Assembly: GCA_945861775.1 (NCBI GenBank)
Contig: CAMAVT010000003.1
Location: 1 to 42,159, forward strand
Source of the DNA: Bifidobacterium breve
GTDB taxonomy: Bacteria > Actinomycetota > Actinomycetes > S36-B12
Length of the DNA stretch: 42,159 bases
Direction of reading: 5' to 3'
Part shown: piece by piece, positions 1 through 42,159 of the stretch
How positions within the stretch are numbered: the stretch's first letter is position 1
How the letters are laid out: every line of letters starts with the position of its first letter
Translations under genes and position numbers: made by a program
The notes under the pieces: generated by a model
What the model was told of the DNA's origin: nothing
What the model saw: the letters and a program-made list of their open reading frames with translations, nothing else
Databases searched by the model: none

Positions 1-1
1 C

Positions 2-244
2 GCATTAACAATTGATTCGGGGATGAACCTCTCTGACGAAGAACTCGTCGAACTCACCAAGATCTGTGATATGAATTTGGAAGTTGAGATAGCGCTCGAT
101 TCAACTGGGTTAATTAGTTCCATAATTAAAACTTTTAATTGCGTGGGTAATGAGCGCGTAAGTGTCACACAACTTGCCGATTTTGGTTCGCCAATCGAAC
201 TTTCAACACCTGATAATGCGTTCGAAGTTGACCCAAATCAGTAA
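2..244 (+). CDS. 3' end of a hypothetical protein, probably a lipoprotein or secreted protein (5'-truncated by the window)
   Basis: Frame is open from base 2 (ALTIDSGM...). The C-terminal DFGSPIELSTP resembles the DFG-x-P-V-x-I-x-x-P ending of actinobacterial LppX/LprAFG-like lipoproteins. Confidence 0.45.
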   Translation, partial: ALTIDSGMNLSDEELVELTKICDMNLEVEIALDSTGLISSIIKTFNCVGNERVSVTQLADFGSPIELSTPDNAFEVDPNQ

Positions 245-248
245 CGAA

Positions 249-1577
249 CTACGTGCCAAGTAGGTAACTGATTCCCTTTTGTGATTTAGCACCGGTCACG
301 CGCAGGACACACAGGCCACTTCGCAGCAGAGCCACCTGAGAACCCTTAATGGTGCAAATCCCGCGAGATGAAGGCGCTACTCGAACCCGTGGTTTTACCC
401 CAGATTGAGTTGTGACGCCGGCCCACCGTGCAACAAGTTGCTGCGTGAGCCTTGCTGGTGCGGTGCGTACCCCGTTGACAACGATTGCTTCCACCGGTGT
501 TGATGTGGCGCTCGAGCCCAGGCTATTTATTGCTTGCACAACGACCGATAACACGGTCCCAGCCGGTTGATCCTTGACCACACACGGTGACGTAGCGACT
601 TCGCATACCGGGGTTAACTCACCCGTTTGGCTGAGGAGGGAAACTTGGTAACCGCTAATGGCGAGACCACCGGTGTACGTTGGAGCGCTCCAACTCACCA
701 AAACCCGATCTTCTGGCCGGGAAGTAGCAGTGACGTCGACCGGCGGATTGGGGATTGATGTTAATGGTGGAACGTATTGATTAATCCATGGTAGGAATGT
801 CGTGATTCGAGCGTATATTCCGGGGAAGTTCGCAAGCGCGCAGTCATTTCCCACACTTGTTAGTCCTGCCAGAACCGCGCCTGCTGCCGTACTCACGACG
901 AGCGGTCCCCCACTGTCACCCTGACAGGTATCAACTCCACCGCCGACATTGCCAGCGCAGATTTTGTCAAAACTAGTGAACGAACTCCCATAAGAACCAC
1001 ACGTATTCTCGTTTGGTCCACCGAGAATCGAGACATTTGCCGCTGATAAAGCGTCACTGTATCCACCGCCAAAACTCGTACTTCCCCAGCCAGAGATCTG
1101 AGCTGTAGTTCCTGCGGCCGGCCACGTTGCGGGATCTTGGGTTAAAGGGAGGGCAATCGGCTGCACATTAGATGAGAAGGTGAGCGGAGTAGTTAGTTGC
1201 AACAGAGCTATGTCGCCGTTAAAGGTCGTCGAATTCCAAGATGGATTAATCGTGATTCCTGACACCGCTAAGGCATTTTGACTTGAGCGCCCGCTCAGAT
1301 TGGTAATTCCAACAAATGCTGAGATGCTACTTGGGGTTGAACCGGCTACACAGTGAGCCGCGGTCACCAACCAAGAAGTACCAATGATTGAAGCGCCACA
1401 TAATGTTGGATTACTTGAATTTCGAATTGAAAGACTTGCCTGCCATGGAGTTGATGAAATTGTGATCGGTGCGCCACCGACAATTCGCGGAGATACTCCT
1501 TGAACCGGAGTTATCAGACCTAGAGCAACGATTAATGCGGCCCCAACAGCACATAGGGCAGTAAATTTTCTCCGCAC
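249..1577 (-). CDS. Secreted trypsin-like (S1A) serine protease with a fibronectin type III domain and a C-terminal Cys-containing module
   Basis: Signal peptide, mature N-terminus R|IVGG, triad motifs TAAHC / DIALL / GDSGGP, and Asp in DTCQGDSGG (trypsin specificity). FN3 signature: P..P..V...VSWSAP..GG..I.GY.V. Start moved to GTG 1577, which has a TATATT -10 at 1584-1589 (leaderless). Confidence 0.92.
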   Translation of the reverse strand: MRRKFTALCAVGAALIVALGLITPVQGVSPRIVGGAPITISSTPWQASLSIRNSSNPTLCGASIIGTSWLVTAAHCVAGSTPSSISAFVGITNLSGRSSQNALAVSGITINPSWNSTTFNGDIALLQLTTPLTFSSNVQPIALPLTQDPATWPAAGTTAQISGWGSTSFGGGYSDALSAANVSILGGPNENTCGSYGSSFTSFDKICAGNVGGGVDTCQGDSGGPLVVSTAAGAVLAGLTSVGNDCALANFPGIYARITTFLPWINQYVPPLTSIPNPPVDVTATSRPEDRVLVSWSAPTYTGGLAISGYQVSLLSQTGELTPVCEVATSPCVVKDQPAGTVLSVVVQAINSLGSSATSTPVEAIVVNGVRTAPARLTQQLVARWAGVTTQSGVKPRVRVAPSSRGICTIKGSQVALLRSGLCVLRVTGAKSQKGISYLLGT

Positions 1578-1653
1578 TGTGCGAATATACCTGCACACCC
1601 ACAACGCGGATGACCGCCATGTGCCAATGTAATGAGTGGCCTAGGCTTTCACT

Positions 1654-2820
1654 GTGCGAGTTGCCCTGTTGACCAAGGAATGGTCCCCCCAGATTTACGG
1701 TGGTGCAGGTGTTCACGTGGACTATTTGGTTCCAGCCTTGGCCGCGCATATTGCGGTGGACGTACATGCATTCGGTGAAAGCTTCCCCGACGCACGGGCC
1801 CACCGAACCCCAGAGTTTCTTGTTGGTGCGAACACCACTCTCGAGACACTCGGTGTGAACCTTGACATGGTCAACGTAATCTCACAAAGCCAAGTGGACC
1901 TTGTGCACTCACACACGTGGTACACGAACTTTGCCGGCCAATGTGCTGCATTTCTGCTCGACATCCCGCTAGTGATCACCGCCCACTCACTTGAACCGTT
2001 ACGGCCTTGGAAACAAGAGCAGCTCGGTGGCGGTTACCGAGTCTCTTCGTGGGTTGAGCAGAGTGCTTACGAGAACGCCTCGGCAGTTATTGCAGTATCA
2101 GCGCGGATGAAAGCCGATGTCCTGGATTGCTATCCCAATGTGGAATCGGAGAAAGTTCACGTAATCCACAACGGGATCAATACCGATATTTACCGACCTG
2201 ACCCCTCATTTGAGGCTGTCAACAAATACGGAATCAATGCGCAAAAGCCCTACTCGCTTTTCATTGGCCGAATCACTCGGCAGAAGGGTTTGGCTCACCT
2301 GTTACAGGCAGCAAAGAGTTTTGAACCGGAAATCCAGATTGTCCTGTGCACATCTGCCCCTGACACTCCTGAGATTGCAGCTGAAGTACACGAGCATGTG
2401 AGTGAACTCAAACACATGCGCGGCAATGAAAATGTCTTTTGGATTCAGGAACAGGTCCCTCGTTCAGAGCTCATTGCATTACTCACTCACGCAAGTGTTT
2501 TCACCTGTCCATCTATTTATGAACCCCAAGGAATTGTGAACCTGGAAGCCATGGCCTGTGAAACTGCCGTGGTTGCCAGCGATGTCGGTGGAATCCCTGA
2601 AGTTGTCCTCGATGGTGAGACGGGCGTGCTCGTTCATTACGACCAATTCGATCCCAAATCATTCGAAGTGAATTTTGCCAATGCGGTGAATCAGGTAGTC
2701 GCTGATAGTGAACTAGCGAAGCGGCTGGGAGCTGCCGGGCGCCAGCGAGTGATCAAGGACTTTGGCTGGGATTCGATTGCCGCGTCAACAATTGATGTTT
2801 ATGGGTCCGTGATCCGTTGA
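1654..2820 (+). CDS. glgA: GT4 glycosyltransferase, actinobacterial GlgA/GlgM (alpha-maltose-1-phosphate synthase)
   Basis: MRVALLTKEW.P.IYGGAGVHV, HSHTWY, HSLEPLRPWK.EQLGGGY, GRITRQKG, CPSIYEP.GIVNLEAMAC. TAGGCT -10 at 1642-1647. Confidence 0.93.
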   Translation: MRVALLTKEWSPQIYGGAGVHVDYLVPALAAHIAVDVHAFGESFPDARAHRTPEFLVGANTTLETLGVNLDMVNVISQSQVDLVHSHTWYTNFAGQCAAFLLDIPLVITAHSLEPLRPWKQEQLGGGYRVSSWVEQSAYENASAVIAVSARMKADVLDCYPNVESEKVHVIHNGINTDIYRPDPSFEAVNKYGINAQKPYSLFIGRITRQKGLAHLLQAAKSFEPEIQIVLCTSAPDTPEIAAEVHEHVSELKHMRGNENVFWIQEQVPRSELIALLTHASVFTCPSIYEPQGIVNLEAMACETAVVASDVGGIPEVVLDGETGVLVHYDQFDPKSFEVNFANAVNQVVADSELAKRLGAAGRQRVIKDFGWDSIAASTIDVYGSVIR

Positions 2821-3785
2821 GCGACATTGCAGAACCAATTCCCGGTATTCCGCTCGACAAGGTGCCACATCCATTTACCGGATATGCCCTTTACCTTTCC
2901 GCAGCGCTGATTTTTGCACTCAATGGAACTGTCGCAAAATCCATATTACTGACCGGGATTGACCCGGCTCGACTTGCCCAACTTCGGGTGACCGGTGCGT
3001 TCCTAGTGCTACTGGTCTATCTCGCACTTCGAAACCCAACCGCCTTGCGCCTCACTAAAAGAGAAATTCCGATGTTGATCGCCTATGGAATTCTTGGTGT
3101 TGCTGGGACGCAGTATCTGTACTTCGTCGCTCTCACCTACCTGCCGGTCAGTATTGCCCTGCTCATTGAATTCACCGCACCGCTCATCATCGCTTTGTGG
3201 TTTCGATTTGTGTGGAAAGAACCTACAAAAAAGAGTGTTTGGGTTGCCCTCGGAATGGCCCTGGTCGGTTTGGCGCTCGTTGCTCAGGTCTGGCTCGGTT
3301 TTGCGCTGAATGCGGTTGGAGTTTTGGCGGCCCTTGCAGCGGCCGTGTCACTGTCAATTTTCTATATTTTGGGTGACAAGCAATTGCGCGTGGCTAACCC
3401 GCGTGATCCTATTTCCCTGACCATGTGGGGATTCGCCGCTGCGTCGTTGTTCTGGCTGTTTGTCCAACCCTGGTGGACATTCCCGTGGGAGGCACTCTCG
3501 GGGAATTCCGAACCACTCAGCGATGCGAATATCTCTTTCCCCATTTGGGTCATGATGATTTGGATGATCCTCTTCGGGACGGTTATCAGTTTCTCACTGG
3601 TGCTCGCATCGATGAAACACCTTCGCGCTTCACAGGCATCCACCGTTGGCCTCACCGAGCCACTTTTTGCCACCCTGATCGCGTGGATTCTACTTGGTGA
3701 AGCCCTTTCGACAACCCAAATTATTGGTGGGGCCTTGATTCTGCTCGGCGTTTTTATCGCCGAGCGGGCTCGTCTCACGACTTAA
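2817..3785 (+). CDS. EamA/DMT family transporter
   Basis: About 10 hydrophobic helices in two repeats, with IALLIEFTAP and VGLTEPLFA motifs. 4-nt overlap with the glgA stop. Confidence 0.88.
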   Translation: MSDIAEPIPGIPLDKVPHPFTGYALYLSAALIFALNGTVAKSILLTGIDPARLAQLRVTGAFLVLLVYLALRNPTALRLTKREIPMLIAYGILGVAGTQYLYFVALTYLPVSIALLIEFTAPLIIALWFRFVWKEPTKKSVWVALGMALVGLALVAQVWLGFALNAVGVLAALAAAVSLSIFYILGDKQLRVANPRDPISLTMWGFAAASLFWLFVQPWWTFPWEALSGNSEPLSDANISFPIWVMMIWMILFGTVISFSLVLASMKHLRASQASTVGLTEPLFATLIAWILLGEALSTTQIIGGALILLGVFIAERARLTT

Positions 3786-3835
3786 TGAATTGTTCTCAAA
3801 ACAAATCGAACTACTGCCAGTGTCATAATGTGTAG

Positions 3836-5023
3836 ATGGGTGAGAAACGAGTACTAATTGTTGGTGGCGGACTTGGTGGCCTTCGAACTGCCGAAGCGTT
3901 ACGCGCTAATGGATTCATCGGAGAAATTGCAATTGTGGGTGACGAGGAATACCAACCCTACAATCGACCACCACTTTCCAAAGAGGCATTGAGTTCTGGG
4001 CTTTCGCACGATGAACTCAAATTCCGACAACGTGATTCAGTGGCTGACGTCACGTGGACTCTCGGCAGCGGGGTCGAGAAACTGGACACGGATGCCCGCG
4101 AAGTAACACTCGCTAATGGAACTACCGAAAAATTTGATGCACTCGTGGTCGCAACCGGTATCCGTCCACGGCTGCTCCCTATCCCTGGCCCAACACAGGG
4201 GCTGCACACGTTAAGAACTATCGACGATGCCCGATCGTTGAAAGATGCAATTACACCGGGGAGCAATGTAGTAATTATTGGAAGTGGGTTTATCGGCTGC
4301 GAACTCGCAGCAACGGCAACCAAACTTGGCGCTACGGTGCACGTGGTCTCTCTCGATGATCAACCAATGATCATGCCCATGGGCGCTGACCTTGGAGCGG
4401 CTATGCGCAGACGTCATGAAGAAAAGGGTGTTACCTTTCACCTTGGTCGTACCGTTTCACAGTTCAATGGTGAAGCCCGCATTGAAAGTGTGACACTTGA
4501 TTCGGGTGAGATACTCCCGGCGGACGTCGTCGTAGAAGCAATCGGTTCTGTACCAAACACCGAATGGCTGAAAGACAACGGTCTCAATCTTGATAACGGT
4601 GTTCTCGTTGATTCCAATATGCGTGCTGTTGGATCCACTCTGCCCATCTACGCCGTCGGTGACGCGTCCAACCATCCCAACAAGCTTTATGGTGATAAAA
4701 CTCGTCGCATTGAACATTGGAACATGCCAACCGAAACGGGGAAACGCGCTGGCGCCGCGCTGGCCGCTGAACTCGCCGGATCCCAATTACCAACAGATGA
4801 GTTCTTCGCTCTCCCAGCATTCTGGTCGGATCAATACGAATTCAAGTTGCAGTCCTACGGTCTTCCGGGCGCCGCAAGTACTAGCAAAGTTGTCAGCGGC
4901 CATCTTGACGGACCATGCATCGTTGAATACTTCAACAGCGATAACGAACTGTGCGGTGTAATAGGAATTGACACGGTAAAAGAACTTATGCCATACCGCA
5001 AGCAATTTATGGAGATGAAATAG
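3836..5023 (+). CDS. FAD/NAD(P)-dependent ferredoxin reductase (putidaredoxin-reductase/GR type)
   Basis: GGGLGG, PYNRPPLSK, ATG, IGSGFIGCE, YAVGD, RIEHW, FWSDQY. CATAAT -10 at 3824-3829. Confidence 0.9.
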   Translation: MGEKRVLIVGGGLGGLRTAEALRANGFIGEIAIVGDEEYQPYNRPPLSKEALSSGLSHDELKFRQRDSVADVTWTLGSGVEKLDTDAREVTLANGTTEKFDALVVATGIRPRLLPIPGPTQGLHTLRTIDDARSLKDAITPGSNVVIIGSGFIGCELAATATKLGATVHVVSLDDQPMIMPMGADLGAAMRRRHEEKGVTFHLGRTVSQFNGEARIESVTLDSGEILPADVVVEAIGSVPNTEWLKDNGLNLDNGVLVDSNMRAVGSTLPIYAVGDASNHPNKLYGDKTRRIEHWNMPTETGKRAGAALAAELAGSQLPTDEFFALPAFWSDQYEFKLQSYGLPGAASTSKVVSGHLDGPCIVEYFNSDNELCGVIGIDTVKELMPYRKQFMEMK

Positions 5024-5026
5024 CCC

Positions 5027-6544
5027 GTGAGTGTGAACTTTCCGCAAGGCGGAGACCATAAACGCAGTACAACTGCAACGGGTCGGGCAATTTTTGCTGA
5101 CTCGGTGCGTGCGATTGACCCGGCACTCGCGGCTCGAATAGAACATACAAAAGATTGGCGCAAGGGCTACATTGAACCTCTGCGCGAAATTGTGATCGCA
5201 GCCTCGCACACCCATGACGCGGCGATTCAGATCTCACGTGCGGGGCTTGAGTCAGCTCACCGGCGCTTTGTTTTCGCCCAATCGCACGGTGATATCCCCC
5301 TAGATTCAGCCATGAACGCAACAGCCCCTGTCATTGAATCCGTTTCGGTTGCTGGGCGTGCCTCCCGTGAAGAGACCCTCTCTATTGTTTATCGGGGACA
5401 GAGGATCTTCGGGAGTGACCTGCGTAGGCAGATTGATAAATGGGTTGGTGATGGAATTGCAGAGCCAAGTTTCGGCGCTGCACTTCATCTGCTTATGGAC
5501 AACCCAGACTGGCTCGACCTGTCCGGTACCGACATCGCGGTCCTCGGTGCTGGCGCAGAAATGGCTCCAACCCGATCCCTGCTTCGGTGGGGTGCACGAA
5601 TCCATGCCCTCGATTTGCCACGACCTGAGATTTGGCAACGACTCATTGAGATTGCACGAAATACTTCCGGCTCAATCAGGATACCCATCAGTCCAGGTGC
5701 ATCAGGTGCCATGCCGTTTGTCACCGGTGGGACAGTGCACACCGAAGACGACCAGGTTGTCGCCGCCGCAAGTGGTGTTGACCTCCTCGAACAACCGGGT
5801 GCGATTGTCAACTGGCTCAATGAAATTGACAACCCATTTATCCTCGGCAACTACACCTATGCTGACGGCCCGATACATGCAACATTGAGTATGGCTGTTG
5901 ACGCGATCTTTAAAAAGCTAGACACCCAACGCAAAGACATCACTCTTGCATTTCTGGCCACCCCAACGGATGTTTTCATGGTCCCCATGTCGTGCGTTGA
6001 AGAATCGCGCGAACGTTGGAATGCCCGAGGCATCAGTGGGTTCCTTCAAACACCGCTTCGCGCATTCGGTCAGTTTGAACCGAATTACCCCCGCACTTAC
6101 CAAACTAAAAGTGGGATAGAAGTAGGACTCAACGACTCACTTGTCCCACAGCAAGGTCCCAACTATTTACTTGCAAAAAGAATTCAACGTTGGCGCGCAC
6201 TTGCCGCTCGCGCCGATGGCGTACCCGTCTCTCTCAATCTTGCTCCAGCGACTCGAACTCAATCGGTTGTAAAGAATCGAGCACTCGCAGCCGCATATGC
6301 TGGCGCTGGGAGGTTCGGTGTCGAAGTATTTGAACCAGCCACCTCAACAGCCCTCATGGCAGCACTACTGGTCCACGACTTACGCAATCCACTCTCAGCA
6401 GCAAATCCGAGTACGACCCTGAACAACCCGATGGACTTGTTCGTTGTCGGTGCTAATCACGGCGGCCTTTGGCGCACGGCTTATGCACCTCGATCAGTCC
6501 TCGGGGTTGCAGCGCTATTGGGCATGTTTGAGTCACGGGCTTAA
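5027..6544 (+). CDS. Conserved hypothetical protein with a Rossmann-like motif
   Basis: 505-aa ORF 3 nt downstream of the reductase. Motifs IAVLGAGAEMAP, QQGPNYLLAKR and HGGLWR; function not recognised. Confidence 0.7.
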   Translation: MSVNFPQGGDHKRSTTATGRAIFADSVRAIDPALAARIEHTKDWRKGYIEPLREIVIAASHTHDAAIQISRAGLESAHRRFVFAQSHGDIPLDSAMNATAPVIESVSVAGRASREETLSIVYRGQRIFGSDLRRQIDKWVGDGIAEPSFGAALHLLMDNPDWLDLSGTDIAVLGAGAEMAPTRSLLRWGARIHALDLPRPEIWQRLIEIARNTSGSIRIPISPGASGAMPFVTGGTVHTEDDQVVAAASGVDLLEQPGAIVNWLNEIDNPFILGNYTYADGPIHATLSMAVDAIFKKLDTQRKDITLAFLATPTDVFMVPMSCVEESRERWNARGISGFLQTPLRAFGQFEPNYPRTYQTKSGIEVGLNDSLVPQQGPNYLLAKRIQRWRALAARADGVPVSLNLAPATRTQSVVKNRALAAAYAGAGRFGVEVFEPATSTALMAALLVHDLRNPLSAANPSTTLNNPMDLFVVGANHGGLWRTAYAPRSVLGVAALLGMFESRA

Positions 6545-6559
6545 CCTGCGGTCAGGGCA

Positions 6560-6625
6560 TAGGAAAACCCGCGTAACGGGGGGGTGTCACGCGGGTTTTC
6601 GATCAGCTTGAGTTTCTCAACTGAT
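6560..6625 (-). ncRNA. Candidate small RNA of about 65 nt with two hairpins, the second carrying a C7 loop (6C-like)
   Basis: Minus strand reads ATCAGTTGAG-AAA-CTCAAGCTGAT, then GAAAACCCGCGTGAC-ACCCCCCC-GTTACGCGGGTTTTC. The second stem pairs fully only on the minus strand (G.U wobble). CAGACT -10-like box at 6632-6637. Both flanking genes are on the plus strand. Confidence 0.5.
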
Positions 6626-6707
6626 GGCTTTAGTCTGCCCGAATAATTTGCACTTCGCCACATTTAATTCGAAGGTTGTGGATGGCAACCCGACTAGTCT
6701 TGTGGCT

Positions 6708-7316
6708 GTGAACAGCGGCGAACTCAGTGTGATTTTGCTCGCCGGTGGGTCCAGTCGCCGAATGGGAAGCGATAAAGCAAACGTAGAGTTTGGGAGTGGT
6801 ACCTTGCTCACTTTTCAATTAGAACAAATCCCTAGTACATTCTCCGTGGTCGTGGTCGGTGAATCCATCGACATCAAACCAACAATCAACTGGCCCACGA
6901 TCACCTGCACTCGTGAGAATCCACCGGGTGCGGGGCCAGTTGCTGCGGTTGCCGCTGGATTGGAACATGTCAATACTCCGGCCATTGCATTGCTCGCAGT
7001 TGATGCACCATTTGCATTACCCCGCCTTCTCCGATGCAATCTTGACCCGAATTCACATGCATTGATCCCACGCGAGCACGGTGGCAAGATTCAGTACCTG
7101 GCCGGCTTGTACCGCAGTGAATCCCTTCGGCGCGCACTTGAGCAACTGGGCTCTCCTACAGATAAAAGTATGCGCGAACTGACAGCTCACCTACCATCAA
7201 TTGACTATCTTGAACTGGGTCCAGAAGATGGCCAGGACTTTATGGATATTGATACCCCACAGGATTTGGTGACCGCACGAGAGTTTCTGCGCACGCACCC
7301 TAGAGTCAAGCCATGA
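6708..7316 (+). CDS. mobA: Molybdenum cofactor guanylyltransferase-like NTP transferase
   Basis: LLAGGSSRRMGSDKA, E.PPGAGP.AA, LAVDAP, DIDTPQDL. Start reassigned to GTG 6708 (TAGTCT -10 at 6695-6700). Confidence 0.85.
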   Translation: MNSGELSVILLAGGSSRRMGSDKANVEFGSGTLLTFQLEQIPSTFSVVVVGESIDIKPTINWPTITCTRENPPGAGPVAAVAAGLEHVNTPAIALLAVDAPFALPRLLRCNLDPNSHALIPREHGGKIQYLAGLYRSESLRRALEQLGSPTDKSMRELTAHLPSIDYLELGPEDGQDFMDIDTPQDLVTAREFLRTHPRVKP

Positions 7317-7558
7317 ACGAATGGCTACAGGAAGTGATCAAGGCACTGAACCTCGGTGAGGTTACCCAGGGCGTGAGCGATTCAGATCTCAAGGCGATCC
7401 TCGACGGAGCGCGGCACGCAGCCCACCAGGTTGAACGCCCCGCTGCTCCCGTAACCACCTACTTGATGGGGATGGCGGTCGCTCGCGGTGGCGACATACA
7501 AGAAATCTCAGACACGATTGAAGCCCTGGCCAAGACCTGGGCGCAGAAGGACAGCTAG
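7313..7558 (+). CDS. Small actinobacterial Moco-cluster protein (DUF6457-like)
   Basis: W...V..AL...ILD.AR.AAH.VERPAAPVTTYL.G pattern, located between mobA and moeA. Confidence 0.75.
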   Translation: MNEWLQEVIKALNLGEVTQGVSDSDLKAILDGARHAAHQVERPAAPVTTYLMGMAVARGGDIQEISDTIEALAKTWAQKDS

Positions 7559-7562
7559 ACAC

Positions 7563-8732
7563 GTGGTGACAGATCACAGCGCTACGCACACCGAAAACTC
7601 CTGGGAACAAGTACGCCAATTTGCCTACTCATTTGCTCACAAAGGTCGAACAGAGGTCATATCACTTGATGCAGCCGACAAAAGAATGTGCGCCGATAAT
7701 CTAGTCGCTTTGACAAGCCTTCCGTTTGCCAATTCAAGTTCAATGGACGGCTGGGCGGTTAACGGCAACGGTCCGTGGACACTGACCACCGCGCCACAAC
7801 TTGAAATAGATCAAGCGAGCATTCTCACCACGGGCGCCGTACTTCCCGTTGGAGCGCAGGCAATTCTCAGAACCGAGGACGGAGTCCTTGTAGGTGATCA
7901 CCTAACAGCCAACACGAACAAAAGCGCCAATACCGAAGACATTCGCATTGCGGGTGAAGAGTGCCAAATGGGTCAAACTCTGTGTACTCCCGGAGCGACC
8001 CTCAATCGGGCACTGATCGGCTTACTCGCTGCAACCGGAAATGATCAAATCAAGGTTTTTGCGCAGCCCTGCGTCCAAGTAATTGTTACTGGGGATGAAC
8101 TCCTCGCAAGTGGGCTGCCAACGCGAGAACATGTACGCGACTCACTCGGAATCCAAATCCCAATGTGGCTAAAACGCATGGGGGCGCAGGTACTGCCGGT
8201 GCTTTACATTGGAGACCAAGCAGAAGAAATATCGGCAGCACTAATTGCGTCACCGGCTGACATTGTGCTGACAACCGGTGGAACCGCGGCCAGTGCAAAA
8301 GATCACTTCATCGACGCTATTTCATTTGCAGGCGGTGAGGTTCATTTTGACAGCGTTGCCGTGCGACCGGGACACCCCATGAAATTTGCAGCGGTACCCA
8401 ACCCCGCAGGGCAACAAATCCCGGTAGTAGGCCTGCCCGGAAACCCATTGGCCGCGATTGTTGCCCTTATAACACTTGTCCAACCGATGCTGAACAAACT
8501 TCTGGGTCAGCAACTGCAACCTTTGATTCCCGTTACAACAGCACGTTCACTTGAGGCTGGTAAGTCAGGGACAAGACTTGCACCCGGTTGGGTGACCGAC
8601 TCAGGATTCATGCCAGCCGAATTTGGCGGCTCCGCAATGTTGCGTGGTCTGAGCACCTCAACCGGATTCGGTGTTATTGACTCCGCGGTAAACAGCGGAG
8701 AGACGATTGCTTTCCTGCCACTTCCCGATTAG
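7563..8732 (+). CDS. moeA: Molybdopterin molybdotransferase MoeA
   Basis: P.F..SSMDGWAV, TTGA.LP.GA, TGDEL, TTGGT, RPGHP, GLPGNP, SAMLRGL. Start set at GTG 7563, after the upstream stop. Confidence 0.9.
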   Translation: MVTDHSATHTENSWEQVRQFAYSFAHKGRTEVISLDAADKRMCADNLVALTSLPFANSSSMDGWAVNGNGPWTLTTAPQLEIDQASILTTGAVLPVGAQAILRTEDGVLVGDHLTANTNKSANTEDIRIAGEECQMGQTLCTPGATLNRALIGLLAATGNDQIKVFAQPCVQVIVTGDELLASGLPTREHVRDSLGIQIPMWLKRMGAQVLPVLYIGDQAEEISAALIASPADIVLTTGGTAASAKDHFIDAISFAGGEVHFDSVAVRPGHPMKFAAVPNPAGQQIPVVGLPGNPLAAIVALITLVQPMLNKLLGQQLQPLIPVTTARSLEAGKSGTRLAPGWVTDSGFMPAEFGGSAMLRGLSTSTGFGVIDSAVNSGETIAFLPLPD

Positions 8733-8735
8733 GAA

Positions 8736-9596
8736 TTATTCGCACACGGACCCGTCTTTGTCCCGATCGATGTACCAGAAGTATGCGGCGTCCCTACCCT
8801 TTATGTAGGGTCCGTAGCCCGCTGCGATTGCTGCCCCACAAGTGTCAAAACGTGGATCGGTTGCAGAATTTGATGGGTTCGAACTGCTATTTGAATCCGA
8901 TGGCACAGTATTCGTAGCAGTCGTGGTTTGGGCTCTGGGCGGTATGTTCATTGTTCCCTTGCAATTGGACAGCAATTGACGCAACTTTGTTTTCTCTCGG
9001 CTGTCCACCGACAGCCGCCAACGAAACTTGACGCCAACCCAACTCTTTGCATACAAACAGAGATTTTCACTCGGTAACCAGTCACTGGGATCACGATCAC
9101 TTTTTGAACGATTGGAACTGGCGCTCACCGCGATCAAGGACAGAAGGTATCCCTGATCGTTTGCAAAACGCTCTCTCGTTGAACTATCCCAGCGCCAGGC
9201 ACCCGAATCCCAGGCTTCTTTTAAGGGAACAAAATGATCAATATCAAATGTGCTCGAATTAGTTGTGATTACACCGTCGTACTGTGACACCCACTTTCCA
9301 TTAACAACCTTGCAGTCAAAAACCGTCCCGGCGATTCTTTCAGCGATAAGCACTTCCTCGCGAGTATCACAACCATCGGAATCAAGATCAGACCAATGCC
9401 GGAATAGATCGCGGTTATAGCCGGAAGTTACTTCATTGGAGACCGGGAGGGAGTTCAAAAGACGGACCGGATCAACCTTGGACGCGGATGTTGCGGTCGG
9501 TGAGAACCCAAGTGAGTATCCAAGTGAGATCGCAGCGATCAGTGCCAGCACGAAAAGTCGCTGGAGAAAAGTCTTGCGGTCTGGGAACGAAAACAT
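8736..9596 (-). CDS. Secreted HNH-family (DUF1524-like) nuclease with a C-terminal Excalibur Ca-binding domain
   Basis: N-terminal hydrophobic helix; GYNRDLF.HW.D.D.DGCDTR, IDHFVPL.EAW.SGA, NRSKSD. Ser/Thr/Asn linker followed by DPRFDTC..A...GYGPY....D..Y.WY.DRDKDG.VCE. Confidence 0.88.
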   Translation of the reverse strand: MFSFPDRKTFLQRLFVLALIAAISLGYSLGFSPTATSASKVDPVRLLNSLPVSNEVTSGYNRDLFRHWSDLDSDGCDTREEVLIAERIAGTVFDCKVVNGKWVSQYDGVITTNSSTFDIDHFVPLKEAWDSGAWRWDSSTRERFANDQGYLLSLIAVSASSNRSKSDRDPSDWLPSENLCLYAKSWVGVKFRWRLSVDSREKTKLRQLLSNCKGTMNIPPRAQTTTATNTVPSDSNSSSNPSNSATDPRFDTCGAAIAAGYGPYIKGRDAAYFWYIDRDKDGSVCE

Positions 9597-9597
9597 G

Positions 9598-9632
9598 TAA
9601 CCCCCTTGTTGTGAACTATAACAAGGGGGTTA
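9598..9632. promoter_or_regulatory. 13-bp perfect inverted repeat covering the nuclease RBS (terminator or translational hairpin)
   Basis: TAACCCCCTTGTT (9598-9610) pairs with AACAAGGGGGTTA (9620-9632). On the minus strand the 3' arm ends 1 nt before ATG 9596. Confidence 0.6.
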
Positions 9633-9640
9633 ACCAGGCA

Positions 9641-9928
9641 CTAACCTTCGAGCGGAATTCGAATTTCTTCGTCGCGCGCGATTAAGTTTCCATCAGCATC
9701 GTAAACACTGATGATTTCATCTTCAATTACCAAGTCACCGTCGGCATCGAGTACATCGATAATTTCGTCGACTATTGAACCCTGAGGGCCGGTAGCAACG
9801 ATAATTTCGTCAGCAATGGCACCGACAACTTCACCATTTTCGTCGAGCACAATGTTGATTGACAAGTCGTCGCCAACTTCAATTTCATTTGGATCCACAA
9901 TTTCGTTTTCCACAATTCTCGCTTTCAT
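9641..9928 (-). CDS. Small, highly acidic hypothetical protein
   Basis: 95 aa rich in D/E/I/V with repeated (L/Y)D.(D/N)G turns. GAGTGGA lies upstream of the ATG; co-oriented directly downstream of glpD. Confidence 0.75.
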   Translation of the reverse strand: MKARIVENEIVDPNEIEVGDDLSINIVLDENGEVVGAIADEIIVATGPQGSIVDEIIDVLDADGDLVIEDEIISVYDADGNLIARDEEIRIPLEG

Positions 9929-9948
9929 TCCACTCGATTACTTGATGG

Positions 9949-11673
9949 TCAAACTTTAGTGAGACGCACGTCGCGTACGTGATTGCGGGCTGCCATTGCG
10001 CCAGAATCATCAACGGCTAAATGTGCCTTTAGTTCAGCAGCAACCCGATCCTGGTAATGCGTGAGTTCTGCCTCGGTTCGCTCCTGACTCCAGCCAAGTT
10101 CAGCACCCATGATTTGAGCCACCTCTTCGGCTGCTTCCAAGCCTTGATCGGGTGTTTCAATTGAGAGGTGGGTTCGCCGGGTCAAAATGTCGTCGATGTG
10201 CAGTGCGCCTTCATGGGTCACCGCATATAAAGCCTCGACCCGCAGGTAGCCCGCTCCACCTGCTATCGGCTGGGCAAGTTCAGGACGGTACTTCAAGATC
10301 GAAATAAGGTCACCCACCATCGATCCGTAACGGCCGAGTAGGTGTTCGATTCCTTTGGTGTTGAGCCCAAAGTTTTTTCCCGTTGCCCTCAACTCGGTTT
10401 GGACTTGATCAAAGTTCGTCGCGCCTATTAGCAAAATGTCTTCTGTTTCGGATTGGGGAACGCCTTGAAGCAGGCCGCGACTTTCGAGGTCAACGACTGC
10501 GGCATTGACTGCGTCTTCGGCCATAATCCGATAAGTGGTGTATTTGCCACCCGCAATTGTGGTGAAACCAGGAACGCTCGTTTCAACTGCATGCTCCCGG
10601 CTCAGGTCACTGGTCGCACCCTCTTTGCCCTTGATCAGCGGACGCAGGCCGGCATAGACGCCATCGATATCGTCGACAGTGAGTCCAACATTAAGAACGC
10701 GGTTAACATTTCGTAGAAGGTACTCAATGTCGGTGGCGCTTGCGGCCGGGTGATCCAGTCCTAGCTCCCAAGGAGTGTCAGTTGTTCCAATAAGCCAATG
10801 AGCTCCCCATGTGCGAATAAACAACACGCTGTCTTCGGCTCTGACGAATACCGAGACTTCCGAATCAATCCGGTCACGTGGAACCAAGATGTGAACACCT
10901 TTTGAGGCTTGCACGGAGAAGTCTGAGTTACCACCAGCCATTTTTTGAAGTGAGTCGGTCCACACTCCGGTTGCGTTGATGACCGTCTTAGCCGAGATGT
11001 GAAATTCACTTCCGTTTTCTAGATCCTTCACATCAGCGCCGGTGACGGCTCCCGTTTGGTCATGGGAGATGCCAATAACTTTGAGTGCTGTTGCTGCCAC
11101 GGCGCCGTATGCGGCGGCCGTGCGGACTAGTTCCAGCGTGTGGCGCGAGTCGTCCACTTGGGCATCAAAAAACGAAATACCTCCGACCAAACTCTTCTTC
11201 GATAAACCGGGAGCGCGTTCAAGTACTTGCTTGCGACTCAATTGTTTATGACGTGGGACTGCACCTGCTCCACCGATCGTGTCATAGAGAAAAAGCCCTG
11301 CGCCCATGTACGCGCGCTCCCAAATACGATGTTCGATTGGGTAAATGAATTCAATTGGGCGGACGAGGTGTGGGCATAATTTCTCCAGCATGAGACTGCG
11401 CTCATTTAATGCCTCGCGGACCAAACCAAAGTTGAACTGCTCAAGGTAGCGCAGCCCGCCGTGGAAAAGCTTGCCCGAACGACTCGAAGTTCCTGCTGCC
11501 CAATCTCGCATTTCAATCAGTGCGACACTTAAACCGCGGGAAGCTGCATCAAGAGCGCACCCGGCTCCGGTAACGCCACCACCGATCACCAACACGTCAA
11601 ATTCTTGGTCGGCTAACGCCGCCAAAGCGCCTTCGCGCTGGCTAGGGCCAAGGATCGAATTCACTAATTCCAC
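9949..11673 (-). CDS. glpD: FAD-dependent glycerol-3-phosphate dehydrogenase/oxidase
   Basis: DVLVIGGGVTGAG.ALDAASRG, GTSSRS.KL.HGGLRYLE, SKGVH, IGTTDT, YAGLRPL, GGKYTTYR.MAE. GTG 11673 has a GAGGA RBS. Confidence 0.9.
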   Translation of the reverse strand: MELVNSILGPSQREGALAALADQEFDVLVIGGGVTGAGCALDAASRGLSVALIEMRDWAAGTSSRSGKLFHGGLRYLEQFNFGLVREALNERSLMLEKLCPHLVRPIEFIYPIEHRIWERAYMGAGLFLYDTIGGAGAVPRHKQLSRKQVLERAPGLSKKSLVGGISFFDAQVDDSRHTLELVRTAAAYGAVAATALKVIGISHDQTGAVTGADVKDLENGSEFHISAKTVINATGVWTDSLQKMAGGNSDFSVQASKGVHILVPRDRIDSEVSVFVRAEDSVLFIRTWGAHWLIGTTDTPWELGLDHPAASATDIEYLLRNVNRVLNVGLTVDDIDGVYAGLRPLIKGKEGATSDLSREHAVETSVPGFTTIAGGKYTTYRIMAEDAVNAAVVDLESRGLLQGVPQSETEDILLIGATNFDQVQTELRATGKNFGLNTKGIEHLLGRYGSMVGDLISILKYRPELAQPIAGGAGYLRVEALYAVTHEGALHIDDILTRRTHLSIETPDQGLEAAEEVAQIMGAELGWSQERTEAELTHYQDRVAAELKAHLAVDDSGAMAARNHVRDVRLTKV

Positions 11674-11768
11674 CTGCGCATCCTCGCAGGTCACCGATAG
11701 CGCTCCCCTCCTATGTACACGAGTGAGCAGGTTGAGCAACGATCAGTGATCCGACTTAGAGTGGGATA

Positions 11769-14294
11769 GTGATCTTTGCCCGGCGCCTGCTCGTAATCGG
11801 CTCTGCGCTCGTTCTTTCTGGAGTGGTCTGCGGATTGGTCATTCCGCCAGCCGCCCAGGCCGCGGGCGAACCCGAAGCGCTGAGAATTGCCGGTGGGCCC
11901 ACTTCGGCATTAGACCAAACCCCCGTTGAGCTCGACGCGGATCTATATCTGCCCGAGCAGCTTCCAGCGCCAGCCGTTGTTCTGGCCCACGGTTTCGGTG
12001 GAGACAAGGCCGGCAGTGCCGACCAGGCTATAAAACTGGCACAGTCTGGGTTTGTGGTCGTGACCTACTCGGCCCGCGGCTTCGGGGACTCGACCGGACT
12101 AATCTCAATGAATTCGCCCGACTTCGAAGTCGCCGACGCTTCCCGGATAATCGACTTTTTGGCCCAACGAAGTGAAGTTACCCAAGACGGTGCCGATGAC
12201 CCGCGCGTTGGGTTTGCCGGTGGGTCCTACGGTGGCGCTCTCGCATTACTTGTTGCCGGCTACGACGATCGGGTAGACGCGCTCGCCTCGGATATTACAT
12301 GGAATGATTTAGAGTCCTCGCTTTTCGGCCAAAGCATTCAAGGTTCAACTCAACTCGGTGTATACAAAAACTTGTGGACCGGTTTCTTTTTCAGTGTGGG
12401 CCTTCGTAATACCGATGGAAAAGTAACGCGCTGTGGAAGATTTAGTCCGCAGTGGTGCAACGCCTACACACAGTCGGCAACAACTGCCCAGGTAACCGAA
12501 ATGAACCGCGCATTGATGCGGGAATCCTCACCCATCAGTATCACTGACAAGATCACCGCACCGTCACTCATAAGTGGTGGGCAGGCTGACTCACTCTTTC
12601 CGCTCGCACAAACAAATGCCAATGCACAACAAATCATGGCAGCGTCTCCACAAACGCCCGTTTCAGTTCTATGGCACGGAATGGGCCACGATGGTGGCAC
12701 AAATGAACGGGACCGACTGGAAACATCGATAATTAATTGGTTCGAGAAGTACCTACAAGAAGCTCCCGAGAACCCAGCCGTAACCGAACCCTTTGAAGTG
12801 ACACTTACTTCGGGCGAAATCTCGATCCAAAACAATCAACCCAAGCCCACCGTTATTGCCGGCGCCAACTACCCGGGACTTTTTGGCAGCGAACAACAGT
12901 CAATACCCGTACTGGGTCCGCCACAACAGATCCTGTCACCCGCAGGTGCAAGCCCAGCCGCAATAAGTTCAATCCCAGGGTTTGGTGGTTCACTAGCCGG
13001 AAACCTTGGCTCACTTCTCTCCAATTCCTTCCCGGGTCAGAGTGCATTTTTCCAGTCGAAACCACTTGAGACTGCCACCGAAATAATTGGTTCTAGTCAA
13101 GTTGAAATCGTTTTCTCATCTGAAGAAACGGTCAACGACGCCGTCTTCTTTTTGAGTCTGCAGGTTGTCGGGGCTAGTGGTCGCGCAAGTTTGCCCCAGG
13201 GACTCGTCGCACCGGTGAGATTCGATTCATTGGGAACCACGCCCCAGGTCGTTACCGTGGATCTCCCCGCTATTGCCCTAACAGCAAACGCGGGTGACTC
13301 ACTCCGCCTAGTTGTGAGCACCACAGACCTGGCCTACCGGATGCCACTTGACGAGCGCCTCTACACCGTTGCAATGACTCAAGGCGCGATTAGTGTTCCA
13401 CTGGTTACAGATTTAACCCCCGTTGGCGGCGCCGATGCAACCTTTGCGTGGCTGCTATTAATTATTCCAGCCCTCGCAATCGCGGGTGTGATTCTGTTTG
13501 TGCTGCGTCCGCGTGAACCAAAGCCAGCGCACGAGAATGCTTACGCCGACTCAATAAATGATCCACCCGTAGTGATTGAAGGTCTCTACAAAACTTATAA
13601 AGGCGGATACCAAGCGGTCAAGGGGGTCAGCTTCGAAGTTCCGCGCGGTGTTGTCTTAGGCCTGCTGGGTCCGAACGGCGCTGGAAAAACCACAACGATG
13701 CGAATGATGATGGGCCTGATCGCTCCCACCCAGGGAGAGATCACCCTGTTTGGACATCCAGTATTTTTTGGCTCCCCCGTTCTTTCGCGGGTGGGTGCAC
13801 TCGTGGAGGGCGCTGGATTCCTGCCGCACCTCAGTGGACGTGAAAACCTGGAAATTTACTGGAAAGCATCTGGTCGAGTTGGCGAACCCTACTTCGACGA
13901 AGTTCTGGAAATTGCGGATCTCGGCACGGCAATTGACCGCAAGGTAAAGGCATATAGCCAGGGCATGCGCCAACGATTGGGAATCGCCCAAGCGATGTTG
14001 GGAAAACCCGATCTGCTTGTGCTCGATGAACCAACCAACGGTCTTGATCCACCCCAGATTAAATCGATGCGAGAGGTCATGAAGAGTTACGCCGACACTG
14101 GTCGCACGGTTATTGTTTCTAGTCACATGCTCAGCGAGGTTGAACAAACATGTTCGCACGTCGTGGTCATGCATCGAGGTCAACTCATTGCAACAGGCAA
14201 GGTCGCTGATCTACTCGCCGGTCGCACGGGTGGCCGACTGGAAGATGTCTTCCTTGACATGATCGGCGAGGACTTGACGGTGGGTCAATCATGA
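11769..14294 (+). CDS. CocE/NonD (S15) alpha/beta hydrolase - TM helix - ABC ATPase fusion
   Basis: Signal peptide, HGFGG, SARGFG, nucleophile GGSYGG, DSLF, GHDGG. One TM helix (FAWLLLIIPALAIAGVILFVL), then Walker A GPNGAGKTT, YSQGM, LLVLDEPTNGLDP and SSH. Confidence 0.88.
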   Translation: MIFARRLLVIGSALVLSGVVCGLVIPPAAQAAGEPEALRIAGGPTSALDQTPVELDADLYLPEQLPAPAVVLAHGFGGDKAGSADQAIKLAQSGFVVVTYSARGFGDSTGLISMNSPDFEVADASRIIDFLAQRSEVTQDGADDPRVGFAGGSYGGALALLVAGYDDRVDALASDITWNDLESSLFGQSIQGSTQLGVYKNLWTGFFFSVGLRNTDGKVTRCGRFSPQWCNAYTQSATTAQVTEMNRALMRESSPISITDKITAPSLISGGQADSLFPLAQTNANAQQIMAASPQTPVSVLWHGMGHDGGTNERDRLETSIINWFEKYLQEAPENPAVTEPFEVTLTSGEISIQNNQPKPTVIAGANYPGLFGSEQQSIPVLGPPQQILSPAGASPAAISSIPGFGGSLAGNLGSLLSNSFPGQSAFFQSKPLETATEIIGSSQVEIVFSSEETVNDAVFFLSLQVVGASGRASLPQGLVAPVRFDSLGTTPQVVTVDLPAIALTANAGDSLRLVVSTTDLAYRMPLDERLYTVAMTQGAISVPLVTDLTPVGGADATFAWLLLIIPALAIAGVILFVLRPREPKPAHENAYADSINDPPVVIEGLYKTYKGGYQAVKGVSFEVPRGVVLGLLGPNGAGKTTTMRMMMGLIAPTQGEITLFGHPVFFGSPVLSRVGALVEGAGFLPHLSGRENLEIYWKASGRVGEPYFDEVLEIADLGTAIDRKVKAYSQGMRQRLGIAQAMLGKPDLLVLDEPTNGLDPPQIKSMREVMKSYADTGRTVIVSSHMLSEVEQTCSHVVVMHRGQLIATGKVADLLAGRTGGRLEDVFLDMIGEDLTVGQS

Positions 14295-15136
14295 AAACTA
14301 AGAAAGCACTTCCTTTCCGGGTCGAATTGATTCGGCAACTCAAGCGCAAGCGCACCCTAATTGCGTTAATTCTCCTGATCGCACTTCCCCTGATCGTGGT
14401 AACGGCCGTCAAGTTTGGCCCCTCCTCTGACAGCAACAATGGTGGTGGCGGATTCGGCGACGGTGACCTTGACCTGGTGGGCTTAGCCACCTCCGGTGGA
14501 TGGAACTTCGCACTGACCATGATGTTTTTTGCATCCGGCTTCCTGCTTCTCATCCTTGTCGCAATGTTCGCGGGTGACACTGTTGCAAGTGAAGCTTCCT
14601 GGTCAACCTTGCGCTATCTCCTGATCGCTCCAGTTCCTCGCAGGCGATTACTGACCATCAAGTTAGCTGTGGCATTGTTGTTGTCGTTTGTTTCGATTGT
14701 GGTGTTGGTTGGATTTTCCTATCTTGTGGGACTAGTCGCTTTTGGCAGCGGAAATCTTGCCACTCCAACAGCCGGTGTTTTCAGCAATTCTGAGGCGCTA
14801 TGGCGAATGTCGATTATTTCGGTGTACATCTTTATTACCCTTTTGTTCGCTGCAGGCATTGCGTTCCTTTTGAGTGTCCTGACAGACGTTCCACTGGGAG
14901 CGGTGGGTGGTGCTGTTGTCATCGTTATCGTGTGCAATATTCTCGATGCAATTGATGCACTCGGGGACCTCAGACAATGGCTTCCCACCGATTACGGTTC
15001 CGCTTGGATTGGCGCCCTCAACCGTGAAATTGACTGGACCGGCATGTCCCGTGGCGTTGCCTACTCCGTGGTGAGCTTCATTATTTTTATCACGATTGCC
15101 TACTGGCGTTTTGATCGCAAGGACATCACTTCCTAA
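14291..15136 (+). CDS. ABC-2 type transporter permease
   Basis: About 6 TM helices, GD.VASEA.W.TLRYLL..PV.R.RLL..K motif, C-terminal F.RKDI. ATGA-coupled to the upstream fusion gene. Confidence 0.88.
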   Translation: MKTKKALPFRVELIRQLKRKRTLIALILLIALPLIVVTAVKFGPSSDSNNGGGGFGDGDLDLVGLATSGGWNFALTMMFFASGFLLLILVAMFAGDTVASEASWSTLRYLLIAPVPRRRLLTIKLAVALLLSFVSIVVLVGFSYLVGLVAFGSGNLATPTAGVFSNSEALWRMSIISVYIFITLLFAAGIAFLLSVLTDVPLGAVGGAVVIVIVCNILDAIDALGDLRQWLPTDYGSAWIGALNREIDWTGMSRGVAYSVVSFIIFITIAYWRFDRKDITS

Positions 15137-15162
15137 GATAAAATACGTAAAAAGGAGAAGAA

Positions 15163-15357
15163 ATGATTTCAATCAATATTGATATGGACTCTTGCCAGAA
15201 CTACGGGCAGTGCGTATTTGAAGCTGAGGACATTTTTCAACTCGATGACGCCGGAAACATCCAATACACCAAGGAAGTCCCCGACGACCGTCTCGAAGAC
15301 GTTGAGAGCGCCGTTGACGTTTGCCCTATGCAGGCAATCAGCTTCACGACCACTTAA
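15163..15357 (+). CDS. Small [3Fe-4S]-type ferredoxin
   Basis: C-QNY-GQC...CP motif with the second Cys replaced by Tyr; AGGAG RBS. Confidence 0.88.
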   Translation: MISINIDMDSCQNYGQCVFEAEDIFQLDDAGNIQYTKEVPDDRLEDVESAVDVCPMQAISFTTT

Positions 15358-15382
15358 GGCTCGGGGCTTCACGCACATCCAA

Positions 15383-15412
15383 CACCCTATATTTAGAGCA
15401 CCCTATATTTAG
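15383..15412. repeat. 14-bp perfect direct repeat CACCCTATATTTAG x2 (16-bp period)
   Basis: Copies at 15383-15396 and 15399-15412, in the intergenic region before the AhpD-like gene. Confidence 0.85.
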
Positions 15413-15443
15413 TGGTTGAAAGCTAATTGGTTAAGGAGAAACA

Positions 15444-16394
15444 ATGCCCGTTGATTCTCCATTACCAACGGCATTGAGGGGACTCCGGCCCGAAGCCGTT
15501 GATCTGCTCGTGCAGGCGAACAAATGTGCTCAAAGCGTCGTTGATCCCTACCTGCTGGCGCTCCTTCGGCTACGAATCGATTCGCTGATCGGCGATGGAG
15601 CTTTGACACAGGATCCATTTCCTGAAGGTGGCAGTGATCTCACTGCCAGACAGAGCGTCGCGCTTTCATTCGCCGAACAGTTCATTATTGATGTGAGTGG
15701 AATAAACGAAACCGACCGCGAATCTCTTGCCGAGTACTTTCCGGGTGAAGAAATGCGTGAGTTCATCACCGCTCTGTATATCCTCGAATGCACATATCGA
15801 TTAACACTCGTTGCGCGCGAGCTGCTCACTGATGAATCAGTGCCGGCTGACACTATTGACTTCGAAATAATGGCACCGAACTCCAATGAACAGCCGAACA
15901 TTCGCCGCTCGCTCAAGGATTACCAGGATGCCGTTGTGCGCGGGACAGATCTGGACCCGATAACCACCGAACTTGTCCGGCTCCGATGCGCGCGAACCCA
16001 CAATTGCCGGATCTGCCAAACACTCCGTCTTTCCGATGCACGCGCGGCGGGAGCAAGTGACACGATGACCGAAAAAGTGGACTTCTATGAGCTGAGCAAT
16101 CTTGATGAAAATTACAAAATTGCATTACGGATCACAGATGCCTTTATATCTCGACCTGACACTCTCTCTGCGGAAACGATAGTTGCGGCCCGCACCAACT
16201 ATTCACCCGCTCAACTCGCAGAAATGTGTCTTGACATAACTAAATGGAGCACTCAGAAGATCCACGTCGCGTTGGGAACTGACGGAGCAGACGCGGTTCC
16301 CAAAAATGAACAGGGCCTGAGCTTTTTCGGATTCGACGACCTTGGCCAAGTTACCGGTTATTCACCGACACCGACGGGGAAGGATGCACCATGA
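15444..16394 (+). CDS. Two-domain carboxymuconolactone decarboxylase/AhpD-like protein
   Basis: Two CMD-like repeats (VDP....L.RLR; LDP...ELVRLRCARTHNCRIC). CxxC is present only in the second repeat. AAGGAG RBS. Confidence 0.75.
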   Translation: MPVDSPLPTALRGLRPEAVDLLVQANKCAQSVVDPYLLALLRLRIDSLIGDGALTQDPFPEGGSDLTARQSVALSFAEQFIIDVSGINETDRESLAEYFPGEEMREFITALYILECTYRLTLVARELLTDESVPADTIDFEIMAPNSNEQPNIRRSLKDYQDAVVRGTDLDPITTELVRLRCARTHNCRICQTLRLSDARAAGASDTMTEKVDFYELSNLDENYKIALRITDAFISRPDTLSAETIVAARTNYSPAQLAEMCLDITKWSTQKIHVALGTDGADAVPKNEQGLSFFGFDDLGQVTGYSPTPTGKDAP

Positions 16395-17146
16395 CACTCC
16401 CGAACACTGCGGTTATCACCGGAGGTGGGACCGGTATCGGCGCGGCCGTTGCCCACACCCTTGCTGCGTCATGCTCCGTGATAGTTCTCGTTGGTCGCCG
16501 CCAGGATCGACTTGACGCAATGGCCAGTGAGCTCAAGGCTTCACACCCCGGTGTGACCGTCCATGGGCGAAGCGTGGATCTCACGGATATTGATTCCGTG
16601 ACCGCATTTATCGAGTGGGCGCACCAAGAATTGCCTCAGGTTAACGTCGTGGTGAATAACGCCGGTGCGGCTCAACCACAGATTGAGAAGGGGCTCACCT
16701 CCGTGGCCTCGGCCTGGGAGGCCACCTGGCGCGCCAACACATTGAGCTCGGTTCTGGTCACCGAGGGCCTGAAAGACCTTCTTGCCCGGCCCGGTGGTCG
16801 CATCATCATGATCGGGTCATTTGCGGCTGAACTCGGTACCGGCAGCCCGGCCTACGCCTCAGCCAAAGGAGCGCTTCAGGCTTATGCAATCTCATTGATG
16901 CGCGAACTTGGCTCCCAAGGCATCACCGCGAACGTAGTGGCTCCTGGGTTCACCGACGGAACCGAACTGTTGGCAGGTCGTATTTCTCCCGAACGAAGGG
17001 AGCGACTTCTTACGAGCATCTCTGCACGCCGACCAGGCACCCCCGAAGAAATTGCCAGCCTTGTTGGTTATCTGGCATCACCGCTGGCCGGATTCATCAA
17101 TGGTGAGCTCATTACGGCTAATGGCGGAACCTACCTGTCGGGTTAA
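16391..17146 (+). CDS. Classical SDR oxidoreductase
   Basis: TGGGTGIG, NNAG, YASAK, NVVAPG. Confidence 0.9.
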   Translation: MTLPNTAVITGGGTGIGAAVAHTLAASCSVIVLVGRRQDRLDAMASELKASHPGVTVHGRSVDLTDIDSVTAFIEWAHQELPQVNVVVNNAGAAQPQIEKGLTSVASAWEATWRANTLSSVLVTEGLKDLLARPGGRIIMIGSFAAELGTGSPAYASAKGALQAYAISLMRELGSQGITANVVAPGFTDGTELLAGRISPERRERLLTSISARRPGTPEEIASLVGYLASPLAGFINGELITANGGTYLSG

Positions 17147-17206
17147 ATGATTTCCATGATTGACTAAACTGCGACGCGTTAGCGACCCGACAACACCAGG
17201 AGTGGC

Positions 17207-17632
17207 ATGAGTGCTTTTGACGAAACAGATCTCGCTCGTATCGAAGTGGCTAAAGCCTTATTTGCAGCTTGGTCAAGTGGCGACCTCGATGCTCCACGTG
17301 CCTACCTCACCGACACTCCGGTGCTATGGGACAGCATCGGTGGACTCAAAGAAGGCTGGGACGCCATTCGCGAGTATTTCGGCCATGGTCTCAAGCGCTA
17401 CCCTGACCTGAGCCTTGTTCCAACAGGTGAGTTCTGGTCACGCCCGGACGGACTCGCAATGCAATGGACATTGAGTGCCACTGTTATCGATGAAAGCCTC
17501 GGCGCTGAACATTTCGGCAAGAAGTGGTCAGCACCTGGTTTGTCATTCCTCGTGTTCGATGGTCTCAAAGTTGCTTCCGAGTATGACTATCACGACAACG
17601 GCGCACGTCAGCGTTCACTCGAATCTAGCTGA
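17207..17632 (+). CDS. SnoaL/NTF2-like protein
   Basis: A..LFAAWSSGDLD, G.DAIREYF, G.S...F....V..E.DY.D pattern; AGGAG RBS. Confidence 0.8.
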   Translation: MSAFDETDLARIEVAKALFAAWSSGDLDAPRAYLTDTPVLWDSIGGLKEGWDAIREYFGHGLKRYPDLSLVPTGEFWSRPDGLAMQWTLSATVIDESLGAEHFGKKWSAPGLSFLVFDGLKVASEYDYHDNGARQRSLESS

Positions 17633-17637
17633 GTGCG

Positions 17638-18207
17638 TTATTGACTGGCAAGGGTCCAGCGTTCCAGCAATCGTGAGTGCAGCTCTTCGACCTGTCGAGG
17701 TGTAATGCGATTTTGTGTCACGACGCGTCGGTAGAGAAACGGTGCGACAAGGTCCTCAACACACTGCGCAATATCAAGTCGAGCATCAATTAAACCTTCC
17801 TTTTGCGCGCCACGAATGATGGAAGCAGCGCGCGAACGAGTTTGTGAAAATGCTCGGCGGTGCACTTCAGCAAAGGCGTCGTCGCGCCAAGAGCCTTCAA
17901 TTAAAGCCACCAGCATCGCGGTATAGGTCGGGTCATTAAGTCGACGCGCGTAGTCGACAAGATAGTCGTGCAATCCCGTGCTTGGGTCTGCACCAAGGTT
18001 GAGTGGTTCTTGGTGCATCAACTCATCAAATGCCTCGCAGGCTAGTGCGGCCAAATCGGGCCAGTTGCGGTAGATCGTGCTTCGAGCGATACCCGATTCG
18101 GCAGCAATCCGATCGACAGTCAAACCAACTAGTCCTTCTGAAACCAAGACCTGGCTGACAGCTTGGTACACAATTGCTCGCGTACGCTCAAATCGTGCAT
18201 CGGTCAT
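17638..18207 (-). CDS. TetR/AcrR family regulator
   Basis: HTH GLTVDRIAAESGIARSTIYRNW. Confidence 0.92.
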   Translation of the reverse strand: MTDARFERTRAIVYQAVSQVLVSEGLVGLTVDRIAAESGIARSTIYRNWPDLAALACEAFDELMHQEPLNLGADPSTGLHDYLVDYARRLNDPTYTAMLVALIEGSWRDDAFAEVHRRAFSQTRSRAASIIRGAQKEGLIDARLDIAQCVEDLVAPFLYRRVVTQNRITPRQVEELHSRLLERWTLASQ

Positions 18208-19403
18208 GCGCAGGTAATCTCCGTCAGCTGCGAAAGAAATCGCAGGTGTACAGCTACCCCAATTGATAAATGATCCGTTGATCGACGCGGTCCTTGCTCA
18301 AACACCGATCGCGCACTCAAGTTCACACATGCACCTCGATAGTGATTGAACGCCAACCACTGCTCCCACTGTTGCGCTGTGTATTCAATTCCGGCAACTT
18401 TTGCCAAGCGGGCTTTCCATGAGTCTGCATCCATGATTCGTCGCCCTCTAATGAGTGCAAGATAAGCCCAATCTTCTGCCGCATCTCCAACGTGGGCAAA
18501 CTCCCAGTCGATTGTGGTTAACCCTCGCTCAGGATCAAATAATGCATTGCCGGGACCAGCATCACCGTGCACAATTACTGAAGGACCCGTGGGTTTCAAG
18601 TGCTCATGCAGCCACTCTGCTCCATGTTCAATCAACGGGGACTCAGGGGCGTACTTGCGGTACATGGTTCGCCAGTACTCAATGTTGTCGTGGACAACGC
18701 TCTCCGCACTTCGATTCGATGCATCGAGTACGCCAACGGTGACCTGGTGTAGTTCGGCAACGGAAGCAATGATGTCGTCAAGACCTTGGTCATCAAGTCG
18801 TACAACACCAGGAACCGCCTCCATGATGAAAAACGGTTGGCCTAAAACAACTCCACTTTCTTCGACCGCAAGGACTTCAGGAACGGCATGGCCAACCGCA
18901 TGGAGAGCATGCATTGCTTTCACCTCGGTGACGGTGTCGGTGCCAAACATCCCACCTTGTTCGATTCTCACGATAACGGATTTTGGGACACCGTCGATGA
19001 TCAGATTTACCCGCCACATGTGGCGCGAGAATCCGCCACCGATCACTTCTGCGTCCACGACGCTCACTTCTGCACCCCTTTGTTGGGCAAACCATGCAGC
19101 TACCGCACCAACTTCGGCCGGTGGGACAGGTACTACCGAATGTACGATGCTGGTGTCATGGCTGGTAAATGCACCCATCAAGGGTGCCGCTTCAACAACG
19201 TCACTTGCTAGCCATTCGTTAAGTTCTGTCACCGAAACTGCTTCAGAAGCAAGCCGCAATCGTCGCGATGGCCAAGGATCCTGGCCTCGGTTATTCACGT
19301 ATTCGGCGACCGCTGCCCACTGTGCGGCGGAGCCCAATGTGGAGTCTGATTCGCCATCTGTGATTGCCTGTCGAATGAGTGCTTCGTCGATCCAGTCCTG
19401 CAT
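18204..19403 (-). CDS. APH-family phosphotransferase (ACAD10/11- or LvaA-like) with an N-terminal extension
   Basis: GGGFSR, LG.PFFIME.VPG, HGDAGPGN, IDWEFAH.GD.AED. Confidence 0.85.
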   Translation of the reverse strand: MQDWIDEALIRQAITDGESDSTLGSAAQWAAVAEYVNNRGQDPWPSRRLRLASEAVSVTELNEWLASDVVEAAPLMGAFTSHDTSIVHSVVPVPPAEVGAVAAWFAQQRGAEVSVVDAEVIGGGFSRHMWRVNLIIDGVPKSVIVRIEQGGMFGTDTVTEVKAMHALHAVGHAVPEVLAVEESGVVLGQPFFIMEAVPGVVRLDDQGLDDIIASVAELHQVTVGVLDASNRSAESVVHDNIEYWRTMYRKYAPESPLIEHGAEWLHEHLKPTGPSVIVHGDAGPGNALFDPERGLTTIDWEFAHVGDAAEDWAYLALIRGRRIMDADSWKARLAKVAGIEYTAQQWEQWLAFNHYRGACVNLSARSVFEQGPRRSTDHLSIGVAVHLRFLSQLTEITCA

Positions 19404-20404
19404 CAGCGTCCTCGCACCGCATCCGCGATCTTTGCCTCAAGTGCAAAGTCGTAGCCGGCTCCCCACACTGGATCTGAGAGTTGATCCGGTGCGTCAACTA
19501 ACGGTGTTGTGCAGAACCAGTCGTAGGTTTGCATATATCCGTCACGGAATCCGCGCTCTGTTGTGAGGCCGAGTGATGCGGATTTGGCGACCGAAAGAAT
19601 GCCATGGTGCTTCACCCCGAAAAGGTGACCGTAAATGGGTTTTTCTTGGGTGAAGTCGGTCGGGAGAACAACAATGTCGGGTTCAACACCCACGATTTGC
19701 GCGAGGGTTTCGGTGAATGCCCGAGCTGATGCACCTTCACCGGTGATGTTAATGATTTCTCCGCGCACCGCAGGGAGCTCGGCCATCTCTAGCAAATTTC
19801 GGCATAGGTCATCGACGTGACCGTAACTCGTTGTGACCAGGCCTTCATGGGGCAGGAGCACGGGGAGCCCTCGGCGTAGCCGAAGAAACATTGCAGTCTC
19901 CATGTCGTGGATGTTGTTTTCCGGTCCGTAGATCGCGGCCGGTCGCGCAATTGAGCCAGGGAATCCCGTGCTCGCAAAGCGCCCGAGAATGGAACGCTCA
20001 GCATGTGCTTTGAATCCACCGTACGTGGTGATCGGGTCACTCGTTTGCGCCTTAGTTTCGGTCCACGGCATTACGCCGGTGGGTTCGTAGGCCATAATCG
20101 ATGAAACGAAAACATATGCTCCGACACTGCCATCGAGCATGGCGAGAAGTTCCTCGAACTCGCCACCGCCTGCGGCCATAACGAACCCGGAGACATCGAT
20201 CACCGCATCCCATTGGGTGCCGTCTAGGGCTGCTCGCATGGATTCCGTGCTCGTTCGGTCACCCACCAGCCGCTCGACACCGGGAGGCAGGTCACCTGAT
20301 GTCTTTCCACGATTTAAGACCGTGGTCTGATGCCCCTCCCGAATGAGTAAATCCACCATCCGGCGCCCGACAAAGGTGCCACCGCCCAAGACAAGAATTT
20401 TCAT
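19403..20404 (-). CDS. Extended SDR / NAD-dependent epimerase-dehydratase family protein
   Basis: MKILVLGGGTFVG, NRG, YGGFK, RPAAIYGP, HVDDL. ATG 20404 has a TAAGGT -10 at 20412-20417. Confidence 0.85.
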   Translation of the reverse strand: MKILVLGGGTFVGRRMVDLLIREGHQTTVLNRGKTSGDLPPGVERLVGDRTSTESMRAALDGTQWDAVIDVSGFVMAAGGGEFEELLAMLDGSVGAYVFVSSIMAYEPTGVMPWTETKAQTSDPITTYGGFKAHAERSILGRFASTGFPGSIARPAAIYGPENNIHDMETAMFLRLRRGLPVLLPHEGLVTTSYGHVDDLCRNLLEMAELPAVRGEIINITGEGASARAFTETLAQIVGVEPDIVVLPTDFTQEKPIYGHLFGVKHHGILSVAKSASLGLTTERGFRDGYMQTYDWFCTTPLVDAPDQLSDPVWGAGYDFALEAKIADAVRGR

Positions 20405-20464
20405 GCCCCCGACCTTACAGGACATTTTGTCTCACAGTCATTCGGTGTGCGATATCATCCCGTT

Positions 20465-21592
20465 ATGACAAATTCCGGCCCACTGACGAAGATGGATGAA
20501 TACCCGCGGCATCAGATTGGTGGCACCTTTGACAGTGTTCAAAGTGACTCGGTCCATTGGAATGATGGCTTCTACTTCACTCTAGGCGACGAAGCAACCG
20601 GTACGACTCTATTCGCTGCGATCCGGCTCTATCCCAACACCGACGTGATGGATGGCTTTGCCTGCGTGACTTTTGACGGGCGCCAGCACAACATGCGTGT
20701 CTCACGCCGCCTACGTCCGCGAATCGACGACATCAGTGTTGGGCCACTATCACTGACCATTATTGAACCACTCCAAACTTTGAAGTTGGAGTGCGTGGAC
20801 AACGAATATGGAATTACATTTGACCTTCTGTGGGAGGGTCTCCACCAGCCTTACCTTGAAGATCGAATTGTTCGCTATGCCGGTGGCCGCAAAGTTTATG
20901 ATCGCACGAACTTTGATCAATGCTGCTCAGTCACAGGGACGATTTCAGTAAAGGGTCACGCTTTCAACGTTAATGCCGACACGTGGGTTGGGGTTCGCGA
21001 CCATTCGTGGGGCATGGGCCGCACCGGTGGTGCCTCATCCAGTGCAATCGCTCCCGAGCATTCGCGCGACCCTCGCCGCGGATTCGCGATGCGCCAGTGG
21101 ACCATGGTGCGAATGCCTGATCGCGTTATGTTCTGGCAGTTTCACTTGCAAGCCGATGGAAGTTTTGATCCGTTGGAGGCTGTCGTGATTCCCTTAGATC
21201 CGAGTCAACCGCAATGGTCCTATGTGGATGCTGAAGCGAGCGCGGTGCGAGTTCAGGGGTTACCGCGCGCCGAAGCAACCCACGTGAACCTAACCCGTCC
21301 CGATGGAAGGGTTGATCGGTTCGAACTCACTTCGGTGAGTTCACCCGTGTACTTGCAAGGCGGTGGTTACCATGACGGTTTCACCGACCGACTGGGCCGC
21401 GGCGTGTTCCGGGGGGAAGATGTCCACGAAGGTGAAGTCTGGGATGTAACGCACCCAATCGACGTTGGCGATCCGGGCGGCTGGTTCCGACAACGGCCCG
21501 ATGCGTGGGCTGAACAATTTGCGACCTGCGTCAACCTTGACGACCCCACCGATCGTGGATTCGGTCACCTGGAATGCGTCCTGGCGCCATGA
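20465..21592 (+). CDS. Uncharacterised beta-rich protein (AttH/tocopherol-cyclase/lipocalin-like fold inferred)
   Basis: DEYP.HQ, W.D.FYF, YPN..V.D and RDHSWG motifs. ATG 20465 has a TATCAT -10 at 20453-20458. Confidence 0.65.
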   Translation: MTNSGPLTKMDEYPRHQIGGTFDSVQSDSVHWNDGFYFTLGDEATGTTLFAAIRLYPNTDVMDGFACVTFDGRQHNMRVSRRLRPRIDDISVGPLSLTIIEPLQTLKLECVDNEYGITFDLLWEGLHQPYLEDRIVRYAGGRKVYDRTNFDQCCSVTGTISVKGHAFNVNADTWVGVRDHSWGMGRTGGASSSAIAPEHSRDPRRGFAMRQWTMVRMPDRVMFWQFHLQADGSFDPLEAVVIPLDPSQPQWSYVDAEASAVRVQGLPRAEATHVNLTRPDGRVDRFELTSVSSPVYLQGGGYHDGFTDRLGRGVFRGEDVHEGEVWDVTHPIDVGDPGGWFRQRPDAWAEQFATCVNLDDPTDRGFGHLECVLAP

Positions 21593-22092
21593 GCGAGCAA
21601 GAGGTCGCGCGACTGATCGATGAAAGCAATCTTCGGGCTTTATCGGCCACTTACATGCGCGGACTGGATCGACTTGATTCGAAACTTCTACGCGCAGTTT
21701 TTGCCGATAGCGCCACCACCCACTACGGCGCTTTCACTGGAGCCCCCGATGAGATGGTGGCAATGGCCATGAATGCCTTGGGTGCTTACCGCACAACCCA
21801 GCATTTTCTGGGACAGATCCACCTGTCAATTGATGGGGACGCAGCCACCGGTGAGGTGTACTTTCAAGCTTTTCACCAACATGCCACGGAGAACTTTGAC
21901 CGATTTATCTGCGGACGTTATATCGATCGGTACGCGCGCCTAGATGGTTCCTGGTTCATCACCCACCGCACCGAGGTAGTGGACTGGACCCGCACGGAAC
22001 CCACCGCCGAGAACTACTTCACTTCGCGTCCACAGACCGTGCGCGGTACCAGGGATAGAAGCGACCTCAGTTACCGCCCGCACGAAGCATGA
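21589..22092 (+). CDS. SnoaL_4/NTF2-like protein (LinA/BaiE-like fold)
   Basis: Y.RGLDRLD...L...F..., TQH.LGQ, GRYIDRY....G.W.I.HR. ATG 21589 overlaps the upstream TGA. Confidence 0.85.
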   Translation: MSEQEVARLIDESNLRALSATYMRGLDRLDSKLLRAVFADSATTHYGAFTGAPDEMVAMAMNALGAYRTTQHFLGQIHLSIDGDAATGEVYFQAFHQHATENFDRFICGRYIDRYARLDGSWFITHRTEVVDWTRTEPTAENYFTSRPQTVRGTRDRSDLSYRPHEA

Positions 22093-22112
22093 ACTAATTA
22101 TCCCGCTGGGAT

Positions 22113-22913
22113 TTAGGCTTCGATCGGGTAAAACTTCTGAGCTCGGTCCGAAAGGGTTTCTTTACCCGCATCGACGACGAGCACGGCACCGTTCATGAAC
22201 TCAGACTCGTCACTAGCCATGAAAAGTGCGGCATTAGCCATATCTTCGGGTTTTGGTGCCCGACCGCCAACATATTTTGAGGACAGCCGTTCATAGGCTC
22301 CTTCGAGATTGTCAGGGTCGCCGGTCACAACGCCAGCGGTCAGGGATGACAGCGTGGCACCCGGACACAGGGCGTTCACCCGGACCCGGTGCGGGGCGGC
22401 TTCTACCGCGACCGACTTCGTGAGTCCGATTACCCCGTGCTTTGCGGTGGTGTACGCGTGTGCGCCGAGACCTCCCTGGACGCCGGCAGTGCTCGAAATA
22501 TTAATGATTGATCCCGACCGCTGCTTCCGCATTATGGGGAATGCATGTTTGGTTCCTAGGAAAACCCCGGTCTGCAGAATCGCGATTGTGCGCTCCCAGT
22601 CAGCCAAGTCGGTTGACTCAATTGAACCGGTGACACCAACGACACCGGCGTTGTTGATCATTACGTCAAGTGAACCAAAGTTCGTGATGCAGGCGCTAAT
22701 CGCAGAGACGATGTCACTTTCACGTGTCACATCTGTTCGAATGAAGAGGACGGAGTCGCCCAGTTCAGCGACTAGTTTTTCTCCCGCCACGACATCAATG
22801 TCAGCGATGACGCATTGAGCGCCTTCGGCAACAAATCGTCGAACGATTCCTTCACCAATTCCACGTGCTCCGCCCGTGACAACAGCTGCTTTGCCAGCAA
22901 GTCGATTCATCAA
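22113..22913 (-). CDS. Classical SDR oxidoreductase (hydroxysteroid-dehydrogenase-like)
   Basis: TGGARGIG, ADID (NAD preference), NNAG, YTTAK, RVNALCPG. Confidence 0.9.
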   Translation of the reverse strand: MMNRLAGKAAVVTGGARGIGEGIVRRFVAEGAQCVIADIDVVAGEKLVAELGDSVLFIRTDVTRESDIVSAISACITNFGSLDVMINNAGVVGVTGSIESTDLADWERTIAILQTGVFLGTKHAFPIMRKQRSGSIINISSTAGVQGGLGAHAYTTAKHGVIGLTKSVAVEAAPHRVRVNALCPGATLSSLTAGVVTGDPDNLEGAYERLSSKYVGGRAPKPEDMANAALFMASDESEFMNGAVLVVDAGKETLSDRAQKFYPIEA

Positions 22914-23386
22914 TGGCCATCACTGAGGGTGAGACGTTGGAGCATGGTCAACGTTGACTCGTCTCGACCCACTGCGCCAGCCGCAATGATCTCTCGGGTT
23001 TTCATCTTCCAACCCTCAGGACTTTTGTACCAAGTGTCCACATATCGCCCATGCAGCGTCCATTCCTTACCTTGGGGATCGCGATGCCACGCCGTGACCA
23101 CACTCTCCGTGTTTGCACTGTCGGTACTTGTGAAAGTGATGGAGATGTTGGTCACCACATGGGATGTCTGCACATATCGCCGATACGCGCTCTCCCAGGC
23201 CGCACGCAATGCGTCATGACCTTCAAGCCAAACACCCCCACTGAAGTTCACCCGGCAATCAGGATGGAACACGGTTAATTGTGTTTCAATGTCAGCCATA
23301 TCAGCTGCTTTGGCGTATCGGAACATCAATTGTTCGATATCAAAGCGATCGGGGATTCGTAATCCATCCAGGCGGGCGCTGCTCAT
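22910..23386 (-). CDS. SnoaL_4/NTF2-like protein
   Basis: DR..IEQL..RYA.A.D, T.H.VTN, GRY.D.......GWK...R; GAAGGA RBS. Confidence 0.85.
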   Translation of the reverse strand: MSSARLDGLRIPDRFDIEQLMFRYAKAADMADIETQLTVFHPDCRVNFSGGVWLEGHDALRAAWESAYRRYVQTSHVVTNISITFTSTDSANTESVVTAWHRDPQGKEWTLHGRYVDTWYKSPEGWKMKTREIIAAGAVGRDESTLTMLQRLTLSDGH

Positions 23387-23416
23387 ATTTCCTTCTTTCA
23401 GTGGTTGAGTCGAGTT

Positions 23417-24256
23417 TTAGTCTGGGCGAACGGCGGTAAGGACCGAGTCCAAGCCCTCGGCGATTTGGCGGGCGGTGAGGAATGGATCCTGCGCCTTTAG
23501 TTCGGTTGAAATAACCTCAATGGAGAAAGTGGAATCTGCACGGTGCGCATTTCGTTCTCGGAAAAGTCCGACTAGGTCAAACTCCCCCAATCCTGGGATT
23601 CTTCGATTGCGCAGACAATCCTCGCGAAGATCTTCAGGGTATTCGCATACAAGTGTTCCATCGTTGATCTGAAGTGTTGAAATATATGGCCATAGGTCAT
23701 CAAGATGGGATAACGGTAAATCATTGCGATACAGGTGCCAGATATCTAGGCACATCGAGAGATTAGGTCGATCTGCTAAACGGATTATCGATGCAGCGTC
23801 TGCGGGGGTCTTCATATTTGTGAATGGCAATGGTTCCAGAACTACATCAACATTCCATTGCGCGAATCGGTCAGCCACCCGACCAGCTCGAAGGGCAGCC
23901 TGCGTCTCCGTTTCGCTGTAGGGCCCAACGGCCTGCAATCGATCTGGTCGCAAGTGCTCGGCCAGTAAGGCTGCAAGGTCTTCGAGCGGGTCAGTTTCCT
24001 CGCCCATAACGCGAATGGCCTCGAGTTCGGCAACACGCACACCGAACTGATCGAGTTTGTGATCCAGTTCAGCGAGGTCATAGGTTTGCAGCCACTGTTT
24101 CATCCAACGAACGCTGAGTCCAACATCGACGAAACCAGCATCGCGGGCTGCCTCGAAACGCGTTTCCATCGGTACTTCGGCAATACAGTTGAACGAGAAA
24201 GTGAAGTCGGCAACGACCGGGGCGCTAATCCGTGAACTAATTACCGGCGAGGTCAC
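23417..24256 (-). CDS. Sugar phosphate isomerase/epimerase (xylose-isomerase-like TIM barrel)
   Basis: Metal-ligand motifs LEPLPF, LDIWH, LQINDG, R..PG.GEFDL, IEVIS. GTG 24256 follows GAGGG. Confidence 0.82.
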   Translation of the reverse strand: MTSPVISSRISAPVVADFTFSFNCIAEVPMETRFEAARDAGFVDVGLSVRWMKQWLQTYDLAELDHKLDQFGVRVAELEAIRVMGEETDPLEDLAALLAEHLRPDRLQAVGPYSETETQAALRAGRVADRFAQWNVDVVLEPLPFTNMKTPADAASIIRLADRPNLSMCLDIWHLYRNDLPLSHLDDLWPYISTLQINDGTLVCEYPEDLREDCLRNRRIPGLGEFDLVGLFRERNAHRADSTFSIEVISTELKAQDPFLTARQIAEGLDSVLTAVRPD

Positions 24257-25391
24257 GAGCAATACCCTCGTCGATCAGTCTTTGAATTTGGTGGTGAAAG
24301 GCTGGGATTTTGCATTCGCGGTCGTTGAAGAGGTTTCTCTTATAAAAAGATGAACGCGAAGTCGCAGCAATGTCTTCCCACGTCCAAACATCCTCGCCAA
24401 CAACGATTTTCAGGTGGTCCCAGTGTCGCTGCGTGCGATCAAGGTAATCCTGATCATCAGTCTTGTACCAGAGGTCCCAGGTTTCAAAACGAGTCTTGTC
24501 ATGGGTAATGGGAACTGCGCGGAAAAGTTGCAGATGCTCGGGGTTGTTGTTGAACACCGATGTCGGGAAGATCGTGTAATGGCAGATTGCCACCGATTGG
24601 TGATCCTGCGTCTCTTGCAATTTTGACAGCGTTCCCTTCAATGGCACAACCATCATGGAATGTCGTTCGAACTCAAAAATGCGCATCTCACGACCATCTT
24701 TTACATCTTGCGGTGGAATATGGTGCAGTGCTTGCGCGTGATAAAACTCGTTGAATGCGTCGACGACTACTTTCCAGTTGACATCAACGTCCCATGTCAT
24801 TTTCTCATTAAGGTACATGTCTTCCATGTGGTACGCACCAAGGTCCGCGATGATGTCTTCGCCGAGGTACTCCATCAGTGGCGGTGCAACTCCGGGGCCA
24901 GCGAGCACACCCCACACCCAACCGGCCCATTCGGCAACTTCGATCTTGGGAGCTGCCAAGTCGCGAAGTTCTTCGGGGTCAAAATCTTCACTGTCGGGGA
25001 CACCGATTACCTTGCCGTCAAAGTCATAAGCCCAGCCATGCCATGCACACTTGAATCGACGTGCACACTCGCCCGATTCGCGCACGATGCGAGCACCTCG
25101 ATGCTGACACACATTATGAAAACCAGTTACCGAGCCGTCATTTTTACGGGTGATAACAACCGTCTCACCCTGTCCCTCCCAGACGACATGGTCGCCGGTG
25201 TTCACGAGTTCTTCGGACCTACAGAGAATTTGCCAGCTGTTGTTCAGAACGTATTTGCGCTCGAGTTCGAAGCGATACGGATCGGTGTACCAATCGGCGG
25301 GAATAGTCTCGGACTTTCCTGGAGTATTGGGGATCTCCGGTGCAAATCGAATTGGGGCATCACCGCGGGTGGGTGGGGTGAATATGGTCAT
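24237..25391 (-). CDS. Rieske non-heme iron oxygenase alpha subunit (1)
   Basis: NVCQHRG...CAWHGW; NWK...DAFNEFYH...LH; C-terminal GED iron ligand. Confidence 0.92.
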   Translation of the reverse strand: MTIFTPPTRGDAPIRFAPEIPNTPGKSETIPADWYTDPYRFELERKYVLNNSWQILCRSEELVNTGDHVVWEGQGETVVITRKNDGSVTGFHNVCQHRGARIVRESGECARRFKCAWHGWAYDFDGKVIGVPDSEDFDPEELRDLAAPKIEVAEWAGWVWGVLAGPGVAPPLMEYLGEDIIADLGAYHMEDMYLNEKMTWDVDVNWKVVVDAFNEFYHAQALHHIPPQDVKDGREMRIFEFERHSMMVVPLKGTLSKLQETQDHQSVAICHYTIFPTSVFNNNPEHLQLFRAVPITHDKTRFETWDLWYKTDDQDYLDRTQRHWDHLKIVVGEDVWTWEDIAATSRSSFYKRNLFNDRECKIPAFHHQIQRLIDEGIARDLAGN

Positions 25392-25423
25392 GAGCCGTTC
25401 CTTTCACAGCGAGCGAAGCCCTA

Positions 25424-25457
25424 ACCCTACACTTGTCTAGACAACTTCCACAAGTGT
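25424..25457 (-). promoter_or_regulatory. Promoter of Rieske gene 1 with palindromic operator TTGTCTAGACAA
   Basis: -10 TAGGGT at 25424-25429, palindrome at 25433-25444, TTGTGG at 25448-25453. Additional inverted repeat ACACTTGT (25429-25436) / ACAAGTGT (25450-25457). Confidence 0.72.
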
Positions 25458-25486
25458 TTAAGGGAATCAACTTCTAGGAATTCGAG

Positions 25487-26443
25487 CTAAATATCGAGGA
25501 CCAGTCGGTCACCCTTGCAGCGTGAGACACAGGGCATCATGTAGACGCCTTCCTCACGATCCTCTTCCGAGAGGATCGAGTCCCGGTGGGCAATATCTCC
25601 CGAGATCACCTTGGTCTCGCACGTTCCGCAAACACCCTCGGTGCACGAGGTCATCACGGGAACTCCATTATCAATGAGTACCTCGACAATGCTCCGGTCG
25701 CGAGGAATCACAAACTCCGCTCCAGAACTGTTCAACACGACGGTGAATTCATGGTCACCCGAATCACCCGTGGTGTCGATCGGTTTAGCGGCAAAGCGTT
25801 CAACGTATGGAGTTGGCCGGCCAAGTCGTTCGCAGGCTTGTTCAACAGCTGAAATGAGTGGCTCGGGGCCACAGCAGTACACCGCGGTATCTGGTGCCGC
25901 TTTGCTTAAAATGTCATCGAGTGGCAGCAGTCCCTTTTCGTCTTGCGGCCATATAACAACACCGAGCGCTTCAAGGCGATCCCGAAAAGCCATTGAATTT
26001 CGGGTGCGGCCACCGTAATAAAACGTCCACGGCGCGTCTTTGTCGAAGATAACTTGGCCGAGCATCGGGACCATTGGTGTTACTCCAACACCACCTGCAA
26101 TGAAAAGATAGGAAGGCGCATCAACCAATGGGAAATGGTTTCGCGGTCCACGTGTGCGAACGTGGTCTCCAACATTGATGTTGTCATGGACAAATGAAGA
26201 TCCACCGCGACCATCAGGCTCACGCAGTACAGCAATCCGCCACGTGTCGGCGCCAAAATGACTACACAATGAATACTGACGTTCAATCCCGTTACCGAGT
26301 TGTACATCGATATGGGCACCGGGTTCCCAACTGGGAAGCTTCTCACCGCTAGGAGCGCCTACCCGGATGGAAACAACGCCATCGGCTTCTTCAACCCGCT
26401 CGATGACAACCAGATCTCGGTACTCCTCGTAAACATAAGACAT
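25487..26443 (-). CDS. PDR/VanB family FMN-[2Fe-2S] reductase
   Basis: W.PGAHID, RQYSL, GRGGS, AGGVGVTP, YCCGP, CTEGVCGTC...C. ATG 26443 has a TACCCT -10 at 26450-26455. Confidence 0.93.
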   Translation of the reverse strand: MSYVYEEYRDLVVIERVEEADGVVSIRVGAPSGEKLPSWEPGAHIDVQLGNGIERQYSLCSHFGADTWRIAVLREPDGRGGSSFVHDNINVGDHVRTRGPRNHFPLVDAPSYLFIAGGVGVTPMVPMLGQVIFDKDAPWTFYYGGRTRNSMAFRDRLEALGVVIWPQDEKGLLPLDDILSKAAPDTAVYCCGPEPLISAVEQACERLGRPTPYVERFAAKPIDTTGDSGDHEFTVVLNSSGAEFVIPRDRSIVEVLIDNGVPVMTSCTEGVCGTCETKVISGDIAHRDSILSEEDREEGVYMMPCVSRCKGDRLVLDI

Positions 26444-26521
26444 GCCTTCAGGGTATCGGAGCCCACGAACCACGCAACAATTACCACCGCACTGATGTTG
26501 CCGATATTTGTGCCAAGAAAC

Positions 26522-26563
26522 ACAACATCGCCTGCACTCGCAAAGGAGTGCAGGCGATGTTGT
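26522..26563 (-). terminator. Intrinsic terminator after the SDR
   Basis: 18-bp perfect stem ACAACATCGCCTGCACTC / GAGTGCAGGCGATGTTGT, followed by GTTTCTT on the minus strand, about 10 nt past the stop. Confidence 0.85.
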
Positions 26564-26573
26564 TAGTTAATTA

Positions 26574-27359
26574 CTAGAACGCGGCCGAACCACCGTCAAC
26601 GTTGTAGGTGGCGCCGGTCATGCCGTTACCCAATGGACCAGCGAGAAGAACCGCCATGCCGGCAACCTGCTCAACCGTTTGCAATTCCTTGGTGAGGCAA
26701 TCATTAGCGAAGTCCTCAAGGAATGCTTCGTAAGTGATGCCCGATGCTTCGGCAACCTGTGCACCTGCATCTTTCATCAGTTCCGTCTCAATTGGGCCAG
26801 GACAGATTGCGTTGCACGTGACACCACTTGTGCCGTACTCCACCGCGGTCGCCTTTGAGAGGCCGATCATGGCGTGCTTGCCGGCGATGTAGTGACTCAC
26901 GGCAACCTTTGAAGCGACCTTGCCTTCGATTGAAGCGATGTTGATGATCCGGCCGTAACCGGCAGGCAACATGTACTTCAGTGCGCGACGAGTGCCCCAA
27001 AATGCAGTGCTGGCATTCCACTCAAGACCCTTGAGCCATGCTTCGTCGCTGAGATCCCCAATAAGCGCCCAACCATCGGAGCCACCGGCGCAGTTGACCA
27101 TGATGTCAAGCTTTCCGAACTTCTCGACCGCATAGTCCACGAGTGCGTCGACTTCGGTACGCACGAGTGCATCACATTTTTTGAAGAGCGCGCGATCACC
27201 AGCCTTCAAGCGCTCCAACGCGTAGGCGCCCTTTTCTTCGGAGCGATTACCTAAAACAACGGATGCACCTTCAGCGATAAATGCTTCGGCGATTCCAAAT
27301 CCAATGCCGGTGCTTCCGGCGGTGATTACCGCTACGCGGCCTTCGAGACTGCCACCCAT
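26574..27359 (-). CDS. Classical SDR oxidoreductase
   Basis: TAGSTGIG, NCAGG, SIEGK, YIAGK, NAICPG; AGGAG RBS. Confidence 0.9.
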   Translation of the reverse strand: MGGSLEGRVAVITAGSTGIGFGIAEAFIAEGASVVLGNRSEEKGAYALERLKAGDRALFKKCDALVRTEVDALVDYAVEKFGKLDIMVNCAGGSDGWALIGDLSDEAWLKGLEWNASTAFWGTRRALKYMLPAGYGRIINIASIEGKVASKVAVSHYIAGKHAMIGLSKATAVEYGTSGVTCNAICPGPIETELMKDAGAQVAEASGITYEAFLEDFANDCLTKELQTVEQVAGMAVLLAGPLGNGMTGATYNVDGGSAAF

Positions 27360-27380
27360 GAATTTCTCCTGCTTCTCGCG

Positions 27381-27469
27381 GACAGCCGGACGGCTGTCAC
27401 TGTTTTATTCCCCAGTTATCGGGGTCTATCTCACACCACTTACAAGTGCCTGTCAACGCAACTGGGGAA
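27381..27469 (-). promoter_or_regulatory. Structured promoter/5' region of the SDR
   Basis: TTGACA at 27451-27456 (minus strand), CACTTACAAGTG dyad at 27437-27448, 10-bp inverted repeat at 27408-27417 / 27460-27469, and hairpin GACAGCCG/CGGCTGTC at 27381-27398. Confidence 0.45.
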
Positions 27470-27492
27470 GTCGAGATGTAACCGATATCTGA

Positions 27493-28797
27493 CTAATTGG
27501 TGATAACGCGGGGAAGAACAGCCTTACTCAGGTCGCCACCGTGAACCGCCTCGGCACCTTCATGCATGAGTCGGTTGATGGTCCGGTGAACGTATTGCAC
27601 GCCCGGTTCATTACGGCCAAAGATCTGGGTTTTACCGCCGGTTACGGCGACTCCTTTTTGAACCCCAAAGCCGGTGATGTAGTCCTCGTCGTAGGTGACG
27701 TCGTAGAACCAGTCGCGCATGACTGCAAGTTCATGCTGCTCGCGTTCATCATTTGTGATGGGTGTCCGAACCAAAATACGCTGCTCGGTGATTGACTCGG
27801 TCACCTTGGTTGTTGGCAATGGGAAAGCAACAGCCATCCGCTGACGCCATCCGCCAGCGATTGAGAAACCTGGGAACAGCCAGTTGATGGTTCCCACATT
27901 TGCAGTGGGATCCCACGTGTCTTCGGGGTCATCAAGGTGATTCTCAATTTCGCGCAACGCAAAGGCAACGCGCTCGTGCGCACCGTGGCCATCAAAGGTT
28001 GCGGTGTTGCTGAGATTTGTTTTGAAGACCGTGTCTTTGTGAAGCGCAGCGAAATGATAACCCTCTAGATAGCCTTCGATCGCAACTTTCCAGTTGGGAC
28101 CGGGCATCATGCGGGTAGAAAACAGATGACAATCGGCAAGTTTGAGGCTCTCCAAAATAGGAGCGAAGTCGCCGAGCCAAGAGTCGATATCAATTTCGAG
28201 TTCGGGGGTCAGGCACACAAAAATTACACCGTGTTTTTCAACACAGGGAAGTTTGATCATGTTGCGCTCGGACTTGTCAAAGTCACCGAAAGTACTCTCC
28301 CCGTAAAGCCCTTTAAGTTGACCGTCCATGCCATAACTCCAGTTGTGATAAGGACAGGTAAGCGCTCGCGAGGTTCCTAGACCAGCCGAACAAATCAATG
28401 CGCCGCGGTGGCGACATACGTTGAGCATTGCATGGACTTGACCCTGTGAATCCCGGGTAATAACAACAGGAACACCCACGACCTCGATAGCTTTGTGATC
28501 ATTCTTTTCTGGCAATTCACATGAGAGTGCCAGCGGAAGCGGGATCCGCTTGAAAATCAACTCGATCTCACTTGCGAAGAGTTCTTCATCCAGGTAATTC
28601 TCAACGGGCTCTTGGAAAGTGGCTTCGGCTTGATCGGTTGTCTTGTTCTTTGTGTGGGCAATCAGTCGAGCCATCATGGCCAACGCATCCTCGCGCGCTG
28701 CCCCATCAAGGATCTTGCTGGGGAGATAAGCGGGAGTGGAGCCTTGCGTCTCTACAACCTGCGTCTCAACAACTTCGGTCTCAATAATCTGGGTCAT
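27493..28797 (-). CDS. Rieske non-heme iron oxygenase alpha subunit (2)
   Basis: NVCRHRG...CPYHNW; NWK...EGYLEGYH...LH; DED ligand region; AAGGAG RBS. Confidence 0.92.
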   Translation of the reverse strand: MTQIIETEVVETQVVETQGSTPAYLPSKILDGAAREDALAMMARLIAHTKNKTTDQAEATFQEPVENYLDEELFASEIELIFKRIPLPLALSCELPEKNDHKAIEVVGVPVVITRDSQGQVHAMLNVCRHRGALICSAGLGTSRALTCPYHNWSYGMDGQLKGLYGESTFGDFDKSERNMIKLPCVEKHGVIFVCLTPELEIDIDSWLGDFAPILESLKLADCHLFSTRMMPGPNWKVAIEGYLEGYHFAALHKDTVFKTNLSNTATFDGHGAHERVAFALREIENHLDDPEDTWDPTANVGTINWLFPGFSIAGGWRQRMAVAFPLPTTKVTESITEQRILVRTPITNDEREQHELAVMRDWFYDVTYDEDYITGFGVQKGVAVTGGKTQIFGRNEPGVQYVHRTINRLMHEGAEAVHGGDLSKAVLPRVITN

Positions 28798-28824
28798 GGG
28801 GGCTCCTTAGCAGCGACTGAGGCG

Positions 28825-28847
28825 AGTGTATCAACTTGTCTAGACAA
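28825..28847 (-). promoter_or_regulatory. Promoter of Rieske gene 2 with a second TTGTCTAGACAA operator
   Basis: -10 TACACT at 28825-28830 and palindrome at 28836-28847. The 14 nt ACTTGTCTAGACAA are identical to the site at 25431. Confidence 0.75.
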
Positions 28848-28850
28848 ATA

Positions 28851-29456
28851 CTAGGGCTGATCCAAGTGCGATGTTTCATTGATGCTCACCAGCACAAAAC
28901 GGCCGTCGGGCCACACCTGAACCCGTGAAATGGAGGTATACCCCGGATTGAAAAAGAAGCGGCGAGGGCTTTCAAGCACTCCTGCCAGAAAACTATTTGA
29001 GGCGCCTCCATGACTAACAGCCACAATGCGCTCACCTTGATGCGCCAGACCTATATCGCGAACAACTTCCAACATGTTTGCCTGAAGTTCTTCATGGTTG
29101 TGCTCCGGCATAAAACCTTCCTCGAAGCGCCCTTCACGAAATGAACGCACGCGTTCGGGGTCGGGAAGATTCTCTATCCCCGCGTAGTGGGTTGCGCTGG
29201 ATTTCCATTCTTGAAGTCGCTCATCAATGACGACATCATGACCGAGAATCCGCGCAAGTGGGCCGGCCGTTTCAATGGCGCGCTTGAGCTGGCTTGAATA
29301 GATCGCGGTAATTCCTTTGTCCGCAAGATAGGCGCCAACAAGCTCCGCCTGTTCACGACCAGCTTCACCCAGTCCAGGATCCTTTGTGCCGTCTGGCTCC
29401 GGGAGTGCATGGCGAACAAGAAGTACTTCACATGATTCACTCATCAACGAGGGCAC
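28851..29456 (-). CDS. Histidine phosphatase (phosphoglycerate mutase superfamily)
   Basis: LVRHA, SS.L.RA.ETA, L.E, VSHGG, NETSHL. The start could instead be ATG 29444. Confidence 0.87.
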   Translation of the reverse strand: MPSLMSESCEVLLVRHALPEPDGTKDPGLGEAGREQAELVGAYLADKGITAIYSSQLKRAIETAGPLARILGHDVVIDERLQEWKSSATHYAGIENLPDPERVRSFREGRFEEGFMPEHNHEELQANMLEVVRDIGLAHQGERIVAVSHGGASNSFLAGVLESPRRFFFNPGYTSISRVQVWPDGRFVLVSINETSHLDQP

Positions 29457-29459
29457 TCA

Positions 29460-30923
29460 TCAAACAGTTGAACCGAAGTCACCAGATGTTGGGAAGTCAT
29501 CAGATGATGGAAATTGCAGACTGAGCATTTCGAAATACTCCATCAATCCATGGTGACCAAGTTCGCGACCGATGCCCGAGGTTTTGAATCCACCGAAAGG
29601 TGCATTGGCGTTGAACCGACCACCGTTGACAGCGACTTGGCCCGTACGCAACCGCTTAGCAACACTCACCGCGGTCGGAATATCAGCAGCAAACACGGCA
29701 CCAGAAAGCCCGAATTCACTGTCATTGGCGAATTCGATTCCTTGCTCAAGACCGTCGTAGCCAATAATCGCTAGTACCGGTCCAAAGATTTCTTCTTGGG
29801 CAATGCGCGCCTTCGGACTGAGGCGACTGAAAACCGTTGGCTTAATGAAATAACCCTTATCAAGACCATCGGGGTGGCCAGGACCGCCAGCAATTAACTT
29901 GCCCTCCGTCATGCCGATCTCAATGTAATCTGCAACGACCTTGTGCTGGCCCGCCGATGCAACCGGCCCCAAGTCAACCGCGGCGTCCAGCGGATTACCA
30001 ACAGTAAATGCATTTACGAGCGCCGCAACGCGCTCCTCAACTTCATCGATTATTTCATTGGGAACAATCAGACGAGTAGTGGCCGAACAGGTCTGCCCGT
30101 TATTGACGAAACAACCGCGAACCGCATTCGCGATAGCGACATCAAGATCGGCGCCTTCAACCAAAAGGAACGCAGATTTACCGCCAAGTTCCAGCGCAAC
30201 TTTTTTAACGGTGGGGGCTGCAGCCTGCGAAACGCGAACACCAGCACCGGTAGAACCAGTGATGCTCACCATGTCGACCTCGGGGTGGGAGGAAAGAATT
30301 TCACCGATGAGTGCGCCTGGACCAGAAACGAGGTTGAAGACACCCTTGGGCAGGCCGAGACCGTCAATGATTTCAGCGAGGATGAAGTTGGAAAGTGGCG
30401 CCACCGAGCTTGGTTTCACCACCACGGTGCAACCAGCAGCAAGTGCCGGGCCGACCTTTGCGGCGAGTTGATACAGCGGATAATTCCAAGGAGTAATTGC
30501 TCCGACAACGCCTACGGGAACCCGGATAACAATCGAATTGCCGATCCGCTCTTCGGCGGGTAACTCGCGAGCTGCCTGCGCAATCGTTTCAAACACCGAT
30601 GCTGCAAGACCCACTTGCACCCGGACCGAAATGGCCAGGGGCGTTCCCACTTCCTGGGACATGATTCGGGCTAGTTCATCTTCTCGCTCGCGTAGTCCCG
30701 CGGCTATTGCTGAAACAACATCGGCGCGCTCAGCGATCGGGACCTGCGACCAGCCGTCAAATGCGCGTCGGGCAGCCGCGATGGCGCGCTCAGCGTCATC
30801 AGCATTACCCGAAGGGACCGTCCCGATAACTTCACCGGTGGCAGCTTCAATCACCGTGATGGCTTCGCCTCCTAAGGGCGCCACCCACTCTCCATCGATG
30901 TATAGCGTGTTGCGCTCGATCAC
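29460..30923 (-). CDS. NAD-dependent aldehyde dehydrogenase
   Basis: ITPWNYP, TGST, ELGGKS, GQTC, EEIFGPV, PFGGFK.SG.GRE. GTG 30923 has a GGAGGA RBS. Confidence 0.93.
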   Translation of the reverse strand: MIERNTLYIDGEWVAPLGGEAITVIEAATGEVIGTVPSGNADDAERAIAAARRAFDGWSQVPIAERADVVSAIAAGLREREDELARIMSQEVGTPLAISVRVQVGLAASVFETIAQAARELPAEERIGNSIVIRVPVGVVGAITPWNYPLYQLAAKVGPALAAGCTVVVKPSSVAPLSNFILAEIIDGLGLPKGVFNLVSGPGALIGEILSSHPEVDMVSITGSTGAGVRVSQAAAPTVKKVALELGGKSAFLLVEGADLDVAIANAVRGCFVNNGQTCSATTRLIVPNEIIDEVEERVAALVNAFTVGNPLDAAVDLGPVASAGQHKVVADYIEIGMTEGKLIAGGPGHPDGLDKGYFIKPTVFSRLSPKARIAQEEIFGPVLAIIGYDGLEQGIEFANDSEFGLSGAVFAADIPTAVSVAKRLRTGQVAVNGGRFNANAPFGGFKTSGIGRELGHHGLMEYFEMLSLQFPSSDDFPTSGDFGSTV

Positions 30924-30979
30924 GGTTCCTCCATTGGCTTGCGTTTCGGGGTCTAGGTTTTTCAATTTTCCAGCATAGG

Positions 30980-31720
30980 TTATTCGAGGAGTTGGGCTCT
31001 CAAAGATTCAATGCTCTCATTGTGTACGTCGAGAGTAAGAACCCACTCATGTAGTCCACCATGCTCAACGAGAGTGCGGGACAAGAAGAGTTCCATGGCG
31101 CCTCGAGGTGAGCGCAGGAGATCATCAGTCTGGTTCATCATGGGATGGTTCTCAAAATCTTCACGGGTTCTCAACCAGCGGACAAGGGCAACAACTTCGT
31201 CACCGCTTAACGCAAAATCATCGGCGATGTCGTCGTCACTTACGCCCAGCAGCGATAACAAGACGGCAGCGACAAAGCCGGTACGGTCCTTGCCAGCCAT
31301 GCAGAAAAAGATTGCCGGGAATGCCTCCCCCTGTGCCAAATGCTCAACAATGTCTCGCATCGTGGTTGCACCCAGCTCGAGCATCACGTTATAAATGTCG
31401 GCAAGGTGTTCCGCCGGATCGGCATTAATTTCGCCTGGGGCTCGTTGCCACTGTTGCGGAAGAATCGGTGCATGGATAGGGCCATCAATAAAAGCTGGGA
31501 GGGGGAAAGCGTCAAGCTCACTTCGATAGCGCAGATCAAAAACCGTCGTAGCGCCGAATTCATTCCACGCCTGTTCATCGGTGAGTCGATGTAAACTGGA
31601 TGCGCGATAAAGCATTCCGGTACGCACCACGCGGCCATCTTGCGTCACCATGCCGCCTAGATCGCGGACGTTATAGACGCCACCAAGTTCCACACTTCGG
31701 TCAATTGTTTTGTCGATCAT
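30980..31720 (-). CDS. Cys-based phosphatase, PtpB/LipA (tyrosine phosphatase 3) family
   Basis: N.RDLGG, LYRAS, DLR...E, P-loop CMAGKDRTG, DDFALS. Confidence 0.87.
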   Translation of the reverse strand: MIDKTIDRSVELGGVYNVRDLGGMVTQDGRVVRTGMLYRASSLHRLTDEQAWNEFGATTVFDLRYRSELDAFPLPAFIDGPIHAPILPQQWQRAPGEINADPAEHLADIYNVMLELGATTMRDIVEHLAQGEAFPAIFFCMAGKDRTGFVAAVLLSLLGVSDDDIADDFALSGDEVVALVRWLRTREDFENHPMMNQTDDLLRSPRGAMELFLSRTLVEHGGLHEWVLTLDVHNESIESLRAQLLE

Positions 31721-32253
31721 CCGGGGAACCCCGGGAAAGCCCGCTCATAGTCCGGTAACTCAGCCACTCCAGCTGCGCGCCCCGGCCAGCGCTTGCGCTC
31801 TTGATCACCGAGACCGCCCGCAGCCAGATCCGAAAGCGGCATCGAATACAAGCTGAGTACGTGACGCTTGGCGAATCTCCATCTACCTTCATCACGACGG
31901 TAGACATCTTGATAACGAATTGATGTGGACAGGGTCAGGTCCGAGCTACCCAACTCCGCATAAGCGATAACAGTTCCGGTTGCGTGATTCTCGTCAACGA
32001 GGTCAACCACTATCCCGTGCGGGTCATGCCAGGTGGCCGTGAAAGGTGCATGTTTGATTTTAAAATTTTCGATGATGGCGGCGCGGCCGGAAGTCGTGCT
32101 GTTTGCAGAACCAAATACTGCGTCAAGAGTAAAGAGCTCACCAAGAGCATCCCACTGAGCGTCGTCGAGCAAAGTTGCATAAGAAACAACCAGGTCATTG
32201 ATGGCGAATCGATCTTCCAACCGCGAAATCCGCTGTTCTAATGTGTGCATCAC
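31717..32253 (-). CDS. SnoaL_4/NTF2-like protein
   Basis: LEDR.AI.DL...YA..LD...W....LFT.DA, T.H, RY.D.Y....GRW.F..R. TACGCT -10 at 32261-32266. Confidence 0.85.
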   Translation of the reverse strand: MMHTLEQRISRLEDRFAINDLVVSYATLLDDAQWDALGELFTLDAVFGSANSTTSGRAAIIENFKIKHAPFTATWHDPHGIVVDLVDENHATGTVIAYAELGSSDLTLSTSIRYQDVYRRDEGRWRFAKRHVLSLYSMPLSDLAAGGLGDQERKRWPGRAAGVAELPDYERAFPGFPG

Positions 32254-32356
32254 CTGCGTGAGCGTACTGCAGGCAACTTGCAGGAATTAATGGCCGCCAT
32301 TGACCCGAAGTGTCCCTGCGCACCCACTGCGCTATTCGCCCCGATAGCGTCTCGCC

Positions 32357-33085
32357 ATGGGTGAAGTTCCACTGTATGAGCGCGTGCGCCAGTCAATTGC
32401 GCAAACACTCACCGATGGCACACTCTCCCCCGGCGACAAACTTCCCAGTGAGGCACGGCTGGCCGAGGAATTCGGTGTCAACCGGCTTACCGTCCGGCGA
32501 GCAATTGAGGAACTTGCCCGAGCCGGCGCGGTGGAGTCTCGACAGGGTTCCGGCACATTTGTGAGCGCCAGGATTATCCGGCTTCCGCTATCCCAGCAAC
32601 TCTCCACGGACTCACTTGTTTCCCGGCTTACCAGCCAGATCGCCGAACAGGGTCTCACCTATGAAGACATCCTTCTGCGGGCCGTTAAATTGAAAAGCTC
32701 GCATCTGAATACGACCCTCGAACTGCCTTTGGGTCCGCTGTGGCGGGTAGACAATGCGTTGGTGGTTAATGGCGCTACCTGGATGTGGTCGAGTTCGTGG
32801 TTCCCTCGAGAACTGCTCACAGATCCCGCTGGAAACTGGGACCAGGTCACCGGCCTGTACGGCCAACTCAATGCAGCACTGGGTGAACCACGTCCGGTCT
32901 GGCGGGCAATCTCCGCGGACGCCGCAACCCTTGTTGACGCAGAGATCCTCGGCATTCGAGCCAGCTCGCCCGTGCTCGTGCGCGACGGTCTCACCGCGGG
33001 AGAAAACGGTGAGCCGATGCTTCGGGTATCGCGCCGGGCGCGCATGGACCGGGTGAGCTACGTACTGCGCTACGACCAGGATTGA
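32357..33085 (+). CDS. GntR family regulator, HutC/UTRA subfamily
   Basis: PLY....., PGDKLPSE..LA.EFGVNRLTVRRA..EL...G......G.GTFV, followed by a UTRA-like C-terminal domain. TAGCGT -10 at 32345-32350. Confidence 0.9.
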   Translation: MGEVPLYERVRQSIAQTLTDGTLSPGDKLPSEARLAEEFGVNRLTVRRAIEELARAGAVESRQGSGTFVSARIIRLPLSQQLSTDSLVSRLTSQIAEQGLTYEDILLRAVKLKSSHLNTTLELPLGPLWRVDNALVVNGATWMWSSSWFPRELLTDPAGNWDQVTGLYGQLNAALGEPRPVWRAISADAATLVDAEILGIRASSPVLVRDGLTAGENGEPMLRVSRRARMDRVSYVLRYDQD

Positions 33086-33100
33086 CCAAGATTGATCGAG

Positions 33101-34525
33101 TTATCGGGCCATCCACTCGTCTAAAATTTGGTGATAGTGCCGAATCCGATTCTCTTGGTACCGCGTAAGCCGCACGCCTGGTCCGCGCATTGACTTCAAA
33201 CCTTCTTGGATGAATGGCATGTTGGCCATATCTTGGTCAAAGACCGGTCCGAGTAATCCGATTTCCGTGATGTCAGAGAAAGTCTCCCCCGGCTTTAGCC
33301 AACGTGGCTCTGCGGGCTTGGGGTGTGAACCGTCAGCCGGCTTTTGTGCCAGTAAAAATACTTCCGCAAGGCACTTGTCCGGGTCGTTGCCGTGCGGGCG
33401 GAAACGGTACACGGCGTTGGTCCGGGGTCCGGCGAAAACATAGAAGTTGGGGAATACGAAGTACTGAATTCCATCTAAGAGTTCTGAATCTGTCCAATGA
33501 TCCTGTTCGCTGCCGAACTGTGCTGCAAGGGAGGTGCGCATTGCGGCGGCAAGTTCGCGACGGGCGGTTGAGTCCAAAGGAACACGTGGCGTGCCTTCAT
33601 CTCCCACAGCCAAGTCGCGACCTTTACCCTGCGTGTAAAAAGCGCGCGTTTCATAGTAGGAGTCCAGTACTTCTTGTTCACTGATGTGGTTTGCGATCGT
33701 TGGGCTGGGCACCCCCTGCGGCACAATCTGGCGACTCCAGTTCTCGCCTTTGATCACGTCGTACTGGGTGTTTTCATCGCCGAGCCATTCCATCATTTGT
33801 GGGTGCGTGGCCAACGAGTGGAAGCCTTCAATGAATGCTTCGCCCGCGACTTTCCAGTTGCAATCGATGACGCCACCGAAGTGCGAATACACGACCCGGT
33901 CTTCGTAATTCCAACGATCCCAGTCGTTGAGCATGGAACCCATGAAACTCTCAAGTGGTTCAGCATCAGGATCTTGGTTGATGAAAACAAAACCGTTCCA
34001 CACGGCAACCTTGGCTTCGGGCAACGGGAGGTTCGTGGGATCTATTTCTGGGAAGTCCCAAGCGCACGGGAGATTCTTGAGGGTGCCATCAATATTCCAA
34101 CTGAAGCCGTGGAATGGGCAGCGCAGTTCACTTACCCGCCCACCTTCTTGGCGCAGTGCCCGACCACGATGCAGGCATACGTTGTAGAGCGCCTTAATGC
34201 TGCCGTCGGGTTGGCGCATAATGATGAGTTTGTCGTCAACGATGTCGTAGGTGATGTGATCGCCAGCATTGGGGATGTGATCCTCGCGGCACACAAATTG
34301 CCATACCTTACGCCACACTTTGTCGACTTCACGATCATGGAATTCGCGAGAAATATACCGATCAATATCCATGGGGGCAGTCCCGAGATCCTCATTAATG
34401 TCGTATCTAAGTGCCGCCGGGACTGGACGTGAGTCTTCATCGAGATATGACTGAACACTGGTCCCCGGGGATCGCGGGCTTGGTGGCTCAGTTGATTCAC
34501 GCTGGGGAGATGCGAGTTCGGTCAT
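33101..34525 (-). CDS. Rieske non-heme iron oxygenase alpha subunit (3, long type)
   Basis: NVCLHRG...CPFHGF; NWKVA.EAFIEGFH...TH; DQD..NM; YQE.RIRH.H; AAGGAG RBS. Confidence 0.92.
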   Translation of the reverse strand: MTELASPQRESTEPPSPRSPGTSVQSYLDEDSRPVPAALRYDINEDLGTAPMDIDRYISREFHDREVDKVWRKVWQFVCREDHIPNAGDHITYDIVDDKLIIMRQPDGSIKALYNVCLHRGRALRQEGGRVSELRCPFHGFSWNIDGTLKNLPCAWDFPEIDPTNLPLPEAKVAVWNGFVFINQDPDAEPLESFMGSMLNDWDRWNYEDRVVYSHFGGVIDCNWKVAGEAFIEGFHSLATHPQMMEWLGDENTQYDVIKGENWSRQIVPQGVPSPTIANHISEQEVLDSYYETRAFYTQGKGRDLAVGDEGTPRVPLDSTARRELAAAMRTSLAAQFGSEQDHWTDSELLDGIQYFVFPNFYVFAGPRTNAVYRFRPHGNDPDKCLAEVFLLAQKPADGSHPKPAEPRWLKPGETFSDITEIGLLGPVFDQDMANMPFIQEGLKSMRGPGVRLTRYQENRIRHYHQILDEWMAR

Positions 34526-34557
34526 GGCTGATGGACTCCTTGTTTACGGGTATCAGA

Positions 34558-34586
34558 ATTATGTCCCCGATGTTATAGGACGTCAA
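34558..34586 (-). promoter_or_regulatory. Sigma70-type promoter of Rieske gene 3
   Basis: TTGACG (34581-34586) - 17 nt - CATAAT (34558-34563), overlapped by the imperfect inverted repeat ATGTCC-N11-GGACGT. Confidence 0.7.
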
Positions 34587-34605
34587 ATAAAGATGCTTAC
34601 CCAAC

Positions 34606-34644
34606 AAGGAAAGGGCCCGACCAAATTGGCCGGACCCTTTCCTT
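34606..34644 (-). terminator. Intrinsic terminator after the solute-binding protein gene
   Basis: Minus strand AAGGAAAGGGTCCGGCCA...TGGTCGGGCCCTTTCCTT; the two G.U pairs form only on the minus strand. Confidence 0.8.
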
Positions 34645-34663
34645 TACAGCGAGTGCTTGAGAC

Positions 34664-35767
34664 TTACTTTACGCCCCAAATCTTCTTGAACTGATTTACA
34701 TAGTCCTTGACGCCCAAGTAGTCACCCTCTGGAGTGAGGACCAACGACTTAGCATTTTGCTTGGTCAGGATCTGTGTTGGCAATTCGTTTGTGACGTATG
34801 GCATACCGATCGAGTTACGGGCCATGCTGTCCACGACACTCCAACCAACGATGGGGAGTGAGTAGCCGGTCCATGCTGATTCGGTGCCGTCCTTGAGTCC
34901 CTGGATATTTGCCTTACCAGCGGTCAAGCCACCGATTGCGATTGCAGGGTTGTTCAGAGCAGCAGAGACACCGGTGACCCAGCCACCGAGGTCGGAGACG
35001 AGCCAGTTGGTACCTGGGTTTGATGCAACAATGTTGACGGCTGCTTGGGGAACCTTACCCGCGAAGATGTCGGTCAACTGCTGATCATTTTCTTCGTATG
35101 TGCACTTGGTTGGGCACAGCTTCTTCAGGTTCTTAGCGTAAGAAACGTCGAAGCGACGAAGGATTGGGTACAAAGGAACCGTGATTCCCTGAGCCTTCAC
35201 GTTGCCCTTTGTTGCTGCAACGGAGTAGGCAGCGATCATCTGGCCCCAAAGGTCAATTGTCTTTGGACCGGCAATGTGGGTGTCCTCCAGTGCTGATGTT
35301 GGCTTGCTCATGCATGCAGAGCAGATAACGACAACACCCTGCTTCTCAGCCTTGGTCAGAAGATCTGACAAAGTTGATGGCTCAATACCGGAGATGTGGA
35401 TGTAGTTCGGGTTGAGTGACAGCGCCTGGCTGAAAAGTGAACGCTGGGTTTCAGGGCTGACTGCGCCAACGAGTTCTTTGTACTTCCAGCCGAGTGTCTT
35501 GGCAGCTGCACCAATGGCTTCATCGAGCACCTTGTTTTCATCGCCACCGTTTGAGAGGGCTACGACAAACTGACCCTTTGGTGGAACAGACTTCAAAGGT
35601 GTGGTGATCCCAATGCTTGTTGGGGTCTTGTTGTACTTAGCTACAATCGCGGCGGAAAGGGTGACACCCTTGTCCTGTGGATTTGCAGCAAAGGCTGCGG
35701 GTGCAATACCCGAAACCAAGAGGGCAGCGGATCCTATAAAAGCAACCGCTGTGGTTAGCTTGCGCAT
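34664..35767 (-). CDS. Sugar-type (PBP type 1) solute-binding protein, Lys-rich, with a signal peptide
   Basis: Signal peptide ...APAAFA; AA..LGW, CPTKC, GW...D..AR, LPTQ, C-terminal F..IWGVK. Confidence 0.72.
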   Translation of the reverse strand: MRKLTTAVAFIGSAALLVSGIAPAAFAANPQDKGVTLSAAIVAKYNKTPTSIGITTPLKSVPPKGQFVVALSNGGDENKVLDEAIGAAAKTLGWKYKELVGAVSPETQRSLFSQALSLNPNYIHISGIEPSTLSDLLTKAEKQGVVVICSACMSKPTSALEDTHIAGPKTIDLWGQMIAAYSVAATKGNVKAQGITVPLYPILRRFDVSYAKNLKKLCPTKCTYEENDQQLTDIFAGKVPQAAVNIVASNPGTNWLVSDLGGWVTGVSAALNNPAIAIGGLTAGKANIQGLKDGTESAWTGYSLPIVGWSVVDSMARNSIGMPYVTNELPTQILTKQNAKSLVLTPEGDYLGVKDYVNQFKKIWGVK

Positions 35768-35959
35768 TGACGCTCTCTTCCATTAGTGGGGGTTGAACAA
35801 CATTCGTCCGGAAGAATACCCACAAAATTCATTTATTGGTAGTCCATTATTCATTTCGTTATAATTGCGAGGATTTCCTAGTAAAAAACGGACATTTCAC
35901 CCCAACAAAGACCGTAGAAACCCGATCTTGACTCCGAAACCAAATTTTTGGTAAAGGAA

Positions 35960-37159
35960 TTACTTGACACCCCATAACGCGGTGAACAGTTCGCGGTAGT
36001 TGGCAATTCCCAGGTAATTGCCGTTCTCGTCGAGTACTGCATCAGCAATATTGGTGACATTAAGGAGTTGACTCGGCAGGAGTCCATCAGCTGGTGCATC
36101 ACCCGCGAGCACCCGCGCGAACTGGTCAATAACCCGCCACGCCATCACTGGTACGGGCAGAGCCGTCCACGCCTGCAAGGCAGCAGCCGCTTCTGGGGTT
36201 GCATCCGTTGATCCACTTGCCGGTGGGACCGCACCCGATGCAGCGAGGTCGACCAAGGATGTGATGTCTCGAGCATTGGCACCACGGCCGATGAGAACCG
36301 TTGGTTCCAACACGAGTGCATCGGCCAAAGCCGCGGGGACATCGGCGGAAAGCTCCCCTGAGTCAAGGAGTGCCCAACGGCCCAGGCTCGTGCTCATGGT
36401 GTCCGCGATAAACGTGGGCACCATGCTCAGATCGGTCGTATCAACCTCAGATTCAATCGCGGAACAATCTCGACACAGGCCAGCCAGAGTGTTAACGAAT
36501 TCGGCATTGAAAGTGACCAGTGCTGGCACGGGAAGTGTGAAAACCTCTATGCCGGCAACTTCTTCTGCCGCCTGATTGGCGACCACGTAACTCGCAAGTA
36601 TTTGACCCCACAGGACATTTTGTGCGTCGCCATCAATGCTTGTGTTTTTGATGGCACCCGTTGGCTCGCCCGAGCATCCGGTACAAATCACGGCCACTCC
36701 TGCGGCCTCAGCGGCAGCGAGTTGGGTGGCTAAAACGTCAACGTATCTACCCGAGATCCGAATGCCCGCCGGATTGAGAGCCAGGGCTTCGTCGAATGCT
36801 GCCGGCGCCGATTCCACAGTTTCTGCTCCGAGAACCTCGGCGAATTCCCAGCCGATTGCCGCGGCAGCCTCGGCCATCGAGGTGTTCAGCAAGGTATCAA
36901 ATTCGGAGCCGTCGGAGAGGCTGACAATGAGTGAACCAGCAGCCGGTGGGGCCGTCAGTGGGACATCCACGCCAATGGAGGTCGGTGCAAGAAATGCCGA
37001 AGCGAGGAGTTCGGGATCAACCGCGGGATCCGCAGCGGTTTCCTCACCGACCACCGCTTCACCCTCAACGAAGTTGGGGTCATCAGCTGGCATGGCGCAG
37101 GAAGCTAGAACCAAAGTGGCGGATAAGGCAACGACAACCGAAAGCATTGACCGACGCAT
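35960..37159 (-). CDS. Sugar-type (PBP type 1) solute-binding lipoprotein, acidic paralog
   Basis: Lipobox LASC after ATG 37159. Shares PTSIG...PL...P..G, VIC..C, WGQ..A.Y, C..C, AWT, LP.Q and YLG...Y...F...WGVK with the neighbouring gene. Confidence 0.72.
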   Translation of the reverse strand: MRRSMLSVVVALSATLVLASCAMPADDPNFVEGEAVVGEETAADPAVDPELLASAFLAPTSIGVDVPLTAPPAAGSLIVSLSDGSEFDTLLNTSMAEAAAAIGWEFAEVLGAETVESAPAAFDEALALNPAGIRISGRYVDVLATQLAAAEAAGVAVICTGCSGEPTGAIKNTSIDGDAQNVLWGQILASYVVANQAAEEVAGIEVFTLPVPALVTFNAEFVNTLAGLCRDCSAIESEVDTTDLSMVPTFIADTMSTSLGRWALLDSGELSADVPAALADALVLEPTVLIGRGANARDITSLVDLAASGAVPPASGSTDATPEAAAALQAWTALPVPVMAWRVIDQFARVLAGDAPADGLLPSQLLNVTNIADAVLDENGNYLGIANYRELFTALWGVK

Positions 37160-37328
37160 GTGACTCTCTTTCAAAGATATAAACGACTGAAAGCCCAAAA
37201 CTACATGCACGTCCAATAATCTGTCTCAGCGACTCGGTTTCAACTTGATCACATTGAGCACGACAGGCGGTCCCTTCATCACTTGCTATTGTTGTGGCTC
37301 ATCCATCTACATCCCGGCCCACCTCTGG

Positions 37329-37364
37329 AGTGCAATGTCCTTCGAAAGTGCAATGTCCTTCGAA
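37329..37364 (+). repeat. Perfect 18-bp tandem duplication AGTGCAATGTCCTTCGAA spanning the start codon
   Basis: Units at 37329-37346 and 37347-37364; the translated result is MSFESAMSFE. Confidence 0.9.
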
Positions 37365-38447
37365 CTACCCCTGGCAGCTCTTGACCCGGAAGAGATTGTC
37401 GATTTGCGCACCACCGTGCGCTCGGCTGCAACGGAGTCGGGGTATCCAACCGCGGTGCTTGAACTCGAAAAATCAGAGACTGGTCTAGACCTTGCGTTGT
37501 GGTCACTGCTCGCGCAGGACATCGGGCTCTCTGCGGTCGGGCTACCTGAGTCTGCCGGCGGCTTGGGCGGCCTTGCCGAAATTCTTGCGGTGGCAGAAGA
37601 ACTAGGTGCCACGTTGGCGCCCGTTCCCTTTATTACCAGCACTGTTCTGTGCGGCCAAGTCTTGGCTGCAAGTGATGAAAGTTCAACTCCATATCTTGAG
37701 CGAATTGCGGCAGGTGAGATTGCGGCTCCCGCCTTTACCAATGCGCGCGGCCAATGGTCTGCGGGTGACATTTCATGTACGAGTGATGGTGAAAAAGTTT
37801 CGGGAACGGTCCGATTCGCGCCATTTGGTGCCAGTGCAACATTCTTTGTGGTTGCAGCCCGCACAGATTCAGGCATTGATGTATTTGTTGTTGAGGCTTC
37901 CGATGCGAACGTCAGCGCGTTGCCATCACTAGATTTCTCGCGGCCATCGGCAACCGTCACTTTCGATAGTTCCCCAGCAGTGCGACTGACGACCGGTGGA
38001 AATGGCGAGAGTGTAATCTCACACGCCGTTGACATAACACTGATGGCTGTTGCCGCTGATCAACTTGGCGGATCGCAGGCCTGTTTTGATATGACACTTG
38101 ACTATATAAAGGTGCGCCGCCAATTTAATCGGGAGATCGGTAGCTTCCAAGCCATCAAACACCGGATGACCGATGCCCTGATGCTCGTTGAAATGCTGCG
38201 ATCTGGGCTGGAAAAGGTGACATCGGGTGGCACGCAGGATCTTGCCGCGGATGCAGCGATGAATAAGTCCTGGGGGTCTGATTCTTACATTGCGATGACC
38301 GCCGAAGCAATTCAATTGCACGGTGGTATCGGTTTCACGTGGGAACACACCACGCACCTGTATTTCAGAAGGGCGCGCTACGACGCTGCGTTTCTCGGCG
38401 ATGGTTCATTTCAGCGCGAGCGCCTCGCCAAAGTGCTGAACTGGTAA
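37335..38447 (+). CDS. Acyl-CoA dehydrogenase-like subunit (non-catalytic FadE27/28-type)
   Basis: R.QF.R.IGSFQAIKH, IQLHGGIGFTWEH..HLYFRRA. ATG 37335 follows GGAG. Confidence 0.85.
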   Translation: MSFESAMSFELPLAALDPEEIVDLRTTVRSAATESGYPTAVLELEKSETGLDLALWSLLAQDIGLSAVGLPESAGGLGGLAEILAVAEELGATLAPVPFITSTVLCGQVLAASDESSTPYLERIAAGEIAAPAFTNARGQWSAGDISCTSDGEKVSGTVRFAPFGASATFFVVAARTDSGIDVFVVEASDANVSALPSLDFSRPSATVTFDSSPAVRLTTGGNGESVISHAVDITLMAVAADQLGGSQACFDMTLDYIKVRRQFNREIGSFQAIKHRMTDALMLVEMLRSGLEKVTSGGTQDLAADAAMNKSWGSDSYIAMTAEAIQLHGGIGFTWEHTTHLYFRRARYDAAFLGDGSFQRERLAKVLNW

Positions 38448-38455
38448 AAGCTCGA

Positions 38456-39709
38456 TCAGGATTTTGCAAGTTGCGAAAACGGTGCCTTGTCGGTTCGGTG
38501 CTCAGCAGGGAGCCCGAGCACTCTTTCGGCGACAATATTGCGTTGCACCTCGTCGGTGCCACCTGCCAGTCGGTAACCAGGAGCACCAAGAACATGCTCA
38601 CCCCAGGCAAACTCCCCCCACTCTCCAGTGTCCGCGACCAACGCGGATCCGAGCATGTTCGCAGCCGTGTTACCGATGCGCACGAGATTGTCCGATGCCA
38701 GAAGTTTTCCTAGAGATCCAGCTGGACCGGGATCCCCACCGGTTGCAGTAGCTCGAGCAACTTTGGTCACCATCGCTGCATGTAACCGGGTTCGGATCGT
38801 GATGTCGGCCAGTTCCTGACGAGTCACCGGGTCCGAACTCAACCCCAAATGCTGGGCGAGTGCAACAAGATCGGATGCGGTACCGCCTTTTCGTCGATGC
38901 CCCGATCCCGATGATGTCCGTTCAAAGCCAAGGGTGGTCTGCGCGACCTTCCAGCCCGCATCGACATCACCGATACGCATAGAGTCTGGGATCCGGGTTG
39001 CGTCAAACCACACTTCGTTGAAAGAAGCCGGGCCACTCATTTGACGAATGGGTCGAATCTCAACGCCCGGGGCATTCATGGGCACTAAAAATGCGGTGAT
39101 GCCACCCTGTTTCACCGCATCAGGATTGGTGCGGGCCAGAATGAAACCGTACTCGGAAAATTGTGCGTTAGAACTCCAAATCTTTTGACCGGTGATCAAC
39201 CAGTCATCCCCGTCACGAACCGCTTTGGTTGACAGGCCCGCAAGATCGGATCCCGCACCGGGCTCGCTGAACAGTTGGCAGCACAGCAATTCAGTGCTCA
39301 GGAATGCTTTTGCGAATTGCTCGCGTTGTTCGGGTGTACCGAAGATGCTAACGGCCGATCCGACAAGACCCGTGGTCACCGAGATGATTTCCGAGGAGGG
39401 GGGAACGGCAAATTTGCGTTCTTCTTGGGCAAAGGCAACGGAGTACACACTGGGCAGACCCGCGCCACCGAACTCAGCGGGGAGTGAAATGGCTCCGTAT
39501 CCCGCTTCGAATCGTTGGCGTCGGTATTCCCTTACTCGCGTAAGGAATGCGACTTCTTCGTCGTGGCTCAATGCTAAGAAAATTTGCAGGCGTGGGTCAC
39601 CTTCACCCCACACAAAAACTTCTTCTTGCGCCGGTTCAGCAATGGATGCAAGCCATGTGCGCACTTCGCTGCGCCAGGCGTCTAAATGTTGTTGGTCTAT
39701 TTCGCTCAC
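38456..39709 (-). CDS. Acyl-CoA dehydrogenase (catalytic FadE26/29-type subunit)
   Basis: CQLFSEPGAGSDLA, GQKIWSS, FNEVWFD, TTLGFER, AGGTDEVQRN..AERVLGLP. Confidence 0.9.
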   Translation of the reverse strand: MSEIDQQHLDAWRSEVRTWLASIAEPAQEEVFVWGEGDPRLQIFLALSHDEEVAFLTRVREYRRQRFEAGYGAISLPAEFGGAGLPSVYSVAFAQEERKFAVPPSSEIISVTTGLVGSAVSIFGTPEQREQFAKAFLSTELLCCQLFSEPGAGSDLAGLSTKAVRDGDDWLITGQKIWSSNAQFSEYGFILARTNPDAVKQGGITAFLVPMNAPGVEIRPIRQMSGPASFNEVWFDATRIPDSMRIGDVDAGWKVAQTTLGFERTSSGSGHRRKGGTASDLVALAQHLGLSSDPVTRQELADITIRTRLHAAMVTKVARATATGGDPGPAGSLGKLLASDNLVRIGNTAANMLGSALVADTGEWGEFAWGEHVLGAPGYRLAGGTDEVQRNIVAERVLGLPAEHRTDKAPFSQLAKS

Positions 39710-40875
39710 GGTCGTGCTCCTTCGTTGATCAGGACCGTACAGGCACTAATGCCCGGCGCTCCATAGACGTGGGTGAAACCAATACGCGGGGCTCCCGGAA
39801 CTTGTTTACCGTCAGCGCGACCCTGCAACTGTCTCACGATCTCGTGTACTTGTCGCAAGCCAGAAGCGCCCACCGGCTCTCCGTTGGCGAGTAATCCACC
39901 GTCGGTGTTGAGAGGCAGCCGACCATCAATTTCGAATTCACCGTTGCGGTAAGCGGCTTCCTGCTCTCCATGGGCAACGAGTCCGGTCTCACCTAAGTGA
40001 ATAACTTCGGCTCCGCTGTCAGTGTCTTGGAGCTGGGCTACCTGCACATCCGCGGGCGTAATGCCAGCAAGGTCAAATGCTGCTTTCGCCGCGTCAATTG
40101 AAGGACTCGTACGGTCACCGGGTGAGAGCCAGGGTGAGAAAACTTCGAACGATCCTGGTCGACGACCACGAAGCGCCACCGATGCCAGTCGAATCGGAGT
40201 TTCGCACAAGTCATAGGCCTTCGAGCCGCGAGCTAGAACAAGGGAAACCGCGCCAGCATCAGGTGCACAAAACATGAAACGCGTGAGGGGGTCATTGATC
40301 ATGTCGGCATCCATCGCTTCATCAACGGAAACCGGCTTACGCCGCCACGCATACGGGTGTTCTTGCGCGTAATCAAATGCTTTTGCCGAGGCATAACCGA
40401 GGGTGCGCTGGCTTATTCCGTGTTCATGAAGGTAGCGCGCAATTTTCAGTGCAAAATATGAAGTAGTAACCATCATGCCTGTGGCTCCGTACCAATCACC
40501 CAGTCCATAGCGTGCGGGTGAAACATTGAAAGCGCCCCGAGCGTGATTGTCATAGCCGACAACGCAAGCAACATCGAGATCTTCAGCGATTAACCCGTTA
40601 CGTGCTGTCATTAAAGCCACAGCACCTGTCGCGCATCCGTTCTTCACCGTCACGAACGGAAGTCCGGTGAGTCCCAATCGTGAGACTAGGTTGTCCGGCT
40701 TTGTCTCACCATTAGTGCCACCCACCGCGAACTCGATGTCGGACCAGGCAAGACCACAGTCGGCAAGCGCACCGCGCACTGCCGTCTCTGCAAGCTCGTT
40801 ATCTTCGCCGTCAAATCTGCCGAACTCCGTCCGTGCTGCGCCGACAATAAAAATGTCATTCGTATTCACGCTCAC
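39706..40875 (-). CDS. SCP2/Ltp-type thiolase-family protein
   Basis: NGCATG, PLT..M.C.P..GA, AQLQDTDSG.E, NTDGGL.ANGEPVGASG, HVYGAPG. Confidence 0.87.
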   Translation of the reverse strand: MSVNTNDIFIVGAARTEFGRFDGEDNELAETAVRGALADCGLAWSDIEFAVGGTNGETKPDNLVSRLGLTGLPFVTVKNGCATGAVALMTARNGLIAEDLDVACVVGYDNHARGAFNVSPARYGLGDWYGATGMMVTTSYFALKIARYLHEHGISQRTLGYASAKAFDYAQEHPYAWRRKPVSVDEAMDADMINDPLTRFMFCAPDAGAVSLVLARGSKAYDLCETPIRLASVALRGRRPGSFEVFSPWLSPGDRTSPSIDAAKAAFDLAGITPADVQVAQLQDTDSGAEVIHLGETGLVAHGEQEAAYRNGEFEIDGRLPLNTDGGLLANGEPVGASGLRQVHEIVRQLQGRADGKQVPGAPRIGFTHVYGAPGISACTVLINEGARP

Positions 40876-41279
40876 GTCACAGCCTCGAAACCAAATGTGA
40901 AGACAGGTGCACCTTCATGCGTCCAGGCTTTAGCGAGCACCAAATTAACCTGCTCCCCAATCGTCCATTGGGTTTTTCCCACCAGCCAACCTTCGACAAT
41001 CACGGGGCCAAGGTCTACATAGCCAATGGAAAAAGGTGCGAATTCATCGGTCCGAAATGGTGGCTTCGGTGCGAAGTGTTGGGTTGTCCAGGACCAGAGG
41101 GTTCCTTCGGTGGGCAAGCCCACTCTCGTGACGTCAAGGCTCGAACAGGTTGGGCAGGAATCCATGGCTGGGAAAACGTGTGCACCACATGCACCACACA
41201 TGGATCCCGCTAAAACAACCGGATCCACGGATGTAAACAACGTCGAGTCAACAACTGCGATGCCCACAGGAATGCTCAT
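40872..41279 (-). CDS. DUF35 Zn-ribbon/OB-fold protein
   Basis: CGACG..VFP....CPTC, GTLWSWT, PF.IGYVDL. Start set at ATG 41279. Confidence 0.87.
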   Translation of the reverse strand: MSIPVGIAVVDSTLFTSVDPVVLAGSMCGACGAHVFPAMDSCPTCSSLDVTRVGLPTEGTLWSWTTQHFAPKPPFRTDEFAPFSIGYVDLGPVIVEGWLVGKTQWTIGEQVNLVLAKAWTHEGAPVFTFGFEAVT

Positions 41280-41295
41280 GTATTCGCTTTCGGGA

Positions 41296-42159
41296 TTAGG
41301 CCGAAAGGCGCACGAGCGCCTTGCCAAAGTTCGCCCCGGACAGTAAACCTTCAAGGCCCGCACCTGCGGCGCCAATACCTTCAACAATCGTCGCACGGTC
41401 GACCAACTGACCGCTTGCCAACCATCCACTGACTTTCGCTTCAAACTCCGGACGCAGATCCTCATAGTCGCGGACAATAAATCCCGTGATGGTAAGCCGT
41501 CGGAGTACTGCTTCAATGAGAACCGCGATGGATGGCTGCTCCTGAGTTCCAAAATTGGAAACTGCACCACACATGCTGATGCGCCCGCGAATCTTCATGT
41601 TATGCAGGGCCGATGCGAGTTGCTCGCCGCCCACATTGTCAAAAAACAAATCAATTCCTTCGGGTGCAAACTTGGATAACTCCGCCGCGAAATCCTCATC
41701 GCGATAATTGATTACCTCGTCGAAGCCGCACTCGGTTGTAAGCCACGTGCATTTATCTGCACCACCGGCGCTACCGATAACCCGTCCTGCGCCAAGCAAC
41801 CTCGCGAACTGTCCAACCATGCTGCCCACGGCTCCACCGGCGCCGGTCACGAGAACCGTCTCACCCGCCGCCAGATGACCCACGGGAAGAAGTCCTGCGT
41901 AGGCGGTGAATCCGGTCTGGCCCATTGAACTCAACCAAGAGATCGTTGGCGCCAGTGAAAGGTCGCAAATTGTTGCTGTCGCGTCGTCAACGACCGCGTA
42001 CTCGCGCCAGCCGAGGCGGTGACGAACAGTGGATCCGACGGGGAGAAGTTCTGAAGCGGACTCCTCCACTATTCCGATAGCAGAGCCATCAAGTGGGCCG
42101 CCGATCTCAAAATTGGTGGTGTACTGCTTCTCGCCCGGGTCCATGCGGCCACGGGTTGA
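41296..42159 (-). CDS. NADP-dependent enoyl/alkenal reductase (PTGR/CurA-like MDR), 5'-truncated by the window
   Basis: RGRM, GWREYA, G.TG.TAY.GL, GAGGAVGS.VGQ.A, FDNVGG, GAN.GKA. The frame is open to the window end. Confidence 0.88.
   Translation of the reverse strand, partial: STRGRMDPGEKQYTTNFEIGGPLDGSAIGIVEESASELLPVGSTVRHRLGWREYAVVDDATATICDLSLAPTISWLSSMGQTGFTAYAGLLPVGHLAAGETVLVTGAGGAVGSMVGQFARLLGAGRVIGSAGGADKCTWLTTECGFDEVINYRDEDFAAELSKFAPEGIDLFFDNVGGEQLASALHNMKIRGRISMCGAVSNFGTQEQPSIAVLIEAVLRRLTITGFIVRDYEDLRPEFEAKVSGWLASGQLVDRATIVEGIGAAGAGLEGLLSGANFGKALVRLSA

Follow-up and report, generated by a model that had tools for sequence, protein, structure and literature searches.

The swivel-His two-component relatives characterised so far, HpeHI, CreHI and PpsAB, all phosphorylate phenols, according to the sections of the published account drawn on here (PMC12167813). 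Around such kinases, the cre genes bring together an oxygenase, an alcohol dehydrogenase, an aldehyde dehydrogenase (ALDH) and a phosphohydrolase/phosphatase (PMC7764795, from the part of that paper used here). Here, we describe an actinobacterial locus that combines kinases, Rieske oxygenases and phosphatases with a sugar-type importer and a CoA-ester module. The window, that is the whole stretch of DNA analysed, is one entire contig of 42,159 nucleotides.

The window holds the left arm of an accessory island

Synteny shows that the island part of the window is the left 27 kb of an accessory island of about 60.7 kb, which comprises about 59 genes. Comparison with G007, G019 and G020 places the left border in an intergenic stretch (15137..15443). 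In G007, which belongs to the same genus, the ABC-2 gene (window 14291-15136) directly adjoins the acyl-CoA dehydrogenase (ACAD) gene which, in G016, sits just past the island's other end; the size estimate derives from these two adjoining border genes. In G019 and G020, no island gene lies within 20 kb of the ABC-2 gene that ends at 15136. A preliminary description had let the cluster begin at about 15163, which proves to be a true border, and had put its extent at at least 27 kb; the cluster is indeed conserved, and its real size is about 60 kb.

The window is collinear with G016:C5, and in the window's own genome the island goes on over contigs C173, C26 and C65 as far as the same flank gene. 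Seven of 22 same-genus genomes carry the island, and a close relative lacks it at the corresponding position; the G007 comparison shows that the whole block is either there or missing in one piece at a single site. The island part of the window is the left arm of a single, widely conserved catabolic supercluster of about 60 kb, accessory in this freshwater genus, conserved in other Actinomycetota from freshwater and soil, and so far unstudied.

When the 30 ORFs in 15444-42159 were scanned against Pfam, 28 fell into the families listed before; the two without a Pfam match (32332-32658 and 32659-33045) are both antisense to the GntR gene. The earlier gene list omitted an Rv3169-family gene, and it counted a ferredoxin gene where the only Fer2 domain in the window is the C-terminus of the reductase. 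All 28 proteins fall short of every NCBIfam equivalog cut-off, and only two subfamily-level models pass. A literature search found nothing on this gene combination, and we agree that the cluster matches no described pathway.

Importer and ring-modifying proteins

Two solute-binding proteins (SBPs) are encoded on the minus strand. SBP1 (34664..35767) is a secreted, sugar-type SBP whose N-terminus resembles a signal peptide. The best PDB matches listed by Foldseek for its AF2 model (pLDDT 94.1) are almost all monosaccharide binders (arabinose, ribose, glucose/galactose, xylose), at 11-18% identity only, too low to define the ligand. Its paralog SBP2 (35960..37216, with a likely start near 37150; 32% identical, E 1e-46) has a lipoprotein-like N-terminus. 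In the right arm, an ABC permease resembles AraH/RbsC/AlsC-type models and an ATPase YtfR/AraG/XylG-type models. Together, the SBP fold and these matches point to an importer of the monosaccharide type, which favours a polar substrate.

Three SnoaL_4 proteins of the NTF2 fold are encoded at 21574..22092 (a; plus strand, Pfam SnoaL_4 E 1e-24), 22910..23386 (b; minus) and 31717..32253 (c; minus), the last of which opens the long minus-strand run. In searches with ortholog profiles, b and c appear dehydratase-like. Protein b best matches a putative scytalone dehydratase (3ef8, E 2e-24), as against E 0.008-0.1 only for the beta subunits of Rieske oxygenases (RHO), and c matches 3b8l, BaiE (4l8o, E 2e-9) and LinA. 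This likeness to a putative scytalone dehydratase, BaiE and LinA favours an alicyclic ring. A xylose-isomerase-like TIM barrel (23417..24262, minus; Pfam AP_endonuc_2 E 1e-15) has Lmo2234 and AsbF as its PDB relatives, both weak, and the right arm encodes a BaiCD-like old yellow enzyme (OYE). On balance, we see about an even chance that the island encodes one catabolic system that handles a small polar hydroxylated compound through phosphorylated intermediates.

Phosphotransfer genes and the phenolic alternative

The APH-family kinase (18204..19403, minus; Pfam APH E 5e-24) carries an HGDxxxxN motif at residue 279 and has Rv3168 (3ats) and the ACAD11 kinase domain as PDB relatives (E 1e-9 to 1e-5). 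A branch 1 histidine phosphatase (28851..29456, minus; His_Phos_1 E 1e-30) and a Y_phosphatase3 protein (30980..31720, minus; E 4e-50) with a CX5R loop at residue 140 complete the set. Kinase and phosphatase motifs are intact, with RHA in place of RHG in the histidine phosphatase; the phosphatases could also be regulatory proteins or mutases, which would run counter to phosphate tagging.

Between SDR3 and the reductase, where our scan for terminator-like structures found a hairpin with an 18-bp stem (26522..26563, minus), 20 of 26 class-B loci and none of five class-A loci hold a swivel-His phosphotransferase gene. The window itself has none, which weighs against phosphate tagging: a phosphate donor would have to come from the APH kinase and the right-arm genes. 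These encode swivel-His phosphotransferases and a PPDK-like protein; the 581- and 583-aa proteins resemble rifampin phosphotransferase, PigC and RedH in the substrate-binding and swivel parts of these, with the catalytic His retained. A stand-alone ATP-grasp protein and a swivel-His paralog are encoded on C5 of the window's own genome. The island contains no ATP-grasp partner. The kinase and phosphatase genes of the window belong to a conserved core of swivel-His kinase, Rieske and phosphatase genes. Phosphate tagging is backed by the swivel-His gene of most class-B loci, by the intact motifs, and by the PEPmob and HisPhos families found in most full-flank class-C loci.

An alternative reading is a Cre/Hpe-like pathway that takes up a phenolic benzenoid of lignin or humic origin, with its ring cleaved elsewhere. 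Here, the phosphorylated phenol hydroxyl would serve as a protecting handle while a Rieske enzyme, replacing the P450 CreJ, oxidises alkyl or methoxy groups; an SDR and the ALDH would yield the acid, the phosphatases would deprotect it, and CoA-dependent shortening of the side chain would follow. The right-arm proteins with their catalytic His, the phenols on which their characterised two-component relatives act (PMC12167813, as drawn on above), the cre gene set, the gene pair on C5, a CurA-like alkenal reductase and a BbsB-like thiolase all argue for this pathway; the phenol substrates of those relatives also count against the polar-compound reading. LigB-type dioxygenases occur in two of five carrier genomes, so aromatic ring cleavage elsewhere is possible. 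However, LigB is found in no more than those two and an intradiol dioxygenase in none of the five, and ring-cleavage enzymes are missing from three compact clusters of cultured strains. The importer is of the monosaccharide type, the island lacks an ATP-grasp partner, and dehydratase-like NTF2 proteins, TIM barrels and ThuA proteins suit non-aromatic rings better. We therefore regard a phenolic substrate as rather unlikely.

Gene order outside the genus

In other genera, gene order is retained over 60-65 kb at 61-84% protein identity. The genes for the APH kinase, Rieske2, thiolase, PPDK-like protein and CoA ligase follow each other in identical order in G041, G042 and G043; G045 has the last four in that order, with APH as the sole exception. 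Four of five other-genus genomes tested have the genes from APH to thiolase in unchanged order on a single contig, which argues that the grouping is not due to chance and bears out the earlier description of a single syntenic, conserved catabolic cluster.

Among ten class-B loci with full 10-kb flanks, the genes for HisPhos, ALDH, Y_phosphatase3, SnoaL_4 c, GntR, SBP1, SDR3, Rieske1 and the TIM barrel are each present in 10/10, and those for Rieske3, the reductase, SnoaL_4 b and SDR2 each in 9/10. Compact versions of the cluster exist in cultured Actinomadura, Frankia, Goekera and Trujillonella. These are among the class-C loci, which mix genes from both arms within 20 kb and differ in gene content: across 23 with full flanks, Rieske1 is found in 14, SDR3 in 19, the PEPmob family in 17 and the HisPhos family in 16.

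Independent operons for oxygenation, CoA metabolism, transport and phosphorylation, brought together without a common substrate, could account for the multiple transcription units on both strands, the two regulators, the strong hairpin that divides the long minus-strand run, the variable class-C loci and the repeated paralogous modules (four Rieske, three HisPhos, two Y_phosphatase3, two TIM barrel and two ThuA genes). Against such a mosaic stand the constant order across genera, the all-or-nothing occurrence of the block at a single place within the genus, and the fact that other families re-assort genes of both arms yet keep them within 20 kb. We consider it very unlikely.

The CoA-ester module

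ACADa (37245..38447, plus) matches Pfam Acyl-CoA_dh_1 and _N without a middle-domain match and is a candidate small, beta-type subunit; its best NCBIfam models, IpdE2 (162 bits) and PimD (97 bits), both stay under cut-off. ACADb (38456..39709, minus), a candidate large, alpha-type subunit (best NCBIfam model PimC, 159 bits), has the alpha2beta2 steroid ACADs Tcur3483 (E 1e-38) and ChsE4-ChsE5 (E 1.5e-36) as best PDB matches, which lends support to the FadE heteropair proposed before. The two genes are convergent, not co-operonic, and their products share no BLASTP similarity.

The SCP2-type thiolase (39706..40875, minus) has Cys 81 at the nucleophile position of thiolases. It was thought to be of the Ltp type, but BbsB (7pxp, E 4.5e-37) is closer than Ltp2 (6ok1, E 5e-21). 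Its partner is a DUF35 protein (40872..41279, minus; Pfam OB_ChsH2_C, zf-ChsH2), with a zinc ribbon and an OB fold, of 135 aa by the G016 ortholog and not the 232 aa of the ORF. An alkenal/enone double-bond reductase (41296..42159, minus; ADH_N_2, ADH_zinc_N) is cut at the contig end; it scores 244 bits against the CurA model (cut-off 440), and G016 has the full 335-aa form. No hydratase or hydroxyacyl-CoA dehydrogenase could be recognised as such. A CoA ligase was correctly described as not in view in the window; it lies past the contig end, in the right arm, as does a small glyoxalase-fold protein beyond that end. The right arm also encodes E1/E2 of a 2-oxoacid dehydrogenase complex. Known ACADs of the alpha2beta2 kind and BbsB-like thiolases act on bulky steroid or aryl compounds, which runs counter to a polar substrate.

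The first interpretation had the cluster break down a polycycle, be it a steroid, a bile-acid-like compound or a terpenoid. The relatives of ACADb, the IpdE2 match of ACADa, the thiolase with DUF35, the 3beta-HSD-like extended SDR, the BaiE-like NTF2 proteins and the BaiCD-like OYE are all in line with it. On the other hand, KshA_C and Mce/MlaD are each found in none of five carrier genomes (85-99% complete). The island has no KshA-like Rieske protein; KshA matches Rieske3 only, in the Rieske domain, at E ~1e-6. ACAD and thiolase scores are all far under equivalog cut-offs, the thiolase is nearer BbsB than Ltp2, the importer is of the sugar type and the genomes measure about 2 Mb. A substrate of this kind thus appears very improbable indeed.

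Rieske oxygenases and their reductase

The window encodes three Rieske alpha subunits on the minus strand (Rieske1, 24237..25391; Rieske2, 27493..28797; Rieske3, 33101..34525; Pfam Rieske, Ring_hydroxyl_A), all with intact CxH...CxxH and ExxHxxxxH motifs; a fourth is located in the right arm. Rieske2, for which 702 homologs were found, aligns in full length only to CntA (E 5e-24); the best PDB match of Rieske3, the alpha subunit of phthalate 3,4-dioxygenase (E 2.5e-30), covers the N-terminal half only. The FNR-type reductase (25487..26473, minus; NAD_binding_1) has a C-terminal 2Fe-2S domain (Fer2, residues 247-319) in the PDR/VanB layout, and its domain order is that of GbcB/CntB. In a relative, a stand-alone Fer2 gene sits in the island's right arm.

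These likenesses recall N-demethylating or C-N-cleaving oxygenases of the GbcA/CntA/Stc2 kind, with a betaine, a carnitine-like compound or another N-alkyl osmolyte as substrate, as had also been suggested. Among NCBIfam models, GbcA ranks first for Rieske1, Rieske2 and Rieske4, and betaine-aldehyde dehydrogenase (438 bits, cut-off 669) for the ALDH (29460..30965, minus; Aldedh E 3e-154). Yet the GbcA cut-off is 670 bits, and scores of 94-129 bits mean kinship at superfamily level only. A betaine-type transporter is absent, the SBPs are of the sugar type, and most of the ~59 genes would be superfluous to such short pathways, so that we find an N-alkyl substrate barely credible.

Remaining genes and regulators

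The left end of the island encodes a CMD/AhpD-like protein (15444..16394, plus; CMD E 1e-5; G016 ortholog 79% identical), SDR1 (16391..17146, plus; adh_short E 9e-39) and a SnoaL_2 NTF2 protein (17207..17632, plus; E 1e-10) with a 58% ortholog next to TetR in Trujillonella locus L085. The TetR regulator (17638..18207, minus; TetR_N, TetR_C_11) is the final gene of an epimerase-APH-TetR unit, in which the TetR and APH genes overlap by four bases. The first gene of this unit encodes an extended SDR (NAD epimerase/dehydratase, 3beta-HSD-like; 19403..20425, minus; Epimerase E 4e-19, 3Beta_HSD E 4.5e-6), which makes the SDR set three classical members and one extended SDR/epimerase; SDR2 (22113..22913, minus; adh_short_C2 E 2e-57) and SDR3 (26574..27359, minus; adh_short E 2e-47) are the other classical ones. 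Next to it lies the Rv3169-family gene (DUF7065; 20447..21592, plus; NF053593, 239.7 bits, cut-off 150); the literature search found no function for the Rv3168-Rv3169 pair. A GntR/UTRA regulator gene (32357..33085, plus; Pfam GntR, UTRA; best NCBIfam model PhnF, 117.7 bits, under the 156.8 cut-off) is divergent from the long minus-strand run, at a gap of 103 bp.

SnoaL, ABM, SDR, Rieske and TetR are common tailoring families, and ABM genes lie between Rieske genes in cultured strains, but a biosynthetic cluster for a modified cyclitol or polyketide-like metabolite is most improbable, as the island lacks any PKS, NRPS, terpene synthase, cyclase or glycosyltransferase and encodes an SBP-dependent importer, ALDH, CoA ligase, ACADs, thiolase and a 2-oxoacid dehydrogenase complex.

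Proposed working and comparison with known systems

From the families, motifs, island borders, synteny, SBP fold and the likenesses of the NTF2 proteins, thiolase and ACADs, we infer a substrate class, phosphate tagging and an order of steps for the catabolism of a polar hydroxylated compound. A CUT2-type ABC importer, with two SBPs encoded in the window and permease and ATPase in the right arm, would bring in a small compound that is most likely alicyclic or sugar-like and may carry methyl groups. Its hydroxyls may then be phosphorylated by the APH kinase and by the swivel-His phosphotransferases and PPDK-like protein of the right arm, joined in most relatives by swivel-His genes between SDR3 and the reductase. 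Three alpha-only Rieske monooxygenases (four island-wide), probably all fed by the one FNR-Fer2 reductase, could hydroxylate or demethylate C-H or O-methyl positions on the phosphate-tagged intermediates.

SDRs and the ALDH would convert the alcohols to ketones and acids, while the dehydratase-like NTF2 proteins and the TIM barrel may eliminate or shift ring hydroxyls, with the enones then saturated by ene-reductases. The His_Phos_1 and Y_phosphatase3 proteins would take off the phosphate. Finally, the right-arm ligase would turn the acid into a CoA ester, to be shortened by the two-subunit ACAD and the BbsAB-like thiolase/DUF35. GntR/UTRA and TetR presumably regulate the units.

In layout, the island core resembles two known systems, a likeness that speaks for phosphate tagging. 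The kinase, oxygenase, alcohol dehydrogenase, ALDH and phosphohydrolase/phosphatase of the cre genes correspond to it, in the part of PMC7764795 drawn on, and the corresponding set of functions in the Hpe pathway does likewise, in the portions used of PMC9618137 and PMC12167813.

Extent and gene content of the island

The window is the whole of a 42,159-bp contig (C3) of a 2.26-Mb MAG that consists of 200 contigs and is 85% complete. Near-identical loci (96-98% protein identity) were found in other MAGs, and the same-genus genome G016 has a 120-kb contig that holds the entire window collinearly and extends beyond its end. In a second same-genus genome, G007, the ABC-2 permease gene (14291-15136 in the window) directly adjoins the ACAD gene that is found just past the CoA ligase gene in G016. 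Since the same flanking genes are adjacent in G007, the ~60.7-kb block of about 59 genes between them is an accessory island, present or absent at one chromosomal site among close relatives. This empty site confirms the start of the cluster proposed in the preliminary description (15163) as the true left edge of the island. The length given there, at least 27 kb, holds for the left extent; the full island is about 60.7 kb long and runs beyond the window. In the window's own genome, the remainder lies on contigs C173, C26 and C65, up to the common flank gene. Of 22 same-genus genomes, 7 carry an ortholog of the oxygenase gene Rieske2 (27493-28797, minus strand) that is at least 92% identical. 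Signs of a mobile element were absent from the window: it has no tRNA and no GC shift, no Rfam family reaches its gathering score there, and the ORFs scanned include neither integrases nor transposases.

The island's left flank encodes an 841-aa peptidase-ABC fusion with S15/alpha-beta-hydrolase and ABC ATPase domains (11769-14294, plus strand), to which the ABC-2 permease gene (plus strand) is translationally coupled. This fusion is kept in all five same-genus genomes tested, at 66-91% identity. Further left are a gene for a protein with a GmrSD_C endonuclease domain and an Excalibur calcium-binding domain (8736-9596, minus strand) and a ferredoxin-reductase-like gene (Pyr_redox_2 and Reductase_C; 3836-5023), directly 3' of which lies a 505-aa ORF of no Pfam family (5027-6544, plus strand).

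Within 15444-42159, 28 of 30 ORFs matched in Pfam exactly the families that had been listed from the sequence alone. The other two, both antisense to the GntR gene, have no Pfam match. The stand-alone ferredoxin gene of that list is absent from the window, and a gene of the Rv3169 family (20447-21592) had been missing from it. In the co-directional runs, genes overlap by 1-26 bases or are separated by gaps of less than 140 bases, and a scan for sigma-70 promoters found 6 sites against a mean of 8.9 in shuffled sequences. The 103-bp intergenic region between the divergent GntR gene and operon (32254-32356) contains an imperfect 7-3-7 inverted repeat near 32270-32287, recognised by eye, which is a candidate operator. 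The GntR regulator carries a UTRA domain; phosphorylated sugars are common effectors in this subfamily.

The right arm, read from G016, continues from the truncated alkenal reductase gene on with a glyoxalase-fold protein, a second His_Phos_1 phosphatase, E2, E1beta and E1alpha of a 2-oxoacid dehydrogenase, ThuA, a sugar-type ABC permease and a double-cassette ATPase (513 aa). An 867-aa PPDK-like protein, a 204-aa protein of no named family and a BaiCD/FadH-like OYE flavoenzyme are encoded here as well, as are two swivel-His proteins (581 and 583 aa) flanking a fourth Rieske oxygenase, 44% identical to Rieske2, and a third His_Phos_1. The rest of the arm comprises SnoaL_4, PNPOx-like and SDR genes, a second Y_phosphatase3, a second TIM barrel, two F420-type LLMs, further SDRs, a second ThuA, an Fer2 ferredoxin, a double SnoaL_4, a HAD phosphatase and an AMP-forming CoA ligase.

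Conservation across genomes

A profile search of genome contigs with the Rieske2 alignment yielded 70 loci, against which the island proteins were compared by tblastn and which were classed by identity to Rieske2 (A, at least 90%; B, 60-90%; C, below 60%). Ten class-B loci have full 10-kb flanks. All of them carry HisPhos, ALDH, Y_phosphatase3, SnoaL4c, GntR, the binding protein SBP1, the dehydrogenase SDR3, Rieske1 and the TIM barrel, and nine of the ten carry Rieske3, the reductase, SnoaL4b and SDR2. Five genomes of other genera (G041-G045) have class-B loci. In G041, G042 and G043, the genes for APH, Rieske2, thiolase, PPDK-like protein and CoA ligase follow one another in identical order over 60-65 kb. 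G045 has the same order, APH excepted, and in G044 APH and thiolase flank Rieske2 on one contig with the remainder on other contigs. Class-C loci include those of cultured Actinomadura, Frankia, Goekera deserti and Trujillonella humicola, plus a Blastococcus MAG. They are compact and re-ordered, with genes of both arms mixed within 20 kb; the 23 with full flanks contain SDR3 (19 loci), swivel-His (17), the HisPhos family (16), SnoaL_4 (15), Rieske1 (14) and the reductase (12). The preliminary description had let its single cluster stand or fall with synteny in relatives, and the genes proved to be syntenic there. In an even sample of the class, a Rieske2 ortholog (E<=1e-100) is found in 7 of 401 genomes and 4 of 174 genera. 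The system is rare and patchy, and it stays together where it is present.

Several loci show peculiarities of their own. A small ABM monooxygenase gene, absent from the window, is located immediately upstream of the Rieske2-type gene in cultured Goekera (L075, 9606-9962), Trujillonella (L085, 9583-9936) and Actinomadura (L062, 9615-9998), and in the first two it thereby separates a pair of neighbouring Rieske genes. Single in-frame stops are reported within the Rieske2 orthologs of two same-genus genomes (G018:C133:7658-8950 and G021:C10:13805-15094), and the thiolase and CoA ligase of G045 (C2:37051-38207 and 72476-73892) give two separate matches each, one of the thiolase pieces with a reported in-frame stop. 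Errors of assembly, effects of start-site choice or decay of the copies may account for these cases.

Oxygenases, NTF2 proteins and the CoA module

All three alpha subunits of the window, Rieske1 (24237-25391), Rieske2 and Rieske3 (33101-34525; all on the minus strand), have Rieske and Ring_hydroxyl_A domains with intact CxH...CxxH and ExxHxxxxH motifs, whose residues in Rieske2 are invariant across 16 homologs. An AF2 model of Rieske2 built on this 16-sequence alignment was poor (mean pLDDT 54.5). Phthalate, naphthalene and biphenyl dioxygenases, CntA and Stc2 are remote relatives of the alpha subunits, all at about the same distance (E 1e-22 to 1e-30), in alignments that cover mostly the N-terminal half. 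KshA structures gave no match to Rieske1 or Rieske2 at E<=1e-5 and matched only Rieske3 (E 7e-7 to 3e-6). Given this distance from solved KshA, and with a KshA_C domain in none of the five carrier genomes (85-99% complete), we reject an identity as KshA.

The N-demethylating GbcA, CntA and Stc2 systems share with the island alpha-only Rieske proteins, a PDR-type FNR-Fer2 reductase (in the window at 25487-26473, minus strand) and identical metal motifs. Kinship is at superfamily level only. The NCBIfam GbcA model scores 93.6 bits for Rieske1, 128.9 for Rieske2 and 95.7 for Rieske3 against a cut-off of 670, CntA and Stc2 match the window's Rieske proteins at E 1e-13 to 1e-24, and PDB matches lie at E 1e-22 to 1e-25. 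This identity was likewise rejected, as the cut-off is missed and there is no close identity to CntA or Stc2.

On profile evidence, the NTF2 proteins are unlikely to be Rieske beta subunits of an alpha3beta3 enzyme (Ring_hydroxyl_B). Their ortholog profiles match a putative scytalone dehydratase (E 2e-24), BaiE (E 2e-9) and LinA, and reach RHO beta subunits only at E 0.007-0.1; no NTF2 gene abuts an alpha gene in the window. They are likely to be dehydratases or isomerases of hydroxylated rings rather than oxygenase subunits.

The two acyl-CoA dehydrogenase genes, ACADa (37245-38447, plus strand) and ACADb (38456-39709, minus strand), are convergent, and their products have no BLASTP similarity to one another. 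ACADa lacks a middle-domain match in Pfam, and the best solved relatives of ACADb are alpha2beta2 steroid ACADs. In NCBIfam, the pair is nearest PimC/PimD and IpdE2, below cut-off, and the two genes co-occur in loci L060 and L066. The neighbouring thiolase (39706-40875), adjoined by a 135-aa form of DUF35 (40872-41279), is nearest BbsB (7pxp, E 4.5e-37, vs E 5e-21 for Ltp2, 6ok1) and has cysteine 81 at the usual nucleophile position in a thiolase-like motif. Ltp2 is not known to have this nucleophilic cysteine. We reject an Ltp2-type steroid aldolase because cysteine 81 is present and BbsB is the closer match.

Importer

SBP1 (34664-35767) and SBP2 (35960-37216) are secreted paralogs. A model of SBP1 built on a 122-sequence alignment (pLDDT 94.1) has as its best Foldseek matches in the PDB binding proteins for arabinose, ribose, glucose/galactose, xylose, galactofuranose and methylthioribose, with target-normalised TM-scores of ~0.7-0.84 at 11-18% identity. 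A sequence search of solved structures with SBP1 gave no match. The permease and ATPase of the right arm match monosaccharide ABC models. The class I sugar-binding-protein fold, the BPD_transp_2 family of the permease and the double cassette of the ATPase identify the system as a CUT2 (monosaccharide-type) ABC importer, whose ligand class is predicted from the fold. C218 and C222 of SBP1 form a near-invariant cysteine pair, kept in at least 90% of the 122 diverse homologs (alignment A4). Against solved structures, the TIM barrel gave weak matches only.

Putative phosphate module

The most conserved part of the system is a core of HisPhos, Rieske, SDR, swivel-His, reductase and Rieske genes. 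Of 26 class-B loci, 20 have the swivel-His gene, 1.75-1.9 kb long, in the gap between SDR3 and the reductase; none of the five class-A loci does. Judging by this gene order, it has been lost from the gap in the window's genus, and the window contains no swivel-His (H-like) gene. The 100-bp gap that is left holds a perfect hairpin with an 18-bp stem and 10 G-C pairs (26522-26563, minus strand). This hairpin may mark a past deletion, or may act as a terminator within the 11-gene run and split it.

The swivel-His proteins of the right arm have kept the catalytic His and resemble rifampin phosphotransferase, PigC and RedH over their substrate-binding and swivel parts. A Pfam-detectable ATP-grasp (PPDK_N) partner is absent from the island. 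In the PPDK-like protein, Pfam detects the mobile and PEP-binding domains only, although the PPDK model aligns from residue 161. Elsewhere in the window's own genome, contig C5 encodes a stand-alone, full-length PPDK_N ATP-grasp protein (G000:C5:25020-25967; 361-aa frame, 374 bits), and 8 kb away a paralog 47% identical to an island swivel-His protein (G000:C5:33863-35569). A Rieske-domain match lies at G000:C5:16340-16525. The C5 genes may be a complete two-component dikinase cluster outside the island.

Intact motifs were also found in Y_phosphatase3 (CX5R loop) and APH (HGDxxxxN). APH resembles Rv3168 (3ats) and the kinase domain of ACAD11, remotely, the match to Rv3168 reaching E 2e-9 over ~110 residues. 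The two-component kinases HpeHI, CreHI and PpsAB phosphorylate phenols (PMC12167813), and in their pathways the phosphorylated compound is transformed and then dephosphorylated (PMC12167813, PMC9618137; cre gene table in PMC7764795). That the island would likewise phosphorylate, transform and dephosphorylate its substrate is a reading supported by gene content and linkage.

Substrate and proposed pathway

We infer all functional assignments from protein families and linkage. Our best reading, for which we judge the chances about evenly balanced, is that the island encodes one catabolic system that would degrade a small, polar, hydroxylated compound via phosphorylated intermediates. The substrate class is its weakest part. 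The CUT2 transporter would import the polar compound, which would then be handled as phosphorylated intermediates. Rieske monooxygenases, SDRs and ALDH would oxidise it; NTF2 dehydratases, TIM barrels and ene-reductases would strip ring oxygens. Degradation would be completed, after dephosphorylation, as a CoA ester.

Among the alternatives, a phenolic substrate in a Cre/Hpe-like pathway fares best. Every characterised swivel-His two-component kinase acts on phenols. In the five carrier genomes (85-99% complete), an intradiol dioxygenase is absent and LigB-type dioxygenases occur in two, on contigs other than the island's; the three compact clusters of cultured strains contain no recognisable ring-cleavage dioxygenase. 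A Mce/MlaD domain, like KshA_C, was found in none of the five. These marker counts, together with the lack of a ring-cleavage enzyme in the compact clusters, leave both classical aromatic mineralisation and steroid catabolism poorly supported. We consider the phenolic reading unlikely. A mosaic of independent operons is contradicted by collinearity and by the block-wise presence or absence of the genes, and is very improbable. Little more than a slight chance is left to a steroid or terpenoid substrate, put forward in the preliminary description: the CoA module has steroid relatives, but the steroid markers are absent and no Rieske protein is KshA-like. The betaine or N-alkyl substrate also put forward there would fit the alpha-only oxygenases, but with GbcA scores of 94-129 bits against 670 the kinship is at superfamily level only, and we hold this reading to be extremely unlikely. 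A biosynthetic cluster, for which there is no core biosynthetic enzyme, is just as implausible.

Beyond the preferred reading of a polar, hydroxylated substrate, the island may follow an undescribed strategy, a reading that is unlikely. Here, the PPDK-like protein, which has kept its swivel His and PEP-binding barrel but shows no detectable ATP-grasp domain, would charge the swivel-His phosphotransferases from PEP. These ATP-grasp-less enzymes would pass the phosphate to a small molecule in a cytoplasmic, PTS-like transfer. The substrates of the alpha-only Rieske proteins would be intermediates, tagged with phosphate, in the breakdown of a polar alicyclic compound such as a methylated cyclitol or a hydroxylated cyclohexanecarboxylate, derived from dissolved organic matter of plants or algae. 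Finally, ring opening to a CoA ester would fall to an acetoin-dehydrogenase-like E1/E2 complex and not to a dioxygenase.

In fresh water, actinobacteria of the Nanopelagicales type rank among the most abundant bacteria. In the present case a single strain-variable island makes up about 3% of a ~2.2-Mb genome, and its order is kept across genera and echoed in culturable soil genera. The identity of its substrate would give a concrete link to the carbon cycle and assign a function to four orphan Rieske families, to partner-less swivel-His phosphotransferases and to the module of Rv3168/Rv3169 type, which is present in M. tuberculosis as well. It would also test whether transient phosphorylation in aerobic catabolism extends beyond the few known phenol pathways. 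The cultured carriers Goekera deserti (CPCC 205119, locus L075), Trujillonella humicola (SYSU BS000539, loci L079 and L085), Actinomadura rudentiformis (HMC1, locus L063) and Frankia make this directly testable.

Comparison with known systems

The preliminary description had matched the cluster to no described pathway, and this was borne out, as every protein stays below the equivalog cut-offs of NCBIfam. At subfamily level only two models are passed, that of the Rv3169 family and that of a generic glucose-1-dehydrogenase-type SDR. No characterised member was found in NCBIfam, the PDB or the literature covered, which takes in subscription articles in part.

A parallel layout is found in Cre (creCDEFGHIJ of Corynebacterium glutamicum) and Hpe/Acv (HpeHI, HpeCBA, HpeD), where one catabolic cluster joins a small-molecule kinase and an oxygenase to an alcohol dehydrogenase, an ALDH and a phosphohydrolase. 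HpeH and CreH share their substrate-binding plus swivel-His build with the 581- and 583-aa island proteins (PMC12167813, PMC9618137, PMC7764795). In contrast, the island has Rieske oxygenases where Cre has the P450 CreJEF, and lacks a biotin carboxylase; its phosphatases are His_Phos_1 and Y_phosphatase3, whereas HpeD is a NagD-like HAD. Unlike both systems, it has a PPDK-like protein with a PEP-binding domain instead of the ATP-grasp (I) component, a sugar-type importer and many additional modules, and the swivel-His gene is missing from the window.

The CoA module recalls those of steroid degradation (ChsE4-ChsE5, Tcur3481/3483, IpdE1-E2 and Ltp2-ChsH2 DUF35), where two very divergent ACADs are likewise kept together and DUF35 partners a thiolase-fold protein. 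However, the island proteins score far below the equivalog cut-offs, the ACAD genes are convergent, the thiolase retains its cysteine and is nearer BbsB, and the carriers have neither KshA_C nor Mce. The benzoylsuccinyl-CoA thiolase BbsAB of anaerobic toluene degradation also joins a thiolase to a zinc-ribbon/OB subunit, and BbsA is the best NCBIfam model for the island DUF35. Yet the BbsB model gives 140 bits (cut-off 750) and the BbsA model 33.5 (cut-off 250), there are no further bbs genes in the island, and its context is aerobic and oxygenase-rich.

The bai operon for bile-acid 7alpha-dehydroxylation encodes the SDR BaiA, the ligase BaiB, the OYE-type BaiCD and BaiH and the NTF2 dehydratase BaiE. 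It shares these families with the island, BaiE and BaiCD being among the protein matches, and removes a ring hydroxyl by oxidising, dehydrating and ene-reducing a CoA ester. The similarity is weak throughout (BaiCD scores 245 bits vs a cut-off of 825), and the island is aerobic and actinobacterial with many extra oxygenases, kinases and phosphatases.

The Rv3167c-Rv3168-Rv3169 cluster of Mycobacterium tuberculosis has the same triad of TetR, APH-family kinase and Rv3169-family protein. There, the TetR protein Rv3167c represses the Rv3168-Rv3169 operon (PMC5340868); the literature found on Rv3168/Rv3169 holds regulation data and no function. The window differs in having an extended SDR between the kinase and Rv3169-family genes, and the similarity to Rv3168 is remote.

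Taken together, oxygenase-rich catabolic clusters are already known as a kind. What is new, within the literature and databases covered, is that orphan Rieske families are joined by partner-less swivel-His phosphotransferases and by two families of phosphatases, that such a cluster includes a sugar-type importer, and that gene order is conserved over 60 kb.

Follow-up and report, generated by a model that had tools for sequence, protein, structure and literature searches.

Transcription regulators of the HutC subfamily of GntR proteins have palindromic operators with the consensus NyGTMTAKACNy, in which 4 nt separate GT and AC (PMC4494728, section 5). The contacts described in PMC4333415 for one two-domain GntR regulator, NagR (YvoA) of Bacillus subtilis, pair Arg38 with G-5, Arg48 with G-4 and Gly69 with G-7, and the general rule is that an arginine at position 28 of the helix-turn-helix (HTH) goes with a G at -5 (PMC4494728, PMC4333415). 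PhnF, the repressor of the phosphonate operon, is released by an effector, as reported in PMC11494704. In supplement 1 of PMC4494728, the predicted site of Pseudomonas PhnF is the 12-bp palindrome TTGTCTAGACAA, and other PhnF proteins are listed with similar degenerate variants; two of these, TCGTCTAGAC and ACATCTAGAC, resemble variants that we find in the family analyzed here. The same paper predicts TTGTCTAGACAA for HutC of Burkholderia and Agrobacterium and for staphylococcal TreR, and its PhnF and HutC sites are comparative-genomic predictions. An actinobacterial GntR/HutC regulator with adjoining monooxygenase-like genes, MoyR (Rv0792c) of Mycobacterium tuberculosis, is described in a preprint (bioRxiv 10.1101/2025.08.21.671446).

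We analyzed a stretch of 42,159 nucleotides (the window) in which an earlier sequence-only reading had reported the palindrome ACTTGTCTAGACAA in the promoters of two Rieske oxygenase genes. Both copies lie where they had been placed, at 25431-25444 and 28834-28847, and they contain TTGTCTAGACAA at 25433-25444 and 28836-28847. This 12-mer is the core of a full site of 16 bp with the consensus AGTTGTCTAGACAACT, which the palindrome that we call operator 1 (25431-25446) matches at 15 of 16 positions and operator 2 (28834-28849), beginning 1 nt past the stop codon of a His-phosphatase gene, at 14 of 16. The GTCTAGAC core is present in both sites and matches the HutC-type operator palindrome, whose consensus is as the earlier reading had given it. 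That reading also named the genes correctly. The sites precede two minus-strand genes for Rieske alpha subunits with Rieske and Ring_hydroxyl_A domains (PF00355 and PF00848), RO1 (24237-25391, 384 amino acids) and RO2 (27493-28797, 434 amino acids), both with intact CxH...CxxH Rieske and E/D-xx-H-xxxx-H iron motifs, and a HutC-subfamily regulator with GntR and UTRA domains is encoded at 32357-33085 on the plus strand by a likely leaderless gene. We consider it very probable that the conserved 16-bp site is the operator of this adjacent GntR-UTRA protein, which would repress both Rieske genes until a pathway metabolite releases it.

The case for an operator is carried by position and conservation, not by recurrence. 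Recurrence by itself is weak evidence because, of the 515 different perfect 12-bp palindromes that the assembly contains, about 100 recur; two other palindrome pairs on contig C1 are spaced less than 2 kb apart. When the genome was scanned, as the earlier reading had proposed, the 2,255,127-bp (2.26-Mb) assembly contained two exact copies of TTGTCTAGACAA, those of the window (25433 and 28836), and no copy with one mismatch. Order 1-5 Markov models give an expectation of 0.03-0.07 exact copies per genome; the shuffle mean of 1.17 counts copies with up to two mismatches and is no measure for exact ones. A matrix scan of the assembly returned no further site in the training range except C2:44889 (matrix score 16.7), which was rejected as a third site as it lies inside a HigB-like (toxin-antitoxin) coding sequence. 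The region upstream of an RO2 paralogue on contig C26 has no site (its best match has 6 mismatches in 16), whereas relatives have one there, and since the assembly is 85% complete, additional sites or regulators could be absent from it. On inspection we set aside the possibility that the 12-mer is a terminator or hairpin, since its stem has 4 bp and no U tract follows.

Footprinting upstream of orthologues, also proposed in the earlier reading, bore the site out. With up to two mismatches allowed, it is found upstream of RO1 in 37/37 orthologues and of RO2 in 48/52, as compared with 0/304 for 25 other genes of the cluster, a lenient control in that their upstream regions are mostly intra-operon. 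Upstream regions were excluded if they were shorter than 100 nt, if the alignment started past residue 30 or if identity was below 50%. Column conservation is 0.93 and 0.89 within the 16-mer versus 0.44-0.53 in the flanks. Of 173 genomes in this actinobacterial family, 46 carry the island to which the window belongs, and the pattern TTGTMTAKACAA occurs in 37 of these 46 and in 4 of the other 127. The exact TTGTMTAKACAA is absent from eight GntR-bearing genomes, several of which have variants with up to two mismatches in those RO upstream regions that were fetched (coverage was partial). Single exact copies in G009, G013, G019 and G076 lie at unrelated loci and were excluded from the regulon. 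Duplicates of RO2 carry copies of the site, and a genome from another family, G358, whose GntR is 43% identical, has sites ahead of RO1, both RO2 copies and an RO2 paralogue. The promoter of the GntR gene itself has a site, 2-4 nt ahead of its -10, in 13 of 39 loci and none in the other 26. The window is among the latter, in line with the caution of the earlier reading, and its best match there has 5 mismatches. HutC-type regulators commonly, though not always, have a site at their own or divergent promoter. All 13 loci form a single clade in the GntR tree, which leaves out two frameshifted loci (L256, L257), so they count as one event.

Overlap with the predicted promoters is likewise conserved. 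Operator 1 fills the 18-nt spacer of the predicted RO1 promoter, between TTGTGG (-35; 25448-25453, minus strand) and TAGGGT (-10; 25424-25429, minus strand). The 12-bp palindrome lies 3 nt ahead of this -10 and, in the other copy, 5 nt ahead of the minus-strand TACACT (28830-28825), in agreement with the 3-5 nt originally noted. TAnnnT follows the 12-mer by 2-4 nt in 37/37 RO1 loci, and a TTG-starting hexamer stands 16-18 nt ahead of the -10 in 34/37. For RO2 we predict an extended -10, TG-A-TACACT (28825-28833, minus strand); this form, TGn-TAnnnT, is seen in 15 of the 52 RO2 loci, and in 26 others the overlap is with a CATAGT-like -10 whose -35 starts with TTG and is mostly TTGACA. The position of the site relative to the promoter thus shifts between lineages and the overlap is kept. 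A consensus promoter scan at its threshold called neither promoter (5 found, versus 8.1 expected in shuffles), so we infer the use of both from conservation. Overlap with predicted sigma-A promoters is a repressor position.

The GntR-UTRA protein fits the role of the likely binder. Its N-terminal GntR winged HTH matches PF00392 (E 1.5e-22; 79.4 bits versus a cut-off of 27), and its C-terminal UTRA domain, of the chorismate-lyase fold, is a divergent match to PF07702 (28.8 bits versus a cut-off of 23.8; Pfam E 1e-6) with several invariant tryptophans. The top Foldseek matches of the predicted structure (pLDDT 87.8) are YvoA, DasR and PhnF. At the positions equivalent to the NagR contacts, the cluster GntR and its homologues have Ala/Ser/Thr33, an invariant Arg43 and an invariant Gly64, and the HTH contact positions are constant in 120 homologues. 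None of the 120 has an arginine at HTH position 28 (residue 33), and the base at -5 is T or C. An HTH without this arginine is thereby paired with a site without G at -5, the residue-base fit of a HutC-type operator. The same holds in PMC4494728, where the residue at the G-5-reading position is not arginine in 15/15 of the supplement rows listing TTGTCTAGACAA that were examined. The recognition helix reads VNRLTVRRA in the cluster GntR and VNRHT[LI]RRA in three Pseudomonas PhnF proteins.

These features suggest how the switch may work. Each AGTTGTCT half-site would be bound by one winged helix of a GntR-UTRA dimer, with Arg43 reading G-4 and Gly64 of the wing contacting G-7; Ala33 would take the place of NagR's second guanine-reading arginine, which fits the T at -5. 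At site 1 the bound dimer would sit over the -35/-10 spacer, and at site 2 over the bases just upstream of the extended -10, in both cases blocking sigma-A polymerase. The regulon would comprise two units. RO1 opens the predicted unit under operator 1, and the overlapping or abutting ORFs that follow it (22113-24262, minus strand), for a xylose-isomerase-like TIM barrel, a SnoaL-like protein and an SDR, are likely co-transcribed with it, judging from Pfam matches and synteny. RO2 heads the predicted unit under operator 2, followed by an SDR gene (26574-27359, minus strand; Pfam) and a strong terminator-like hairpin of 18 pairs (26522-26563, minus strand) that likely ends the RO2-SDR transcript. 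The neighboring gene for an FMN/NAD/[2Fe-2S] reductase (25487-26473, minus strand; Pfam), the likely electron donor of the oxygenases, has the operator upstream in 0/37 loci. A third Rieske alpha gene, RO3 (33101-34525, minus strand), has it in 0/33 and is therefore predicted to lie outside the two-operator regulon in the family examined. The effector is likely the oxygenase substrate or one of the first products, probably aromatic or alicyclic and possibly phosphorylated. An attempt to assign substrates to RO1-RO3 failed, as the PDB, NCBIfam and Atlas matches were generic only: the best NCBIfam scores against named Rieske families (GbcA, HcaE, BenA, AntA, KshA) were 94-129 bits versus cut-offs of 670-830, and the best PDB matches (E ~1e-22 to 1e-25) covered mostly the N-terminal half.

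Since GntR, the site and the Rieske genes make up one island, co-occurrence alone cannot separate GntR from other regulators encoded there, namely TetR (17638-18207) and a MarR further along. TetR proteins also bind palindromes, and the absence of the site from the GntR promoter in 26/39 loci would suit a real operator bound by one of these two. We nevertheless judge this improbable: the GT-CTAG-AC core with its 4-nt spacing is a HutC signature, one clade does have the site in its GntR promoter, 0/10 regions upstream of TetR/APH/epimerase/Rv3169-like genes (mostly from close relatives) have one, and PMC4494728 lists HutC, PhnF and TreR regulators with exactly this 12-mer. It is quite improbable that the element serves instead for activation or as a conserved piece of the promoter, or that it arose when a Rieske gene was duplicated together with its promoter. 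The genes behind the two sites are indeed homologous, and copies accompany the RO2 duplicates; however, RO1 and RO2 are only ~26-32% identical, the sequences on either side of the two sites are different, and RO3 has no site. Furthermore, the symmetry is kept although the site lies in the spacer in some lineages and in the -10/+1 region in others, which suits occlusion over activation.

The binder might also be a different HutC-type protein. Some members of the subfamily bind direct repeats (PMC4494728, section 5), which would allow the cluster GntR to bind a second, different motif, B (AGWWTCTTTA-N9-CAGTA), at the flanking promoters of the SnoaL operon and RO3, leaving the palindrome to another protein. 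Most relatives have motif B at RO3 and in the divergent gap of GntR, and a decayed copy (34574-34597, minus strand) lies over the RO3 -35 box in the window. It is missing, however, from all 22 genomes examined in the window's genus (G000, and 0/21 for the rest), six of which keep GntR, and the HTH contacts are unchanged in the 120 homologues; it tracks an island TetR (L297:4156-4824) that is absent from this genus (32/35 motif B genomes). Four island genomes (G005, G016, G164, G165) gave no UTRA match other than the cluster GntR. We therefore hold this reading to be very improbable. The remaining candidates, a second UTRA regulator that this genome encodes on contig C54 and a global DasR-like regulator, have in their favor that the HTH of the former likewise lacks the G-5 arginine and that the site resembles a dre box. 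The second UTRA regulator, though, is present in 11/173 genomes, of which only 2 of the 46 island-bearing ones, and the other 9 lack TTGTMTAKACAA; the single additional in-range site of the matrix scan is the one within the toxin-antitoxin coding sequence. This reading is largely refuted and has next to no probability left. The earlier worry that the binding protein could be encoded elsewhere is thus much reduced by the scarcity of second UTRA proteins and the 13 own-promoter sites, and retains some force in that the GntR promoter of the window has no site.

Repression by the cluster GntR would be an ordinary way to control a catabolic pathway, through a familiar type of local regulon with two sites, whose value lies in the handle that it gives on an uncharacterized Rieske island. 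The island encodes at least four Rieske oxygenases, and the operator marks genes that would act together: RO1, RO2 and their duplicates, with RO3 and the reductase excluded. With a 16-bp operator and a named likely regulator, a ligand screen of one small soluble protein could reveal the pathway substrate with no need to culture the host. A more speculative view, which we consider possible but doubtful, is that a PhnF-type DNA-binding head has been combined with a rewired, tryptophan-rich UTRA pocket sensing an aromatic or aryl-phosphate intermediate, gating the oxygenase step of an undescribed phosphorylate-oxidize-dephosphorylate pathway on a ~90-kb catabolic island of aquatic actinobacteria. 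If so, the regulator would be a ready biosensor for an organic compound that these bacteria consume. A literature search whose reach stopped short of most subscription papers, RegPrecise and one PMC4494728 supplement returned no report of this operator or regulon. Among the papers listed as having the 12-mer in their main text, none was on this subject by title or abstract, and nothing was found joining UTRA, Rieske, GntR, repressor and operator, or joining freshwater Actinobacteria, Rieske, genomic island and phosphotransferase.

Among known systems, MoyR is set apart by its gene set, by the score of the cluster GntR against the Rv0792c model (50.8 versus a cut-off of 400) and by its binding to its own divergent promoter (bioRxiv 10.1101/2025.08.21.671446). 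HutC and TreR are distant by model score (79 versus a cut-off of 220, and 52 versus 212), and histidine or trehalose genes are absent nearby. The phenolic phosphorylate-then-modify pathways cre, hpe and acv (CreHI, HpeHI, AcvAB) also share features with the island. Several island proteins have a C-terminal swivel-His domain and match rifampin phosphotransferase from residue 275 onward, the layout also shown by HpeH in PMC12167813, and His- and Tyr-type phosphatases adjoin the Rieske genes; the swivel-His copy between the SDR and the reductase is missing from the window's genome (best match 38%). The likeness is one of domain layout, and oxidation here would fall to Rieske enzymes. NagR and DasR of Streptomyces share the predicted two-domain fold (Foldseek E 1e-20), the invariant equivalents of Arg48 and Gly69, and dre operators that are 16-bp palindromes with a GT-N4-AC core. 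They differ in identity (~25%), in the Arg38 equivalent (Ala33, with T at -5), in the phosphate-binding Arg133/Arg135 of NagR, which align pairwise to Asn133/Leu135, and in having dre sites genome-wide, whereas the regulon here would be local, with two sites in the assembly. PhnF differs in context, with Rieske oxygenases, SDRs and phosphatases as the neighbors here and no phn or C-P lyase genes in a scan of 31 ORFs of the window, and the cluster GntR falls below the PhnF cut-off (117.7 versus 156.8 bits). Nevertheless, PhnF (TIGR02325) is its best NCBIfam match, with a near-identical helix and wing.

The 12-bp palindrome TTGTCTAGACAA occurs at 25433-25444 and 28836-28847, both times with AC directly 5' on the plus strand, so the identical palindrome that the sequence-only reading reported in two Rieske promoters is real. 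Both copies are intergenic. Site 1 lies 41 nt upstream of the start codon of RO1 (24237-25391, minus strand) and site 2 lies 38 nt upstream of that of RO2 (27493-28797, minus strand), two Rieske oxygenase alpha genes whose Rieske and iron ligand motifs are intact. When the 2,255,127-bp assembly (85% complete) was scanned for the motif, as that reading had proposed, these were the only exact copies and none with one mismatch was found; Markov models of order 1-5 predict 0.03-0.07 copies per genome. Given that recurring 12-bp palindromes are common in this assembly (about 100 of 515 distinct ones), we built the case on position and conservation. A GTCTAGAC core at 37483-37490, within an acyl-CoA dehydrogenase coding sequence, is absent from mapped relatives and was taken as chance.

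For phylogenetic footprinting, the cluster was fetched from those genomes carrying the island, the larger gene block that contains the Rieske cluster, in which its coordinates were available. The roughly 130 nt preceding every gene were scored, with up to 2 mismatches allowed in a match. The proposal of conservation upstream of orthologs was borne out: the site precedes 37 of 37 RO1 copies (lowest protein identity 66%) and 48 of 52 RO2 copies (lowest 50%), and the 4 remaining RO2 copies have recognisable variants with 3-4 mismatches in the same place. Upstream of 25 other cluster genes it was found in 0 of 304 regions, a lenient control since many are intra-operon, and it was absent before the third Rieske alpha gene, RO3 (33101-34525, minus strand; 0/33), the SDR gene (0/36) and the reductase gene (0/37), all three of which follow true gaps in the window. 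The conserved stretch reaches 2 bases past the 12-mer on each side (consensus AGTTGTCTAGACAACT), with mean column conservation of 0.93 and 0.89 inside the site versus 0.44-0.53 in the flanks. Metagenome loci are consistent with this footprint. Genome-wide, TTGTMTAKACAA occurs in 37 of 46 island genomes versus 4 of 127 others, counts that include non-independent kin and carry no p-value.

In G358, a genome of another family whose GntR is 43% identical, RO1, the two RO2 copies and the RO2 paralogue each have a site upstream, and two further genes have weaker candidates nearby. Many relatives (L238, L240, L244, L249, L252, L258, L270, L271 and L318) have tandem copies of RO2, each preceded by its own operator variant. 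Exact sites also stand before an alpha/beta hydrolase, an RO2 paralogue, an OYE flavoenzyme and a cytochrome P450 in loci L278, L279, L280, L282, L283 and L292; exact sites at such extra genes suggest a larger regulon in some relatives. Two genomes (L281, L284) have an exact copy close to an operon for a sugar-binding protein, and a HutC-type regulator other than this one could be its binder.

In 37/37 RO1 loci a TAnnnT hexamer lies 2-4 nt past the 12-mer, and in 34/37 a hexamer starting with TTG stands 16-18 nt ahead of the TAnnnT, so the site fills the promoter spacer. RO2 shows two layouts: a TG-extended -10 lies 5 nt past the site in 15 of 52 loci, the window among them, and in 26 the site overlaps a CATAGT-like -10 with a TTG-starting -35 (mostly TTGACA) and would therefore cover the start site; 11 match neither rule. 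The operator thus appears to shift around the predicted core promoter while the overlap stays constant, which suggests steric repression and agrees with the repressor position assigned earlier.

On the minus strand the block runs SnoaL, Tyr-type phosphatase, aldehyde dehydrogenase, His-phosphatase, site 2, RO2, SDR and a strong terminator-like hairpin (26563-26522), followed by reductase, site 1, RO1, TIM barrel, SnoaL and SDR. In the SDR-reductase gap (26473-26574), where the window has the hairpin, most relatives have a 582-aa swivel-His (PEP-utiliser) gene (L261:2545-4293). The Rieske block is part of an island of about 90 kb in one single-contig relative, and island genes in the window's assembly are spread over contigs C3, C173, C26, C65 and C34. 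Of the family's 173 genomes, 46 have a GntR or RO2 orthologue (the island genomes), and RO2 was found in 1 of 212 sampled genomes from the order's other families. Records of close orthologues mostly bear Actinomycetota, Actinomycetes or Candidatus Nanopelagicales labels, several with lake-type names. Just 7 of 22 genomes of the window's genus have the island, and their GntR groups among those of another genus in the GntR tree; depending on where its root lies, the genus may have acquired the island by transfer. Further island genes (contigs C173, C26, C65 and C34; loci L295-L297) encode 2-oxoacid dehydrogenase E1/E2, an ABC transporter, a PPDK-like protein, a fourth Rieske alpha, OYE, an F420-dependent LLM protein, KstD-like flavoproteins and a fused B12-dependent acyl-CoA mutase. 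Window 17638-21592 holds TetR, phosphotransferase, epimerase and Rv3169-family genes, an arrangement that we take to resemble mycobacterial Rv3167c-Rv3169 (the Rv3169 family match alone comes from the profile search). Between a small ferredoxin-like ORF (15164-15358, plus strand; under the 90-aa listing cut-off) and the next gene, CACCCTATATTTAG is repeated in direct orientation (about 15385-15415).

The GntR-UTRA gene (32357-33085, plus strand), which diverges from the SnoaL gene and converges on RO3, encodes the most likely binder. Another island regulator, the TetR at 17638 or a MarR, is an unlikely binder, though island regulators co-travel and distribution alone does not separate them from GntR. 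The cluster GntR is the sole UTRA match in 4 of 8 genomes checked (G005, G016, G164, G165), and just 2 of 46 island genomes have the second UTRA regulator of the window's genome. The main rival target of GntR was motif B (AGWWTCTTTA-N9-CAGTA), found at the RO3 and SnoaL promoters in most relatives and at one more island promoter, intact in L238, L258, L261 and others; a decayed copy lies at 34574-34597 (minus strand). The window's genus has no genome with motif B, against 35 of 173 in all, and because 6 genomes of that genus keep GntR without an intact copy, motif B drops out as the rival target. Another island TetR (L297:4156-4824) has a near-identical range (36 of 173 genomes, 32 shared, none in the window's genus), a lead to a TetR-motif B link that rests on a single loss event. 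An unrelated promoter (contig C61:1980-2012 of the window's assembly; L108:1480-1515) has paired GTATATAC/GTCTAGAC-like boxes, possibly the mark of another GntR regulon.

Profile, structure and homologue searches found no characterised relative that fixes the Rieske substrate. The island encodes several swivel-His proteins (resembling the rifampin phosphotransferase C-terminal region), a PPDK-like protein and phosphatases, and PMC12167813 describes CreHI/HpeHI as two-component kinases initiating phenolic catabolism. Our tentative proposal is a phenolic or alicyclic substrate that would be phosphorylated, oxidised by the Rieske enzymes and then dephosphorylated. Against phosphorylation, the swivel-His gene between SDR and reductase (29 fetched loci) has no orthologue in the window's assembly, which retains 5 swivel-His relatives, 2 of them orthologues of other island copies. 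Almost as likely is a steroid- or terpenoid-like substrate. The island also encodes KstD-like flavoproteins, a ChsH2/thiolase pair and acyl-CoA dehydrogenases.

A site lies 2-4 nt upstream of the GntR gene's own -10 in 13 of 39 loci, which we count as one event because these loci form one clade (support 91/97). In the window's lineage this promoter has no site, as the sequence-only reading had cautioned, so the regulator is likely not autoregulated there. The 32357 product has GntR and UTRA domains by profile search, its predicted structure best matches YvoA/NagR, DasR and PhnF, and its best NCBIfam family is PhnF, with a score under the cut-off. The orthologous group is narrow (16 clusters at E up to 1e-30).

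Comparison with NagR bears on both ligand and operator. The phosphate-binding Arg133/Arg135 of NagR align to Asn133/Leu135, and W129, W142, W144, W161 and W182 are invariant, which hints at a hydrophobic ligand; given an alignment identity of about 25% and another five invariant arginines, a phosphate site is still conceivable. According to PMC4333415, NagR Arg38 contacts G-5, Arg48 contacts G-4 and the wing Gly69 contacts G-7, with G-7 found chiefly in half-sites without G-5. These residues align to Ala33, Arg43 and Gly64; Arg43 and Gly64 are invariant across 120 homologues, in which position 33 is occupied by Ser, Ala or Thr. The half-site AGTTGTCT (G-7, T-5, G-4) agrees with the prediction from these residues. 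This fit, the UTRA distribution and the listed HutC/PhnF/TreR 12-mer support the earlier interpretation of a HutC-type operator with the 32357 GntR as its likely binder. An open-access literature search of limited reach found no publication on this Rieske regulon, a predicted two-site HutC-type regulon whose operator sequence is not itself new, being already listed for PhnF, HutC and TreR. In PMC4494728 (sections 5 and 9 part 1), the HutC sheet, whose sites are predictions, gives TTGTCTAGACAA 32 times. At least 15 of these rows belong to HutC, PhnF and TreR proteins, and these 15 are all non-Arg at the Arg38-equivalent position. The Pseudomonas PhnF proteins listed there have recognition helices almost identical to that of the 32357 product and the same predicted 12-mer.
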